A stretch of 64,000 nucleotides of DNA. Origin: Chiloscyllium plagiosum. Lineage: Eukaryota. Shown piece after piece: positions 1 through 64,000 of this stretch. The notes beneath the pieces were generated by a model, which was given only the letters and a program-made list of their open reading frames with translations, did not search any database and had not been told where the DNA came from. Location of the stretch: the NCBI RefSeq assembly GCF_004010195.1, contig NC_057718.1, forward strand, positions 49,050,021 to 49,114,020, read 5' to 3'. Position numbers and translations under genes: made by a program. Positions within the stretch are counted from its first letter, which is position 1, and every line of letters starts with the position of its first letter.

Positions 1-750
1 TCACTATTTTAACATGGCTGATCTAGTTCAGTCAATGGTAACCTCTAAGATGTTGATAGTGGGTACTCAGTGATGCTAATATAATCAGTTGTTAGGGATT
101 AGATTCTCCCTTATTGGAGATGGCCATTGCCTGCTACTTAATGGGCACAAATCTTACTTGCCACTGAATCAGCTTAAATCAGCCTTCATTCCTGATGATT
201 TGGAGATGCCGGTGTTGGACTGGGGTGTACAAAGTTAAAAATCACACAATACCAGATTATAGTCCAACAGGTTTGTTTGGAAGCATTAGCTTTCGGAGCA
301 CTGCTCCTTCACCTGATGACTATTAGACTATAACTTGGTGTTGTGTGATTTTTAACTTCATTCCTGATGAAGGGGTTTTGCCTGAAACTTCAATTGTCCT
401 GCTCCTGATGCTGCCTGACCTGCTGTGCTTTTCCACTCTCGACTCTAATCTCCAGTATCTGCAGTCCTCACTTCAGTCTCAACCAAAGTCTTGTTCAAGT
501 CTTGTAGTGAGTGGGACTGAGGTGATTTGCCCTCCAACATTTATAATCATCTCCCTTTGTTCTCAGTTTGAGTCCAACCAATGGGGTTTTCCCCAAGATG
601 CCCATTGCCATTTTAGGGCTCCTTCATGTCATACAATGTCAAATGCTGCGTTGATCTCATGGACACTTACTCTCACCTCCCGCCCTGAGTTCAGTTCTTT
701 TGTCCTTGTAATAAGGTCAGAAGCTGAATTGCTCCTGCGGAACTCAAACT
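1..750 (-). mobile_element. Old CR1-group LINE debris (second lineage), interrupted by the PLE fragments
   Basis: Reverse complement resembles plus-strand copies at 13530-14090 and 56250-57770. Confidence 0.5.
184..475. mobile_element. Nested Penelope-like pLTR fragments: family C collapsed inverted pair inserted at the start of a family A arm
   Basis: Family C sequence (ggtgttggactggggtgtacaaagtt...agctttcggagcactgctccttca) is flanked by duplicated cttcattcctgatga (184-198, 356-370) and followed by a family A arm ctgatgaagggg...gctgcctgacctgctgtgcttttcca. Confidence 0.75.
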
Positions 751-1817
751 GAATATAAAGGTTATGCGCATGTCAAAAGCCAAAGGTCCTTGGAAAATGG
801 TGGGAGGCAGTGTAGTACATAACAGGTGAAGACTAACCGCAGATTGCCCACAATCCTTTCATTCATTCTTTCTGTAAAAACATTTTATTTATTTTACAAT
901 TCTGTCATCAATTGCACTCTGCACCTGGAGTGTGAAGTAAATGATCTTAAATTATTCCATGCTACTGACTTGATTTGTTAAGAGATCAAAAGTATTTTCC
1001 TGAGTTCTACACAGATTTTCTGCCACTTACAGTGACTCACAGCCAATAATATGAACTGTATTAAACTGCCCAGCTGAAAGTATGTTGTGACTTTCGCTAA
1101 CCCCTTTTCCATCCATTGTATTCATGGATGTCTCTATGCTGTTATTTCTCTTTATAAAGCCCTGCCTTTAGCTTTGCTTTCTGTAGCTTGAATCTTTGCT
1201 GTTGGTCATTTAATGTTACATTTCAATTAAAAATTAACCACTGCTGATGGTATGCAAACATTTTGTAATTATGCAATACTTTGACATCTAAATAGGTAAA
1301 AAATATTACACAATGGGATGAAAGACGTCTCTAGAATGGATATTAGAGTGTAATCATGAAGCACAGAAGGGGAGAATTTGAACCATTGCATCTATAGTAG
1401 ATAGCAAAAGCAGACGAGATTCCTGGTCAGCCCTGTGGTGTGAAGAAATTGAAGCCCCACTGTCACTATCCGCAGCTTCAGGTCACAACATGGAAGTGAA
1501 GTGTACATTTCCTTCCAAAACTCGGGTGGGCCAGTGGCTAATCAACTGGTGTGGATCAGTTTGAACCTTATTCTAGCTGCAGTGAGTTCAAGACCTGCCT
1601 TTTGCCCTAACTGTGGTAGACATATCAGTGGGCAGTGACATGAAGACAGCCATGTTTACATTTCATTGACACATTTAAATCAGCTTCCCATACAATCATT
1701 GCAAGCCAGACTAAAACATTACTGTTGCTAGGGTGAGTTTTTCGAGTTCAGTTAACCTGCAGAAAAAGAAAGCACAAGCTATGAGCATTTTGAATCTCAC
1801 CTTTAGTTGAAGAATTA

Positions 1818-2105
1818 TAGAATCTTATCACTGTCAAAACAGGCCATTCAGCCCATTGGGTCCTCACTGACATTCTGAAGAGCATCCCACCAATCCCTGG
1901 GACCCTACATTTATCATGGCTAATCCACCTAATCTGCATACTATGGGCAATTTAGCATTACCAATCCACCTACTCTGCATATCTTTGGACTGTGGGAAAA
2001 ACCCCACACAGACACAGGGAGAATGTGCAAACTCCTCACAGATAGAATTGAACTTGGGTCCATGGTGTTGTGAGGCTGTAGTGCGAACCACAGAGCTATC
2101 ATGCC
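1818..2105 (-). mobile_element. HE1-like V-SINE, diverged
   Basis: V-domain ggagaatgtgcaaactc and gggcaatttagcat, with a tRNA-like head. Confidence 0.8.
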
Positions 2106-2284
2106 AACCCAAGAAAAGCAGAAATGCTTCCACCAACTTTCTATGATCATGGTCTTTCTTTCTCTTAATTTCTATAATCACAGACTTGTTCTCAGCCCTA
2201 AAACACAGACTTTCTTGCCCTGATAACTCTGATGAGGTCCTATCAGCAGAGTGCCCAGCTACAACGTCCTGACTTCCGCTCAAT

Positions 2285-2594
2285 TTAGATTAGATTACTT
2301 ACAGTGTGGAAACAGGCCCTTCGGCCCAACAAGTCCACACCGATCTGCCGAAGCACAACCCACCCAGACCCATACCCCTACGTTTACCTAACACTACGGG
2401 CAATTTAGCATGGCCGATTCACCTAACCTGCACATTTTTGGACTGTGAGCGGAAACCAGAGCACCTGGAGGAAACCCACGCAGACATGGAGAGAATGTGC
2501 AAACTCCATACAGACAGTCACCTGAGGCGGGAATTGAAACTGGGCTCTGGCCCTGTGAGACAGTAGTGCTAACCACTGTGCCACTGTGCCGCCC
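2285..2594 (-). mobile_element. HE1-like V-SINE, full length
   Basis: tRNA-derived head with A/B boxes, V-domain, CR1-like 3' end (gggccgaagggcctgtttccacactgta) and (aatct)n tail. Confidence 0.9.
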
Positions 2595-2884
2595 AACCCA
2601 ACTTAGCTGTTGGTCAGGAAACAGAGGAAAAGATTAATAATGTATGATGCTACATTCACCACCTCCCACTAAGTATCTTGCAGGACTACAATTTTGTCAC
2701 ACCCATAGGTGCAGCTTTTGTCATGGATACAATTGTGTTTCAACTATAAATAAAATCCTCCTTTTAAGGTGCATTAGCTTCAGGAAATATGCTTTGTTAA
2801 TCTTGTTGGTGTGGAGGGAAAATAGATACTAAATTAATAATAATGACTTTTTCAATATGGCTATACAGTTTCAAATTGACCACA

Positions 2885-3110
2885 CTGAAATGTGGTAACT
2901 CTTGTAGAACAGGTGTGGCAGCAATTTGCACATGTCAAAGTCCCATAATCAGCATTGATTGACCTGCCAGTCTTTTCTTGGTTGCACTACTTATGGAACA
3001 ATCTATTGGCCAGGGTAACTCCCTACTCCTTCTCAAATAGTCCAATCAACTATTTTCCATTCAGCTCAGCAGCTGGAGAAAGCCATGCATTCAATGTCTC
3101 ATCTGAAAGC
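2885..3110 (-). mobile_element. Deu-domain SINE fragment (SacSINE1/AmnSINE-like)
   Basis: gtggcagcaatttgcaca...ggccagg...aactccctactccttctcaaatagt is the reverse complement of the core at 18310-18710. Confidence 0.55.
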
Positions 3111-4199
3111 TACCAAAATAAGAGAGCTAAATTGACACTGTGATGAGTGTGCAACTTGCACTTTGACATATCTTGTTGCAAAAGCATCTATTCATGCGAT
3201 GGTGGCTCTGTAAGACGCTTGTTCCATAAAACACTGGTTCAACCGGTTCAAACCACATTTCACAGAAGCTGTGCAAACATCTGCATAAAGCAGTGGACAT
3301 TCCTAATGTCTGATGTGATGTGTAACCTCGAGATAAATAGCTAGTTAAAATTGGTGGTAATTTATTTCTCCAGGTAGAAGCACGAAATAGGTTATCCCAT
3401 GAGCAGTTCAAGAATATTTGCGTTTGAAGTGGATAGCTGCAGGGAAGCTTGTTCTCCCAGTTCTAACATTTCCTGTCCTTTGCCTTTCAAAAAACAGCAG
3501 CATAGGCCCACTCTACTGACTTGTCAGAGTCCTTTTGAGGTTGTATACTGTCCTCCTCACAACTCACAATGCTTCCAAATCCAAAGATGTCTGACATCTT
3601 AAATAGGATGATGGATAGCTCATGGTCATCTCACTGATCTCCACCAAGTTGTGCCTCTTCAGAGAGGTAAGAGTTACTTACTGCTGGCTCAAGAGAGGTT
3701 TGCCAGTGAAAGGAGACAGGGAAGTGGGAACATATCTAAAAAAAGCTCCCATATCTCACCCATGAATATACCAAAACCAGCAGACTCTTATTCGATGTCT
3801 GACTGCTCCTGAACTGGTGGAACAAACTTTGGTAGAAGGCACATGGATGTCAACACCCTGGGAGCTAGGATCTGACCAAAGTGATTCTATCTCTGCTGAA
3901 CTGTATGGATTGTACGACATAGTAACAGGATGAGAGAAACATTGCAACTCCCCAAGGGAAGGAAAATGTTTTCTTGCTGTTTTATTATATTATTAATTTT
4001 CCTTGTTATTTCCTCACATAAAATATATTAATTTGCACTATTTCCCATTACTGTCCATTCTTGTGCCCTGAGTAACAATTTGCCTCTTCAGTTGTTTGAT
4101 GAAGAATAGGAGAGCATGATGGATAAATGGTTCATGATTGTTACTTTGACCTTGCTGACTTACTAACAAAATCTCGAGTGCTCACATCCTTGCCATCTT

Positions 4200-4410
4200 G
4201 AGCTGCAATGTGAGCAGCTGCTGTTGGGGTGTCAAGGTCATCCTTCTCCTCCTCTTCACTGAATTCAGGAGGAGGTGATGAGTGATTAGCTCTTCATTAC
4301 TTCTCCAGCTCCAATCCTTTCTGTTGTGCAATGTTGTGCAGACAGCAACACAATAAAACCCTTTGAATCTGACCCTTTGGAAGCACTATTCCTCAGAGAG
4401 ACGTCTCAGC
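4200..4410 (-). mobile_element. PIF/Harbinger transposase C-terminal remnant
   Basis: Minus strand encodes CCCLHNIAQQKGLELEK, matching the CCxLHN motif at the end of HARBI1-type DDE transposases. Confidence 0.55.
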
Positions 4411-4439
4411 ATGATTGTACATTTTGCTTGATTAAATAA

Positions 4440-5060
4440 CCTCTGTTATCCCCTTCTCTGTTATTCTTCTGTTAACTCCTGTCTCATCTCTTCCCATCTC
4501 TGGTATCCCATTGTTATCTCTTCTCTTTGTTAACCCTCCCTCTCTGTTATTCCCCTTTCTATTACACCACTCTCTCTCACACCTCTTTGGATTAAAGCCC
4601 TTCTGATCTATTTCTCTCTGTTACTTCTCTGTCTAATACGCTACTGTATGATATATCCTACTCTGTTATAGCACTCGCTGTTCCACTCATCTCTATTCAA
4701 TCCCTCCCTGATCACATACATCTGTGTTACAGCTCTCTTTGTTCCGAACTACTCTGTTACTTCATCTCTGTTACACCCCTTCACTTTTATCACCTCTCCG
4801 TCACAGCTCTCTCTGTTACCCTCTCTTTTTAACCCCAATTCTTCCTGTCACCATTCCTGTCTATGAGCTTTTCTTCTCTGTTACACCGCTCTGTTGCTTC
4901 CCTCTCCATTCAGTCCACAATATTACCCTCCTGTCTGTTACAGTCCCCTCTCTGTTAATCCCTCTCTGCCTCAATACTTTGCTGTTATCCCCCTCTGTTA
5001 CTTTCTTCTCTTGCTGTCATCTACCTATACATTCTTTTACTGTAATCTTACTGCTGTAGA
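4440..5060. repeat. Degenerate pyrimidine-rich minisatellite built on ctctgtta
   Basis: At least a dozen ctgtta cores at irregular spacing in a C/T-rich tract. Confidence 0.85.
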
Positions 5061-5615
5061 TGATGGTTGTATTTACTTTAACTTGTTGATTAGCTTGAAT
5101 ACTTTCATTCAGCTTCAGTGGTTGGAATATGGTGAAACCGCCATCTTCACTTTCTCAGTTCTGCTATTTCAGGGCTGCTTCTTGCTTGGCATGATCATTG
5201 TCACTGGTATTAAGGATTCAACTTGAGAAGAAAATTAGGTGAAATTCTCTGTTAGAACTTGCCATTTTTTGAATTGCCCAGCAAGTGATATCAGACATAA
5301 ATCTATCATATGTATTTTTGTTCATCCAGCTATGCTGCACTCTGAGTTAAAGGTGCATGCATGAGTTCAAGTGGGGTGTACTGCTCATTAGCTATCTGGT
5401 TGCTAGTGTTTGCTCACTCTGAACTCTAGTCATTACAGTATAGTCACAGATTTCCAACCTATTTACAGTTTGAAACAAATTTCTTATACCAGTAAATTCA
5501 TCTTAGTAAATCTGTCTTTGTATAGTTCTTCCATGAGTCTAGGGAGTTGTAAGAATAATTTTATCAGTTGTCCATTCACTGGTCTTTCCACAACTGGATG
5601 TTCCTTAACTAAATG

Positions 5616-5818
5616 AAAATTGAAAGATCTGCAGTTGCTGTAAATTAGAAACAAAAACAGAAATTGCTGGAAAAGCTCAGCAGGCCTGGCAGTATCTGTG
5701 AAGAGGAATCAGAATTAATGTTTCAGGTCTGGTAACCCATCCTCAAGGCATTAACTCTGATTTCTCTTCAGAGATGCTGCCAGGCCTGCTGAGCGTTTCC
5801 AGCAATTTCTGTTTTTGA
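5616..5818. mobile_element. PLE family D collapsed inverted pair
   Basis: Arms aaaaacagaaattgctggaaaagctcagcaggcctggcag / ctgccaggcctgctgagcgtttccagcaatttctgttttt; TSD tccttaacYaaatg at 5602-5615 and 5819-5832. Confidence 0.8.
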
Positions 5819-6072
5819 TCCTTAACCAAATGCTCCTTGACATGCTTTATCATGACTGGCTACAGTTGTGCTAGTTGTTTTCTTGTCAATAAGTACTTGG
5901 ACTCCTGTCATTTGAAGAAGACTGAGGTCAAGAAATGCTTTATACAGAAGATCGGGAATTCTTGAATGTGAAACATGTTTAAGTTCTCTATTCACCCATG
6001 TGTTGGAGAGCTACCTGTGATGTAATTTTAATCTTAAATGATATACTTCCTGGGTAAAGTAGGTGGACTCGA

Positions 6073-6190
6073 GACATAGAGTCATAGAGATGTACATCAC
6101 GGAAACAGACCCTTCGGCCCATCTCGTCCATGCCAACCTGCTATCCTAACTTAATCTAGTCTAATTTGCTAGCACTTGCCCTGTATCCTA
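6073..6190 (-). mobile_element. CR1/HER1 LINE 3' tail
   Basis: catagagtcatagagatgtac...ggaaacagacccttcggccc matches the 3' ends of the longer CR1 copies. Confidence 0.8.
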
Positions 6191-6514
6191 TTGTTGGATG
6201 TGGTTAGTGTGTTTGAATCATGGGGCACTAACATGTAGAAATCATGAATGAAAATAATTAATGATTCCCAATACCAAAATTCCTCTGTTAAATCATGCTA
6301 TTTTGAGAACTTTATTTATTCTGAGATAAAGGAACTGTCAAAAGCTTCCTGTGCTTCTTAAAAAGTATCTGTTGTTTATTTAAACTTGGCAAGCTAAAAC
6401 TTTAGCTATCCTCCCAAATATATATAGAGAATATGTACTTATTCAACTACTGATTTAGTAATAAATTGAAAGCCAAACTGTATTTTAAGAATTGTTTTCT
6501 CCAAACTGTTCAAC

Positions 6515-6850
6515 TCTTTGTCGAAGATCCATCCCACCCTGGTAATATTTTACTACAACCTCTACCATGGGGCGGGAGGGGGACGGAGGGTACAGAAGCC
6601 TGAACACACGCACCAGCCTGTTTCGAAACATTTTCTACCCTACTTTTGTTAGAATACTGAATGGACTCACAAACGCTTAACATTTGCCTGTACCTGTGTT
6701 TTTGTTTTTGCCATTGTTTACCTATTATTTACTTACCTATGCTATTTAACTCTGTGATCTGCCTGTATTGCTCACAAAGCAAAGCTTTTCACTGTGCCTC
6801 AGTACACATGACAACAAATTCAATTCAATTCAATCCAACTCAATTCAAAT
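6515..6850 (+). mobile_element. Rex1/Babar-type LINE 3' end with (caatt)n tail
   Basis: Resembles the 3' part of the 16040-16834 copy and ends in aattcaattcaattcaat. Confidence 0.6.
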
Positions 6851-7507
6851 ATTTGCTACATCTCTGAAATTAAATCTTCCTGACAATATTATTTGTGATT
6901 TAATGTCTTCCTCACATGATTAATTATTTCTTTGTAAAGGGCTTTTAATGTTGCAATAATAGAAATGACAAGGCTCTGTGCTGCTATTGAAGAGTTTTTC
7001 AGGTTTTTGCCACTGTGGCTAAAATGGAGGATTCCCCATTTTGCAGGAAAACTGGAGAATTGATGCCTTTTTATACAGCTTCTCTGGATGAATCCCACTA
7101 TTGCATATATAAATAACAATTTCAATTTCCTTAACAGCCCTGTTGAATGAATTCCCCTGCCTGCACCTTTACAAACACATTAGCCGATTCCTGCTGTCTA
7201 TGCCTCTAAATATACTCCACGTTTCCTTCATGGTATTCCCTAAAACAATTCCTGCTGTCTATCTCCAGTATAAATAAATGCTTATCACTTTTATGGCAGT
7301 TTTAAGAATGGATCACCTGCCTTTGCTGCAGCCTTAATAAAATCTCATAACTCCTTCTTCTGTTAGATCATGTCTGCTTAGCTTTTGGCTTTGCCTCTTT
7401 ACCATTCTGGCTCTAAAATGTCCCCAGTTTTGTGACTACAGTTTGAATTGCTTCTGTGTCACTTGATTTCTCTGTAGCTGAGTCTCATGGTTGCCTACTT
7501 GTACAAT

Positions 7508-7547
7508 GAGTTCTGAGGAAGGGTCACTGGACCCGAAATGTTAACTC
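7508..7547 (+). ncRNA. Minimal type I hammerhead motif (PLE family D), start of a solo arm running to about 7625
   Basis: gagtt-CTGAGGA-a-gggtc(actg)gaccc-GAAA-tg-TT-aactc: 5-bp helix I, 5-bp helix II; predicted cleavage after 7542. Confidence 0.75.
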
Positions 7548-9600
7548 TGATTTCTCTCTCCACAGATGCTGCCAGACCTGCTGAGCTTATCCAGCAATTC
7601 CTATTCTAGTTCCAGATTTTTGCAGTTGTGGCAGTAATCGAGCCTCCGAAAATAGACAATTAAGCCGGGCCCAGCAACAGGGAAAGAAGTGTATTTAAGG
7701 GCCTCACAGCTGTCAAAACTTAAAACTTAGTCCGAGCTCTACAAATGCATTGCTGCCTCAGAGCTTGCATTCTGAAAACCCTATCCTAAGGTTACACATT
7801 GGGAATCCCTATTCTATAATGTCAGACCCCCTGGCAAAGTCTTATCTGTTTCAACATAACCATTTCCCATTCTTCTAAATTCCATCATAACACCAATCTC
7901 ATCAGATGTATGTGCATAAAAAGCAGTCATTGAGACTGTGCAGACTTATCAGAAAGTTGCAAGAAAGGAAGAGAGTAGTATATCTGTTGTTATGAAACTA
8001 GAAAAGAGGTCTGTCATAGAGTGAAAAAAATGTTCAATGATAATCTTCTGAGGGAAAGATCTATTCATTTCTCCCTCAGCTGTAAAGGTAAACATCAGGA
8101 TCCCACATGCATGTGCAAAGGGTGGAATACATCTTTAAGGCAGCTATTAGTAACTTCTACTGTTTCAGCCACTGTGGCATAGAGCATCTTTCTGGTGCAC
8201 TTGTGGCTCATGACATAGTTCCAAAATTAAAATGTTTGATCTAATTTTATCGCCGAAAAAATGTTTAATTGTGCCCTCTATTGGAACTTGAACTCTGAAG
8301 ATTGTTAGTCCAGAATCTCTGTGGAAGGCCCACTGGGGTGAATGCAGAGTGGGTCAAGACACATAAAATATATTAAAAAGACAGATTTGCTGCATCTGTA
8401 CTTTAAAAGTGAATTCCAGTATACTGGTATACATCTGGTCTCAAAACAAACACATCAGACCAAAAACTCAAACTAAAAGATTTCACTGTTTTGGAACTTG
8501 TCTTTTCAGTCCAGATTACATTTTCTTTCTAGATTACATGTTCACCATCCATGTCAGTTGCTAATATTTTATATCAATACACTAATTTTTAAATTACTTA
8601 TGGAGTTATTGTGAAAGGGAAAGGAAAGGGTCAAAATATCTTTCCTATTTTTAAAAACATAAAGCAAAGTCGGCTATGGTGAGGTTTGTGGCAGAATCAA
8701 ATGACAGGTCTGATGAGGCCCATCTTAAGTTTGAAGTAAGCAAGCTGTGTCACTTGTGCTTTTGCCAAGCCTTGTTAATGAAGGCAGATTATAATTTATT
8801 AAATGGCTTCTAATGTCATTACATTCTTCATTAACATAAAGCTTCCTATCTTTCCAAACAAGCTAGATGTTGATAATTCTTAACATGGAAGTCAGAGTGA
8901 GTACCTGACAACTTCAGCACACCATTTGCTCCAAAGCTTCTCCATGTTGGACATGGGCACCATCCAATATGTGCCAGCCTTGAAGAACCCACAAGGCACA
9001 TTTCTGTTCCACTCAAGGACACTTCTACCCTTCAATGCTATGCCTTGAGCTGTTGACAGCTGTCATTGTAATTCTGCTGAGCTAAATATATTGCAGTCTA
9101 TTGAAACAAAGGCATTTTAAAAAATATTTTTGTTAATGTCAAGTCAAAAAGTCTAGTATTTATAGGAAGGCTTTCATGTCCTTGGGGCATCCCAGAGCAC
9201 TTGCCAGTTAAGAAGTGTTTTTTGTAATGCTGTCAGCATTGTAATATGATCACACTGTGCACTCAGGGGGAAGGGGGGTGGTGGGTCACCCAGCAAATGG
9301 ACTGGACCAGGCTGAATCTGTGGGGTCTTTGCTTTCTTCATGTTGTACACATTCTGAGCCGAACTTGATGCGCCCAGTATCCCTGTCATGCCATTCCCTG
9401 CCTTTTTATGCTTTGTCTCTTCAGCCAGATTCATGAGGCTCATATTAATCATGTCTTGACTTGCCATTAAGTGCGGACACAAAGCCAGGAGGAAACTTGT
9501 CATGGTTGTCATCAATCTTCAGCCACTTCACTGAACATCGTCTTTGCTCAGGGGAGTTGGCACAGTAAGCCAAGAGCAGCTTCCAATACCAGTCAGTAGC

Positions 9601-9688
9601 TACCTGACGAAGGAGCAGCACGCCAAAAACTTGGACTTTCAAATAAAGCTAGACTATAACCTGGTGTTGTGTGATTTTTAATTTTCTG
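9601..9688 (+). mobile_element. PLE family C solo arm, degenerate
   Basis: acCTGACGAaggagcagc...caaataaa...gactataacctggtgttgtgtgattttta. Confidence 0.7.
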
Positions 9689-10854
9689 TTCTAGGCTGAT
9701 TTCCTTCTAGTTTGAGATACAGGCACGTATTAAATGGATGGCACAGCTGTTAGTTTTGATGTTTTTTGGGTCCTGATTGTGTAGGCAGCACAAAGGGCAT
9801 GCAGGTTAGTAGTGTCAAGGGCTGGGGTGGGGTGAGAAAACTGGGGACGATATTGCAGACAATAGAAAGAATGCTTGAACCTGAACCCTTGCTGGGCTTT
9901 TAAAGATAGGACAGGGCAAGGGGCCCAGTCTGTTGTCAGATATCCAGTCACTGGGGGGGGGGGGGGAGTTTGAGGAATGGCGTGTGGTAAAATGGGGATA
10001 GAACAAAACATGAGGGACACTATGGAATCAGTGTAGATAATTAATGAGATGTGTTTGTTAATATATAGCAAGAAATCTCTCCAGGTCTCACAGCGAGAAT
10101 CCATCCACAAAACCAAAGCAACTTGCACTTAGCCAAAAAGTCATTACGTTGTGTCCATCATTTTGAAACAACAATAGGAATGTCATCAATAGCCATAACA
10201 CTGCGTCTAAGCATCAACCTGCTCCTGAAGCCATTTAACAGGATTAAAATGAAATCACAAACCCTCCCACGATCTCATTCAGAACAACTGAAGGACATTG
10301 GGCTAAATATATTGCAGTCTACTGAAGCAATGACATTTTTTTTATATTTGTGTTAATGTCAAATCCAAAAGTTTAGTATTTATAGGAATGTTTTCATGGC
10401 CTTGGAGCATCCCAGAGCACTTTCCAGCTAAGAAGTGTTTTTTGTAATGCTGTCGGCATTGTAATGTGATTAACATATTGCATATAATCTGTTGTTAGTG
10501 CAACCTGAAAAGAGCCTAACCACCTGATCTCCTTTCATATTGTCCATTTGTCTTCTTTTGAATGTGATTTTTTTAACTCAATTTCCTCTTGAACTGATCT
10601 GTACTTTCACTTTCTGTTCCTGATCATGTAAGGAACCAGTGTACACTGCATTCTGGGACTCTGTTGTTTATTATTTTCCACATTCTATGAAGCAAAACTT
10701 TGAACAAGAATATGCACAATATATGTTGGTAACGTTGTTTTATGTTGGGTAGAAGGGATTATTACATTTTAAAAGGAGACCATTGATCATCCCCTCTCTG
10801 ACTCTGAATGTTTTCACTGATCACAAATCAAATGTGAAGAAGTAAAGTGATCAT

Positions 10855-11045
10855 AGACCTGACCTGATCTCTCATTAGAGTGAGACGATCAGTGATGGTT
10901 GAACCTGAAGGTCATCACACCGTCATTCAAGGAAAAATGTTGAGAAGGCAGGACCTTCATGGGTAACCTCAGCTAGTGCAGGAATTGAACACTTGCTGCT
11001 GGCATTACTCTGCATTGCAAACCTACCATCCAGCTAATTGGCCCC
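10855..11045 (-). mobile_element. tRNA-derived SINE fragment, family not identified
   Basis: Reverse-strand B-box-like gttcaattcctgc within a tRNA-like head. Confidence 0.45.
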
Positions 11046-11518
11046 TCACAGCAAAAGGGATAGTGTCTTCACAGTGAACATTTACGTTGATCTGCTATAA
11101 GTAATTTGAAGCATCACTTTCCCTGCCAATTTATTTCTCAAATCATTTCAGGAAATGTCTTTTAAGTCGTTTTCAGGAAGTTAGATTTTTTACTGTGGTA
11201 ACAACCGGAGGGTTGCTACATACTTAACAGTTAGACCGAAACACTACTGAATGAGAAACCAGGCTCCAAATTAAAGACAGCAATGCAACATACCACTAAG
11301 TGGTTGAAGTATTCTTTAAGAAAAATGTGCTTAGTAAAGTAATTAGAAAAGTGAGGGGTTTTCAAGGTCCGACATAACATGCCTCACGTTCCCTTTGAAT
11401 TGGATTCTCTTTTATCAATTACCCTTTCTTCCAACATTATTCTAAAATAGATATCTCTTAATTTCTCATTAACATAGACAGATGCTAAAAGTAGAGCTAA
11501 AGATGACATACTTATTAG

Positions 11519-13076
11519 GTGGACCTGATCAGGTGTACCCTAAAACTCTGTGGAAAACTAGCCAAGTGATTCCTGGGCCCATTATTAAGATATTTGTATC
11601 ATCGATAGTCACAGGTGAGGTGCCAGAAGACTGGAGGTTAGTTAATGTGGTGCCACTACTTAAGAAAGAGGGGAAGGAAAAGCCAGGGAACTATAGACCG
11701 GTGAGCCTGACATTGGTGATGGGCAAGTTGTTGGAGGGAATCCTGAGGGATAGGACGTATATGTATTTGGAAAGGCAAGAACTGATTAGGGATAGTCAAC
11801 ATGGCTTTTTGCATGGGAAATCATGTCTCATGAATTTGATTGTTTTTTTGAAGAAGTAGTGAAGAGGATTGATGAGGGCAGAGTAGTAGATGTGATCTAT
11901 ATGGAGTTCAGTAAGGCGTTCCACAAGGTCCCTCATGGTAGACTGGTTCGCAAGGTTAGAGCTCATGGGACACAAGGAGAACTAGCTATTTGGATAGAGG
12001 ACTGGCTTGAAAGTAGAAGACATAAGATGGTGGTGAAGGGTTGCTTTTCAGACTGGAGGTCTGTGACCAGTGAAGTGTCACAAGGATTGGTGCTGGGTCC
12101 ACTACTTTTCGGCATTTATATCAATGATCTGGATGTGAACATAGGAGGTATAATTAGTAAATTTGCAGATGACACCAAAATTGGAAGTGTAGTGGACAGC
12201 AAAGAAGGTTACCTCAGAGTACAAAAGGATCTTGATCAGATGGGCCAATGGACTGAGAAGTGGCAGATGGAATTTAATTCAGATAAATGTGAGGTGCTGC
12301 ATTTTGGAAAAGCAAATCAGAGCAGGACTTATACATTTAATGGTAAGGTTCTGGGGAGTGTTGTTGAACAAAGAGACCTTGCAGTGCAAGTTCATAGTTC
12401 CTTGAAAGTAAAGTCACAGGTAGATAGGATAGTGAAGGTGTTTGGTATGCTTTCCTTTATTGATCACAGCAATGAGTACAGGAATTGGGAGGTCATGTTG
12501 CGAATGTACAGGACATTGGTTTGGCCACTTTTGGAATATTACATGTAATTCTGGTCTCCTTCCTATCGGAAAGTTATTGTGAAACTTGAAAGGGTTCAGA
12601 AAAAATTTACAAGGATGTTGTCAGGGTTCGAGGATTTGAGCTATAGGGAGAGATTGAATAGGCTAGAGCTGTTTTTTCTGGAGTGTCAGAGGCTGAGGGG
12701 TGACCTTATAGATATTTATGGAATCATGAGGGGCACAGATAGGGTAAATAGACAAAGTCTTTTCCCTGGGGTGGGGGAGACCAGAACTAGAGGGCATAGG
12801 TTTAGGGTGAGAGGAGAAAGATATAAAAGGCACCTAAGAGGCAGCTTTTTCACGCAGAGGGTGGTACGTTTACGGAATGGGCTGCCAGAGGAAGTGGTGG
12901 AGGCTGGTACAAATACAGCATTTAAAAGGCATCTGGATGGGTATATGAATAGGAAGGGTTTAGATAGATATGAGCCAAGTGCTGTCAAATGGGACTAGAT
13001 TAGGTTGGGATATCTGGTCGGCATGGACTAGTTGGACTGACGGGTCTTTTCCATGCTATACATCTCCATGACTCTG
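11519..13076 (+). mobile_element. 5'-truncated CR1/HER1 LINE, RT pseudogene (frameshift and stop)
   Basis: ORFs 11482-11859, 11823-12548 and 12579-12998 carry PGNYRPVSLT, SQHGF, SKAFHKVPH, QGLVLGPLLF, KFADDTK, RGHRFRV; 3' tail ...ccatgactct. Confidence 0.95.
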
Positions 13077-13529
13077 TGCTGTCATCAGGCAATATTTTTG
13101 TCTATGGACAGTTCTCTAAAGTTTGTTATCCAGTTTTTATTTCCACCAGCAGCATTATTTTCATGACAATATTTTTAATACAGTATAAATCACTAAGTGA
13201 TCTTTACATTCAAGCTGCACTTGATTTGTAATTGTGCACTTTGAGTTGATAAATATATTTCAAGATTTGATACCATGGCATTAACAATGGCATGATCTAC
13301 CCAGAAAGGAAACTGTCCCTATATTAGGTAGATTTGTTTGGTTGATAACGGTCTCAGTCAGGAGGACCCAGGTCCCTGGTGCTGTGGGGCAGCAATGTTA
13401 ACAACTCAGCCACTGTGCTGCCCTTGTTCTGGCAATAGTCCTGCAGACATCTGCTCCAGAAATCGCTGTACTTCTGAACTAAGCTCCTCCTGCATGGCAT
13501 TCTGGAAATTTGTCTGGTGTGCCCTGTTC

Positions 13530-14090
13530 ATAAAAAAACAACACAGATCGAGCATGGATAATTTCTGCCCTATCAGTTTATTCTTGATCATCAGCAAAGA
13601 AATGGAAGTTAATACCAACAGTATCATCAGTGACGCTTGCTTAACAATAATCTGCTTGCTGATGCACAGCTTGGGTTTCACCAGGGCCACTTGACTCCTG
13701 ATCTCATTACAGTCTACATCCAAATATATACAAAGGAGGTGAACTCTTGAGTTGAGATGACAGTGTATGCTCTCAACATCAAAGTAGTATTTGTCTGAGC
13801 ATGGCATTAAGGAGCCTTAGTAAAACTGCAACCTCTACCTCCTAGAAGGACCATGATATCAAATGCATGGAAACACCACCAACTGAATGTTTCTCTCCAA
13901 GCCAGACACCATTTTGGCAAACTATATTGTTGTTCTTTCACTGTCACTGGATTGCAGTCCTGAAACTCCCTTCCTGACAATACAATCAATGATCGACATC
14001 CCATGGCAACAGCATTTCAAGAAGGCAGCTTACCACCACTTTCTCAAGGACAATTAGGGATAGCCTAGCCAGTGACACATCCTATGGACA
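13530..14090 (+). mobile_element. Old CR1-group LINE fragment (second lineage)
   Basis: Decayed RT segment (tgatgcacagcttgggtttcaccagggcc) and 3' end cagcatttcaagaaggcagcttaccaccactttctcaagg shared with other copies. Confidence 0.6.
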
Positions 14091-14975
14091 AGATTGAATA
14101 AGATAAAATGTGAGGAATCACAATCAGCCTTTTCCTTAAGATGAAATGTTTAATTGATTAAAACATATCCATGTTTATCAGAATTAAACTGCTGTAAATA
14201 ATTTAACCATGTTTACAAATTTACAAATTTCACAAGGACTGAAATTATGGTTGTTCCACTGAGCTGTGTGCATAATGAAGTCTGACAACTTACACTTGAC
14301 ATATCAAATTATATTTTGATTAAGAAGGAATTGTTGAACTGCTTAAATTAGGAAAAGCCATTTGGGAATTGTGCAGTATCCTTAGTTAGAATATTAATTG
14401 CGATCTACGTTGCAATCATAACATTGTTACTAATAATGCAACTGATGCATAGGTTTTGTTTCTAACATAAAATAACAGTATGTCTTTTTCTATGAATAAC
14501 TACCATCTAAAATGTAAAGAATCAGTGCAGACTAGAACTATGTGAATTCCAGGACATGAATTGTGTTTGTCATGTTATTTGAAAAGACTGCACCTGCACA
14601 GAGAGAATTTTGATTGCACTACTTCACCGTGCTGAGTCTCTGTGAATACAGGATTTTAGAAGGTGGAGTTAATAAATAGTGGAAAGTTCAGTGCAAGGCA
14701 ATTCATAGCATGGGTGGGTAATGTGGGAGGAAAGATCATCCAAACTACAATTTTCTAATGCTGGAAATTAATGTTGGACCAAAATAAATGAACTTCTGGG
14801 CACAAATTGACAGGAAAATCTGATGTTCAAATTCGACTGCTGTTCTTATTTGTTATGGTCTATGGTCATCATATACCTGCTCCATTTCAGACAGTAATGG
14901 GTGAATGAAGAGGTATAATTTGCTCAAGCTCAAATCCCACTCCTGACCACATATTGGTTTACCACTGCTTATAGA

Positions 14976-15278
14976 AGAATCCCTAGAGTGTGTAAACAGG
15001 CCCTTCGGCCCAACAAGTCCACACCAACCTTCAGAAGAGTAATCTACCCAGACCCATTCACCTACAATTAACCCCTGACTAATGCACCCAACGTACACAT
15101 CTCTGAACAATTTAATTCAGCCAATTCGCCTAACCTACACATCTTCGGATTGTGGGAGGAAATCCACGCAGATACGGGAGAATGTGCAAACTCCATACAG
15201 ACAGTCACCTGAGGCTGGAATTGAATCTTGGTCCTGGTGCTGTGAGGCAGCAGTGCTAACCACTGAGCCACACTGTGC
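14976..15278 (-). mobile_element. HE1-like V-SINE
   Basis: Same head, V-domain and CR1-like tail as 2285-2594. Confidence 0.88.
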
Positions 15279-16039
15279 TCTGAGTGGTGATGGAGTTTCA
15301 GGGCTGGGGTCAACCTTCACTAAGTCTCTATAATACACTTTCTAAGGAGAGTGCTCAAAACTGCATATAGTCATGGTTCAGTGAATCAGGCTACAATGTT
15401 GTTGCTCTATCAGCCAGGGAGTGAAGGATGATGGAAGCACAGCTAACATATCAATGATGGCCCGATGGTAAAACAACGTGTTTGAACTTTTAATAAATGC
15501 CCTTGAGATGAATCCTGCTGCATGATTAGACTTGTTGATAACTTGATTAGCCTGTTGCTTATAATTCTAAATACATCGGCATATACACCAGATTTGAACT
15601 CTGGCTTGTTTTAAGCTGGCTCTGCACTTCTACTGGAATTTTAATGATGCTTTCCTAAAATAAATACTGCTCGAAAGCTTTGTCTGGAGGAATGCCAAAA
15701 GAAGGTAAATAACTCAAAGAAAACATGAGTCAATAGACTGTAAAGACTGAGGTGAGTAATTGTATAAAAACAGACCTCAGCAGAGGCATTGCTGGTGAGC
15801 AGGAAAGGACAGAAGTGGTCAAAAGATTTCATATCTTTATTTATGTACCATGTTTACACCTTGTGAGCTCAATGTCAAACTAGAGCTGCTGTCACATCTG
15901 TTTAGAACTAACATATGAGTTTGTTTAAACGGTTGTGTTTAAGTACAGTGCCATGACAAATAGACTTAATTCCTTGCACTGCTCATGTGTTCACTTACCA
16001 ATGGTGCTCTGCTAAGTCTAACTGCACATAGGTCCTAAT

Positions 16040-16834
16040 GATGCTAACGTAGAGGTAGGTGATAGCTTCAAGTTCCTAGGAGTAAATATCACCAAAGATC
16101 CACCCGATCCATCCACATGGATGCTACAGTTAAGAAAGCACATCAATGCCTCTATTTCCTCTGGAGGCTAACAAAATTCGACTTGTCTACAATGACTCTT
16201 CCTGAAGAAGGGCTTCTGCCTGAAACGTCGATTCTCCTGCTCCTTGGATGCTGCCTGACCTGCTGCGCTTTTCCAGCAACACATTTTTCAGCTCTGATCT
16301 CCAGCATCTGCAGTCCTCACTTTCTCCTATAATGACTCTTGCCAATTTGCATTGATGCACCATAGAAAACATGCTATCCAGATGCCTCGCAGCTTGGCAT
16401 GGTAACTGCTTTGCCCAAGACTGCAAGAAATCACAGAGTTGTAAATGTAGCCCAGTCCATCACGCAAACCAGCTTTCCTTCCATTGACTCCGTCTATACT
16501 TGCCACTACCTCGGGAAAGCAGCCAACAAAAGACCATTTCCACCTTAGTTCCACTCTCTTTCACTCTCTTCCAACAAGCAGATGATGCAAAAGTTTGAAG
16601 ATATATACAGAGAGATTTAAAAACATCTTCCTTGCTCTTATCAGATTTATGAACGGAACCCTCACATTGATCTTTCTCTGCACCTTCTCTATAGCTGTAA
16701 CACTATATTCTGCATTCTGTTCTATTACCATGATGTACTTGTGTAAGATATGATTTGTCCAGGTGAGCATGCAAAACAATACTTTTCATTGCATCTTGGT
16801 ACATGACAATAAATCAAATCAAATCAAATCAAAT
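16040..16834 (+). mobile_element. Rex1/Babar-type LINE 3' portion, interrupted by a PLE arm
   Basis: Encodes FKFLGV and KKAHQCLYFLWRL, typical of the Rex1/Babar RT C-terminus; tail aataaatc(aaatc)n. Confidence 0.75.
16201..16326 (+). mobile_element. PLE family A solo arm starting at the hammerhead core
   Basis: cCTGAAGAagggcttctgcctGAAACGTCgattc...cactttctc; TSD ctaYaatgactctt at 16187-16200 and 16327-16340. Confidence 0.88.
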
Positions 16835-17877
16835 ATTCATGACTTATGTAGACACAGGGTTAGATTTTCATAGAGCTGGCTTTATGGTTGCAGAATGAAT
16901 GAGTGGAAAGCTGAGCCAATAGTATTAGTTCCCATTGCTGAATCCCCATTTGTTTCGAGTTGTGCCTAACTGTTGGACTGGCGTAAAGCCACATTGCAAA
17001 ACCTGTTTGAGACAGAATGGTACTGCACTTGCATCACCTACCTGTAGAAGCCAAAAGGTAAATTGTTTCATTTGCAATGTCCCAGACTGGATTTAATTCC
17101 CAGCTAAAATACTTGCATGGGACAAAAGCTGAAATTACAAGTGTATGCCCACTTTGAGGACAGTGGCCATTGTGGGTTCAAGAGTATCCTGTATAAAGGT
17201 AACATGCCTGAAAGACGATGACAGAAACCTTGGGTGGTATTTAACACAGGCAATGGGTGCCTTGCCCCGTGCCTACAGAGCCAGTGAGAGTGTTGCACAT
17301 TTCCTTTCAGGAGATTCTGCCAAATTAAGTCCCCATCAGTTTCTTAAGTGGACAATAGAGGGACTTTACTGAGATCAGTGACCCCAGGAGTGTGACGTTT
17401 CATCCCTCTGAGAACTACCAGATCATTGGAGACTGGCAGCTGTATATTGAGATACCAGCAGGAAGAGTGGCAGCTATTGGCAACACATCCATTGGTGACC
17501 CTGGGTCACTGAGGAACACAGGCCACTGGGATTCAGAGTGAGATCAGGAGTTACACGCTCTGGGTTGTGTGGGTTGTCAGTACATCTGAGAGAGGAAACT
17601 GAGTGTAGTAAGTTGGAGTAGCTTTCATTCATGTGAGGCTGTCAGACAGAACTCTTCACCTTAGAGAATAGTATACCCTTTGATTTTTTTACTTCCTTGA
17701 GACTCATCTATTATTGCTTTACCTGTTCCATTGCTAATTCTTTTTGCTTTGTACTATTGTTCCTTCTCTCATTTAGTCATTCCACCCTTTCCTGTTACCA
17801 CAGACATCACCTTTTGACCCTTTTCCCACCTTTACTCCTGTCACTTGTTTAAAACATATAATTTCTTGAACTTTTCC

Positions 17878-18260
17878 CAGTTCTGACAAAAAGTCATCAA
17901 CCTCTGAAACATCAATTGTGTCTCTCTCCACAGATGCTGCTTGGCCTTCTGCGTATTACCAATGTTTGCTGTTATTAATCTTTGTGGAGGTTTGGGGGAA
18001 GTCGAAGGGAAAAGAAGCAATTTAACCCTGCAGCAGAGTTAAAATTCCCTGTGGCACTTTTCTTCCCTAGGTTCTAATTGTAACTTGTTCTTCTAAGAAT
18101 CCTGAAAGTGCAAACCAATGGCTCTGCAGAAGAATCATATCAGACTTGAATCGTTAACTCTGTTTCCTCTCCACAGATGCTGCCATACCTGCTGAGTTTC
18201 TCCACCATTTTATGTTTTTATTTCATATTTCCAGCATCCACAGAATTTTGTTTTTAACTC
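17878..18260 (+). mobile_element. Two degenerate PLE family D arms (about 17878-17975 and 18122-18255)
   Basis: Both contain ctctccacagatgctgc preceded by a decayed ctgNNNa...gaaac core. Confidence 0.6.
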
Positions 18261-18309
18261 ATGGTATACAATTGCACTTTGACGACTTCACTGGGCCTGC
18301 ATTATGTTA

Positions 18310-18712
18310 GCTATAGCTCAGCTGGGAGCATTTTTAACTAAGAATCCCAAAGTTATGCGCTCAAGTCTACCGCTGGAACAAAAATCAAGGCTGATGTGCC
18401 AGTGCAGTACTGAAGATGTGTAATACAATTACATCTTGGGATGAGATGTTAAATTAACATCCTCACTAGTGGAAATAAAAATTCCGATGGCACTCTTTGA
18501 AGTGCAATAAGTGAGTTATACTCAGTATCCTGACAATATTTATCACTTTATCTATATTACAAACCAGATTGTCTGATCATACACTTAATGCCTGCAAATT
18601 GGCAACCATGTTACATTACAGCAACGACTACACTTCAAATTTATTTCATTAGCTGTAAAGCTCTTTGGAACATCTGGTTGGCATAAAAGGCACTATATAA
18701 ACACTCGTCCTT
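18310..18712 (+). mobile_element. Deu-domain SINE (SacSINE1-like), near full length
   Basis: tRNA-like head (gctatagctcagctgggagca), Deu core (ccagtgcagtactga, gatggcactctttgaa, caaattggcaacc) and tail gtaaagctctttgg...ggcactatataa. Confidence 0.7.
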
Positions 18713-20039
18713 TTTTTATTTAATCAGATGGATTGTATGGAAGTCATAAGGAAAGTTCAGCTTTTCCCTATTCCCAGTGATGAACTCCTGTCACTAATAC
18801 ATTTATAGCTCATCGTGTCAGCCAACTGCCACTTACCATTGCTTTTAGGCAGGATCCTTACAGTCTATGCAGATAAGGACTGCAAGTCAATGTATCCTGT
18901 GTCTTACATTGCAGAGAAGATGAAAGTTTGCTTTCCAATTTGCACAACACATTTCCCCTAACTTCCCAATGATTTAAAATCAGCTCTTTAACTATGAAAG
19001 GATAGTCCAAAGAAATCTGTAAAAGGAAGTTAGGCCCAACTTTCATCAATTTATTAAATACTAGAAAATTGCTGGCCAGATGAGATGACAGGTAGAGATG
19101 GTGAGACATTGATTTGTTCATTTATATATTGGGATACAATTCACATAATAGAATAAAATCGCACATGAGATGTTTATTTATAATTGGTTTGGACACAAAA
19201 GCATTCATCCATCTACTTCCACAACTTAGAAGGATGCAGTAGAGGGAGGGAATGATGTTGGGGTCGGCCAGGGTGTGTCAAAGATTACACTATCAAGTTT
19301 ACCTAGCAACACTTTTCATTGTTATAACTCCCAGTTCCATTGGATACTGGATATCAAACAGTAAAGGTAAATTCCAATGGTATGTAACACAGAATCTAAT
19401 TATGAGTTAAACCAGTGATGTTGAACATATGAGATTGTTGTTCAAATCCAGTTAGGAGGGCTGAACTATTCCTTTCGTTGTCTAACTCTTCCACTGGTCA
19501 CAATAAAGTTTGATTTTTATTTAAAAAGGGACTAATTTACACTACTGTATATAGTTCAGTATCAGAAACAAGTCAGCCAGGTTCCTCAAATAAGAAGTAA
19601 AAGATGAACGTATTGCAAATAAAAAGTTTTTTGAGCAAAAATGTTCAAATTATTAGCAGAAGGTGTAAACTGCACAAATGTATATATTTTACCCTTTTTG
19701 AAATCTGGGAAAATGTATAGACACAAAATAACTGTTACATTCAGGGAAAAGAATTATTCATAGGTTGTGAAAAATGTTCACCTATAGCTGAAGTTGTTTT
19801 GCAACCCAATTGTTGTCTTTCTGATTAAATTATAGCTTGATGAATTTGGTTTTATGGAGACAGTGGTATAGATTTTAATGAGGTTTTCAGCACACAAAAC
19901 CTTGATGAGATGGATTTTAGAGAAAAAAAAGAGGGCACAAGTTATTATTCTGGATGGAGGTTATCTCAGACCCTCTATGAACTAATCTATTCTTTTTTTC
20001 ACCTATAACTTGCAGCATGTGATGTCCCACTAAAAGTGC

Positions 20040-20360
20040 CAAAATTGGAGGTGTAGTGGACAGGGAAGAAGGTTACCTCTGAGAACAATGGGACCCTGAT
20101 CGCAAGGGCCGATGGGTTGATAGGCTGAGGATTGGCAAATGGAGATTAATTTAGATAAATGTGAGTTGTTGCATTTCAGTAAGGCAAATCTGGGCAGGAT
20201 TTATACACTTAATGGTAAAGTCCTGGGGAGTATTGCCAAATATAGTGACCTTGGGGTGCTTGAAGGTGGAGTCACAGGTAAATAGGATGGTGAAGAAGGC
20301 ACTTGGTATGCTTGCCTTTACTGTTCAGTGCATTGATTATAGGAGGTGAGATGTCATGTT
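20040..20360 (+). mobile_element. CR1/HER1 fragment, 5' part of a copy split by a nested insertion
   Basis: Collinear with about 12177-12499; resumes at 23369. Confidence 0.85.
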
Positions 20361-23300
20361 AGAGAGTCATAGAGACTTACAGAGATGTACAGCATGGAAA
20401 CAGATCCTTTGATTCAACTTTTCCATACTGACTAGATATCCCAAATTAATCTCATCCCATTTGTCAGCATTTGGCCCAGATCCTTTCAAACCCTTTCTAT
20501 TCATATACCCATACAGATGCCTTTTAAATGTTGTAATTGTACCAGCCACCAACATTTCCTGTGGCAGCTCATTCCATACATACATCACCCTCTGCGAGAA
20601 AAACCTGGCCTGTAGGTCCCTTTTAAATTTTTCCCGTCTCACCCTAAACCTATGCACTGCAGTTCAGGACTCCCCCACCCCAGGGAAAAGACCATGCCCA
20701 TTTATCCTACCTATGCCTCTTGTGGTCCCTCATTTCCAATGTTCCAAGGAAAACAGCCCCAGCCTGTTCATCCTCTCCCTGTAGCTCAAATCCTCCAACC
20801 ATAGTAACATCCTTGTAATCTATTCTGAACCCTTTCAAGTTTCACAATATCCTTCAGTTAGGAGGGAGACCAGAATTGCACACAGTATTCCAAAAGTGGC
20901 TGATATAATTTCCTGTATAGACAAAACATGACCACCCAAATCCTATACTCAATGCTTTGTCCAAAAAAGGAAATCAGATCTCCACTGTTCTATCTACCTG
21001 TGACTCCACTTTCAAGGAATTATGAACCTGCACACCAAGGTCTCTTTGTTCAGCAACACACCCAGGAGCTTACTATTAAGTGTATAAGGCCTGCTCTGAT
21101 CTGCCTTTTCAGAATGCAGCACCTCACATTTATCTAAATTAAACTCCATCATTCACTCCTCAGCCGAAGGGATCTGATCAAGATCCCTTTGTACTCTGAG
21201 GTAACCTTCTTCGCTATCCACTACACTTCCAATTTTAGTGTCATCTGCAAACTTACTAACTCTACCTCTTATGCTCACATTCAAATCATTTATATAAATG
21301 ACGAAAGTAGTGGATCCAGTACTGATCAATGTGGCACACCACTGGTGTGGATCCAGTACTGATCAATGTGGCACACCACTGGTCACAGGCCTCCATCTGA
21401 AAAGCAACCCTCCACCAGCACCCTCTGTCGTCTACCTTCAAGACAGTTCTGTATCCAAATGGCTAGCTCTCCCTGTATTCCATGAGATCTAACCTTGTTA
21501 ACCAGTCTACCATGAGGAACCTTGTTGAATGCCTTACTGAAGTCCATATAGATCATATCCACTTCTTTGTTACTTCTTCAAAAAACTCAATTAAATTCAT
21601 GAGACATGATTTCCCATGCACAAAGTCATGTTGTCCATCCTTAATCAGTCCTTGCTTTTCCAAATGTATGTAAATCCTGTCCCTCAGGATTCCCTCAACA
21701 ACTTGCTGATGTCAGGATCACCGGTCTATAGTTCCCTGGCTTTTCCTTACCACCTTTCTTAAATAGTGGCACCATGTTAGCCAACCTCCAGTCTTCTGGC
21801 ATCTCACCTGTGACTATCAAGTATCTCAGCAAGTATCTCAGCAAGAGGCCCAGCAATCACTTCCCTAGCTTCCCACAGAGTTCTAGGGTACACCTGATCA
21901 GGTCCTGAGGATTTATCTACCTTTATGCATTTTAAGACATCTAGCACCTTCTCCACTGTAATGTGGACATTTTCCAAAATGTCACCATCTATTTTTCCCC
22001 ACATTCTATATCTGTCATGTCCTTCTTTACAGTAAACACTGATGTAAAATACTCATTTAGTATCTCCCCCATCTCCTATGGTTCCACACATAGGCTGCCT
22101 TGCTGATCTATGAGGTACCCTATTCTCTCCCTAGTTACCCTTTGTCCTTAATATATTTATAAAATCCCTTTGGAATCTCCTTAACCCTATTTGCTAAAGC
22201 TATCCCATGTCCCCTTTTTCCCCTCCTGATTTTCCTCTTAAGTATATTCCTACTGCCTTTATACACTTCTAAGGATTCACTCGGTCGATCCTGTCGATAC
22301 CTTACATATGCTTCCTTCTTTTTCTTCACCAAAACCTCCATTTCTCTAGTCATCCAGCATTCTCTACATCTACCAGCCTTGCCTTGCATCTCAACAGGAA
22401 CATACTGTCTCTAGACTCTGGTTATCGCATTTCTGAAGGCTTCCCATTTTCCAGCTGTCCCTTTACCTGCGAACATCTGCCCCCAATCAACTTTTGAAAG
22501 TTTTTGCCAGTACCATAAAAGTTGGCCTTCCTCTAATTTAAAACTTCAACTTTTAGATGCAGTCTATCCTTTTCCATCACTATTTTAAAACTAATAGAAT
22601 TCTGGTCATTGGCCACGAAGTGCTCCTCCACTGACACCTCAGTCATCTGCCCTGCCTTATTTCCCAAGAGTAGGTCAGGTTTTGCACCTTCTCTATTAGG
22701 TACATCACATACTGAATCAGAACATTTTCTTGTACCTACTTAACAAATTCCTCTTCATCTAAATCCTTAACACTATGGCAGTCCCAGTCGATATTTGGAA
22801 AGTTAAACACCCCCACCATAATTACCATATTATTCTTACAGATAACTGAGATCTCCTTCCAAATTCACTTCACAATTCCCCGCTGACCATTAAGAGTCTA
22901 TAGTACAATCCCAATAAGGTGATCATCCCTTTTCTATTTCTCAGTTCCATCCAAATAACTTCCCTGGATATATTCCCAGGAATATCCTCCCTCAGTACAG
23001 TGGTAATGTTATCCCTTATCAAAAATACTGCTCCCCCTCCTCTCTTGCTCCCCTTTCTATCCTTCCTCTTGCATTTGTATCCTGGAACATTAAGCTGTCA
23101 GTTCTGTCCATCCTTGAGCCATGTGTCTAATTGCTATGATATCCCAGTCACATGTTCCTAACCATGCCCTGAGTTCATCCATCTTCCCTGTCGGACCCCT
23201 TGCATTGAAATAAATGCAGTTTAATTTACCACTCCTACCTTGTTCTCTGCTTTGTTCCTGCCTGCCCTGACTGTTTGACTCACTCCTTTTCCCTATTGTA

Positions 23301-23368
23301 CCAGTCTCAAATTGATCTCTTTCCTTACTATCTCCCTGGGATTCCCCTCTACCTTACTAGTTTAAATC
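20361..23368 (-). mobile_element. About 3-kb CR1/HER1 LINE with decayed endonuclease and RT, inserted antisense into another CR1
   Basis: 3' tail agagtcatagag at the left end; ORF fragments KSSGPDQVYPRTLWEA and KGFYKYIKDK; flanks catgtt/catgat. Confidence 0.92.
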
Positions 23369-23945
23369 CATGATGCAGCTGTACATTGGTTAGGCCATTT
23401 TTAGAATTCCGTGTTCAGTCCTGGGCTTTCTGCTATAGATGTTGCTATACTTTAAAGCTTTCAGAAAAGATTTACAAGGACATTGCCGGGTCTGGAGGAT
23501 TTGAGCTATAGGGAGAGGTTGAATAGGGTAGGGCTATTTTCCCCGGAGCATCGGAGGCTGAGATGTGATCTTATAGAGGTTTATAAAGTCATGAAGGGCA
23601 TGGATTGGGTGAATCGCCAATTTCTTCCTCCCAGGGTAAGTGAGTCCAAAACTAAAGGAAGTAGGTTTAAGTTGAGAGAGGAAAATTCAAAGAGATCTGA
23701 GGGGCAACTTTCATGCAGAGTGTAGTGTTTGTATGGAATAAGCTGCCAAAGGAAGTGGAGGAGGCTGGTACAATTACAACATTTAAAAGTCATCCAGATG
23801 GGTGTATGAATAGGAAGGGTTGTGAGGGAGATGGGCCAAATGCTGGCAAGTGGGGCTAGCTTAATTTAGGATACTTGGTCAGCATGGATGTGTTGGACTA
23901 AAGGATTAATATTGGTGCTATAAAACTCTACAACTTTATGACTCA
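23369..23945 (+). mobile_element. CR1/HER1 3' part continuing 20040-20360
   Basis: Encodes LSYRERLNRVGLFS...RLRCDLIEVYK; tail tatgactc. Confidence 0.88.
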
Positions 23946-24054
23946 TTGCAGGCTTGATATCTCCATTCAAGCAGATTGCTCCTTGCAAATGCAACATTGT
24001 TGCTGCTACAACCAATGTATTTTCCTTTGCAAAGTGTTATTTTCAAAAGGTTGA

Positions 24055-24079
24055 ACACACACGCACACACACACACACA
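24055..24079. repeat. (CA)n microsatellite
   Basis: acacacacgcacacacacacacaca. Confidence 0.9.
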
Positions 24080-24559
24080 ATGTATTTTACATGTCCTATC
24101 AATGATATTTTAAAGTAATATTCACATCTTCATAACAATATTTAAAGCAGACTCAAACATTTAACAGTAATGTGGAGGAACATTGGCTAAAAATATGATC
24201 AAACCAGACCATGATGACTTCCTCAGTTATACAGCTTGTTAACACTTGCTTTGTGGCTCACAGAGAAAAATTGCAGATTGTCAAGATATGAAAACTTTGC
24301 CTGTTAACACTTTGACAAGAAAACCGCACGGTACCTTCAGGAGAGAAAAGAAGAAAATAAGAGAGAAAGTGATTGGGACCAGGCGCAGTAGGGAATAGAA
24401 TGGAGAAACAGCAGAGAATATGGACTTAGGAAATAATCATAATGGGGAAGATAGTACAGACCATGAGTAATCAATGTCATCTTGAAGCTCCCCTCTGTCA
24501 TAGTACATGATTACCACAATGTAGCAAGTTCAGGATACAGTGGAGACCCTATCCAGTGG

Positions 24560-24810
24560 CCTTGAAAGTCCTTGTCACTCTTAAATTCCTATAAGGCTGA
24601 TTCTACAGATCAAGTGATGGACAGAGATTCAATGACAGTCATAGTACAACATATCATCGAGAAAACCACCCGGTTGCTGAAAGATACACTTCTGCCACCT
24701 CAATCATTCTTAAGCAATTCTCCAGAAAGACTCGGTGAAGGTGTGAGAGATAGGCTTTGCGCACTGTGCACTACTTAACATTGTCATGTAGAGGGAGGAC
24801 GAAGAGGTAA
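24560..24810 (+). mobile_element. PIF/Harbinger transposase remnant
   Basis: Across frameshifts reads QRFNDSHST / HIIEKTTRLLK / SPER / LLNIVM, echoing the HARBI1 RYNxxH-R-IERxxGxLK-YSPE-LHN pattern. Confidence 0.55.
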
Positions 24811-25765
24811 GAGACTCAACTGGTAAAGAGGAGAGGGAGGTACAAGTGACATGGAGAGGTTCCATGTCAGTCAGCAACATGTCCATGGAAGAATGGATAT
24901 GCTCTCAGACATGAGATATGGCAAATTGCACAGTGGAAAAAATCCATCATCTATGTATATATTTTCAAAACTTCAAGCAGCTCTGCCAAACAGTTCCCTG
25001 TTTGTCTGTACAACTCCAACTGATTGAGTGTGGCCCTCATTAGAGATCTTTCAACAGGGGCTGTCCTCTAACTGTGAGCTTGTCCTTTTTATCACAACCA
25101 ACACACCTCTCATAGCTTCATAGTTTCCTTTGCTTAGATTTAGGACCCTATTTTTGAATTGGACCACATCACTTTCTTTCCTATTGATGAATTCCAAAAC
25201 ATTTTGATCACTTATTTCTATTGCACCTCTCATAATAAGATTATTAATAAATCTTTTGTCATTATACAATACCAAATTTAGGATTGCCTATCCCAAGTTG
25301 GTTTTTCAATGTACTAAAAATGCCATTCTGTACACAACCCAGGAATTTATGTTACAGTGTAATGCTGATGTGGTTCAACCAATTTATACATACATATGTA
25401 TATATAGGCTAAAATCATCCATGATTACCATAGCACTGACATGGATCATGACCTCCATCTATTCTCCCTCCTCCTTCAAATGTCCTTCTGCAGATTAGTA
25501 ATGTTCTTGACATCTATGACAATCTCAGCTTTGCGGATACTCCACAGAGCCTTCAGCCCAAATGCAGGTTCAAGTAGTTGAGATGGTTACATTTCCTGCA
25601 CATATGGTTACACTGGACACTGGAAGTGTCCCTGACTTCCCAAATTGCTTTGGATGAGCATTCCAGTGGACCAAGCAGCCTTGTTATGACTCAACCTTAA
25701 ATTACCTTATTTCCATTTACTTCTTCTAGTTTAATGAATATTAAATCTGTACCAGGGATCATACC

Positions 25766-26033
25766 TTGCTGTGGTTCTGTTCGCCGAGCTGGAAGTTTTT
25801 GTTGCAAACGTTTCGTCCCCTGTCTAGGTGACATCCTCAGTGCTTGGGAGCCTCCTGTGGGACAGGCCACTATAAATGCCGGAGGAAACACCACAGACGC
25901 GCTTCACAGGAGGCTCCCAAGAACTGAGGATGTCACCTAGACAGGGGACGAAACGTTTGCAACAAAAACTTCCAGCTCGGCGAACAGAACCACAGCAACG
26001 AGCACCCGAGTTACAAATCTTCTCACAAACTTT
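25766..26033. mobile_element. PLE family B inverted-pair mini-element
   Basis: 94-bp arms 25766-25859 and 25905-25998 with one mismatch, a TATAAA-containing spacer and a tail on the right arm only; perfect TSD ggatcatacctt at 25756-25767 and 26034-26045. Confidence 0.9.
25804..25843 (-). ncRNA. Minimal hammerhead motif (PLE family B)
   Basis: gca-CTGAGGA-t-gtcacct(agac)aggggac-GAAA-CG-TT-tgc; helix I gca/tgc, palindromic ACGU helix III. The plus-strand twin at 25921-25960 has a helix I mismatch. Confidence 0.75.
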
Positions 26034-26264
26034 GGATCATACCTTATTTAGAATTCTTTAAACTTTCTTAATCAAAGCTAAAGACCAATTTCAATTTTAA
26101 ATACTTGACAGTAGAAATATTCTCTTGATAAAGTTTACCAACATAGTCATTCAGCCTGCCCTGGCACCCAGTCCCATTGATGATTTTAACATTTCCTTGT
26201 GATGCCACTCTTGGAATATTTTCAGCTTTTCAACTCCTGGTCTATTTGAGGCTCTCTCTTAGTG

Positions 26265-27320
26265 ATAATTGGAGTAACATATTGGCATGGATTGAAGACT
26301 CAAAAGTGAACAGGAATCAGAATGTAGGCATAAAAAGATAATCTTCAGGTTGGAAAGACGTACTGAGTGGAGTGTCACAGGAATCAGCTCTCAGGCCTCA
26401 ACTTTTTACCATTTATATAAATGATTTGGATGAAGGGATGGTAGCTAAATTTACTGATGATGTAAACACAGGTAAGAAAGTAAGTTGTGAATTGGACATA
26501 ATGAGGTTGCAAAGGGGTATAGGTAGGTGATTGGGTAAGTAGCTAATGGAGTATAAAGTGGGAAAATCTGAAATTGTCCATTTGCTCAGGAAGAATAAAA
26601 AAGAAGTATAATATTTAAATAGTGAGAGATTGCCGCACTCTGAAATACGGAGGGATTTTGGTGTCATTGTGCATGAAGTACAGAAGGCCAGTGTGCAGGT
26701 GCAGCAAGTATCTAGTATCGTTATTGGAATGTTATCATTTATTGCAAGAGGAATTTATTGCAAAAGTAGGTAGGTTATGCTTCATTAATACAGGCATTGG
26801 TGAGAACACACCTGGATTTCTGTGTAAAGCATTTGACGCCTTACTTAAGGAATGATGTAAATGCATTGAAAGAATTTCACAGAAGATTTTCTCAATTAAT
26901 AATGTATTGTCTTATGAGGAGAGGATGGACAGGATAGACTTGTATCTGCTGGTCTTTAGAAAGGCAGGAGGTAATTTGATTGAAATATATAAGACCATAA
27001 TGGACTATGACAGGGTGGAAATGGAGAAAATGGTTCCACTTATGGGAGAATCTAGAACTAGAACTAGAACTCATGATTCAAACTAAGGGCTCACCCAACA
27101 GGGTTACATGTGTCTCTGAAGCTCTCTTCCTCAAAAAAGTAGTGAAAGTAATGTTTTGAATATTCTTAAAACAAAGGAAGATGGATTCTTGAAAAGCAAG
27201 GGATGAAGGGTTATCCAGGGGGTGTTGAGAATATTGAGTTATCAGATCAGCCATGATCTTATACAATGGCAGAGCAGATTCAAGGCGCCAAGTTGCCTAT
27301 TCCTGCTCCTCATTCTTATC
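26265..27320 (+). mobile_element. Older CR1 subfamily 3' fragment
   Basis: gagtgtcacaggaatcag...atttatataaatgatttggatga...aaatttactgatgat (RT motif region) and a typical 3' UTR ending cctattcctgctcc. Confidence 0.8.
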
Positions 27321-28339
27321 TTCCCACCTTCTTGACAGAATGAAATGAAACTCGCTCTTGCAGTACAATGGAATTTAATCATCCTTTTTTGGCAGAGATC
27401 CCAGTCCCTGAGATAGAGTCCATAGCTACTCACTTCCACTGCAAACTCTGTCAAGGCTGCTTTGATCATTCATTATGGCCTTCTGCAACCATCAGTTGTA
27501 AATTGCAACTACATGAATTCCCAAACAGTCTGGAGGATGTCATACAGTGAATCATGGGTCAGTGTGCTCCAAGGACAGCTGAGTCCATCGATGCCTCTGA
27601 CTGCGCTTTTACAAAGGTGGGGATCTCTTCTAACTGGATTGTCAAAGATTTTCTGTTGCAGTATTCCCATATCTGCAAATGCTGGCCTCTTGAATTGCAA
27701 GCCTGCCTCTGAAAGAATGGTCCAAAACCATAGCTTTTAAACAAGGCATTCTGCACTTTAGATATGATGTTTTCTCCTTCGTAGGAATAAGAGACACAGT
27801 TTCCCAATGCCAGAATCACGCTGCTGGCTGATCCAATGGCATACATTATGAAACCTATCCATGAGCTCACTGCCAAGACATCAAATCCTCAACTTCTTCT
27901 GAGCCCCAACAGTTAGAAATGGACTCTTGGACAAAATCCAGCCCATTATTGCAACCTGATCTGCACTTCTGTTGTCGATGCATAAATGGTACAAAACCTC
28001 TGACTTATAAAGCATTGAACAAGCTGATCCTTTTTTGTGGGTTGATTGAAGAGGATGGGACCTGGCATATAGACTATGGACTGAAGTAAACATGTAGCAT
28101 AACTATTTCATCCATCTGCTTTCTTCGGGGCATAAGAAGTATTGAAAGTTACTGAATACACATTGCGTCATTCAATACTTGCTTTATTTCATCATTTCTA
28201 TTTCTCTTCAGCTCTGGTGAAAGGGCAGTAACCTGAAATGTTTGGTGGTTATCCCAGTCTGGAGATAGCAAAAAGGAGAAATAATGGGTCAATTGGTTGT
28301 CAGTTAATGGTTACTTACTTCTTCACTATCTCTCCAAAA

Positions 28340-28590
28340 GCAGGTATGTTATGCTTCATGTATACACGGCATTAGTTGGTTCATATCTAGATTTCTGTGT
28401 AAAGTATTTGTCGCCTTACTTAAGGAATGATGGAAATCCATTGAAAGACTTTCACAGAAAGCTTTCTCAAATAGTATCAGGAATGGGTAGGTTGTCTTAT
28501 GAAGAAAAGGTTGGACAGGCTAGGCTTGTATCTGCTGATGTTTAGAAAGATGGGAGGTAACTTGATTGAAAAATATCGGAATCTATCTGA
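28340..28590 (+). mobile_element. Older CR1 subfamily fragment; a related 3' end occurs at about 30200-30490
   Basis: Similar to 26760-27000 (gttatgcttca, ccttacttaaggaatgatg, ttgtcttatga). Confidence 0.7.
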
Positions 28591-28913
28591 CAACTGAGAC
28601 AAGTTGCTGGTTCCCAGATTGGTAACCAGGGCACCTACCCTGCCAGACAGGACTCCAGTTGCTGCAATTTGGGGCAATTGGAGAAATAGATAGCTGGGGT
28701 GGGAATCAAGAGGGTGGGCTTTGAAAGCCATTCCTTGCACTTGGTTATAAGCACCCAACCTCCCTGTCTTGTGATTTCCCATGCCAGGAGAAGCAAAAGA
28801 AAGCAAATCTATCTTCTTGCTGTTGCATGCTTGAGAAATAGGCCTGGACCAAGTGCTTGGATCTGGAAGCTGCCTGTCTTTAGGTTGGGACACCATTGTT
28901 GAGGGTACATTAA

Positions 28914-30150
28914 TCATAGAGAGTCATAGAGATGTACAGTACAAAAACTGACCCTTTGGTCTAACTCATCCATGTTGACCAGATATCCTAAATTAATCAA
29001 GTCTCATTTGTCAGCACTTGATCCATATCCGTCTAACCCCTTTCTATTCATATACCCATCTAGATGCCTTTTAAATGTTGTAATTGTACCAGCCTGGCAG
29101 GTACAATTCACTGGCAGCTCATTCTACATACGCACTACTCTCTATGTGAAAAAGTTGCCTCTAAGGTCCCTTTTAAATTTTTCCCATCTCATCCTAAACC
29201 TATGCTCTCTAGTTCTGGACTCCCCTACCCTAGGAAAAAGATCTTGTCTATTTAGCCTATCCATGTCCCTCATGATTTTGTTAACCTCTATAAAGTCACC
29301 CCTCAGCTTTCAATGCTCCAGAAAAAATAGTCTCAGCCTGTTCAGCCTCTTCCTATAGCTCAAATCCTCCAACTCTGACAACATCCTTGTAAATCTTTTC
29401 TGATCCGTTTCAAATTTCACAACATTTTTCTCATAGGAGGGAGACCAGAATTGCACACAATATTCCAAAATTGGACTAACCAATGTCCTGTACAGCTGCA
29501 ACATGACCTCTCAACTACTGTACTCAATGCTCTGACCAATAAAGGAAAACCGACCAAATGCCTTCTTCATTATCCTATTTACCTGCGACGCCACTTTCAA
29601 GGAACTATAAATCTGCACTCCAAGGTCTCTTTGTTCAGCAACACTCTCTAGGATTTTACCATTAAGTGTATAAGTCCTGTTCAGATTTACTTCCCCAAAA
29701 TGCAGCACCTCGCACTTATCTAAATTAAACTCCATCTGCCACTCCTTAGCCCATTGGCCTATCTGATCAAGATCCCTTTGTACTCTGAAGTAATCTTCTT
29801 TGCTACCTAACACATCTCCAATTTTGGTATCATCTACAAACTTACTCACCAGACCTCTTATGTTCAAATTCAAATCATTTATATAAATGATAAAAAGCAA
29901 TGGACCCAGAACCGATCCTTGTGGCACACCACCGGTCACAGGCCTCTAGTCTGAAAAGCAACCCTCCACTACCACCACCATCTGTCTTCTACATTCGAGC
30001 CAGTACTGTATCCAAATGGCTAGTTCTCCCTGTATACCATGCGATTTAACCTTGCTATCCAGTCTACCGTGAGGAACCTTGTCGAATGCCATATAGATCA
30101 TGTCTGCCACTCTGCCCTCATCAATTCTCTTCATTGCTTCTTTAAAACAT
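28914..30150 (-). mobile_element. CR1/HER1 LINE 3' 1.2 kb, RT pseudogene
   Basis: ORF 29511-29939 GVPQGSVLGPLLFIIYINDL...KFVDDTK; tail catagagagtcatagag. Confidence 0.93.
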
Positions 30151-31734
30151 CAAGGTAGTTGCCAAAGTTCATTACTCAGCTCTTAAAAAGCTGATTGACC
30201 ATGAGTTTTCTTAGCACTAGCATAGAGCATGGCCTCAGGAAAGAGGGGTGCCAATTTAAGAATGAGACAATGAGGACTTATTTCTCTCAGAAGGTTATGA
30301 GTCTTTGGACTCTTTCTCATAGAGTCCTTGTATATATGGAAGGCTGCGATAGATGCTTGATCAGTAAGGGTGGTTGAGGGTTATGGGAAAATGCAGGAAA
30401 GCACGCAAGCAACATTGGATCAACCATGATCCTATTGAATGGTGGTGCAGGCATGACGAGCCGAACAGTCTGCGCCTGTTCCTACCTTTTTAAAGTCTGA
30501 TGGCCACTAGGGTAGAGGATTAGTTGACACTGAACACACCTGCCACCATACTTGGCCAGAAAAAGGGTAAATTGTGATCCTAAACTTTACTACCCACCCA
30601 TCCCCATTGCCGATGCTGCCCGCTGGTTGAGTTTTTTCAAACTGTTTTTGTTCAAATTTCCATGATCTCCAGTATTTTGCTTTTTAAATTCACCCTACAA
30701 GTGTTGTCGTGTCTCATTATGTCATTCAATCAGTATAATGATAAAGTTCAGCATGGCGAACAATACATTACCTGCAATAACATGATTCATTAACAGTATA
30801 GATTTTTTGATAATTTCTTTATTCCCATGATAATACTTACCCATCTATAGGAAACATTAAAAAATTAGATCAATAACAAAATTGTAAAACAAACACAATA
30901 CATAAAATTTCAAATTATATTGAATGTTTTCTGCTGGTAAACCACGAATGAATTTTATTGTGGATATTTTGAATACCCTATTCTTCTCAATGGGCAGCAT
31001 ACAAAACTCCTTTGTGGCTTCATATTTTGGAGATTACTTTTGTTACACAGGCCTATCTGCAGGATAAAGCTTTAGCCACAGTATGTAGATGGCTATGATT
31101 ACCATTGACTGGTTCATGACTTGTCTGAAAAACAGGTCAAGTTCTTTGCTTGTAAACAGCACCAAAATAGTTTCAGAAGAGTTTCTAATTGCAACTGATG
31201 AGCAACCCATCATATTAATCCTCTGCTATCAGCACTGTATACTCGTCTGTATAAGAATAGCCCTGATCTCAGCAGCTCTGTATTCAACCTTGGATTTCTT
31301 TTTCGACGTATTTGGAAACACCAGCTTCTTTGCCTGAGCCTCTGTGCACAAGAGGCAGACATGTGCTGGCTTTATATGGCTTGACGGCACACAATGAAAT
31401 CAGTTTCTGAGCAATTTTTATCAAGCCAAAAACTCGGCTCGAATTTTAAACCTTCTTCCCGTGTTACATCAATGCCAGATATAAATTTAAATGAAAGACT
31501 TCACAACCCATAAAATGATTTAAAAAAAAAGACACAGACACACAAAAGAGAAATGGTTTTAATTGTTTTAAAGAAGACTATGCCCAGCAGACATCTTGTT
31601 TGTACAGCATATTGCTGTTCCCATGCACTATTTATTTCTGGTAATTGGAACATGTAGATTTCTCCCGATTCTTCCACACACAATGAGCTTCCAAACCACA
31701 GTCATGCTACTTGGTCTTGGCCAGTCACTATCAT

Positions 31735-32338
31735 AGCTGAAAAATGTGTTGCTGGAAAAGTGCAGCAGGTCAGGCAGCATCCAAGGAACAGGAGAATAGA
31801 CATTTCGGGCATAAGCCCTTCTTCAGGAATGAGGAAAGTGTGCCCAGCAGGCTAAGGTAAAAGGTAGGGAGGAGGGACTTGGGGGAGGGGTGTTGGAAAT
31901 GCGATAGGTGGAAGGAGGTCAAGGTGAGGGTGATAGGCCGGAGTGGGGTGGGGGTGGAGAGGTCAGAAAGAGGATTGCAGGTTAGGAAGGCGGTGCTGAG
32001 TTCGAGGGATTTGACTGAGACAAGGTGGGGAGAAGGGAAATGAGGAAACTGGAGAAATCTGAGTTCATCCTTTGTGGTTGGAGGGTTCCTAGGCGGAAGA
32101 TGAGGCGCTCTTCCTCCAACCGTCATGTTGCTATGGGCATTTCCAACGCTCCTCCCCCAAGTCCCTCCTCCCTACCTTTTATCTTAGCCTGCTGGGCACA
32201 CTTTCCTCATTCCTGAAGAAGGGCTTATGCCCGAAACGTCGATTCTCCTGTTCCTTGGATGCTGCCTGACCTGCTGCACTTTTCCAGCAACACATTTTCA
32301 GCTCTGATCTCCAGCATCTGCAGTCCTCACTTTCTCCT
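31735..32338 (-). mobile_element. Penelope-like element 3' end with GIY-YIG C-terminal remnant and inverted pLTR (family A)
   Basis: Minus strand 32036-32135 reads IAT*RLEEERLIFRLGTLQPQRMNSDFSSF (PLE endonuclease C-terminus). Inverted arms of about 167 bp at 31735-31902 and 32137-32303; TSD ccagtcactRtcatag at 31721-31736 and 32339-32354. Confidence 0.9.
32209..32244 (+). ncRNA. Minimal hammerhead core (PLE family A), weak helix I
   Basis: attc-CTGAAGA-a-gggc(ttat)gccc-GAAA-C-GTC-gatt; helix I has only 3 of 4 pairs. Confidence 0.65.
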
Positions 32339-32984
32339 CCAGTCACTGTCATAGGCAAAGAGGAATCAGCAGGTAAACGGCACAACTTTAACATTACAAT
32401 TCTAATATGTGACTAATTAATAGTTGTTTGCTGGTATAGAAGTCGAGTACTGTAGTTGAATTACTTTTAAAACAGTAGCTCTGTAGAATTGACAAACTAC
32501 TTAGGATATTGCTGAAGACGGACATATCTCATCAGATTATTTTTGTCTTGCACTCAGAACAACTTGCAAGAGACACCAAAGTAAAAGGATAACATTTATA
32601 CTGTTCAAGAAGAGAGGGCTGATTGGTGGAATCAAGGGCATAGCTAATTGCAAAGGGTGGTGCAGTGGCATTTTCCCTACCTCTAGGCCAGGAGCCCTGT
32701 GATCAAGCCCCACCTGCTTCAGAGCTGTGTAATGACATCTCAGAATAAGTTGACTAGAAAATAACTTTTTTTTGCAGTCAAGTTTACTTTTAAATCACAA
32801 AGTGTACCCACATAGACTGCATTGCCATGAGAACCCCATGGGGTTCCATGTAAAATGCTTTTGATTGAATGACACCTTGCACTTTTCTAATGTGTCGATA
32901 GAATGTTTGCCATATTTGAATTTACAGCTGCACATTTACTTTCTTTACATATCTTTATGTGCTACATCTTGCACTCCAATTTCC

Positions 32985-33795
32985 CTTGGAAATTGAACAG
33001 TCAAATGATCCCCTTTCTTTGACACCCTCATTGAGACATAGATGAGTGGATGGAAGGGAGTTTCTCTACCATAAGCTTATCATCACTGCTCAAAGTACGT
33101 ATTGGGATACCTACAGTTTCAGACTATAAGATGGGCTTTATCAGTAACTTTGTAAATTGAGCGCTAGTCATTTTCTTATTTTGCAGGCTTGATACTGAAG
33201 TATGCATGAAATTCAGTGCTGGAGGGATGTTAGGTACATAGGCCATAGGTTCCAAAGACTGGCGGTTGTATCAAACAGCAAACCTCTTCAACTGTTCACA
33301 GCAGGTGATAGTACTCAACTGGCCTGAGCTTACAAATCTCAAACTTCAGTGACCACCTTTAGATACAATTCTGCGATTGAATATCATCTGCTAATAATTA
33401 TGCTGATACTATTGTCAATTGAACCTGTGGTACAGTGCACTTGCATATAATTGAAATTATATACAATCACACACAGCGCCCTGCTTTTTCCAGGCAAAGA
33501 ACGTGCGCATATTCTAACAGCTACAAGTCAGTAAGATAGGTGACAGCAAATCACAAGTTCATTTCTCAGGTCTCTGTCTTGACCAGAGTAAAACCTGCAT
33601 GGTTACAAATTTAAATAAAATTTGGCAGTTAACTATCTGTCATCACCTAACTGGTACATTCTTCAATGATAATGCCTGCACCAGTCAGCGCACACTATTC
33701 ATGCAGTACAAATGCTTTCCACTCATTGTTATTTCTTGCAAATTGACTTGAATGAATGTTTTTGCCTTTCACTCAAAACAACAAAACATTCAGCA
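32985..33795 (+). mobile_element. Ancient Penelope-like RT/endonuclease remnant
   Basis: Across frameshifts EIEQSND-PFFDTLIE, YHK, YWDTYS, YKMGFISNFVN*ALVI, matching PLE RT motif 7 and thumb (ExE--LPFLD, YRK, LVxRA). A related 3'-end fragment lies antisense at about 32520-32630. Confidence 0.6.
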
Positions 33796-34004
33796 ATAGA
33801 CGTAAGTAATATGCCAATTTTATACAGCTACCATTTTGAAGCTAATTCAATAAAAATATCGCTGGGATCATGACTAAAGGTGAATATGTTGTAAGGGATA
33901 TATGAGGCTGGAAGCTGTATACCTTCAAGTCAGTTCGAGTGACTGTATAGTAAGAACCATATTATCATTTGACAGAAACAAGGCTTACAAATAGCAAAGC
34001 TGTG

Positions 34005-34191
34005 GAGGTGCCGATTGTTGTGACTAGGGTGGACAAAGTCAGAAGTCACACAATACCAGGATACAGTCCAATAGGTTTATTTGAAACCACAAGCTTTCGG
34101 AGCACTGAAGAAGGAGCAACGCTCCGAAAGCTTGTGATTTCAAATAAACCTGTTGGATTATAATCTGGTGTCATGTGACTTCTGAGTTTTA
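34005..34191. mobile_element. PLE family C inverted-pair mini-element
   Basis: ...cacaagctttcggagca joined to CTGAAGAaggagc(aac)gctccGAAAGCTTgtg; TSD acaaatagcaaWgctStg at 33987-34004 and 34192-34209. Confidence 0.85.
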
Positions 34192-34846
34192 ACAAATAGC
34201 AATGCTCTGCCCCTCATTAGAGTCCGCCCACATGGTTATATTTTGCACAAAATGTTCAACTAGAAAGAGCACTGGCAGTGCAACCCTTATTACCAAATTA
34301 TAGTTCCTCGCCCAAGCCCTCTGTTACATTTTCATTCTTTAAATATCTGAAGTTGCTCCTCGCCACTACTTCTCAAAATCCTTGTTAAATCCACTCTGAT
34401 TTACAAAGATATCTTCCTTCCTTTCATGCTTCATGTTCTGTTTTGCAATGTTCATTCCAGATCCCCTTGTCCTCCTTCCTTGAATTCACTGAACTCTTGC
34501 TTTTTCTAAAGGTCCCCCGTAGCGAATACTCCCAACCATATTAGTGGATGTACCCCCAACTGCCCTATCTTCAGATCAGGCTGACCTTGACAGTGAACTA
34601 AATTTATAACAAGAATCTGAAAAAGAGTATTAAACAATATAAAGTGGTTATAATGCAGCAGGTGCAAGAATAAATGCCTTTCGTAATCACAATTGTGAAG
34701 ACATCTTAAATCAATTCACATTCAATTAATAATCCTTTCACTATTGCAAAGTAGGTGAAGCAAACCATATACAGCATCAGACTCTTAGATATTATTGCTA
34801 TAAGATTACCTTGGCTCATAACTGGTACAATGGGATAATGTCAACT

Positions 34847-34993
34847 AGGAGAAAGTGAGGACTGCAGATGCTGGAGATAAGAGTGGAATGTGGTGCTGGA
34901 AAAGTACAGCAGTTCAGACAACATCTGAGGAGCAGGAGAATCGACATTTCAGGCATAAGCCCTTCATCAGGATTCCAGCACCATACTCTCGAC
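34847..34993 (-). mobile_element. PLE family A arm with a short inverted remnant
   Basis: ggagaaagtgaggactgcagatgctggag...gacatttcaggcataagcccttcatcagga, then ttccagcaccatactctcgac. Confidence 0.82.
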
Positions 34994-35659
34994 CAAGTGA
35001 TAATGGCTGTACTCAGTGGACACAAATGATCTCAGCACCAAGTTATCACTGTAAGAGATCCACAGAGCAATATCCAATAATTTATTATCTGCAGTTGCTT
35101 CAGTATTAACCTTTCTTTTATCATAAGATCCAAAGCTGAGCTGTTCACTAGTGATTGCGGTGTTCAGTTGCATTCCCAACTCCCACATACAGCACGACAT
35201 ACACACCATTCAGACTTGGGCTGACAGGTGGTAAGTAACAGTCAATCCACACCAGTGTCAGGCAATGACCATTTTCATCAAGACAGCCTAGTTATATTAT
35301 GCAAGATATGGATTACTTTTATTGGATCATTATTGACCTGAAATTCAAAAGGAGTAGCCAAATAAGTACTGCAACTGCTACAGGAGGTCAAATGCTGTGT
35401 ATTTTGCTTTATTTTTGACATCCCAAAGCTACCTGACCATGGAAATTAAAGCCAGATAGGTTGCAAAACAGGCTTCCAATTTGCTTGTGCTGAATTTCCA
35501 CCACCACCCAAGACAAATTTCATCTCTCAAGAGATTGGTCAATGTTCCAATTTAAGGTAGAGCAAAGCAGATCACTGACTGATGGATCAGAAATCAATGA
35601 AGAAAGATGATCACAAACATATTAAATAGAATCACAGCACAACAACATTAGACAGATTA

Positions 35660-35977
35660 GGGGCGGCACAGTGGCACAGTGGTTAGCACTGCTGCCTCAC
35701 AGCGCCAGAGACCCGGGTTCAATTCCCGCCCCAGGCGACTGACTGTGTGGAGTTTGCACATTCTCCCAGTGTCTGCGTGGGTTTCCTCCGGGTGCTCCGG
35801 TTTCCTCCCACAGTCACAAAGATGTGCCGGTCAGGTGAATTGGCCAAGCTAAATTGTCCGTAGTGTTAGGTTAAAGGAGTAAATGTAGGGGTATGGGTGG
35901 GTTGCGCTTCAGCGGGTCGGTGTGGACTTGTTGGGCTGAAGGACCTGTTTCCACACTGTAAGTAATCTAATCTAATC
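35660..35977 (+). mobile_element. HE1-like V-SINE, young full-length copy
   Basis: gggcggcacagtggcacagtggttagcac (A box), gggttcaattccc (B box), V-domain, tail aatctaatctaatc; many CpGs retained. Confidence 0.93.
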
Positions 35978-36483
35978 AATTAAAAGAAAACCTTAAAGCT
36001 CACAAACCCATTTTACAGAATGAGGTGGATATCTTTCAACCACATTGTTTTATGAGTTTCATTCTGTGCACAACTTACAGGTTGGATTCATGAGGATGTC
36101 ATCAAAACTGTAAAGCCAGAATTGTGAAACAACTTGAAATGTTAGTGCTTTTTTTTTCCTGAAAACAGGGTGAAAGCTTATTTGGCAAATTGCTTGAGAC
36201 CTTAAAAGATTCTAAATGGCCATGTGAGGATAAACACTAAGATCATTTCTCTTGATAGTTGATAATGAGGGGCTGTAAGGAAAGAAGGCAAAAGATGGTG
36301 TTTAAAGTAGTTCAAAAAATATTTAAAGTTTCTTTTTCCTTCAAAATGGATTTGAGAATGAATTATCTGTAGTGTATGCTCAAATAAAAAGTGAATTCAC
36401 AACTGGGAAGATGAAAAAGACAAAACAAACAGTCAGTTTGTAGTCAATTAGATTTGACAGATGCTTAAAGATAGAAAGGTTTT

Positions 36484-36767
36484 TTAGATTACATTACAGT
36501 GTGGAAACAGGCCCTTCGGCCCAACAACACCGACCCGCAACACACCCATACCCCTACATTTACCCCTTACCTAACACTACGGGCAATTTAGCATGGCCAA
36601 TTCACCTGACCTGCACATCTTTGGACTATGGGAGGAAACCGGAGCATCCGGAGGAAACCCACACAGTGCAAACTCCACACAGTCTGAGGTCGCCTGAGGT
36701 GGGAATTGAACCCGGGTCTCTGGCGCTGTGAGGCAGCAGTGCTAACCACTGTGCCACCGTGCTGCCC
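36484..36767 (-). mobile_element. HE1-like V-SINE
   Basis: Reverse complement of 35660-35977 with internal deletions. Confidence 0.9.
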
Positions 36768-38016
36768 ATGCAGAAAAGGTGATCTCTAATCATCTAAATC
36801 ACCCACAACCAAAGATGATCTGAAGGGAAAACGAAGTGACCTCTCCCTAGAAAAGGGACATTAGAGAACCTGCTGCCTCTGATTCTGCTAGCTGTTTACA
36901 TAGCCATTCCATAGGTCAGTAATGTTGATAATAAAAGAAAATCAAACAGGCCTTCATTTCACACAACAAAGTAATGAATGGAAGGTCAATTCCTCTCCCT
37001 GCAGAAGTTGCTGGAATGAAAAACACAGTTCAGGAGGAGGATGAAGTCAGGCCAGCGCTTTATACCTCATAGCTTCAGACATCAGTCAAAGCTACAACCA
37101 ACTGCAGCTGTTGGACATGATTAGTTTAATATACACATGGAAGCGTTGGTAAATTTGAGTACTCTCTAGCTTTAGGAAAAAAGCTACTGGAAGCAAATGT
37201 TTGTCAGTTCCACATTTGACTATCCAGGGCTCTTTTGGCAACTCTCCATGCTTTGTGAACTTCAGTTCATCCATAATTTTGTTGCCTCTCTGATTCTATT
37301 CCCTTTCCACCAAAATTCTTCCTGAAGATTCAGAGGGCCCATTGCTATTGCCAGAAATGGCCAAGAAGAGATGATCTCCCAGCAGCTGACCAGGAACAAA
37401 TGCTACTGATGCTCTGAAAGATATTCACCCTGTCCTGGCAAGAAAGGACAAAGAACAAAACAACACAGGAACAGGCCCTTCAGCCCTCCAAGCCTTCACC
37501 AGCACATTTTGTCCCTCCCTATTAAAACTGTCTTCACTTACAAAGCTTCTACAACTATGGCTGCAGGACACACCTTGAATGGGCTTTCCTCTGCTAAAGT
37601 GGTCTGACAGTTATGGCCATTGATATTCCCCAATTGTTTTGAGAGGCCATTGCATCCTATTGATATCAGGAGCTGGCCAACCTTCCTTAATTGGACAGTT
37701 AGTGCATTCTTTGGTAATCCAAAAGAAAAAGTGAATTGAACAGATAATGCCTACACCATACAGCCACCCTGAAAATGATCCTGATGTCTGTGGCTCTCCT
37801 ACATCACTAAAGAGTTGCCCCTTCACCATTTTAAAAGTCATTTTGGATGGATAAAATTCCTTTATTGGGCAAAATGCAGATTCAAATCACAGAGATTGCT
37901 AACAATAAAATTAATTGCTGTACATTTGGATATTGCAATTTAAGCAGTGTCTCTTTGATTGACTAGTATGTATTAATATTAAACTGGTGATCACAAAGTG
38001 CAAAGTGAATCCAGTC

Positions 38017-39438
38017 TTTATTTTGTAAACTTGCATCGCTGTACTCATTAAAATTATTTTTTTCTGATCAGAATTCTGATTGAATTCAGCATTTAATTTT
38101 AAATGCTCCCTAAACAAATCCATTCCTCACCAGTATAGCTTGCACTTCTACCTACAAGTTTAACCATCAATAAAACAACACTACAGCTGAATACAACCAT
38201 CTGTAAGCTTTGTTCAAGTCAAATAAATTAATCCAAACACTTGCTATATTGGACCAGTTTAGAAAGAGTTCATCTATCACCTCAGCCATTTGAACAACTG
38301 CAGCCGGTGGCAGGGGAAGAGTCTAAAAGCAGAGACAAATATTTAAACTTCACAAAGTGCATCTGGAAAACCAAGTCCTCACTCACCTTGCTATCCAGTC
38401 TAGTTATGCTATTTGGAAGAACTTAAAACTGGCAAATCTGATCTGATAAAGATAAATCGATTTTACATGAATTATAAGTATAAAATTGGATTTTGCAGGG
38501 GCTAAGGCGTGTTCATAAGTGTTGCATAATCCTGTTACTAAACATTTACTCTCAGAGGGTGGCTCATGTATGATTAACTGCTTTCACACTATTTGACAGG
38601 AATTAGCTTGATAGTGTGCAATTCAGATGGGTGTCCTTGTTGCTATGACAAATGTTGTTTTATATTAGTTTTACCAATCATACAATAGTCCACAGTTTTT
38701 CTTTTATAAAAAAATACACAGCCAATAATCAGATTGTGAAAAATATTAAATAACATTTTACTTTAACATTCTGATCCAACATATTTCAAAGAAGTTGCAT
38801 CAGTACATATGGTACTCTGACCAGAATCTGAACAAAAATTGCTTTTCATTGTTTTAATTCTCCCCCTAAGTTCGGAGTAGGTGCATGTTACTGTCTATTT
38901 ACATGAAGGAATAGGCACCCAGTTCCATCCATTTGGTATTTCACACGCAAATCAATTATTGCACAATAAGCCTCAAAAGGGCATGTAATTAATGAGACCA
39001 TTTTTAATTTAACTCCCAATATTCGCTTTAACCCTCATAGAAAAATATAACCGTCAACAGAACCTGAACATACAAAATCAGGTTTCACATTACATCTTTC
39101 TTCATTAGCTTAAATTGAGATTAGGAGCAGCCACGTGTGTTGGGTTTTGTCACTGCAACCAATCTGCTTTGGCAACCTTTGGATAGTTAAAAGGAGATTC
39201 CTTGAGTAGTCTCCAGACCATATCATCATCATCAACACTTTCTTCCCTTCACTTCACTTCACTTCCAGTTGTTTGCTGCTGTCTATGAACCTGCACAGAC
39301 CATCAACTGTATAACTCCACAAGTAATGACTGTGCAGTCAGTCAGTCTTAGGTTCTCAGTTCCAGCATTCTATAAGACACTGCAAAGCAGCGAGGGGATC
39401 ATTTTAAAAATAAACTACAAAAAGGCAGCCAGGTCATG
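38017..39438 (-). promoter_or_regulatory. Probable DUSP10 3' UTR with post-transcriptional motifs; 3' end uncertain
   Basis: Transposon-free AU-rich stretch after the stop. Minus-strand GTGCAATA (38957-38964), TGTAAATA (38896-38903), TTATTTAAT (38745-38753); AATAAA candidates at 38017-38022 and 37861-37866. Confidence 0.55.
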
Positions 39439-39909
<471 letters not shown>

Positions 39910-40183
39910 TTATTTGAAACTGCATATCTTTACCTTTCAGTCTTTGCCTTTCTATTTCCATTTATCTAATTGTATGTGTACAGGATTTTGAAAATGGCTG
40001 AAATTACTGCAACTTTATTTTTAGGTCATCAGCAAATCGGTGTTATCTTGGCCATTTATCAATATTAAACAAGATAATATTTGAACACTGGTCCTTTTGG
40101 GACTCTACACAGGACATTGTAGAGTGGCATTATCCATACCAACTGCCCATTTCCAAATTCTAATCAGTTTCTACTATGAATTG

Positions 40184-40515
40184 ACGGGTTAATAGACAAT
40201 ATCTTTTCCCTGAAGTGGGGGAGTCCAAAACTAGAGAGTATAGGTTTAGGGTGAAAGGGGAAACAAATTTAAAAAAAAAGGGACCTAAGAGACAACTTTC
40301 ATGCAGAGGTTAATGTGCAATGGAATGAGCAAGTGGTGGAGGCTGGTACAATTACAACATTTAAATTACAACATTATCTGGATGGGTATATGAATAGGAA
40401 GTGTTTAGAGGGATATGGGCCAAGTGCTGGCAAATGGGACTAGATTAGGTTAGATATCTGGTCAGCATGGACGAGTCGGACTGAAGAGTCTGTTTCCATT
40501 CTGTACATCCATGAC
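40184..40515 (+). mobile_element. CR1/HER1 3' end in the last DUSP10 intron (antisense to the gene)
   Basis: Collinear with about 12740-13070. Confidence 0.88.
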
Positions 40516-42897
40516 AAAATTCATATACCTTTTTGTTTAAGTAAAAGTTTATCATGTAGAAATTTGTCCAAGCTTTCTGAAAAAATGAAAGTTGAGCAGC
40601 AATATGGGCAAAATAGATTTTTGAGCCAACAAAAAGTAAAGAATATCTGCAGTAAATGACTGGCTTCATATAAAATGCCTCAAACTACAAAAAAAAAGAA
40701 ACTTTCATTTGAATTTAGCAACACATTCACCTGAAACATAATGGTTGGCATTTGACAAGGTCTTCAAAAAAACAATTTGTTCTTAATTTTTCAGAATTCA
40801 AAACATGGGCCTTGCTCTCCGTACCATTTATAACTAACCACCACGCAATTAAAAATGCCAACTTTACATATGGACTTAGAACAAATTTGAAAAGGAATTT
40901 CTGGTCTCGGAGATACAATACAGAGAGGTCTGGAACCAGTAGGGAAGCATTTATTTCCTGATCAAAGAAACATCTTTGCACTTGTCAAAATAACAACTAA
41001 ACCCACTCAACTCTAAAGCTCAACAACATTCCAGGTTTTCTGATCACTTCTGCCAAGCAAAATCTTAATGCACAATACTATCACTGATTATCAAGAGGTT
41101 CATAAGGGCAGTGCAGAATAAGTCTAACACATTTGGTAGGCTCAGTGAATGACATATCAAACAAACAGTCTACTCGAGCATAATAAATACAATCAATCCT
41201 GAATTTTAGATGCTGTAGCAATTGAGCAGCTGCAATAATCGTACGTGCTCACAGATAAAAGCAACAAAAACACAAACACTATGAAGAAGAAATCTCCAGC
41301 ACCAGTGACTTAGGGTACATAAAGCAGCTTTACAGAATATGAACTTAGAAATTTTGATTGACCTTGCAATTATTTGGTGCACTTACCACTGCAATTTATG
41401 GCAGGCTTTAATGTATATTGCTTCCTCTTAAAATAATAAAATGAACAATAAGACCTGCAGATGATGTTCCCTAGTCGATCAACAGTTTTAAAAAACCTTT
41501 CATTTCAATGCTACTGTTTAAATACATGCAGCAGCCTAATTGATAGCATTTTCCAATACACCGAATGGCAAGCCCTGCAAAGCAGCACTAGCAAACCACA
41601 AAGAGGAACTGATCTGAAATCTTCAGCCACATAGAAAATGCCGGACGGTGCAATGACATCTTGCTTGAGCCAAGCAAAACGACTTGCTAGCACGGAGAAG
41701 CATTCCGTATATAACCAGATAATCTAAAAAATGCCACACCAGCAATTTTCATCAGCAAGGGTCAAGTGGACAAAGTTGGGAGCTGCTGTCTCAACATTGC
41801 TGGCACCATTGCAGAGCCGCAATTTCATCTAGTCTGGAAGGAGTCATGAGGGACATTAGCACACACTCATGGTTTGTAGGTGGGAACGATGACAATTGGC
41901 AAGTGGTCAAAGGGAAGAACAGCTTTGAGAAAGTATAAAGTGCTTAGATATATCTAAAGTGTTATTCTTCATTGTAGAATTGCAGTTTCTGACCTGATGT
42001 GTGTAAGACTGAAATATCATCATGGCTTTGATATGTTCTTCCCCTTTGATGCTCAGCTCAGTCAGTTGTTCAGCTGTTTTAAAACCATAGCAGATAGCAG
42101 AGTTTTTAGCTGCATTCAAATAATTTAACAGATTCTGCTGAAAGAAGTTTGTTGACAGCTGTTCAGTGGAATCTATTAAGAATGCGTGGCTGACTTCCCA
42201 CCCATTAATGGATTCTGCTCATCAAGGGTTGTTGAAACAGCGGACAAGGGGAAGGGAAATGTGTACATTTTGATTGATTTAGGAGCTAAGAGAATAAATG
42301 TTGTGTAAGTAGATACTACAGAATGCTGGTTTACTTTGAAAGAAAGTTATGAGCTTCTCAAAGACTTCCCAATATTATAGGGCTTGTGAATTCGGTTTAT
42401 AGTGAATGTCAACTGAGAGATATTAGAGAGGTTAAAGATGGTATGGAATGGGGATGAAAGGCTGAGATTAGAGGTTCTCTGGGCTATCTTACTGAACAAA
42501 TGCAGACCTTTCAATCTGGCCACTTTTGAACTAGCCCACTTTCAGTAGCAGACCTGAATCCAAACTGACCCAGCTTCAAATTGATAAAATAGCACCGATG
42601 GGCACTCCCGATTGGGAGGTGGGATCGCAACACTGGGAAATCTCCCTGACTACACATCCCATCTGAAAGAAGAAAATCCAGCTCAGGGTACCAATTTCAA
42701 CATTTGCAACTACTGCCTTCAAGCACAACTTGTTTTCGGAGCAAAGTGCACTGAAGTGTAATTTTAAAGCATTGCAAACTTTCCTAATCCCGCCTTTTGA
42801 ACTGCACATTGTATTAAGGGGTCTTTGTCAACAGACACTTTGAATGTACCTTTGTTTCAAGAATATGAGAAAGAGTACACAGTAAAAAGAAAATTAC

Positions 42898-43266
42898 CAA
42901 TGAATTCAAAGGCCTCTTCGAAGTATTGCCTGAGATTCTGCTTGTTGCTATCAGTGGCAGGTAGCCGTTTGTAACGGAAGATACCTTTCTCGTAATGGTA
43001 AAGAGGCAGATGGGTAGTTACATTGATAATGTAGCCAACATTCATCCGCTGCATTTTTTCAATATCCTGAGCATCCTGCTCATTTCCAAGAAACAGGAAG
43101 GGTAGGATGGGGGTCAGCTCTGCATTTTCAATGTCAGGGGTAGTGGGGATGGACTGAGGTAGTTGAGTTGGAATTGCTGAGGCTGCCCCTGCATCTGGGC
43201 ACTCCTGAAGTTGCAGAGAATGATCACAGAGATTCTCGTGGTGTTGCTTGAAACTGCTATGTCCAC
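42898..43266 (-). CDS. DUSP10: DUSP10/MKP5 penultimate coding exon (end of rhodanese-like domain, linker, first half of DSP catalytic domain)
   Basis: Translates as [22 protein letters not shown]...[29 protein letters not shown]...[25 protein letters not shown], recognisably vertebrate DUSP10. Polypyrimidine tract plus AG acceptor at 43268-43267, GTAATT donor from 42897; 369 bp, phase 1-1. Confidence 0.97.
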
Positions 43267-45529
43267 CTTTGGAAAGAAAGAAAATAGAAGTTAGCCACTT
43301 GTAGAATTCCACGGCATTCCTCGTCCAGCAACTGTACTGTGCAATACTGCACAACTATCACTGCTCTCAAATAGGACATTTTGGCATTTTAGAAAAAAAA
43401 TGTAAAAAACCCTACTAGTTCTTCTATTGCAGCACCACACCCTGGCCATAAAAAGTACGTAACATAGAAGGAGACGATTCAATACAATATTTCAGTCTGC
43501 TACAGCAATCCAGAATTTATCCCACTTTCATCCTGCTTTCTTCCCACAACCTTCATCTCCGTCCACTTCAGTTATTTATCAAACCTCAACCACGTGTTTC
43601 ATTACCGCCATGCTTTGCAAATGGACTTTTGTGCTCTTTTATACAAATACTGCAAATAAATTGGTCTGTGTGCCTTTTATCAAGTAACCCCCAATAACAA
43701 AATTAGCTACAGTGCCTTTTTTAAATACAGTGACAGATTAGTGTTAACAAGGATATGTAGGTCCAAACAGTGATCGATCAGATTACTCACTACCCTGTTT
43801 ATACCGGAACATTCTGGCCACTGCTGTCGGAGGGTCTTTAGATCGGCAACTGGAGACCCTTCCTTGCTTCAGTTTGCCGACCATTTTTGACGTGTAACTG
43901 AGTTCTATGGCATATTATGCCCCTTTTACCTTTGAGATACAACTGAGCATGAAGTAAGTTCTGTCCAATTATGCAGCATTAACTGGCCTAATTTTAAAGT
44001 GGGCCACAGGGGTTTTGATTTTTTTTTAAAAAAAAAGGAGCAAAAGCCCAATTCAATCTTTTGTTTTCACTCCTGATTCCACACAAACATTCTGATGTCC
44101 AGAGATTTTTGCGGGACCGTGACCTTGGGTTCACTTCCCGACTCCAATTGCCAGTGTACTCCATATAGGACCCAGCTGGTCCTTTAGTGGAATGTATTAC
44201 TATGGCAGTCACAATGGATAAAGAGAAACAACTCCTAGTGGGTCACATACCATTCTGAACACTGCAACATGGGAAAGTTCCTGCTGGAATAATGTACAAT
44301 GAAATAGTCTGTCTTGTAAATCTATAAATGATATGTTGCTACAGTATATCAGGCAGGGAATAAAAGCCAAGACCTTGAGTCTTCTGGTAATGGGCCTCAC
44401 TTTCAGACCTTGTGGCTATCAATGTTCAGATCCACAATTATGCCATTACAGAGTGACACAGGTTTCCTAGGTTTGAATTCCGCACAAGATCCTCAAATAT
44501 TAAACCAGCTGATCAGGGTCCCACAGGAACACAGACTTTAGCAGCAGAGTGTAGCGTTTCACAAGATGAAATCCTGCACAATGATACCACCATTGAGATT
44601 CTCTATCAACATTCCACCTGGAATAATAAGTTTAACTCCCAAACATACTGTACAACACATAGGTTAGACTGTAGCTGTTAAAAATCACTGTACTAGTGCA
44701 AGACTGCATTTGAAAATGGTCTATATGGAAGAATACCCATGAGAAGAAAACAGATTCTTGATATTACTCCAATATCTTGTACAACACGGGCAGTGCTTTG
44801 GACACAGGACTGCTTTCAGAACAGAAACTCAGTCGGTCCTGTGGCTTTAGGTTTCTTGGATATTTTCAATGAAAGCCTTTAACAACCTGAATTTTAATGT
44901 GTGACTGTTTTCTGTGGAATGCATTTGCAAAACGAAGATCATTCCTGTGGCTGTCAATTTATACTTAATTTCAGATAAATTGCTGCCTGTGTTTTTCGAA
45001 CACGTTTCTAGCCCAGTTTTCACACACTGCTGAACATTTTTACAGAATATCTAATATAGAATGAATGGATATGAAAACAAGTGAAGAACTCTAGTTCTTA
45101 CCATATTGGCTAGTAGTTGTCAATCAAATGAAAAGGAATTGTGGCCCTTGTATATTTATAATAATGGGCCATAATTTGTTGACAAAATAACAATGAGACG
45201 CATTAACACCAAAGAGTGCAGCATTTTTAGGGGTGGGGCACATGCCTGATTAAACTGAAGTGTCCAAGAAGGACTTCCAACATTAGCTTCACATAAAACA
45301 TCTTGCCAACTACCTCACAGTTAACATGCATTGTATAATAAGACCTTACTTTATCTGTGCAAAGATCTGATAGCTTTGATATGCCCACATCAGTCCAACA
45401 GTCCCTTTAACAATGCAATCACTAATCAACCTCACTCACACAGAACATTAATTAGTACAAGTATCGAATTGCATCTCTCATGTTTAAGAGGCATCAACAA
45501 TAACCAAATTTCAAATCCTTTCTTTAAGG

Positions 45530-45835
45530 CCATAAGAAATAGGATCAGGAGTAGACCATTGTGCTCGTCAAGCTTGCTCCGTCATTCATTAGACTTATGG
45601 TTGACCCAACATTCCTCATGGGCACTTTCCTGTGTTTCCCCATAACCCTCAACTCCCCTACTGATCAAGAATCTATCCCAGTCTTAAAATATACACAAGA
45701 ACTCTGGAACTCTTGCCACAGAGTTATGGGGAGCAAAGATTGTCAAGCTTCAGAGGAGAAATTCCTCACCTCCGTCTTAAACTGGCACCCCTTCATTCCT
45801 GAGATGATGCCCTCTGGTCATGGAGATTCTTTCCA
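45530..45835 (-). mobile_element. Older CR1 subfamily 3' end
   Basis: cataagaaataggatcaggagtagaccatt...gaagaaattcctc-like reverse 3' UTR. Confidence 0.7.
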
Positions 45836-46921
45836 CTGAAAATTTCCAATGTGCAGTTCCACTATGCCTGAAATCCTCCAAAAGACTTATTTCATCTGAA
45901 TTATTTGATTTTTAAATGAAATGAAATTGTCACTCAGAAAAAAAAGTTACGATTACATATGTAATCTAAATTCTGAACAGCTATTAAAAGATAGACTCCA
46001 TACTTGTTTCACACTCCGAGCACTGGGACCTGAAGGCCGGTCTCCAAACCCAACCCATATCCACTACCCTTCTCCATCCCCTTGAGATGCAATTGACACT
46101 GTCCTCTTCCCACACCCTGCAGACCAGACAGCAGCTGTAAAAGTGGCTGACGGCACTTCAATTTCAGAATATGGCAGCTGACCACTGTAGGCTTTTTAAA
46201 AAATGGAGTGTGGTCTGCCTTCTTCTGACAGGTTTACACTACGAACATTTGAGGGATCCAGAGTGAAATCTCCTCAGAAATGTGGAGATCACTTCTTCTG
46301 TAAAAAGACTGGAGTGGTAATGTGTGAGAAGCTACCACTCTGTGGAAAATGCACCCACAAAGTTCTTTCAAGTTTACAAGTTCTGTAACCATGTTTGGTT
46401 GATAATCACCTACACAAATGAATCCTCATGTCTATTTGAACTAATCTGGCTTAATTTCCAATGGCAAGAACCACAGCTACAGTTATCGCAGCGATTACCA
46501 GTCTGAAAATACAAAGCATATAGTTTCTTCACATATTCTATTTCTGAAGACAGATAAAATACCTGAAACTACAAAATGAAGCAGGTTAACCACAAGTCAT
46601 AAAGAGATGAGCATGCCATTTTACTCTTTACCGAGTTGTTGAAGTCCGTTATGATTCTCCTTGACAAGATTTTGGACATTACAAGCTACACAAATGAGGT
46701 TTGTGTCAAATTCCTGTTTCCAGAAGGCAGTTTAAAATATAGCTGATTTTACATTTACGGAAATGCTACTGTGTGATGACAATGTTATTCTGAATGAACA
46801 GAAAAAATTCTTCAAAGCGAAGTTCCAAGCAGGCCAGAAAAGTAAGAGAAAAACAAATGCATAACAAAACAAAGCAGCCATGCCCCCAGGCTCAAGACAT
46901 CTGAAGTGTCAGTAAAATGGT

Positions 46922-46991
46922 GGGGGAGGGGGAGGGTAGAGGGATAGAGAGAAGAGAGGGGAGAGGCGAAGAGGAGAGGAGGGGAGAGAAA
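46922..46991. repeat. Polypurine (G/A) low-complexity tract
   Basis: gggggagggggagggtagagggatagagagaagagagggg... Confidence 0.85.
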
Positions 46992-47345
46992 ATCAGGCTC
47001 CAGTGCCTACCCTGTAGGTTTCTCTACCTCATACTTATTCAGTTTTCCACTAAAAGCTGTAATGATCTCAGCCTCGCACTTCTGCCAAAAAACATTCAAC
47101 ATGCTTCAACAGCGCATGTAAAATAAAATCGTAAAATCAAATCTCCAACTGCAAGATGTTTGAACATAACTACCGCTCCCACAAATTCCTCAAATCATGA
47201 TTTTCCTTATCCTCCAAAGAGCATTAGCCAAAGTAAAGAATGACACTTGCTGGCTGTAATAACTGTACACTATTCATTTTTAAAAATCTTTTTGTTTTTA
47301 AACAGTCATTAAGCCACACCGTTGTCCTCCACATTATACAGCTTC

Positions 47346-47560
47346 TGTGTTGCTGGAAAAGCGCAGCAGGTCAGGCAGCATCCAGGGAACAGGAGAATCG
47401 ACGTTTCGGGCATAAGCCCTTCTTCAGCCCTGAAGAAGGGCTTATGCCCGAAACGTCGATTCTCCTGTTCCCTGGATGCTGCCTGACCTGCTGCGCTTTT
47501 CCAGCAACACATTTTCAGCTCTGATCTCCAGCATCTGCAGACCTCACTTTCTCCTCAAAG
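47346..47560. mobile_element. PLE family A perfect palindromic mini-element
   Basis: 82-bp arms 47346-47427 and 47430-47511 are perfectly complementary with a 2-nt loop; perfect TSD attatacagcttc at 47333-47345 and 47561-47573. Confidence 0.95.
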
Positions 47561-49496
47561 ATTATACAGCTTCATTTGACTTGGTCCACAGCATCTCAAG
47601 CTCAGGGTCTCGCGTCTCTCGTCATGACTCCAATATTTCATGTTGGCATTATGCTGATAAATTTACACCAGGTGTCCTCCCAATGGCTTTAACATTAACT
47701 CTTCATTCTGGGACACTGGGCTGTGCACCAATGATTTGCACAATGTTGTTAGCACTTCTTTATTAGGATTTCTAAAATATCATTGAATTTTTCCATAGTT
47801 TTATGTATTTTCACTCTCAGGAAATTATGTATCCAAAAACAGTGATCAGTCTTTTCTTCATTTATAGTTCCAAGAGTATTAAACCAATAATGAAACACAT
47901 TTTAAGAGACATCTAATAAAATAACAATTCAAGTATCAAAGTATTCTGTATAGTGCCATAAGTAGAGATCAGTTGATGTTGTTATCCATAAGCAGCCAAG
48001 GCTGCTCTAGCCATGTGTCTGGATTCAACAATAACCTTCCAGAAATTTCTTCAAAATCAATGTCAGCCAGACCATCAACACCCAAATACATCCTAATGGG
48101 TGTGGGATGATATAATCAGCTACAAGAAAAAACTCACATCAGAATTGCAAATCCCATAAGATGATGATGTGTTAAATGATTTTCTACATAGCCAACATGA
48201 TCCATTCCAGAGCTCATTTGAAATTTATCTCGATGGCAACTGCTTTATCTTCTAAAGGAGACCTGGTCATGTGACTCAGTATTTAACCCAACTGCCTGAA
48301 GTAGTATGCAATTTTTAAAAAAGTATCAGAGTTTAGTGGTCAGTTCTGCTTCATATTATATGTACTGACCAAAAAGATCCTTAATTCCAGACAACAAAAA
48401 GCAAAGCTCAGGGCCTGTTAAAAGCAACCATGAATCTGTTTTTTGTGCATTCTGCAAGTAAGTAAAGTAGAAGTCACATTGACAAAAAAAAAGGTTCTCT
48501 CAAAAGATCTGAAGAAATTTACAAAGAAACTCTACAATTCAAATGCTGGCTAGCCAATTCACGAAGCCCCAAATGAGATTTCAGACCAACTACAACAACT
48601 TTGGACTTTGACTTCATTGCAAAAGCAAAGACATCAATAAACTGTTTGCATTTAAGCTGACACTAATTACATACTCTCCTTTGATTTTGTACATTTGCAG
48701 ATGTTCATGTGTTGAAAGACACTGGCTGGGGAGGAGAGGAGTTCAAGTGTATGAAATAAATCCCAGTTCTGGTTTAACTCTACCAGAGTGGTTTTGTGGT
48801 CCTTACAAAAGTCTTAGGCCATAAGTAGATGAAGTTAGTAGGGTGCAGAAGAAAGAAGCATGAGAAGACAAAAATAAAATACAGTTGTTAAGAAAAAATA
48901 AAATTACCTGCTTACAAACAGGTGGAGAGAATAGGGAGGGAGATTTGCTTTGACACATTTCTACTCTGGACAAATATCATGACCCTAATTACCATCTGCT
49001 TTTAAAAAATGAGTTTGAAGTCCAGTTAACATCCAACTAGATAACTGTTTAATACATTCTATCTTTCAGTCTCACATGTACTTGCAATAACCTCTCATTG
49101 AAACATTTCCTGGTTTACTTTCTGAATTTGCTGGTGATGAGCTATTTGTTTTACCTTTTTTGTTTCATTGTGATTTTCATTTTTAATTAATAGAATATCA
49201 GAAAGCTAACAAGAGGAACTGATAGCTCAAATAATTATAACAGGAATATGGTGGAATTAATGCATGTTAATCATACAAAAGAGAAGTGAGTCATTACACT
49301 CCTCAACATGAACCTAAATCTCTTTGGACTTTTGTTTTTAGATTTTCACCATTCAACAGAACTGGGATCTACAAATTTAAAGCAAAACGAATGCCCCACA
49401 GTTAACTAGTGAAATTAATCCATTACAGTTTCATTTATGCACTTCATTCTTCTTGCAATTTTCTGTTCCAACTATGTTACACACTACAAATAAAAC

Positions 49497-49710
49497 AGTC
49501 AAGATTAGAGTGTGCTGGAAAAGCACAGCAGGTTAGGCAGCATCCGAGGAGCAGGAAAAAAAAAAACAAAAAACCAAACAAAAAAATAATTAGACGTTTC
49601 GGACAAAATGATTTTCCTGCTCCTTGGATGCTGCCTGACCTGCTGTGCTTTTCCAGCACCACTTTAATCTTGACTCTAATCTCCAGCATCTGCAGTTCTC
49701 ACTTTTGCCA
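49497..49710. mobile_element. PLE family A-related inverted pair with centre deleted
   Basis: Arms gtcaagattagag..gctggaaaagcacagcagg / cctgctgtgcttttccagc..taatcttgac; approximate TSD acaaataaaacagt. Confidence 0.85.
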
Positions 49711-52700
49711 CAAAATAAAAACAGTGTCATTGGCAAACTTAGATATACCATGACGTTCTCTGGGTCATTATTAAATATGGTGACTAGTTGACACCCTTGT
49801 ACAGATTCTAATTATTTCCTTCCAAGTAGGACTTACTTACGAAAGATTCTGCAAAATGTCAGGGAAAAAAAAGTGTTAAAAAAGGTAGGGAAACCAACAA
49901 TCTGCTGAAATGCATCAAGTAGTGTTTTCCTGTAGCATGTCTTGCAATAACACAAATTGATCTATTTTCTCCTGTAATGACACCAATTCTTCCATACTAA
50001 CTAGCTTCAAGGCAATAATTTACTGTTTCTAACATTGCACAATAAAAGTAAACAAAGGGTACTATCTACTGAACTTAACGTGAAAAATAGTGTTACTGTA
50101 GCATTTTCAAACCACCAATGCACCTAACTAATGGACAATGTGACTATACCAAGAATAAACCACTGGTCACTTGAACATGCTTCATTCTGTGGTGAGCCAT
50201 TACATCTCCTGTAAATAGTAATTCTGGTTCCTTTAACATTTATCTTCTATTCCCCCATTTAAACATTCCAATTGAACTTGCATCTAGTGAGTTCCATCTC
50301 CAGATTCAAATATTAACCTTTACCTTTCTTACAGCGCTCCCTCGGCGCAACTAAATGAACTTCAGATTAAAAAAAAAGTAACTCTGGTTCTATAACATGC
50401 AGTAAAATATCAACAGGGTTACAAATCAGTCTTGGCCCATTTGCATCTAGGACTTCATACACTCAAAGTAAGAGACTGGAGGACTTGATATTTTCTAATC
50501 AACTTGTTCAGGGATGTTGTTACACCCCTCCAGAACAGGTGAAACTTGAACTCAGGGATGCTACCATGGTACCAAGAGCCCCATCCAGACTGGATGACCA
50601 ATGGAAACTGGTTAATAGGTTTCAGGTCATTAGGCCCTTGACTTCATATTCACAAAAGGGTCTAATGGAAAATTGAAACCTTGGCCTTTGAAATAGCAAA
50701 TTAAAACTAATTTGAGAATACAGTGTGAAAGATGGCTCCATTTTGGGAGCTGCACCCACATAATTTTCCACCCCAAGCCATTGATTTCTCTCAGTGTGTT
50801 GCACAAAGATGCCTGTTACAAAGTCACCTCAGTACTTCTTCCTGAATGTCCACATGAATCATCACTCATGTCTTTAAAAAAAGGTATGCAAAAGGCAAAC
50901 AACCACCTTTTTGGAGTCAAATCCAGATTGGACTTCACTTTAAAATGGAATAAATGAAAAAACAAAACAAGTCAGGTATAAAAGGCAAGTCAAATTTGCC
51001 AAATTGAGAGAGAGTCATAAACCAGTGACACAGAAGTGCACAGGGAAAAAACAATTGGAATGGAGGAAGACTATTTATGAGGTTTAATTGTTACGATGTT
51101 CATATGGACATTATTTGATTGGGGACCTTTGGGATAGGTTCCTTTTTGTCTCCTTTCCTTTGATTTTCAGTCACAAGCTACCATCTGTAGGAATGCATTC
51201 TCCCTTCCCCTAACCTATGACTATGAAAAGGACGAGGAACTCACCACATGTTGTTCTCCCATTCAGTTATTTTCTTCACCCAAAGATAGGGTAATGCAAC
51301 ACCCCTTTTCCTTAATATGGCTCAGCTTTGGAGCACACCTCCATTTTAAAATGTTAACACATCACCATAATTTCTTCCATATCAATCTGACCGGAACTTA
51401 ACCTTTAGTTGTTCTGTTTGCTTAAGTATTTCACTATCAAAGAAAACACTATTTTGGTCCTAACCACTCACCCTGCTATTTGAGAAAAATTACTATAAAT
51501 AAACATATTTTCCTAAGCTCATGAGAAAGTGAAGGATATATTTTAGCAAATGTGGAGTGAAATAATTTAAGAATGGTTCTTTCAGTTAATAAAATAAGCT
51601 ATTCAGTAACAATGTAAATACTATCGACCAAAACCATTAAGTTTTGACCCTGTCAAAATAACCTGTGTGACAGCTTTTCTCTTGGAGGTCTTTCAAATGC
51701 TCAGGGGTTATAAACAACTGGGTTAGCTTGTGTTAATATTGAAAATTTTAAATGAAGTCCTGATACAGTGGCTGTAAATTTAAAATTTAACCAAAGATTG
51801 TTACCTCAGGTTCACATAGCTAGGACCTTGTATCATATACACACTAGCATTTAGACGTCAAAATGCAGACCTGCCTTTTGCAGAATTAAAAAAAACATAT
51901 TTTGGTCTACTAAAAGATCCATTAAGTAGATCATTTCAGACATAATCATACTGACACGAAATTCCTAGCCTAAACCAATAACAACAATGCATGATACTCC
52001 TCCATGATAATAACCTCTTCCTTACCCCCAAATGAGCTTTTAACATTTGATAGAATTAAAAAGGTAACAATAACTGCCTATAATGGGACACCTACAAAGT
52101 CCAGTTCCACCTGATGTTGAATGATGGAAGTCAGAAGTGTATATTTCCTAACACAAAAAAGTTCTCACTTTCAAGGGAGTTTGCTATTTTAACACACAGT
52201 CTGTAAGACAGTATGTTGGAAGAAGTTAAACTGCAGTGGTCTGACTTCTGCCTGGCATAGTTTTAGCTATAGTTTCTTTTTTGACAGTATTTGTGCTGAC
52301 AAATTCTAACCATTTCGGTTTGGTTTTGGGAATTTTTTTTTTAAAAAAGAACTTACTTCCCTCTCATTCATAAATGCTTCTTCCTTATCTAGGGATAGAT
52401 CTGGTTGAGAGTACTCCTATATCTAGTTGGCAGTGGATACAAACAATGACCTGAAACAGTTGGTTCTTCACCTCAAAAAAATGCTTTAAGATAAGGCCTC
52501 CCAGACCCATAACTGGAAGAAAAATGGTACAAGAATTGGAACCTCGTCCAGGCCATTGGAGTTTAGTCTGACAGCAGCTACTGGCACCATGATCTTCGCC
52601 CCACCTGAACAGCAATATTAATAAAATACTATCCCATTACACATCACCTGGTCCTACATCACTGAATACATGCCATCATTGGAGTTCCAATATTTTGAGC

Positions 52701-52989
52701 CAACGTGCGACTACTTTGTGGGATCATTCTTAATGACATGGACTGTAATGTCTCAAAAAGGCAGCCCAACACCACTTTCTCAGAACAGCTCGGGAATGGA
52801 AACAAATATCAGTTTTACCTTCTACAGTCCCAGAATAAAATCTTCCCTTAATTATTGTGGGGAAATATCTTGCTCCTCCTGATTAACTGCATAAGTGCTC
52901 AACTGAAATTAAGAACTCATTAACTAGGGAACCAGACTGCTAATGAAATGTAGCAATACACTTGGAGCTTGCAATACTATAAAGACAAT

Positions 52990-53890
52990 GGATACAGAAA
53001 CAGGTCATTGAGCATATAAAGCTTAACATGCCATTCATATGGCTGAGCTGATAACCTTCAGCTCTACCTTCCTGCTTTTCTCTCCATTATGCTCGATTCT
53101 CTTATTGATTAAAAACCTGGTCTCTCACAGCCTTGAATATTCTTAATTCGGCACTCTTGACTGCGCTGTAGAGAATTTCACAGATTCACTCTAAAGAAAT
53201 GCCTCATCTGTTTTAAAATGGGCGATCCCTTATTCCAAGATTACATCTTCTGAACCTAGACACTCCCACAGAAGGGTAAAACAACCTTTCCATGCCTACT
53301 CTGTAAAGTCTCTTAAGAACTCTGTATATTTCAACAAGGGCACCTTTCATTCTAAATTCCAATGACTATAGGCCCAAACTACTTAACCTCTCTTCAATAA
53401 TAGTCCCTCCATACCCTGAATCAACATGGTGAAGCTTCTCCGGACTGCCTTCGAAATCAGTATATCTGGAAAGTGGGATTAGAATAGTTGGGTGGTTGTT
53501 TTTATCCAATACAGAATCAATAGGCTGATGGAACTTTTTCCTATGCTGTAGAGCTTTAGGACTCTTTCCTTAGATAAATGGCCCGAAGTTGTTCACTGTA
53601 TTTCATTTGTGGTCTGGCTTGTGCCTTGCAGTTTTAGTAAGACTTCCCCATTTTTATTGTCCATTCCCTTTGAAAAAGGCCAATATTCCATTTGACTTGC
53701 CAGTACCTGCTGAACCTGTATGCTAGCTTTTTGAAACGTATGTGTAAGAACTTGCAAATCCCCATGCTGTAATTTTCTGCAGTTTTTCTCCATTTAAATA
53801 ATAACCAGCTCCTCTATTCTTCCTGCCAATGTACATAACATCATATTTTATTCCAATTATCAAGTTTTTGCTCTTTCACTTAACCTATTC
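52990..53890 (-). mobile_element. Older CR1 fragment containing a nested plus-strand CR1 tail (about 53468-53565)
   Basis: Reverse CR1 3' region, interrupted by ggaaagtgggattag...ctatgctgtagagctttaggactct. Confidence 0.7.
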
Positions 53891-54269
53891 ATTCATCAGA
53901 GATATTTCACTACTATTAATGGAATAAGCATTACATCTATTCTGCTTCCTGTATTTCTTGCTCTTTTCATTAACATTAAAAGTCGGCCTCAAAATTGGAC
54001 AGGGCCTGAAAACAATTATGAGCATCTGTGTAATTAAGCTGCACCAGTGGTTTCCCATACAGGTAACGTACAAACTTCACGCTATCTACTTAATTACAGC
54101 CACCTTTAAATATGTTGGTTAATGGCTGCAAATCTCTTGCCCGCCCCTCCAAGCTTATAGACCGCTAACATCACTTGAATCAAACTCACTATTTAAAACC
54201 ACTTTCTGACTGGAGCAATTGCTGGAACTGGTTGCCGAAGACAGCACAATCAAGCAGAAAGCTGGACAA

Positions 54270-54500
54270 CAGAGGAGGGAAGAGAGAACATGCTCCAAGC
54301 TTGTCTAATATAGAATGGGGGAGAACACCACAAGGATTGAAGAAGTGGTTCTCCAGCCGTAGGGATCCAGATAGACTGTGGGCATAAGCAAAAGGAAACA
54401 GACAGTTGTGGCAGTGAATGACAGACTGCTCCAAGCAACTGGATGCAGCGTCACAAGAAATTCAAATCGGAATGGTTAAGATTAGTGAACCTCCATTTGA
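54270..54500 (+). mobile_element. Harbinger-associated Myb/SANT-like ORF remnant
   Basis: REHAPSLSNIE and WMQRHKKFK resemble the RxPxFSxxEL and TWxQCRKKFxDL motifs of Harbinger Myb/SANT proteins. Confidence 0.5.
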
Positions 54501-56685
54501 GTTCACATCAACTGCTGTGTCTCACTGCTGTACTACCCACCTACCAATGGTACATCAGTCACGAGCCCCCACCTCTCATTCATTGCTTCATCACACCCTC
54601 TCTTTTCTGCTGCAGGCAACACACCCTCTCCAGCCAGTTCTACCCCACCCTCAATCTCTCACCTCAGTTTGTAAATAGTGCCAACTATTCTTAAGAAACA
54701 AAATATGCTATCTACATCACCCTCACTGACATCTGAACTTACAGGGCCAAGTGTTGGATAACAAGCAGCTTTATTTAAAGTTTAAAATTCACAAATCAAC
54801 ATGGCCACCTTCATTGAAGCATCCCCAGCCTAGGCCCTAGCAAATATGACAAGGCTAAAAAAAAACAAAAGTTAGCATCTATATACCTAATTCTCCTCCG
54901 CACAATTGCTTCCCCAAACCATTTTCATCCCCTCAGCAAAAGCCTCTCTGTGCCTCCCACCTTTTAAAAGTCAGAGAATGCAAGCAGGCCAGACAGTGCT
55001 GCAAGAGCAAGAAAAACCAAGATGATAGGAGAGGTCCTTCTTTCTGACACTCTCAGCCTTTAATTGTATTTAACTCCATTAGCATACTTGCAGACCCAAT
55101 CAAGATGCAGTCTCCAATGTCCAATGTGAGCTTCAAGAGCAGCACAAACAGAAACCACTCAATGTCCAGGTGCTGAGCTTGTTGCTTGGTGAAATCAGAC
55201 TAGTACCCTAATGGCTACAGATACTGGAGTTCAAAAAGGTGTGTGCAGTGTCAGAGCTGTTTGCCTCCAACAGGCTGTGGAATTAGAGTGGTTCTTTGGA
55301 GCGCCTCAGTTTAAAGATGACGGAGGTGGGGATACATTCTGCAACACAGCCTACTTCACCAATTTTAGGGTCAAGTGGTTTGTGCAGAATCCTTTATGTC
55401 AAGGATCACCCAGTAAACTTCAGATACTTTTAACTCTGGAAACCACCAAACTCTGTCTTTGCATCAAGAGCCAGTACAGAATTCAGTAAAATGATCTGAA
55501 AAGTTTGACATCCACTACAATTGCTGTGGTGGTGGGAGTCTTCCTTATTACTAAGTACATGTTTGTCTGTGCAAGATTAAGGGAGTATAGTCTGGATCAC
55601 TAGACTGAAAACAACTGACAGCTTGTATCAATTCAGGATTACCCACTGATCAATCTGCTGACTCTGCAGATTTATGGTGAAGTAGTTCTATGCACACACA
55701 CCGATGCCCTCAAAATGCCATGCACTATAGGATGTACACTATGGAGGCAAATCATACTCAGTGCTAAAAAGGAATAAACAAAATTAGGGCCATGGAGCCC
55801 AATTTCACTCTTTTTATCCAATTTAGGCTGTAATTACTTAGAGATCTCCCAATGGGAGTTCACGCTCACTTAAAAAAAAGTGTTCATTGTCCTTCACAAA
55901 ACAGTACAAACATTCGTTAACTGCATTTTGAACTATAAAATTTGACATCTCCAGGCCAAGGATCATATCTTTAAAATCTTCAATATATGGTAATTTGGAC
56001 TCATTTTCTAACTGGTTTCACCAATATATTTTGACACCTGAACAATATTTAAATGAGATATTAAAAACTCTTGACAGACTGTTTAATAGTGAAAGACATA
56101 ATTAAATCCTGAATGCTCTCTTTAATAGGAATCTATTCAAGACACCCAATCCACTGATATCACACACGGTTAGTTCATTCAGAAAAAGGTAGCAGTACAG
56201 TCCTTCATTAAAGTACCAAATGAGACTATATTTTTGAATTTCAAGAGAATTAGCTGTACCATTAGCCAAGTTATGATATCAGCATTCACTGATAGTGTGG
56301 AAAACTGCTCTGTTATGTGCTGTACATGAAAAGCAGGTCAAATCCAACCTAGTCATTTGCTGCCCTATTAATCTATTCCTCTCAAAGTGATGGAAGGGGT
56401 CACTGCCAATCCTATTAAGCAACACTTGCAAAGGAACAACCTGCTCAGTGATGCACAGCTTGAATTCAGGCAGAGTCTATTGGCTCCTGGAACTCAAAAA
56501 GAAGCCTTGATACAAACGTGGACAAAAATATGTACCTCTCGAGGCGAGATCAAAATGACAGCCCTCCAATGAACTTCTCTCCATCATGAGGGCCAAAGTG
56601 ATAATGTTTGTGAATAATTCCAAAAAGGTCAGCTCCATTTGCAACTTCACATTTTGCATACGGGCATTAGCTGTTAAATGTTACA

Positions 56686-56916
56686 GGTTAGAGTGGTGCT
56701 GGAAAAGAACAGCAGTTCAGACAGCATCCAAGGAGCAGGGGAAAAAAAAAAATCAATGTTTCGGGCAAAAGCCGTTGATCAGGGATACCCTGATGAAGGG
56801 CTTTTGCCGAAACGTCGATTTTCCTGCTCCTTGGATGCTGTCTGAATTGCTGCACTTCTCCAGCACCACTACTCCAGAATCTGGTTTCCAGCATCTGCAG
56901 ACACTGTTTTTACCAA
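56686..56916. mobile_element. PLE family A-related inverted pair
   Basis: Arms meet at atcagggataccctgat; perfect TSD gttaaatgttaca at 56673-56685 and 56917-56929. Confidence 0.88.
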
Positions 56917-57014
56917 GTTAAATGTTACATACCACTTAGCAGCCAGGCAGTGATCACCACTAATAAAGCGAGAATCTAACCATCACCCAGTGATGTCCAA
57001 TGGTATTACTGAAT

Positions 57015-57141
57015 AGGAGAAAGGTGAGGACTGCAGATGCTGGAGATCAGAGTTGAAGAATGTGGGGCTGGAAAAGCACAGCTGATCAGGCAGCATTCAA
57101 AGAGCAGGAGAATCGATGTTTCGCACACAAGCCCTTCATCA
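57015..57141 (-). mobile_element. PLE family A solo arm, degenerate core
   Basis: ggagaaaggtgaggactgcagatgctggagatc...gcccttcatca. Confidence 0.82.
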
Positions 57142-57931
57142 CGGAATACCCATCAATGCCCTGGAGGTGATTAATGACCAGAAACTGAACTAGACCAGCC
57201 ACATATTGCGCTGTGGCTATAAGTGCCAGTCAGGAACAAGGAATTCTGAGTTGAGTAATGCACCTCTTGTCTCCCTATTCCAAATCAGGAGTGGATGTAT
57301 GACCTCCCTTGTCTGGCTAACTGCAGCTTCAACACCAAACAAGTATGGCACCTTCCAAAACAAAGTACCCTGCTTGTTGGCACCCTGTTCATCACTTTTC
57401 ACATTCATTCCCTTCACCAATGGCAACAGTGTGTACCACCTACAATTTGCACTGCAGTAAGTTAGCATGGCTCCTCAAACAGAAACATCCAAACCCACAA
57501 CTTCTACCACCTAGAAAGACAAGAGTAGCAGATGCATAAATACACCATAACTCACAGGTTCTTTCCAAGTAACACTCTATCTTGAACTGGAACTGTAATT
57601 GCTATCCCTTCACCTGTTGCCAAGCCAAATTTTGGAACTTCCTAACAGTGCTTTGATGTTCCTGCCTCAAGGACCGCAGCAATTCAAGAAAATAGCTCAT
57701 CCCTTTTTCCACTGTATTAGAGACAGGCAATAAGTGCCTGCCTAACCAGTGATACCCACGTTCCACTGAACAAATAAATGCAAGGAACAAACAGGTTCAT
57801 GGCCAGTTTTCACTTACACCTGATGGCAACTGGTATGAGTAGGAGAGTTTGATGGTCAAAATAATTTGCACCCTCAGTTTCCATTGTCCTTTTAAAAGGG
57901 TAAGCAGCTTTTGACTGGCTTAATTGTTTAA

Positions 57932-58149
57932 AGCTGAAAATGTGTTGCTGGAACAGCGCAGCAGGTCAGGCAGCATCCAGGGAATAGGAGAATCGACGTT
58001 TCGGGCATAAGCCCTTCTTCATTCCTGAAGAAGGGCTTATGCCCGAAACATTGATTCTCCTGTTTCCTGGATGCTGCCTGACCTGCTGCGCTGTTCCAGC
58101 AACACGTTTTCAGCTCTGATCTCCAGCATCTGCAGACCTCACTTTCTCC
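57932..58149. mobile_element. PLE family A palindromic mini-element
   Basis: Arms of about 90 bp meeting at cttcttcattcctgaagaag; TSD cttaa(a)ttgtttaaa at 57919-57932 and 58150-58164. Confidence 0.92.
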
Positions 58150-60289
58150 CTTAAATTGTTTAAACCAAAACAAAAAGTAGCACTGAACAGACCCACTTGG
58201 TCTAGGCGTTGAGTCCTAGAGGAGTGTTCTGGAAGTCATTAAATAGAAGTTCTAAAAAAGTTAAGGAGAATTGTTGGGCAGGAGCGGCAAAGTGTGAATG
58301 CCTGTTTGTCAATGTATTCACTTCTGGCTGCACAGACCATTCTGAAGGCCGTTCCCTCCAAGGCAATGGATGGAGATTGAAGTTTTTTTGTCATCAATTG
58401 TATTTGGTACTGATGAACTGTATTTAATGTTTCTCTGATTATGCACCTACTAAGTTTCTGGTACTCACTATATTCCTTAGTATCTCCAAAACAACAATAG
58501 TTGTGTTACATCCATTAGCGCAGAATGAAAAACAAACAAGCAAACAGTCACAGGCTTGGGAGTGTGCAGTTGATTTTTGTTTAGTTTTGACAGAGCTGTA
58601 AAAGGGCTGTTATACATAAAACACAAATAAATTAGAAGCAGGAGTAGGCTTTTGGGCCCCTCGAGCTTGGTCTGCCAGTCAAAACGATCATAGCTGATTC
58701 GATTGTTCCTTCCTTTAGTAGTCAAAGCAATGTAAATTGAGGAGGTACACTACCTCATTTGATGTATAGGACCATCAGTCTTTTGGGGGGGGACATTGAC
58801 TGCAAACCATTCCCCACTTCCCGTTTTGTACCTCAAGAGAACAAGGTCTGACGCAATCTCCCTGATGTTTGTTACATTTCTAGCCATCATCCTTTTCGTG
58901 CAGATGGTCACTTCTTCCAGTACCTTTCTTTTTTTTTGTTTTAAAAAAAATGACAAAAGGGAGATTTTATAACTACAAGGCTTTCATTGTATGATTTTAC
59001 TGTCTGCGTATTCAGCAGTCTGACAGCCATATGAAATATTCTTTCCTCTGTTGAAGTTTTCTGCCCCACATTACACCCACCACCTCCCAATTTCTCACCC
59101 AAGTTCAATTGCTTAAACTGCAGCGATATTTCAAATATATTTAAATTTAAATTTGAAATTTATGGCAGTGTCTACTCCAAGACATCTTAAAAAATGCATG
59201 TCTTAAGTTTGTATTCCCAAACAAATTTTCGATAAACTAAAAAAAGTACACTGTTTTAAAACAAAATATATGATATACAGAGGAGCTGAGTTAATTGATC
59301 CTGGTGAGCTCCAAGGAATGAGGAATATAAATTCAGAACATATCATTGATTGATAATATATATGTGTAGTTAACCCAACATCTTTAACCACATAAAGATA
59401 GGTCCCTGAAGCACTTAAACATGTGACCAAATGAAAGTGGTTTTACAAATATTAAAGTTGAGAGTTCAGGCTTGTATTATAATTAATTTCGAAGCCCAGA
59501 AATAAGAATATTTCATCAACTTTGGGTTAAGCAGTCACCAATTTTTGTATACAAATAGTCAAGCTGACTCTTGGTCAGACAAAAGATATGGCATTTTCCA
59601 AAATATGCATATAATTTGCATAGGATAATTATGCTAAATTCTGTTTTTTTTTGAAAAGCAAGTTAGACATGTGCCTAGCACCACCTGTTAGGATTACATC
59701 ATTTACCACCACTTGTGGCCCTGCCTAAACAAAGTATGATCATTTGTATTGTTAGTTTTCAAGAGGTTGATATCATGCCAACTGATGTCATTGTTATTAT
59801 CTAGCTCCACAGCATTTCCATAGTAACAAGGCAGGTGGAGGGCTTCAAGTCAATGTCAGAAAGAAAAAGGAGCAAAATTACTTTGAAAGACCAAGCCCAT
59901 ATGTTCAGGGAACCACTCTCCTGTAAATAAAATTTAAGATTCACAAAAGGGGATGACAATGTCCCATTGTTTCCTTTACTGGCACTTGCAAGCCAAAGTG
60001 GGCAGTTTAATCATGCCCATCATGATTCATTACACATACTGGATTTAGTCTTCCCTTATTCGTAAATCAGCCTTAAACTGCATAACAGCTCTAAAAGACA
60101 GAATATTTCATTCTCGACCCAAATACTTTCAGTAGTTTTCCAAATATACTAATTCCATGTTACATAGAATACTTGATAAGATAATATTTCAGTCTTCACT
60201 TGGCAGAGCTGTTACTTAAATGGCATATACTTAAGATATACAGTACAAGAAACAGCAACATCAAAAACTTGGATTTTTAAAAATGTATT

Positions 60290-60600
60290 CATTCACATGA
60301 CAAGGGTGTCACTGGCTAGACTAGCATTTATTGCCTATCCCTAATTGCCCAGAGGGCAATTTAAGAGTCAACCACATTGCAGTTGATCTGAAGTCACATG
60401 TAGGCCAGACCAGGTAAGGATCCACATGGGTGTTTCCAACAGTGGCAACGGATTCACGATTATCATTAGGTTTTTAGTTATAGATTTTTGTATTGAATTC
60501 AAATTCTACCATCTGCCACAGTGGCAGTTGAAACTAGCTCCCCAGAACGTTCCAGGTCTCTGGATTAACAGTCCAGTGATAATACCACTAGACCATTGCC
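60290..60600 (-). mobile_element. Old CR1-group LINE 3'-end related fragment
   Basis: gggtgtcactggctag...gcatttattgcctatccctaattgccc is the reverse of the 3' end at 14040-14080. Confidence 0.6.
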
Positions 60601-60812
60601 TTCTTGCAATGGCCTGTTTGACAGGACAACAAATTTCTCAGTTTCTCTTTCTACCATTGGGAGCTCTGGAGCCCCCTGTGTGACTCAACATTGACAAATA
60701 TATTGTGGACTGGGAGTACGTGCAATGCTAGTAGATGGACCTAGATCTTCTAATACATCATTCAAGTTGAAGTGAAAGTGTGTGTAAGCAAAATTACAAA
60801 AAACAACCCATT

Positions 60813-61117
60813 TAGAATCCCTACAGTATAGAAACAGGCCCTATGAGTCCACACAGACTCAGACCCATTTGCTTGCCTTATTACTCTACATTTACCCTTA
60901 ACTAATGCACCTACCCAACAGATCCCTAAACATTGTGGGCAATTTTAGCATGGCCAATTCACTTAACTTGCACATCTTGGAATGTGGGAGGAAACCCATG
61001 CAGACATGGGGAGAATGTGTAAACTCCACACAGACACAGTCGCCCAAGGCTGGAATTGAACCTGGGTGGCTGGCACTATGAGGCAGGAGTGCTAACCACT
61101 GAGCCACTGTGCTGTCC
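60813..61117 (-). mobile_element. HE1-like V-SINE
   Basis: V-domain and tRNA-like head as in the other copies. Confidence 0.87.
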
Positions 61118-63369
61118 TAAATTTGTCTTGTTCATATTGTTTTCTAACCATAGAGATGATCTGAGTGACAAGGGCCATCATTTTAAAATTATAAACAAAG
61201 GAATGAAGAACAGCTAAGAGAAAACAGCTCATGTAAAGAGTTATTACAGCTTGGAGCTCTTCTTGAAGGTGTATGCAGTCTCTTTTAAGAGATGGATACA
61301 TATTGATCCAAAAAGAAAATATCTATGAGGAATTAGTCGCAAGATTGGTCAAGTAAAGAGACAGTGCATGGAAGATATGCCAAATTTCCTCTCTATTGTA
61401 AAATAGCATGGTTTTACTGTAAACATTTGGGTCCATAGACTGAAAGTCAAAAATTCGACCATCTGATAGACTGAGCTCTGAAGTCCAATTCAGGAAACTC
61501 TGAACACTTTAGGGGAATGTTTGCAGAGATCAAATTATTGCAAAAGACTGCAAAACAAAAAGTGTATCATGCTCAGAAAGCCACTGGTACATTTTCACTG
61601 CAGTAGAACTTTTAAAAATCAATTTTTATAAACGCAGTGGGTACTTGGTGATCTATAACATAAGGCTAAAAAGGCAAAAATTGTGTCAGCTAGCACTCCT
61701 TTACCAATGTAGAATATATACCAATGCGTCAAATAGTTAAGGTAGTTCATGATCCAACTACTGAGCTCAGACTAAATACAGCAAATGGTGCCATACAAGG
61801 AGTCCACAAAAAGCCAAATGTTCCAACAGTGCTTTATAAATTAATTTCAGAAATGTTTGTGCTGCATTAGCTGTCAGAGTTAGTATGTAATATATCATTA
61901 AGCAAAATGTTCATGATATCACTTTCTCAGAGCATGCCAACATGGGGGCATTAAGATCCCACTCCATCTTAACTGGATTACATCAGGAGCTGTAATAAAT
62001 ATCTGTTGAATCTTTCAGTACCATGTTACCCACATTTATTCTTATGTTACAGCAGCTAACATAAGCATTGACACATCAGTCACAAATAGCCTGGGAGGCA
62101 AAACCCTACACATCACAGATCAGTAGTGAACACTGGTTTTTCATTGACTTGGAGGATTTTTCTCACCGTGGAGCTGATGACCTTAAGTTCTGGCAGATTT
62201 GAAAAAAAAAAAAAAAATGGGTTAAAATCACACATTACCTTAACTGGAAAAGTCACATCTTTTATAAAGAGACAAACTTTTCCTCAGTTGTACACAAGAA
62301 CCATGCAAAACACTTGCCAAATATTCTCAGCACCCAGCAGTCCCTTAAAAACACACAACTTCATCAAGAACAGGTTGGTTAACCTTGGATGATTTAACTA
62401 GATTTCAAGAAGCATTACAAACTTAAAGTAAACTACTGCAACTTTTTGATGAACCTAATTACATTAGTCATAAGTTATTACTTAACGACCTTACCAAGCA
62501 ATATCTTTTGCATTGCTCAGTTAAGCCAGAGAATCTGCTGTTTTATGAAAGACAAGACATCAGTATCATGCAGTCTGATTCTAATGTGGAAGACTGCACA
62601 CCATCAAGGTTACAACAGCATTAATTCAAGAGATCAGATTATCTTTGTCATTAAATTTAAGTCCAGCATAAAAATTAACAAATAATGCAGCTCTTGAGTA
62701 TGATGCCCATATATCATGGTCAGTACATTCAAGCTGCAGTAAGTCAGCATGCTTTTAAGAGAAATGCTCATGAAAAGCCCTAGCATAGCAGGTCACCCAA
62801 CAGTATTAGTGATTATATACTCCATCTTTACTTCAATCACTGGAAGTATGACATGCTGCGAAAATGCTGCTCTATAATCTAGTAATGTACAGCAGACACA
62901 TGTCCTCGTGAATGTAATATACAATAGGTTATTGCAATAAATTCTACTGGGTTCTTTATTTACATATTCATATCCGGTTGTGAGGTATTATGTAGACATG
63001 GGTGCAGCAGGTAAAATATCCTGCTGCACTCTATAGGCCAAAATTTAATGGAGTGGAGGACCTAGCAGAAAATAGGTTACCCTTCATTGAGAAGGATGGT
63101 GGTGGTAGTGGCGATGAGACAGACAGAGACAATGATCACAGAATCTAGGAGAGATTTTTCAACACAAGTATTAAGAGATTTTTTCCGTGGAGCACAGGAA
63201 ACAATGTACTTTTCCAGGCAAAGAAATAATTGCTATTTGAGTTTCTAAATGCTTATTTTCAATAAATTTCCCATATGAGGCAGTGGAAGCTTCACAAAAT
63301 AAAACACCTTAAATTTGTGAATTGCTTATCTTAACCATCAATATAAATAAAATCAACACCATATACTTG

Positions 63370-63825
63370 GATTTGCAGTTTACTGAACTTAGTGGGAAAG
63401 CAAGTGGCAAGGATGACAGTCTGCAGAGGGATATAGAGAGGTTAAGCAAGTGAATAAGAACTTGGCAGATGGGATAGAAATATGGGAAAATGAGGTTATG
63501 CACTCGGGCAAGAAGAGGTGCTGAATATTATTTAAAATGAAGAAAGATCGCAGAAAGCTACAACACAGGAGCTGTCCTCATGCATAAATCACAAAATGCT
63601 AGCAAAACATTCAGCAGGTAATAGGGAAGGCAAATGTAACGTCTGGAATAAGTGCAAAGGAAATAGAATGTAAAAAATACAGAGGTCTTTCTAAAATTAT
63701 AAGGCATTAGTCAGACCACAGCTGGAATACTGAACAATTTGATCTTTTATGGAGGGAAGCAGAGGCACTGGGGAGTCATTGGAGTTTAGAAGAATGATAA
63801 TTAAAACATACAAGATTCATGGGGG
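63370..63825 (+). mobile_element. Older CR1 RT fragment
   Basis: ctgcagagggatatagagaggttaagcaagtg...ttggcagatggga; similar to 26480-26830. Confidence 0.7.
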
Positions 63826-63841
63826 CTACAATAATATAAAT

Positions 63842-63960
63842 AAAAACAAGGATGTGCAAATGCTGGAAATGTGAAACAAGAGAAAAAAAAATTGCTGGAG
63901 AAAAGCAGTAATCTGGCAGCATCTGTGGAGAGTTTCACATTCAGTGACCCTTCATCAGAA
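63842..63960 (-). mobile_element. PLE family D solo arm, degenerate
   Basis: tggcagcatctgtggag...gtgacccttcatcagaa. Confidence 0.7.
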
Positions 63961-64000
63961 TAGATTCTGAAGGAGCATAACAGAATAGATGTTGAAAGGC

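What the first reader, a model, noticed from the sequence alone, without database searches (positions are those of the whole stretch)
184..63960. Window-wide population of hammerhead-ribozyme mini-retroelements: four families, one fold
Seen: roughly 15-18 short insertions share a core CUGANGA + one extra base + helix II + GAAA + helix III + NUH, although helix II differs completely between families: A GGGC-UUAU-GCCC (32221, 47438), B GUCaCCU-AGAC-AGGgGAC (25932), C GGAGC-AAC-GCUCC (34113), D GGGUC-ACUG-GACCC (7521). Helix III is a loopless palindrome (ACGU or AGCU). Established: this is the minimal type I hammerhead described for Penelope-like element pLTRs, thought to cleave as dimers, and an extra base after A9 is tolerated in natural hammerheads. 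Inference: about one copy per 4 kb implies a very large genomic reservoir of non-coding, ribozyme-bearing elements mobilised by PLE enzymes, easily mis-annotated as MITEs. I cannot tell whether these shark families are already described.
Basis: partly seen in the sequence, partly recalled or inferred. Interest (0 to 1): 0.85.

Follow-up and report, generated by a model that had tools for sequence, protein, structure and literature searches.

The report
Penelope retroelement leader-end insertions, hammerhead-bearing
The short ribozyme-shaped insertions are real and very common, but they are leftover end pieces of four ordinary protein-coding Penelope-like jumping genes, and their end points suggest they are copies of the uncut front end of the element's own messenger RNA.

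Summary
Confirmed: 18 related insertions lie in the window. Ten strict minimal-hammerhead cores sit in 7 of them, against 0.02 by chance. Forty fixed genome stretches give one cluster per 4.1 kb. They are not independent non-coding elements or MITEs. Each family is the terminal repeat (pLTR) of a GIY-YIG-coding Penelope-like element in this genome (D weakest). Hammerheads, tails and inverted copies are published, and the scan reached this reading twice before on other DNA of this genome. What is added here: family A copies start about 4 nt before the core (6,327 exact matches), not at the cleavage site (215; control 162). That point lies about 30 nt after a TATA-like box, sometimes with an extra G. 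Fold-backs pair one short and one tailed arm (27 of 30 resolved, of 37) from one template. Best reading: dead-on-arrival cDNAs of the uncleaved, capped mRNA leader, primed at two internal sites. No cleavage or transcription start was measured.

The parts
195..330 (-). Family C arm with partial fold-back, core broken
356..474 (+). Family A (older subfamily) arm starting near -6, core broken, directly adjoining the C copy
5636..5821 (.). Family D fold-back, core decayed
7508..7630 (+). Family D monomer: complete minimal hammerhead (core 7513, helix II 5 bp, helix I 5 bp), starts at the 5' strand of helix I
9598..9685 (+). Family C monomer, core broken
16199..16328 (+). Family A monomer, long (tailed) 3' end, starts at -3, 14-bp target duplication with 1 mismatch
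17879..17975 (+). Old family D-related fragment
18144..18244 (+). Old family D-related fragment lacking most of the core
25766..26035 (.). Family B (Penelope/Poseidon-type) fold-back: short left arm, tailed right arm, cores at 25840 (-) and 25924 (+), 13-bp target duplication with 1 mismatch
31730..32339 (.). Family A inverted unit: short arm on the minus strand runs back into the 3' end of the GIY-YIG coding sequence; tailed arm 32137-32339 keeps the TATA-like box; 16-bp target duplication with 1 mismatch
34001..34190 (.). Family C fold-back, core 34105 intact but helix I lost, 15-bp target duplication with 1 mismatch
34847..34972 (-). Family A tailed arm, core 34970, complete helix I
47346..47556 (.). 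Young family A fold-back, cores 47427 (-) and 47430 (+), helix I lost on both strands, 15-bp target duplication with 1 mismatch; folds as one hairpin
49497..49714 (.). Older family A fold-back lacking most of the core
56685..56915 (.). Older family A fold-back, 14-bp target duplication with 1 mismatch
57015..57147 (-). Family A tailed monomer starting near -4, core with an insertion
57932..58149 (.). Young family A fold-back, short plus tailed arm, 13-bp target duplication with 1 mismatch
63857..63960 (-). Old family D arm, core broken

Best explanation
The insertions are dead-on-arrival products of four autonomous Penelope-like retrotransposon (PLE) lineages. SHOWN: each family's sequence is the pLTR of an element whose GIY-YIG coding end lies upstream (D only by a short fragment). 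In A and C the same pLTR also runs straight into the start of the coding region, so the hammerhead and 'tail' also precede the ORF. Family A copies have two 3' ends about 35 nt apart and one dominant 5' end about 4 nt before the hammerhead core. Fold-backs join one short and one tailed arm made from one template. INFERRED: a TATA/Inr-type Pol II promoter in the pLTR starts the mRNA at the first base of helix I. The RT-endonuclease nicks both target strands and starts cDNA at the two internal tail sites described in vitro. When it uses the leader copy of those sites it runs off the capped 5' end after about 95 or 130 nt. One primed strand gives a monomer; two primed strands give two cDNAs joined head to head at short microhomologies, the fold-back. 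The templates were not cut by the hammerhead. Most copies lose the TATA box, many lose helix I, and fold-backs bury the motif in a long hairpin, so they are unlikely to be active ribozymes or donors.
For: ORF links: A has RVT_1 (E 1.4e-8) and a weak GIY-YIG hit in a 561-aa frame; B; C; D. Tail-to-ORF continuity. 5' ends: 6,327 matches break at -5/-4, 215 at the cleavage site, 162 at a control site. 13 of 20 core-bearing copies that reach the ORF start also begin between -5 and +6. An AT-rich box lies at -36 to -38 in A and about -40 in C parents, and TATAAAT at -53 in B. G directly precedes A(-4) in 7 of 16 monomers with a resolved target duplication, 3 of them as a single untemplated base, with no single untemplated A or T (read by eye). 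Arm pairing: short+long 27, long+long 3, short+short 0, unresolved 7 of 37; arms share alleles at 126 of 129 site comparisons against about 85 expected. In 10 of the 27 the short arm reaches at least 12 nt further 5' than the tailed arm, which simple snap-back of one cDNA cannot give. 7 of 101 long ends run at least 6 nt into ORF-side sequence. In vitro precedent: PMC11167929.
Against: No transcription start was observed: laid RNA reads showed no molecule starts or ends and 93% ran on into unrelated sequence. The G excess is modest (9 of 16 non-parent bases, p about 0.011). In fold-backs it is confounded by purine-rich inverted arms. Family B short arms do not show a clear single 5' end in my small, query-biased set. 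D. virilis Penelope has a TATA-less internal promoter (PMC2377424), so an internal element could still drive some copies. The three pattern anchors differ in sequence and subfamily coverage, so the 30-fold ratio is approximate, and only family A was counted this way.
Confidence: 0.62

Rival explanations
1. The copies are ordinary 5'-truncated 3' ends of PLEs, and the pile-up at -4 comes from the RT stalling or switching template at the hammerhead fold or helix I, not from reaching the RNA's start.
For: Heavy 5' truncation and inverted 5' copies are standard for PLEs (PMC8557442). The pile-up coincides with the helix I 5' strand in A, C and D. Two earlier scan notes read it as truncated tail ends.
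Against: 16 of 70 unselected A arms and 10 of 33 C arms pass through the motif into upstream sequence. The monomer fold is weak (-11.5 kcal/mol, helix I not formed in A). A stall predicts neither the TATA spacing nor an extra G, and some copies carry ORF-side bases.
Confidence: 0.2
2. One reading: short units are self-propagating non-autonomous PLE derivatives (SINE- or retrozyme-like), transcribed alone or by read-through and mobilised in trans.
For: Near-identical copies of the 47346 fold-back exist at many loci (40 scored hits at 93-100%). The cis-acting tail is retained. Non-autonomous PLEs and retrozymes are described. D monomers share one start.
Against: That centre has 76 exact matches among hundreds of thousands of copies and occurs in both orientations and with three allele pairs also found in ORF-linked copies. 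Junctions differ across 37 fold-backs. No tandem hammerhead array is in the window. Only one centre was tested, so a minor lineage elsewhere is not excluded.
Confidence: 0.1
3. Leader-end origin is right, but fold-backs form by self-priming (snap-back) of one strand followed by endonuclease resolution, as proposed for rotifer Penelope, not by priming on both target strands.
For: Arms share one template. Junctions often show 2-4 nt microhomology. Self-priming is proposed in PMC3846280 and endonuclease resolution of the tail in PMC8557442.
Against: In 10 of 27 short+long units, and in window 31730-32339, the unpaired spacer belongs to the short arm, which lacks the tail, so neither arm can be a copy of the other unless the spacer was later flipped. 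Short-ended monomers with target duplications exist (11 of 23 monomer calls).
Confidence: 0.06
4. They are MITEs of a DNA transposon.
For: Hairpin shape and small size.
Against: Long variable target duplications, an asymmetric tail, variable centres and continuity with RT/GIY-YIG coding sequence.
Confidence: 0.01

Closest known systems
[quoted passage not shown]
   Same: Same core, extra base before G10.1, G10.1-C11.1 pair, palindromic loopless helix III, short helix I, several families per genome, mostly single motifs from truncated PLEs, and pairs 100-700 bp apart on opposite strands.
   Different: Sharks are not named in the parts read. The extrapolated count here (about 2 x 10^5 strict cores) is far above the 4,000 (coelacanth) and 9,000 (Xenopus) reported, though the descriptors differ. 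The paper proposes cleavage-based processing; copy ends here do not show it.
Complex insertions of endonuclease-positive PLEs: inverted 5' copy plus 30-40 bp tail at one end (Craig 2021, PMC8557442, passages; Arkhipova 2013, PMC3846280, parts 1-4 of 5)
   Same: Inverted head-to-head pLTRs, tail on one side, target duplications, and a putative TATA plus Inr in the pLTR.
   Different: Here ORF-less leader-sized units dominate. Their 5' ends pile up at one position. The data favour a sense template primed twice over self-priming on an antisense template.
Anolis Poseidon PAc in vitro mechanism (Frangieh 2024, PMC11167929; parts 1-2 of 4 read)
   Same: Two internal RT start sites bounding the tail, both target strands nicked and extended, hammerhead cleavage not needed, no reads ending at the cleavage site.
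   Different: That work is one Poseidon element in vitro. The parts read do not describe run-off cDNAs of the mRNA leader or one-template fold-backs. In A and C the ORF starts at or after the tail, not inside helix II.
Animal non-LTR retrozymes (Li 2026, bioRxiv 10.64898/2026.07.22.740005; parts 1-3 of 5 read; its supplements were not seen and may list chondrichthyan families)
   Same: pLTR-derived, hammerhead-bearing, non-coding; reported in one chondrichthyan.
   Different: Retrozymes are head-to-tail tandems. The window's copies are monomers and head-to-head fold-backs.

Membership tests
PLE minimal type I hammerhead | Core boxes CUGANGA, GAAA and UH with a paired helix II closed by G10.1-C11.1 and one extra base after A9 | tested here: met
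   10 strict motifs in the window against 0.02 in shuffles. N7, loop II and H17 carry the recurrent non-CpG variation, and H17 is G in none of the B, C or A arms and T in all D arms (the patterns used to collect arms favour conserved cores).
PLE minimal type I hammerhead | Loopless palindromic helix III | tested here: met
   ACGU in A, B and D (D often decayed to AUGU), AGCU in C.
PLE minimal type I hammerhead | Short helix I (4-5 bp in the paper) | tested here: inconclusive
   Parents give 5 bp (D), 3 bp (B), 3 of 4 with a U-U gap (A). Only 4 of 18 window arms keep it together with an intact core.
PLE minimal type I hammerhead | Self-cleavage as a dimer | not testable with these tools
   Copy ends are not enriched at the cleavage site (215 against control 162), which speaks to the inserted templates only.
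Endonuclease-positive PLE | pLTR joined to an RT plus C-terminal GIY-YIG coding region | tested here: met
   A: Pfam RVT_1 above cut-off, GIY-YIG below cut-off at E 5e-4. C: 26% identity to A over 224 aa, E 5e-24. B: GIY-YIG-type frame read by eye and RT hit 610 nt upstream in L139. D: only a 36-55 aa endonuclease C-terminus in 2 loci.
Endonuclease-positive PLE | Optional 30-40 bp tail, inverted 5' copy, target duplication | tested here: met
   A ends near +91 and +126, B ends 37 nt apart; duplications 9-17 bp.
Neptune/Nematis versus Penelope/Poseidon clades | CX2-5CxxC linker before GIY-YIG (present in Neptune and Nematis) | tested here: met
   Present in A and C; not seen in B frames. No tree was built, so Neptune versus Nematis is not settled and D is unplaced.
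Non-LTR retrozyme | Head-to-tail tandem units each with a hammerhead | tested here: not met
   No such array in the window; copies are single or inverted.
MITE (DNA transposon) | Symmetric terminal inverted repeats with a short fixed target duplication | tested here: not met
   Asymmetric ends and 9-17 bp variable duplications.
Self-propagating non-autonomous PLE | Fixed structure inherited as a lineage | tested here: not met
   Tested for one centre only: 30 of 76 matches examined; in the 20 not pre-selected by similarity, both orientations and three allele pairs occur.
Named Repbase or Dfam shark families | Match to a curated consensus | not testable with these tools
   Neither library is held.

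The most novel reading that the evidence does not exclude
In this genome the commonest product of Penelope-like retrotransposition is not a truncated 3' end but an integrated run-off cDNA of the capped mRNA leader. The hammerhead is the first structure transcribed, stays uncut in the RNA that is copied, and a dimeric RT-endonuclease primes both target strands on one RNA at two sites about 35 nt apart. That would explain the long-puzzling inverted pLTR with a one-sided tail, and it has left on the order of 10^5 to 10^6 insertions, many of them perfect hairpins that could feed RNA editing or small-RNA pathways.
Probability: 0.45. Interest if true: 0.65.

Novelty: new member of a known kind. Interest (0 to 1): 0.42.

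Why it matters
The class, the ribozyme and the inverted-plus-tail layout are known, so this is not a new kind of element. Its value is as a very large natural record of an unresolved mechanism. How PLE inverted repeats form and whether the hammerhead cuts in vivo are stated as open in the papers read. The junction counts here give sharp, cheap predictions: a capped start at -4, no need for cleavage, and two-strand priming on one RNA. For annotation, roughly 3% of the sampled bases (11,541 of 391,676) are these ends and should be labelled as PLE fragments, not MITEs or microRNA precursors.

Tried and rejected
Rfam scan: no hammerhead family matched; the hits were microRNA-like hairpins below gathering score. 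A second peak of 5' ends at the cleavage site, suspected, was rejected by genome-wide counts: 215 against control 162, and 25 of the 100 listed rows look like one-base deletions in intact copies. A self-propagating lineage for the 47346 centre, suggested by ten same-orientation top hits, was rejected once 20 further matches were read. A two-RNA origin of the arms was rejected by allele concordance. G enrichment at -5 in the first 100 pattern rows (G 42, C 31, A 19, T 8) was not used alone, because inverted arms are purine-rich. Sequencing runs: no RNA holder listed on record; one raw RNA run laid 0 reads and the other showed only passenger reads with no starts or ends. PDB sequence search of the A protein gave 0 matches. 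The sequence look-up of earlier scan notes gave nothing. Literature searches found no description of these shark families or of leader run-off copies: Penelope+hammerhead+shark (4 papers, none on topic), Penelope+inverted repeat+twin priming, Penelope+a shark common name+transposable elements, Penelope-like+pLTR+inverted+TATA, Chompy or Penelope, Penelope-like+untemplated G+cap, Penelope+Neptune+Poseidon+shark (0 papers). The library lacks most subscription papers; Lunse et al. on dimer cleavage was not held and is known only through a review. The random sample stayed at 40 stretches.
Full report
Positions below are relative to the first C of CUGANGA (+1); in family A the predicted cut follows +28.

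OBSERVATION. The quoted motifs are present at the quoted places. Self-comparison gives 18 related insertions. A strict descriptor finds 10 motifs in 7 insertions against a shuffle mean of 0.02. Of 18 arms checked, 11 have intact core boxes and 4 also keep helix I. Rfam finds no hammerhead. In 40 fixed-position 10-kb stretches (391,676 non-N bases) there are 23 strict motifs and 95 family clusters, one per 4.1 kb (inverted pairs more than 60 nt apart count twice). This extrapolates to about 2.1 x 10^5 strict cores (Poisson 95% range 1.3-3.1 x 10^5) and several hundred thousand insertions.

IS IT A HAMMERHEAD? The features match the minimal PLE motif of PMC4209133. Among 173 A, 39 B, 68 C and 35 D arms, recurrent non-CpG variation in the motif falls mainly on N7, loop II and H17; these arms were collected with fuzzy patterns and include query-selected loci. 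Helix II stems differ between families but stay paired. Within families the recurrent variants show no two-sided compensation, as expected for unselected genomic copies. Activity was not tested.

WHAT THEY BELONG TO. Family A: window 31903-32136 leads to copies whose upstream frame is a GIY-YIG C-terminus. L036 holds a 561-aa frame with RVT_1 and a weak GIY-YIG match, followed by the A pLTR. The first look for its linker region returned 109,329 candidates, of which 150 were scored. Family B continues into a GIY-YIG-type frame without the cysteine linker. Family C continues into RT-thumb and GIY-YIG frames with the linker. Family D has a short endonuclease C-terminus 254-265 nt upstream in 2 loci. 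By the linker criterion in PMC8557442, A and C are Neptune- or Nematis-like and B is Penelope/Poseidon-like; no tree was built. In A and C the tail also runs directly into the ORF start, so a transcript carries hammerhead plus tail at its front as well as at its rear.

3' ENDS. I fetched 60 loci covering the first 62 rows. A-family 3' ends fall near +91 or +126. Monomer calls: 11 short, 11 long, 1 unclear. Fold-backs: 27 short+long, 3 long+long, 0 short+short, 7 unresolved (p 4e-6 against an even split). Target duplications of 9-17 bp were found in most of these loci and duplications of 13-16 bp in 7 of 17 window units. This is the published one-sided tail, which PMC11167929 ties to two internal RT start sites with both target strands nicked and extended.

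5' ENDS. Exact genome-wide counts for young A sequence: 6,327 arms break from the parent at -5/-4, 215 at +28/+29 and 162 at +33/+34. The anchors differ, so the ratio is approximate, but there is no cleavage-site peak. Of 39 rows from 38 loci that reach the ORF start, 20 have a recognisable core; 13 of these begin between -5 and +6 and 7 extend upstream. C and D arms start 1-9 nt before the core by eye (the 20 D loci were chosen by similarity to the window copy). Parents carry an AT-rich box at -36 to -38 (A), about -40 (C) and -53 (B), and the A and D starts sit in YYANWYY-type initiator matches (consensus recalled). In 16 monomers with a resolved duplication, G precedes A(-4) in 7: 3 as a lone untemplated base and 4 within target microhomology. 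Parent C accounts for 3, and no lone A or T occurs (by eye; 6 monomer rows without a usable duplication were left out and one duplicated locus was counted once). Untemplated G is taken as a cap signature for LINE-1 (PMC4859970, passage). Against this, RNA reads gave no starts, B gives no clear peak, and D. virilis Penelope uses a TATA-less internal promoter, although a rotifer pLTR has a putative TATA plus Inr.

HOW FOLD-BACKS FORM. Arms agree at 126 of 129 comparisons over four polymorphic sites, against about 85 if independent. That points to one template; two RNAs from one source locus, or later conversion, are not excluded. In 10 of 27 short+long units the tail-less arm reaches at least 12 nt further 5', as it does in window 31730-32339. 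Snap-back of a single cDNA cannot give this unless the spacer was flipped afterwards, so priming from both target strands fits best. The 47346 centre has 76 exact matches. Among 20 not pre-selected, about 10 have the tail on one side and 8 on the other, on three allele backgrounds, so it is a recurrent junction. Seven of 101 long ends continue at least 6 nt into ORF-side sequence, which needs a leader or tandem template.

CONSEQUENCES. 54 of 70 unselected A arms and 23 of 33 C arms lack the upstream box. Fold-backs fold as single hairpins of about -180 kcal/mol that bury the motif. They are best seen as inert by-products that host transcripts carry passively; 93% of laid RNA reads ran on into other sequence.

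KNOWN VERSUS NEW. Genome-wide minimal hammerheads from truncated PLEs, opposite-strand pairs, tails and inverted pLTRs are in print. Two earlier scan notes on this genome reached 'dead-on-arrival PLE ends'; I had reached the same class before reading them. My searches found no account of these families or of leader run-off copies, but Repbase, Dfam and most subscription papers could not be checked. Other papers seen: PMC6155905 (passages), PMC6765202 (passages), PMC2377424 (passages).

VERDICT. Real feature, new members of a known kind. Interest 0.42, for the scale and for the testable mechanistic reading.

Noticed in passing
window 39439-39909 (-) and 42857-43354 (-): Two exons of a dual-specificity phosphatase (Pfam DSPc); the C-terminus resembles DUSP10 (recalled, not tested). 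Elements above 43354 are probably intronic.
   Followed up: partly
L167:559, 601, 639 (A +15, +57, +95), run X21: A>G is 2-4 times commoner in one read direction (23, 21, 31% against 8, 9, 8%), while two known DNA alleles show no direction bias. Possible A-to-I editing of fold-back hairpins; no same-animal DNA, and reads may come from few loci.
   Followed up: partly
L167:735-740 joined to 540-541, run X7: DNA contigs jump from about +191 to +196, inside the ORF start, back to -5/-4, once with a G between. This suggests head-to-tail tandems and perhaps a third priming site.
   Followed up: no
L167:575 (A +31): A subfamily change T>A turns the U-U gap in helix I into a pair, giving a perfect 4-bp helix.
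   Followed up: no
window 11473-13043, 20367-21818, 23437-23935, 28914-30093, 40186-40451: Related decayed RT-bearing LINE fragments (RVT_1 at 11796-12545; repeats), CR1-like by recall.
   Followed up: no
window 1812-2594, 36494-36767, 61039-61117 and others: A dispersed SINE-like repeat family (D5, D8, D11, D12), HE1-like by recall.
   Followed up: no
families A and D, about +46 to +80: A and D share a 33-nt block at 85-91% identity downstream of otherwise different hammerheads, just before the short 3' end; a candidate protein-binding motif.
   Followed up: no
L048:4572-4970, L153, L214, window 195-474: Copies of one family inserted into or abutting another family's copy, hinting at shared target preference.
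   Followed up: no

What the first reader, a model, noticed from the sequence alone, without database searches (positions are those of the whole stretch)
7508..58025. Truncation and inversion breakpoints pile up at the 5' edge of the ribozyme core, not at the cleavage site
Seen: solo arms start, and inverted pairs fold back, within about 0-6 nt of CUGANGA at 7508, 9601, 16201, 34105, 34971, 47428, 56785, 57141 and 58021, across three families. Self-cleavage would give an end about 28 nt further 3', after NUH. Inference: reverse transcription stalls or template-switches on finishing the folded or dimerised hammerhead, or the template RNA begins there. Either would be a mechanistic clue to how PLE inverted pLTRs form.
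Basis: partly seen in the sequence, partly recalled or inferred. Interest (0 to 1): 0.7.

Follow-up and report, generated by a model that had tools for sequence, protein, structure and literature searches.

The report
Penelope stubs stop at RNA cap
Short dead copies of Penelope-type jumping genes pile up 3-9 letters in front of their hammerhead ribozyme, often with an extra G, which likely marks the capped start of the element's RNA rather than a stall at the ribozyme, and so hints that these elements are copied from an ordinary capped, uncut RNA.

Summary
The pile-up is real. In 1.6 Mb of position-chosen tiles of this genome, 5' breakpoints per base at risk are 17-20 times background just before the core in families A (-4..-1) and C (-12..-5), and high in D. 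There is no peak at the cleavage site in A or D. A fourth hammerhead family (B) has none at its core (2 of 76 arms). The peak follows each family's TATA/initiator-like start, not the core. The base in front is an added G in 57, 68 and 48 of the first 100 genome hits (29 expected; 16 of 100 at a control position), where long copies carry C. That is the signature L1 leaves from copying a cap. Inverted pairs have independent junctions (87 types in 89), target duplications, and nearly always one tailed and one untailed arm (80 of 84), which fits priming from both target strands. No RNA 5' ends were observed directly. The scan's earlier notes reached the same reading on other DNA.

The parts
7508..7617 (+). 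Family D arm; reads G + AGTT + core (possible cap G at 7508, predicted start 7509), but upstream similarity to a long D copy makes the 5' end ambiguous
9597..9685 (+). Family C solo arm, 5' end at -7 to -10, untailed 3' end (+85)
16199..16328 (+). Family A solo arm from -3 to the tail end (+126); TSD AATGACTCTT at 16191-16200 and 16331-16340
34003..34189 (.). Family C inverted pair: minus arm from +12 (tailed), plus arm from 0 (untailed), 3-nt overlap CTG
34846..34993 (.). Family A minus arm from -2 (tailed) plus a 21-nt inverted partner at 34973-34993
   Evidence: partner read from the sequence
47346..47557 (.). Family A inverted pair, arms at about 0 and -1, one untailed and one tailed, TSD ATTATACAGCTTC
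56692..56914 (.). Older family A inverted pair, junction at the core edge, TSD GTTAAATGTTACA
57014..57147 (-). Family A solo arm, aligned from +1 (57141); probably from -4 (57147) with a 1-nt insertion
   Evidence: sequence
57932..58149 (.). Family A inverted pair joined through a TCA/TGA microhomology, TSD AATTGTTTAAA
31730..32339 (.). Counter-example: family A pair with long arms; the minus arm reaches the end of the GIY-YIG ORF, the plus arm holds the predicted promoter
32207..32213 (+). Initiator-like TCATTCC; predicted transcription start A at 32209 (-4), which is also the first base of helix I; TTTATC box at 32178 (-35)
   Evidence: start site inferred
25766..26034 (.). Counter-example: family B pair (arms -19 and -65); TATAAAT at 25871-25877 (-53); ATG at 25930 inside the hammerhead opens a frame through the tail
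49497..49709 (.). Counter-example: family A pair whose plus arm starts exactly at the cleavage site (+28, 49610)

Best explanation
The breakpoints pile up 3-9 bases before the hammerhead core, likely because that is the capped 5' end of the element's RNA. The steps are as follows. (1) Inferred: a promoter in the pLTR starts transcription at an initiator-like A (-4 in families A and D, -8 in C; TATA 29-32 nt upstream in D and C), so helix I of the ribozyme is the first thing in the transcript. (2) Shown in the copies, and in vitro for the anole element: reverse transcription starts at one of two internal sites, about +85 and +125. (3) Inferred: when it uses the cap-proximal pLTR it runs off the RNA after 90-130 nt and often copies the cap as an extra G; end-joining trims 0-10 nt, which gives the 3' shoulder of the peak. 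(4) Inferred: both nicked target strands prime, one at each start site, and the two same-sense cDNAs are joined head to head through microhomology or a few filler bases, giving the inverted pair inside one target duplication. (5) Shown: cut RNA is rarely the template. Longer copies would come from the 3' pLTR of read-through RNA.
For: Peak: A 58 events in 558 bases at risk at -4..-1 (0.104) against 18 in 3539 at -95..-31 (0.005); C 15 in 225 at -12..-5 (0.067) against 4 in 1049; D 32 in 193; cut-site zone +25..+33 in A 15 in 2194 (0.007). Solos share it: 24 of 88 A solos at -4..-2, and 7 of 18 C solos at -9..-6. The offset differs between A and C (p=0.0007), and TATA lies at -33 (D), -40 (C) and -53 (B). 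Extra G in the first 100 genome hits, counted by hand: A 57, C 68, D 48, against 28.9 expected; control start at -3, 16 of 100 (Fisher p=2e-9). Genome-wide, 3749 of 9899 A hits have a G not preceded by G. The base before that G is A 48, T 42, C 10, close to background 43/50/7, so the G is single and not a subfamily letter or a helix-I fold-back. Long copies have C there: A 49 of 50, C 9 of 9, D 5 of 5. Pairs: 87 junction types in 89; one tailed plus one untailed arm in 54 of 57 A, 20 of 20 C and 6 of 7 B pairs; TSD of 8 nt or more in 45 of 77 pairs against 0 of 77 swapped flanks; arms of a pair agree at 82 of 86 subfamily sites against 54% between pairs. Literature: untemplated G marks the cap in L1 and SVA (PMC4859970 passages). 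The anole PLE extends both strands from two internal sites, needs no ribozyme cleavage, and 5' template truncation shortens the product (PMC11167929).
Against: No RNA 5' end was observed. The upstream edge is steep but not absolute: genome counts are -5: 4397, -4: 9899, -3: 9824, so -3 is as common as -4 and -5 is well above background. Family A has no canonical TATA (TTTATC at -35/-37). Family B, with a clear TATA, shows only a weak signal at its predicted start -23 (2 arms at -23 among 28 events; G:A 11:2 in 100 hits dominated by CpG decay, p=0.002), and at least one such G is templated by the partner arm. Some G's in A and C are flush with a partner arm or TSD, and the partner-templated share was not measured genome-wide for C or D. 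Family C shows 4 breakpoints at +32, near its cut site. D rests on a thin library of 9 references. No pLTR continuing into an element body was found among 374 tailed arms. The composition tallies come from the first 100 listed hits (contig C1; C1-C2 for B).
Confidence: 0.75

Rival explanations
1. Reverse transcriptase stalls or switches template on finishing the folded or dimerised hammerhead.
For: The peak abuts the core in three families; the breakpoint rate stays raised across 0..+7 (A 0.030); several junctions use microhomologies inside the hammerhead.
Against: Family B has an intact hammerhead and 0 events in 304 bases at risk at -4..-1. The peak shifts between A and C. The added G is position-specific. 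In vitro, ribozyme mutants do not change product size (PMC11167929).
Confidence: 0.08
2. A few short master elements that happen to begin with G at the core edge (SINE- or MITE-like stubs or palindromes) were amplified, so the peak counts descendants and not events.
For: One junction recurs 3 times in the random tiles. The 47428 junction recurs at several loci when searched for directly.
Against: 87 junction types in 89 pairs. The G occurs in both listed A variants, all four C variants and both D variants. The recurrent junctions are the simplest microhomology or 1-nt joins. A master would still need an RNA that starts there.
Confidence: 0.09
3. Palindromes come from self-priming on an antisense template (model of PMC3846280), and the core edge is where the fold-back happens.
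For: Head-to-head palindromic junctions are common; it is the published hypothesis for such junctions.
Against: Solos share the peak. An extra G at the sense 5' end points to a capped sense template. Fixed tail/no-tail pairing inside one TSD, and fillers or offsets at most junctions, fit two primers better. In vitro work used a sense template (PMC11167929).
Confidence: 0.05
4. Longer palindromes lost their centres after insertion, or alignments simply fail where the conserved ribozyme ends.
For: Upstream 3' UTRs vary between subfamilies; N gaps often sit at pair centres (15 A arms censored); site 7508 is ambiguous.
Against: The peak is the same in young copies (identity 95% or more: 30 events in 260 bases) and in TSD-flanked solos. 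Simulated miscalls are 6-12%. Deletion adds no G.
Confidence: 0.03

Closest known systems
Endonuclease-positive Penelope-like elements with 5'-truncated copies, inverted 5' partner and optional 30-40 bp tail (PMC8557442 passages; PMC3846280 passages)
   Same: GIY-YIG ORF end, 3' UTR and hammerhead in the pLTR; head-to-head inverted copies; tail on one arm; TSD of 8-16 nt; putative TATA and Inr in a pLTR was noted for Adineta Pen2a.
   Different: Those passages treat 5' truncation as variable. I saw no statement of a fixed breakpoint at a start site, of an added G, or of strict tail/no-tail pairing as two priming events.
Poseidon element of the green anole, PAc (PMC11167929, parts 1-3 of 4 read)
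   Same: Two internal RT start sites that define the tail; both strands extended; uncut RNA used; no reads at the cut site; ATG inside the hammerhead, as in family B here.
   Different: It is an in vitro study that did not map the natural RNA 5' end or explain inverted pairs, and it found no difference in start site between strands, whereas pairs here use one of each.
L1/SVA untemplated 5' G and L1 twin priming (PMC4859970 passages)
   Same: Extra G at the 5' end of copies that reach the RNA start; inversion by a second primer from the other target strand, with small indels at the junction.
   Different: L1 primes at a poly(A) 3' end and its two cDNAs cover different parts of the RNA. Here both cover the same 90-130 nt, giving a palindrome.
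Minimal type I hammerheads of PLE pLTRs (PMC4209133, parts 1-2 of 4 read) and the D. virilis Penelope pLTR promoter (PMC2377424 passages)
   Same: Minimal core, short helix I, palindromic helix III; transcription starts within the pLTR.
   Different: That paper proposes cleavage to process precursors into templates, but copies here rarely start at the cut. D. virilis has a TATA-less promoter and an intron that ends at helix I; families A and C have no AG acceptor at the breakpoint.

Membership tests
EN+ Penelope-like element | RT followed by a C-terminal GIY-YIG endonuclease upstream of the pLTR | tested here: met
   Family A: GIY-YIG hit E=7e-4, 20.3 bits, below Pfam's cut-off of 22.6; YIDD RT motif upstream of an A hammerhead in L149. 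Family B: YIGQTG motif seen by eye, no Pfam hit. No clean ORF recovered for C or D.
EN+ Penelope-like element | Type I minimal hammerhead in the pLTR, in sense orientation | tested here: met
   CUGANGA, helix II and GAAA in all four families; helices I and II in the predicted fold for A1b and D. Rfam did not report it. Activity not tested.
EN+ Penelope-like element | Optional 30-40 bp tail and inverted 5'-truncated partner within one TSD | tested here: met
   Bimodal 3' ends in A, B and C; pairs and TSDs. No clear bimodality in D.
EN+ Penelope-like element | Partial tandem: pLTR followed by a full-length body | tested here: inconclusive
   None found among 374 tailed arms; the sample is under 0.1% of the genome.
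Penelope/Poseidon versus Neptune clade | RT phylogeny; Zn-finger-like linker in Neptune | not tested
   No tree built. A has a cysteine-rich stretch before GIY-YIG and B has the ATG in the hammerhead like PAc; the clade labels are recalled leads only.
Non-LTR retrozyme | Head-to-tail tandem units, each with a hammerhead | tested here: not met
   The window's copies are solos or head-to-head pairs; definition from 10.64898/2026.07.22.740005 part 1.
Cap-terminated retrocopy (L1-type signature) | Untemplated G at a fixed 5' position | tested here: met
Cap-terminated retrocopy (L1-type signature) | Capped RNA shown to start at that position | not testable with these tools
   Only poly(A) single-cell reads of a related organism and contigs were available.

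The most novel reading that the evidence does not exclude
In these Penelope elements the hammerhead is the very first structure of the capped transcript, so self-cleavage acts as a decapping switch: it removes the cap and about 32-37 nt (and the start codon in family B) and takes the RNA out of the copying pool. Each inverted pLTR is made in one step by a dimeric enzyme that primes both target strands at two fixed sites of the cap-proximal RNA.
Probability: 0.35. Interest if true: 0.7.

Novelty: new variant of a known kind. Interest (0 to 1): 0.5.

Why it matters
How Penelope-like elements form inverted pLTRs, which RNA strand they copy, and what their hammerhead does are stated as open in the papers read (PMC8557442, PMC3846280, PMC11167929). 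The genomic copies give base-level predictions: the transcription start per family, a capped sense and uncut template (against antisense self-priming and against cleavage making the template), and one tailed plus one untailed primer per pair. All can be tested with 5' RACE and the existing in vitro PAc assay. The elements themselves are ordinary, abundant repeats.

Tried and rejected
Rfam scan of the window: no hammerhead family reported; only sub-threshold miRNA-hairpin hits on the palindromes. A search for family C copies by their 3' part returned nothing, so C rests on the random tiles and pattern counts. My first breakpoint pass used natural references that themselves held inversions further upstream and misplaced family B; it was redone with references cut to 105 nt. 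72 of 728 candidate arms failed the anchor check, and such arms were dropped from the counts. Calls at -8/-10 in inverted A pairs are often alignment run-on into the partner arm, so the -12..-5 bin of A is overcounted. RNA evidence: no RNA holder listed. Laying single-cell poly(A) reads of a related organism and contigs showed no place where many molecules begin, and reads lay on both strands; this is no test of the start site. A splice acceptor at the core edge, as in D. virilis, was rejected for A and C (no AG; no shared upstream exon; random base before the G); D has TCAG at -6..-3 and a second mode at -2, left open. Helix-I fold-back as the source of the G was rejected for A (base before G is not fixed). 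Literature searches listed no paper on a cap G or a start-site pile-up in PLEs; the library lacks most subscription papers and I read no supplements, which may bear on this (e.g. Fig. S2 of PMC11167929).
Full report
Setting. The window is G000:C9:49050021-49114020 of a 3.56-Gb genome. It holds exons of a dual-specificity phosphatase gene and LINE RT fragments. A descriptor search and clustering found four families of minimal type I hammerheads, here A to D. Long copies show that the hammerhead lies in sense orientation downstream of the ORF end. Family A carries a GIY-YIG motif (weak Pfam hit) and an RT YIDD motif further upstream; family B has a YIGQTG motif and an ATG inside the hammerhead that opens a frame through the tail. 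These are pLTR pieces of endonuclease-positive Penelope-like elements. Positions below are relative to C3 of CUGANGA; the first base after the cut is +28 in A.

The nine sites. All lie at a core edge. Four need corrections: 9601 extends to at least -7, 57141 probably to -4, 34971 has a short inverted partner, and 7508 is ambiguous.

Genome sample. I took 160 tiles of 10 kb at round coordinates on 20 chromosomes. For B and D I added loci picked by their 3' part only. Copies were found by the part 3' of the cut site, so selection is blind to the 5' end, and were aligned to consensus and natural long references. Breakpoints per base at risk: A (276 arms) 0.104 at -4..-1, 0.030 at 0..+7, 0.007 at +25..+33, 0.005 at -95..-31; young A copies give the same picture (0.115). 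C (77 arms) 0.067 at -12..-5 and 0.053 at -4..-1 against 0.004, with 0.012 at +25..+33 from four events at +32. D (128 arms) 0.166 at -4..-1. B (85 arms) 0 at -4..-1 and flat elsewhere. Of arms reaching +7, 126 of 200 (A), 32 of 53 (C), 40 of 50 (D) and 2 of 76 (B) end in -12..+7. Simulated upstream breakpoints were miscalled into that zone in 5 of 80, 7 of 72 and 9 of 76 cases. The pile-up is real, it is not at the cleavage site, and it is not a property of every hammerhead.

What fixes the position. Long copies show core-promoter-like motifs (their function is inferred, and the motif definitions are from my own knowledge). D has TATA at -33 and TCAGTT with A at -4. C has TATAAA at -40 and CCA with A at -8. 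A has TCATTCC with A at -4 and a non-canonical TTTATC at -35/-37. B has TATAAA at -53, predicting about -23. The peak follows these: A mode -4/-3, C mode -8/-9 (Fisher p=0.0007 for -10..-6 against -5..-1; a rank test over -12..+1 was not significant, p=0.15). Solos, which have no partner arm, show the same modes, and many have TSDs.

The extra G. Exact genome-wide patterns with a non-consensus base in front gave, for family A, 4397 hits at -5, 9899 at -4 and 9824 at -3. Among the first 100 listed hits (hand counts) the base before the predicted start was G in 57 (A), 68 (C, of 3971 hits) and 48 (D, of 2038 hits), against 28.9 expected from local dinucleotides (p=6e-9, 7e-16, 6e-5). Before the -3 control it was G in 16 (25 expected). 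In A, 3749 hits have a G not preceded by G, which excludes the partner arm's CAGG end, and the base before the G is A 48, T 42, C 10, as in background. Long copies carry C at that place (49 of 50, 9 of 9, 5 of 5). One pair (L082) has G-ATTCC on both arms. For L1 and SVA an untemplated 5' G is read as the copied 7mG cap (PMC4859970, passages). Against this reading: -3 starts are as common as -4 and are preceded by C in 46 of 100, reflecting a TTC/GAA microhomology; -5 is above background; B shows only G 11: A 2 at -23 amid CpG decay; and some G's are flush with a partner arm or TSD.

How the inverted pairs form. In the random tiles 89 pairs show 87 junction types, so they are independent events. 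3' ends are bimodal in A (about +81-96 and +126), B (+72-78 and +111) and C (+81-87 and +120-123): this is the known tail. Pairs combine one tailed and one untailed arm in 54 of 57 A, 20 of 20 C and 6 of 7 B cases, and either arm may reach further 5' (27 against 24, 3 ties). TSDs of 8 nt or more flank 45 of 77 A and C pairs against 0 of 77 controls. Arms of a pair differ by 2.3% against 8.1% between pairs (29 young pairs, some from targeted loci). PMC11167929 (parts 1-3 of 4 read) shows that the anole enzyme cuts and extends both strands, starts at two internal sites matching the tail, shortens its product when the template's 5' end is cut, and does not need ribozyme cleavage. The simplest reading, which is inferred, is that each target strand primes at one site, both cDNAs run towards the cap, and they are joined by microhomology or filler. 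Whether one or two RNA molecules serve is not resolved.

Comparison with print. Inverted 5' copies, tails, TSDs and pLTR promoters are known (PMC8557442, PMC3846280, PMC2377424, PMC9977147: passages; PMC4209133: parts 1-2 of 4; 10.64898/2026.07.22.740005: part 1 of 5 and passages). PMC3846280 notes a putative TATA and Inr in one pLTR and proposes antisense self-priming for the palindromes. PMC4209133 proposes cleavage to make templates. Seven searches listed no report of a start-site pile-up with a cap G in PLEs, but the library is incomplete and I read no supplements. After I had recorded my reading, the scan's index returned four earlier AI notes with the same cap interpretation, two on this genome. 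They are not independent evidence. What I tested here myself includes the family-specific shift, the peak-less family B, the -3 and -5 controls and the tail/no-tail pairing.

Verdict. The elements are of a known kind; the mechanistic detail is testable and bears on open questions. Interest 0.5.

Noticed in passing
window 39439-39909 and 42857-43354, minus strand: Exons of a dual-specificity (MAP kinase) phosphatase gene (Pfam DSPc); the DUSP10 label is recalled, not tested.
   Followed up: partly
window 11796-12548 (+), with related inverted copies near 20100-21800, 23400-23950 and 28900-30100: LINE reverse-transcriptase fragments (RVT_1) of an abundant dispersed family, about 75-90% alike.
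   Followed up: no
L082:9235-9238 (G000:C12:10009235): Inverted pair in which both arms start G-ATTCC with only AT between them: two putative cap-ended cDNAs joined directly.
   Followed up: partly
G000:C1:18547208-18547255 and 19034661-19034708: Perfect palindromes in which both arms start at -4 and overlap by the self-complementary AT (listing).
   Followed up: no
family B, e.g. window 25766-26034, L201-L230: Young hammerhead family with a clear TATA and an ATG inside the ribozyme, yet mostly long arms and almost no start-site stubs; why it differs from A, C and D is unexplained.
   Followed up: partly
family D copies: Many D arms read A-TT-CTGA instead of A-GTT-CTGA; possibly an unsampled subfamily starting at -3, or use of the TCAG as a splice acceptor.
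   Followed up: no
L201, L203, L204, L050 and others: Assembly N gaps often sit at the centre of inverted pairs, so short-read assemblies undercount some junction classes.
   Followed up: no
window 195-473: A family C inverted pair with a family A solo arm starting right at its 3' end: nested or adjacent PLE insertions.
   Followed up: no

Follow-up and report, generated by a model that had tools for sequence, protein, structure and literature searches.

A perfect 82-bp hairpin in DUSP10 intron 2 of Chiloscyllium plagiosum is a head-to-head insertion of two 5'-truncated Penelope-like element pLTR ends

In the window, a 64,000-nt stretch of Chiloscyllium plagiosum DNA, an intron of DUSP10 is interrupted by a 228-bp insertion made up of two head-to-head, 5'-truncated pLTR ends of a Penelope-like element (PLE). 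The insertion is real, clean and fairly young, and it is an ordinary PLE product with a layout already published for these elements. With high confidence we take it to be one insertion with a 13-bp target duplication (TSD), likely produced in a single event and likely without function in DUSP10. This reading is based on the boundaries of the insertion, an empty site in a relative, the repeat family, the ORF motifs of the parent element and stereotyped arm ends.

As shown in Table 1, the insertion contains two arms. They pair over 82 nt each (47346-47427 and 47430-47511), are 100% complementary, lie 2 nt apart and hold four CpGs apiece. The apex side of each arm opens with a minimal hammerhead core (CUGANGA, one extra A, a 4-bp stem II, GAAA, AC-GU and C17). 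The perfect back-to-back hairpin with its 2-nt spacer, the intact CpGs, the two hammerhead cores and the perfect TSD of the preliminary description were all recovered. RNA folding of the hairpin strand gave -180.5 kcal/mol (z = -25.5), and none of 200 shuffled sequences was equally stable. The insert is asymmetric, the right arm alone bearing a tail of 44 nt and 5 further nt.

Table 1. Positions of the hairpin insertion, its parts and related features in the window.
Feature	Position	Strand	Remark
TSD, left copy, 13 bp	47333-47345		Present as a single copy at the empty site of organism B
Inverted tail-less pLTR arm, unit positions 1-82	47346-47427	-	Sense copy in DUSP10 pre-mRNA; flank contigs of X1, X3 and X7 enter the arm
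Minimal hammerhead core, left arm	47400-47427	-	Predicted cut after 47400; apex side lacks the helix I pair
2-nt apex	47428-47429		One base matches the natural upstream context of the element; the second is either mutated or untemplated
Direct pLTR arm with tail, unit positions 1-126	47430-47555	+	Antisense to DUSP10
Minimal hammerhead core, right arm	47430-47457	+	Predicted cut after 47457; helix I is one Watson-Crick pair, then a mismatch
PLE tail region, one arm only	47512-47555	+	Length 44 nt; typical family members have about 35 nt
5 nt separating the element from the TSD	47556-47560	+	Not common to other copies; untemplated, or the template RNA continued
TSD, right copy	47561-47573		Identical to left copy; joined at the empty site of organism B
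DUSP10 exon downstream of the insertion, start of phosphatase domain	42898-43266	-	
Longer head-to-head copy, same young subfamily	31730-32339		Inverted arm continues ungapped into the end of the PLE endonuclease ORF
Older head-to-head palindrome, same family, DUSP10 intron 2	57932-58149		About 94% arm identity
Older head-to-head palindrome, same family, DUSP10 intron 2	56693-56902		About 90% arm identity
Older head-to-head palindrome, same family, DUSP10 intron 2	49513-49705		About 95% arm identity; A-rich filler at apex, without intact core

DUSP10 lies on the minus strand. Besides the exon in Table 1, a second phosphatase exon was located at about 39439-39704, and the rhodanese-type exon, whose donor is phase-compatible, is situated about 8.2-9.2 kb past the window end. 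These flanking exons bear out the intronic location proposed earlier. The hairpin sits in intron 2, which is ~29 kb long, and the acceptor is 4.07 kb away. In the upstream coding exon (L001:8138-9217, minus strand), Pro- and Ala-rich stretches are found ahead of the rhodanese-type domain. Intron 2 holds seven insertions of the pLTR family, four of which are palindromic.

Read-derived contigs from 4 of the 24 listed runs were compared with the window: X1, X3 and X7 from organism A, and X11 from organism B, a related species. One X11 contig runs from 47332 straight to 47561, which is an empty site with a single repeat copy, and the flanks of organism B differ from the window at 25 of 866 letters (about 2.9%). 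In organism A, contigs of the unique left flank reach into the inverted arm to 47368 (X1, X3) or 47355 (X7). On the right, contigs of X1 and X3 lead from the tail (47538/47539) into the unique flank, and the X7 contig begins past the junction. In X3 the insert is carried by another flank haplotype, for which four SNPs are listed, two of them common to organism B. At 46937, 46943 and 46944, within a purine-rich tract, all three organism-A samples differ from the window (organism B at two of the positions); these are private variants or assembly errors.

No contig listed from the four runs spans the whole insertion or its own apex, and young long copies of the family are often found at assembly gaps, as a fold-back artefact of the assembly or library might have it. 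Such an artefact is nevertheless scarcely credible, since three samples enter the left arm, inverted, from unique flank, two reach the right flank from the tail, the empty site agrees with the TSD, and decayed palindromes with TSDs are common.

The insertion postdates the split of organisms A and B and is relatively young. Its age is only loosely bounded, because perfect 82-bp arms would still occur with a probability of about 0.09 at the age of that split. The preliminary description had called the insertion very young and perhaps polymorphic. Absence from a relative about 2.9% diverged agrees with youth, whereas the extreme youth read from the perfect arms is weakened by that probability. 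As to polymorphism, the left junction was filled in three of three organism-A samples, among which no empty allele was listed and no contig stopped at the TSD as expected of a heterozygote; this comparison is limited by the loss of rare variants from contigs, by the low depth of X3 and by the possibility that the assembly was made from X1.

The parent element was approached through the longer head-to-head copy at 31730-32339, which is 94-98% identical to the unit. In this copy, and also in L126 and L149, the young pLTR is linked without a gap to the C-terminus of the endonuclease (EN). A protein search of the genome from the ORF fragment gave 94,123 first-look candidates, of which 150 were scored and 20 loci returned; 10 more loci were fetched. 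A pLTR match, mostly 80-88% identical to the unit, was present in all 20 returned and 10 further loci. The ORF loci contain RT motifs, a CX4CxxC linker and a GIY-YIG core with internal cysteines. The linker lies between RT and EN in L061, L075, L083, L088 and others, and L085 contains RT motifs, linker, EN and pLTR in that order, with frameshifts. The Pfam GIY-YIG model (PF01541) scored above its cut-off in one of three EN stretches, and RVT_1 gave a weak match below cut-off (E 0.026) in one of two proteins. A PDB search with the RT region returned no match, and NCBIfam gave a weak group I intron endonuclease match only. Atlas returned unnamed animal clusters with PF26215, which serve as a lead only.

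Among the 30 ORF loci, which hold only truncated, broken or gapped copies, the young subfamily is not represented by any intact full-length element. The link between the young subfamily and RT crosses an assembly gap (L045), and the copies in which RT, EN and pLTR are joined without a gap are 80-88% identical to the unit. The longer young PLE insertions at L026, L045, L126, L130 and L149 coincide with runs of N, so that the youngest long copies are under-represented in the readable sequence. A CX2-5CxxC linker between RT and EN marks Neptune and Nematis (PMC8557442), and a preprint reports Neptune and Poseidon as the only PLEs of vertebrates (10.64898/2026.07.22.740005). Judged from these sequence motifs, the parent is a very abundant Penelope-like element, probably of Neptune type; Nematis, which has the same linker, is set apart by host range alone. 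A literature search on shark PLE pLTRs, with most subscription papers and Repbase/Dfam outside its scope, found no description of this family.

The window holds 10 insertions of the pLTR unit, five of them head-to-head. Other hammerhead repeats, palindromes or solos of at least three families with differing helix II, are present at 25766-25998, 34035-34189, 5652-5817, 7513-7619 and 201-310, the 7513 copy having a helix I of 6 bp; these repeats probably belong to other PLE families of like layout. Decayed copies of a LINE-type RT ORF, which we take to be CR1-like, lie at 11521-13075, 20039-21905, 23369-23944, 28914-30153 and 40186-40515.

For the genome, 100 spread 10-kb loci on chromosome-scale contigs (951,132 non-N bases) were sampled. 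They contain 132 insertions, 43 of them head-to-head; the gap is at most 30 nt in 27, and 21 of those have both arms of at least 60 nt. Young insertions are head-to-head in 19 of 40 cases. Rough extrapolation to 3.56 Gb gives about 494,000 insertions, among them about 79,000 tight palindromes. Head-to-head counts by BLAST are lower bounds: the copy at 34847-35010, which was scored as solo, has an inverted stub of ~18 nt at its 5' end. A 6-bp helix I that had seemed ancestral in the 34847-34970 copy was rejected on account of this short stub at the copy's own apex. In the spread sample together with 264 kb around the window, close pairs are head-to-head in 36 cases and tail-to-tail in none. The arms of close pairs are perfectly identical in 3 of 28, the others ranging from 83.5 to 98.9%. 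Among 31 head-to-head pairs, a flanking direct repeat of 12-17 bp was found in 19 and one of 7-9 bp in three, and none was found in nine.

Many copies are alike in size and apex region, which could suggest a MITE- or retrozyme-like mini-element, palindromic and non-autonomous, that is duplicated in its entirety. We consider this very improbable: apex junctions and outer arm ends vary from copy to copy, the arms are head-to-head rather than tandem, and the copies grade continuously into ORF-bearing ones.

The arm ends are stereotyped. Young tailed arms end at unit 125-126 in 20 of 20 cases and young inverted tail-less arms at unit 82-96 in 14 of 15, where the tailed arm is by definition the one with the longer 3' end and the flanks of the copies past 126 are unrelated. 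In the family the tail is about 35 nt and is carried by one arm only. At the other side, 49 young gap-free arms were scored. Fifteen continue into the ORF or 3' UTR, 10 of them identified by script and 5 on inspection of the sequence context, 29 start at -4 to +11 of the core, four start further in and one is ambiguous. Short young arms hence begin within -4 to +11 in 29 of 34 cases, with the ambiguous one between -59 and -5; the interval was picked after viewing the data, and microhomology blurs the boundary by a few bases, so that a P value for the clustering has descriptive meaning only. This 5' boundary coincides with an initiator-like motif (YYANWYY). It may be a transcription start or a stall of reverse transcription at the hammerhead. 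Templates cut by the ribozyme were also considered and found unsupported: 10 BLAST arms begin at unit 27-32, mostly what appear to be alignment breaks at decayed CpGs, and none occurs in the young N-free set.

The following course of insertion would account for this anatomy. The GIY-YIG nuclease of the element would cut both strands 13 bp apart, and each 3'-OH would prime reverse transcription on pLTR RNA. One cDNA would start at the outer site (unit 125-126), yielding the tail, and the other about 35-45 nt further in (unit 82-96). Both would extend to about the same 5' boundary just ahead of the hammerhead core and be joined at the apex, often via a few bases of microhomology. The hammerhead cores, minimal and dimer-dependent, would be passengers.

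In such a scheme the inverted arm is a cDNA of its own. A different origin of the mirror arm has been proposed for PLE insertions, in which inverted pLTRs with TSDs and palindromic junctions are found and head-to-head is the most frequent arrangement: a single cDNA folds back at the apex and copies itself (PMC3846280). The perfectly identical arms and the 2-nt apex of the hairpin locus suit this self-priming, as do the rare variants that both arms have in common (11 sites in 12 young pairs, compared with 29 sites that differ), but shared variants also follow from a common source RNA. Of 24 young pairs, four were dropped for gaps; in the 20 scored, the arm that extends further 5' is the tail-less one in 11 and the tailed one in six, and three scored as equal; on inspection two of the equal pairs joined the tail-less class (13/20). 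Fold-back of one tail-primed cDNA gives only the class with the tailed arm further, so the six pairs fit it, whereas in 11-13 of the 20 the tail-less arm has element sequence that its tailed partner lacks, amounting to hundreds of bases in some pairs (31730 copy, L091, L042). Nor does self-priming explain why inverted arms end at unit 82-96. We regard it as doubtful for these insertions. In the hairpin copy itself the tailed arm reaches 1 nt further, which is compatible with either model.

On stereotyped arm ends and junction anatomy alone, we favour two separately primed cDNAs that would stop near the initiator-like site. A PLE protein was shown to cut and extend both strands, with two RT start sites bounding the tail (PMC11167929); the PLE promoter has been placed in the pLTR (PMC2377424). 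Going further, we put forward tentatively, at somewhat short of even confidence, that the short palindromes may arise by double target-primed reverse transcription, as run-off products copied from the 5' pLTR of the PLE mRNA. In this view a dimeric RNP would use the two start sites that bound the tail to prime the two cut strands, and both cDNAs would terminate at the true 5' end of the RNA, an initiator-like site located 4 nt ahead of the hammerhead core. The start of 29 of 34 short young arms within -4 to +11 of the core would follow from this. A literature search, most subscription papers being outside its scope, found no recent paper on the PLE insertion mechanism that deals with this pLTR family.

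Features of minimal hammerheads (min-HHRs) are present in the element, namely the catalytic core, helix II, the extra base at 9/10.1 and a palindromic helix III. Rfam gave no match at gathering score in the whole window and no hammerhead family at E<=10, which is no evidence against the motif because min-HHRs are without a helix III loop. A miRNA precursor was rejected, the matches being generic hairpins far below cut-offs (best 65 bits, 90 needed). Helix I is weak in the natural context of the element (two pairs, U-U, one pair). At the hairpin locus, helix I of the plus-strand core is reduced to one pair followed by a mismatch, and in the DUSP10-sense core the first pair is missing.

Min-HHRs were defined, and pairs on opposite strands noted, in PMC4209133, where the monomer does not cleave and dimers cleave at a low level; the dimer dependence is reviewed in PMC6765202. 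The PLE protein assists the hammerhead, and the main template is uncleaved RNA (PMC11167929). A second sense copy is needed because helix III is a loop-less palindrome. Each RNA strand of the insertion carries one sense core and one antisense copy, and folding predicts a core almost fully paired, in keeping with the earlier statement that either strand yields a core paired to its own antisense copy. The preliminary description went on to see a self-silencing design, which is not supported. Minimal PLE hammerheads need a second sense copy or the PLE protein and helix I is broken here, so the core is predicted to be inactive even without the hairpin. The ribozyme is likely dead at this locus through truncation, and the hairpin would be redundant for silencing. 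As for design, head-to-head pairs are a routine by-product of PLE insertion (PMC8557442; PMC3846280), as the 36 close pairs indicate.

Long dsRNA in DUSP10 pre-mRNA had also been proposed. From folding, the transcript would form a duplex of ~82 bp, and to that extent the proposal stands; it is not special to this insertion, since the three older palindromes of the family in the same intron would do likewise. Long intronic duplexes are ADAR substrates. Action of ADAR, Drosha or Dicer is plausible and would be the same for any such repeat, not special to DUSP10. A literature search, again with most subscription papers outside its scope, found nothing on this pLTR family regarding editing of shark intronic inverted repeats. 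The transcribed intron and the predicted perfect duplex might also be taken as signs that the hairpin is under selection to regulate DUSP10, acting on the gene as a dsRNA switch or self-silenced ribozyme that is edited or made into small RNAs. This is highly improbable: the insertion is absent from organism B, the intron contains four such palindromes and the genome an estimated 8e4, older pairs decay freely (arm identity 84-95%), the nearest splice site is 4 kb off and helix I is lost. A DUSP10-specific role is unlikely.

The hairpin locus itself matters little: near-identical by-products are estimated to number tens of thousands, and a close relative lacks this one. For the inverted arms of PLEs, self-priming has been proposed (PMC3846280), and extension of both strands and two RT start sites have been shown (PMC11167929). 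The junctions in this genome form a very large natural set, which favours two separately primed cDNAs and a fixed 5' boundary and is of modest use in the question of how inverted arms are built. If the short palindromes are run-off products, the ~80,000 of them would preserve in the genome a trace of how PLEs insert and would be, much as Alu is, a large source of dsRNA in introns.

Compared with known systems, the insertion falls among those of EN+ PLEs. In PLE insertions an inverted 5'-truncated copy lies adjacent at the 5' end, and a tail of 30-40 bp is found at one end (PMC8557442). Pen2a_Av (PMC3846280), the elements of PMC8557442 and Penelope of D. virilis (PMC2377424) have in common with the present case the head-to-head inverted pLTR, the tail on one arm, the TSD, the 5' truncation and the pLTR hammerhead. 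Unlike insertions of the Pen2a_Av or Penelope type, no ORF lies between the arms here, and both are cut back to the hammerhead core in a 228-bp insert. TSDs are 12-17 bp here and 8-10 bp in the rotifer examples, and copy number here is very high. With Neptune-clade PLEs the element shares the linker, CX4CxxC falling within CX2-5CxxC, and EN stretches with internal cysteines.

With the metazoan PLE min-HHRs of type I (PMC4209133) the cores share the conserved core, the extra nucleotide between 9 and 10.1, the G10.1-C11.1 pair and the palindromic, loop-less helix III. Helix II is 4 bp here but 7-8 bp in Schistosoma min-HHRs, and helix I, in contrast to the min-HHRs of that source, is weak in natural context and lost at the hairpin locus. 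PAc, a Poseidon of Anolis (PMC11167929), likewise has two fixed 3' ends bounding the tail and copies that include uncleaved hammerhead sequence, whereas it belongs to another clade, Poseidon, without the linker motif, and head-to-head products are not described in the available part of that source. Non-LTR retrozymes (10.64898/2026.07.22.740005) are also short, non-coding, hammerhead-bearing and PLE-derived, but theirs are tandem head-to-tail repeats, while the present insertion is a head-to-head pair.
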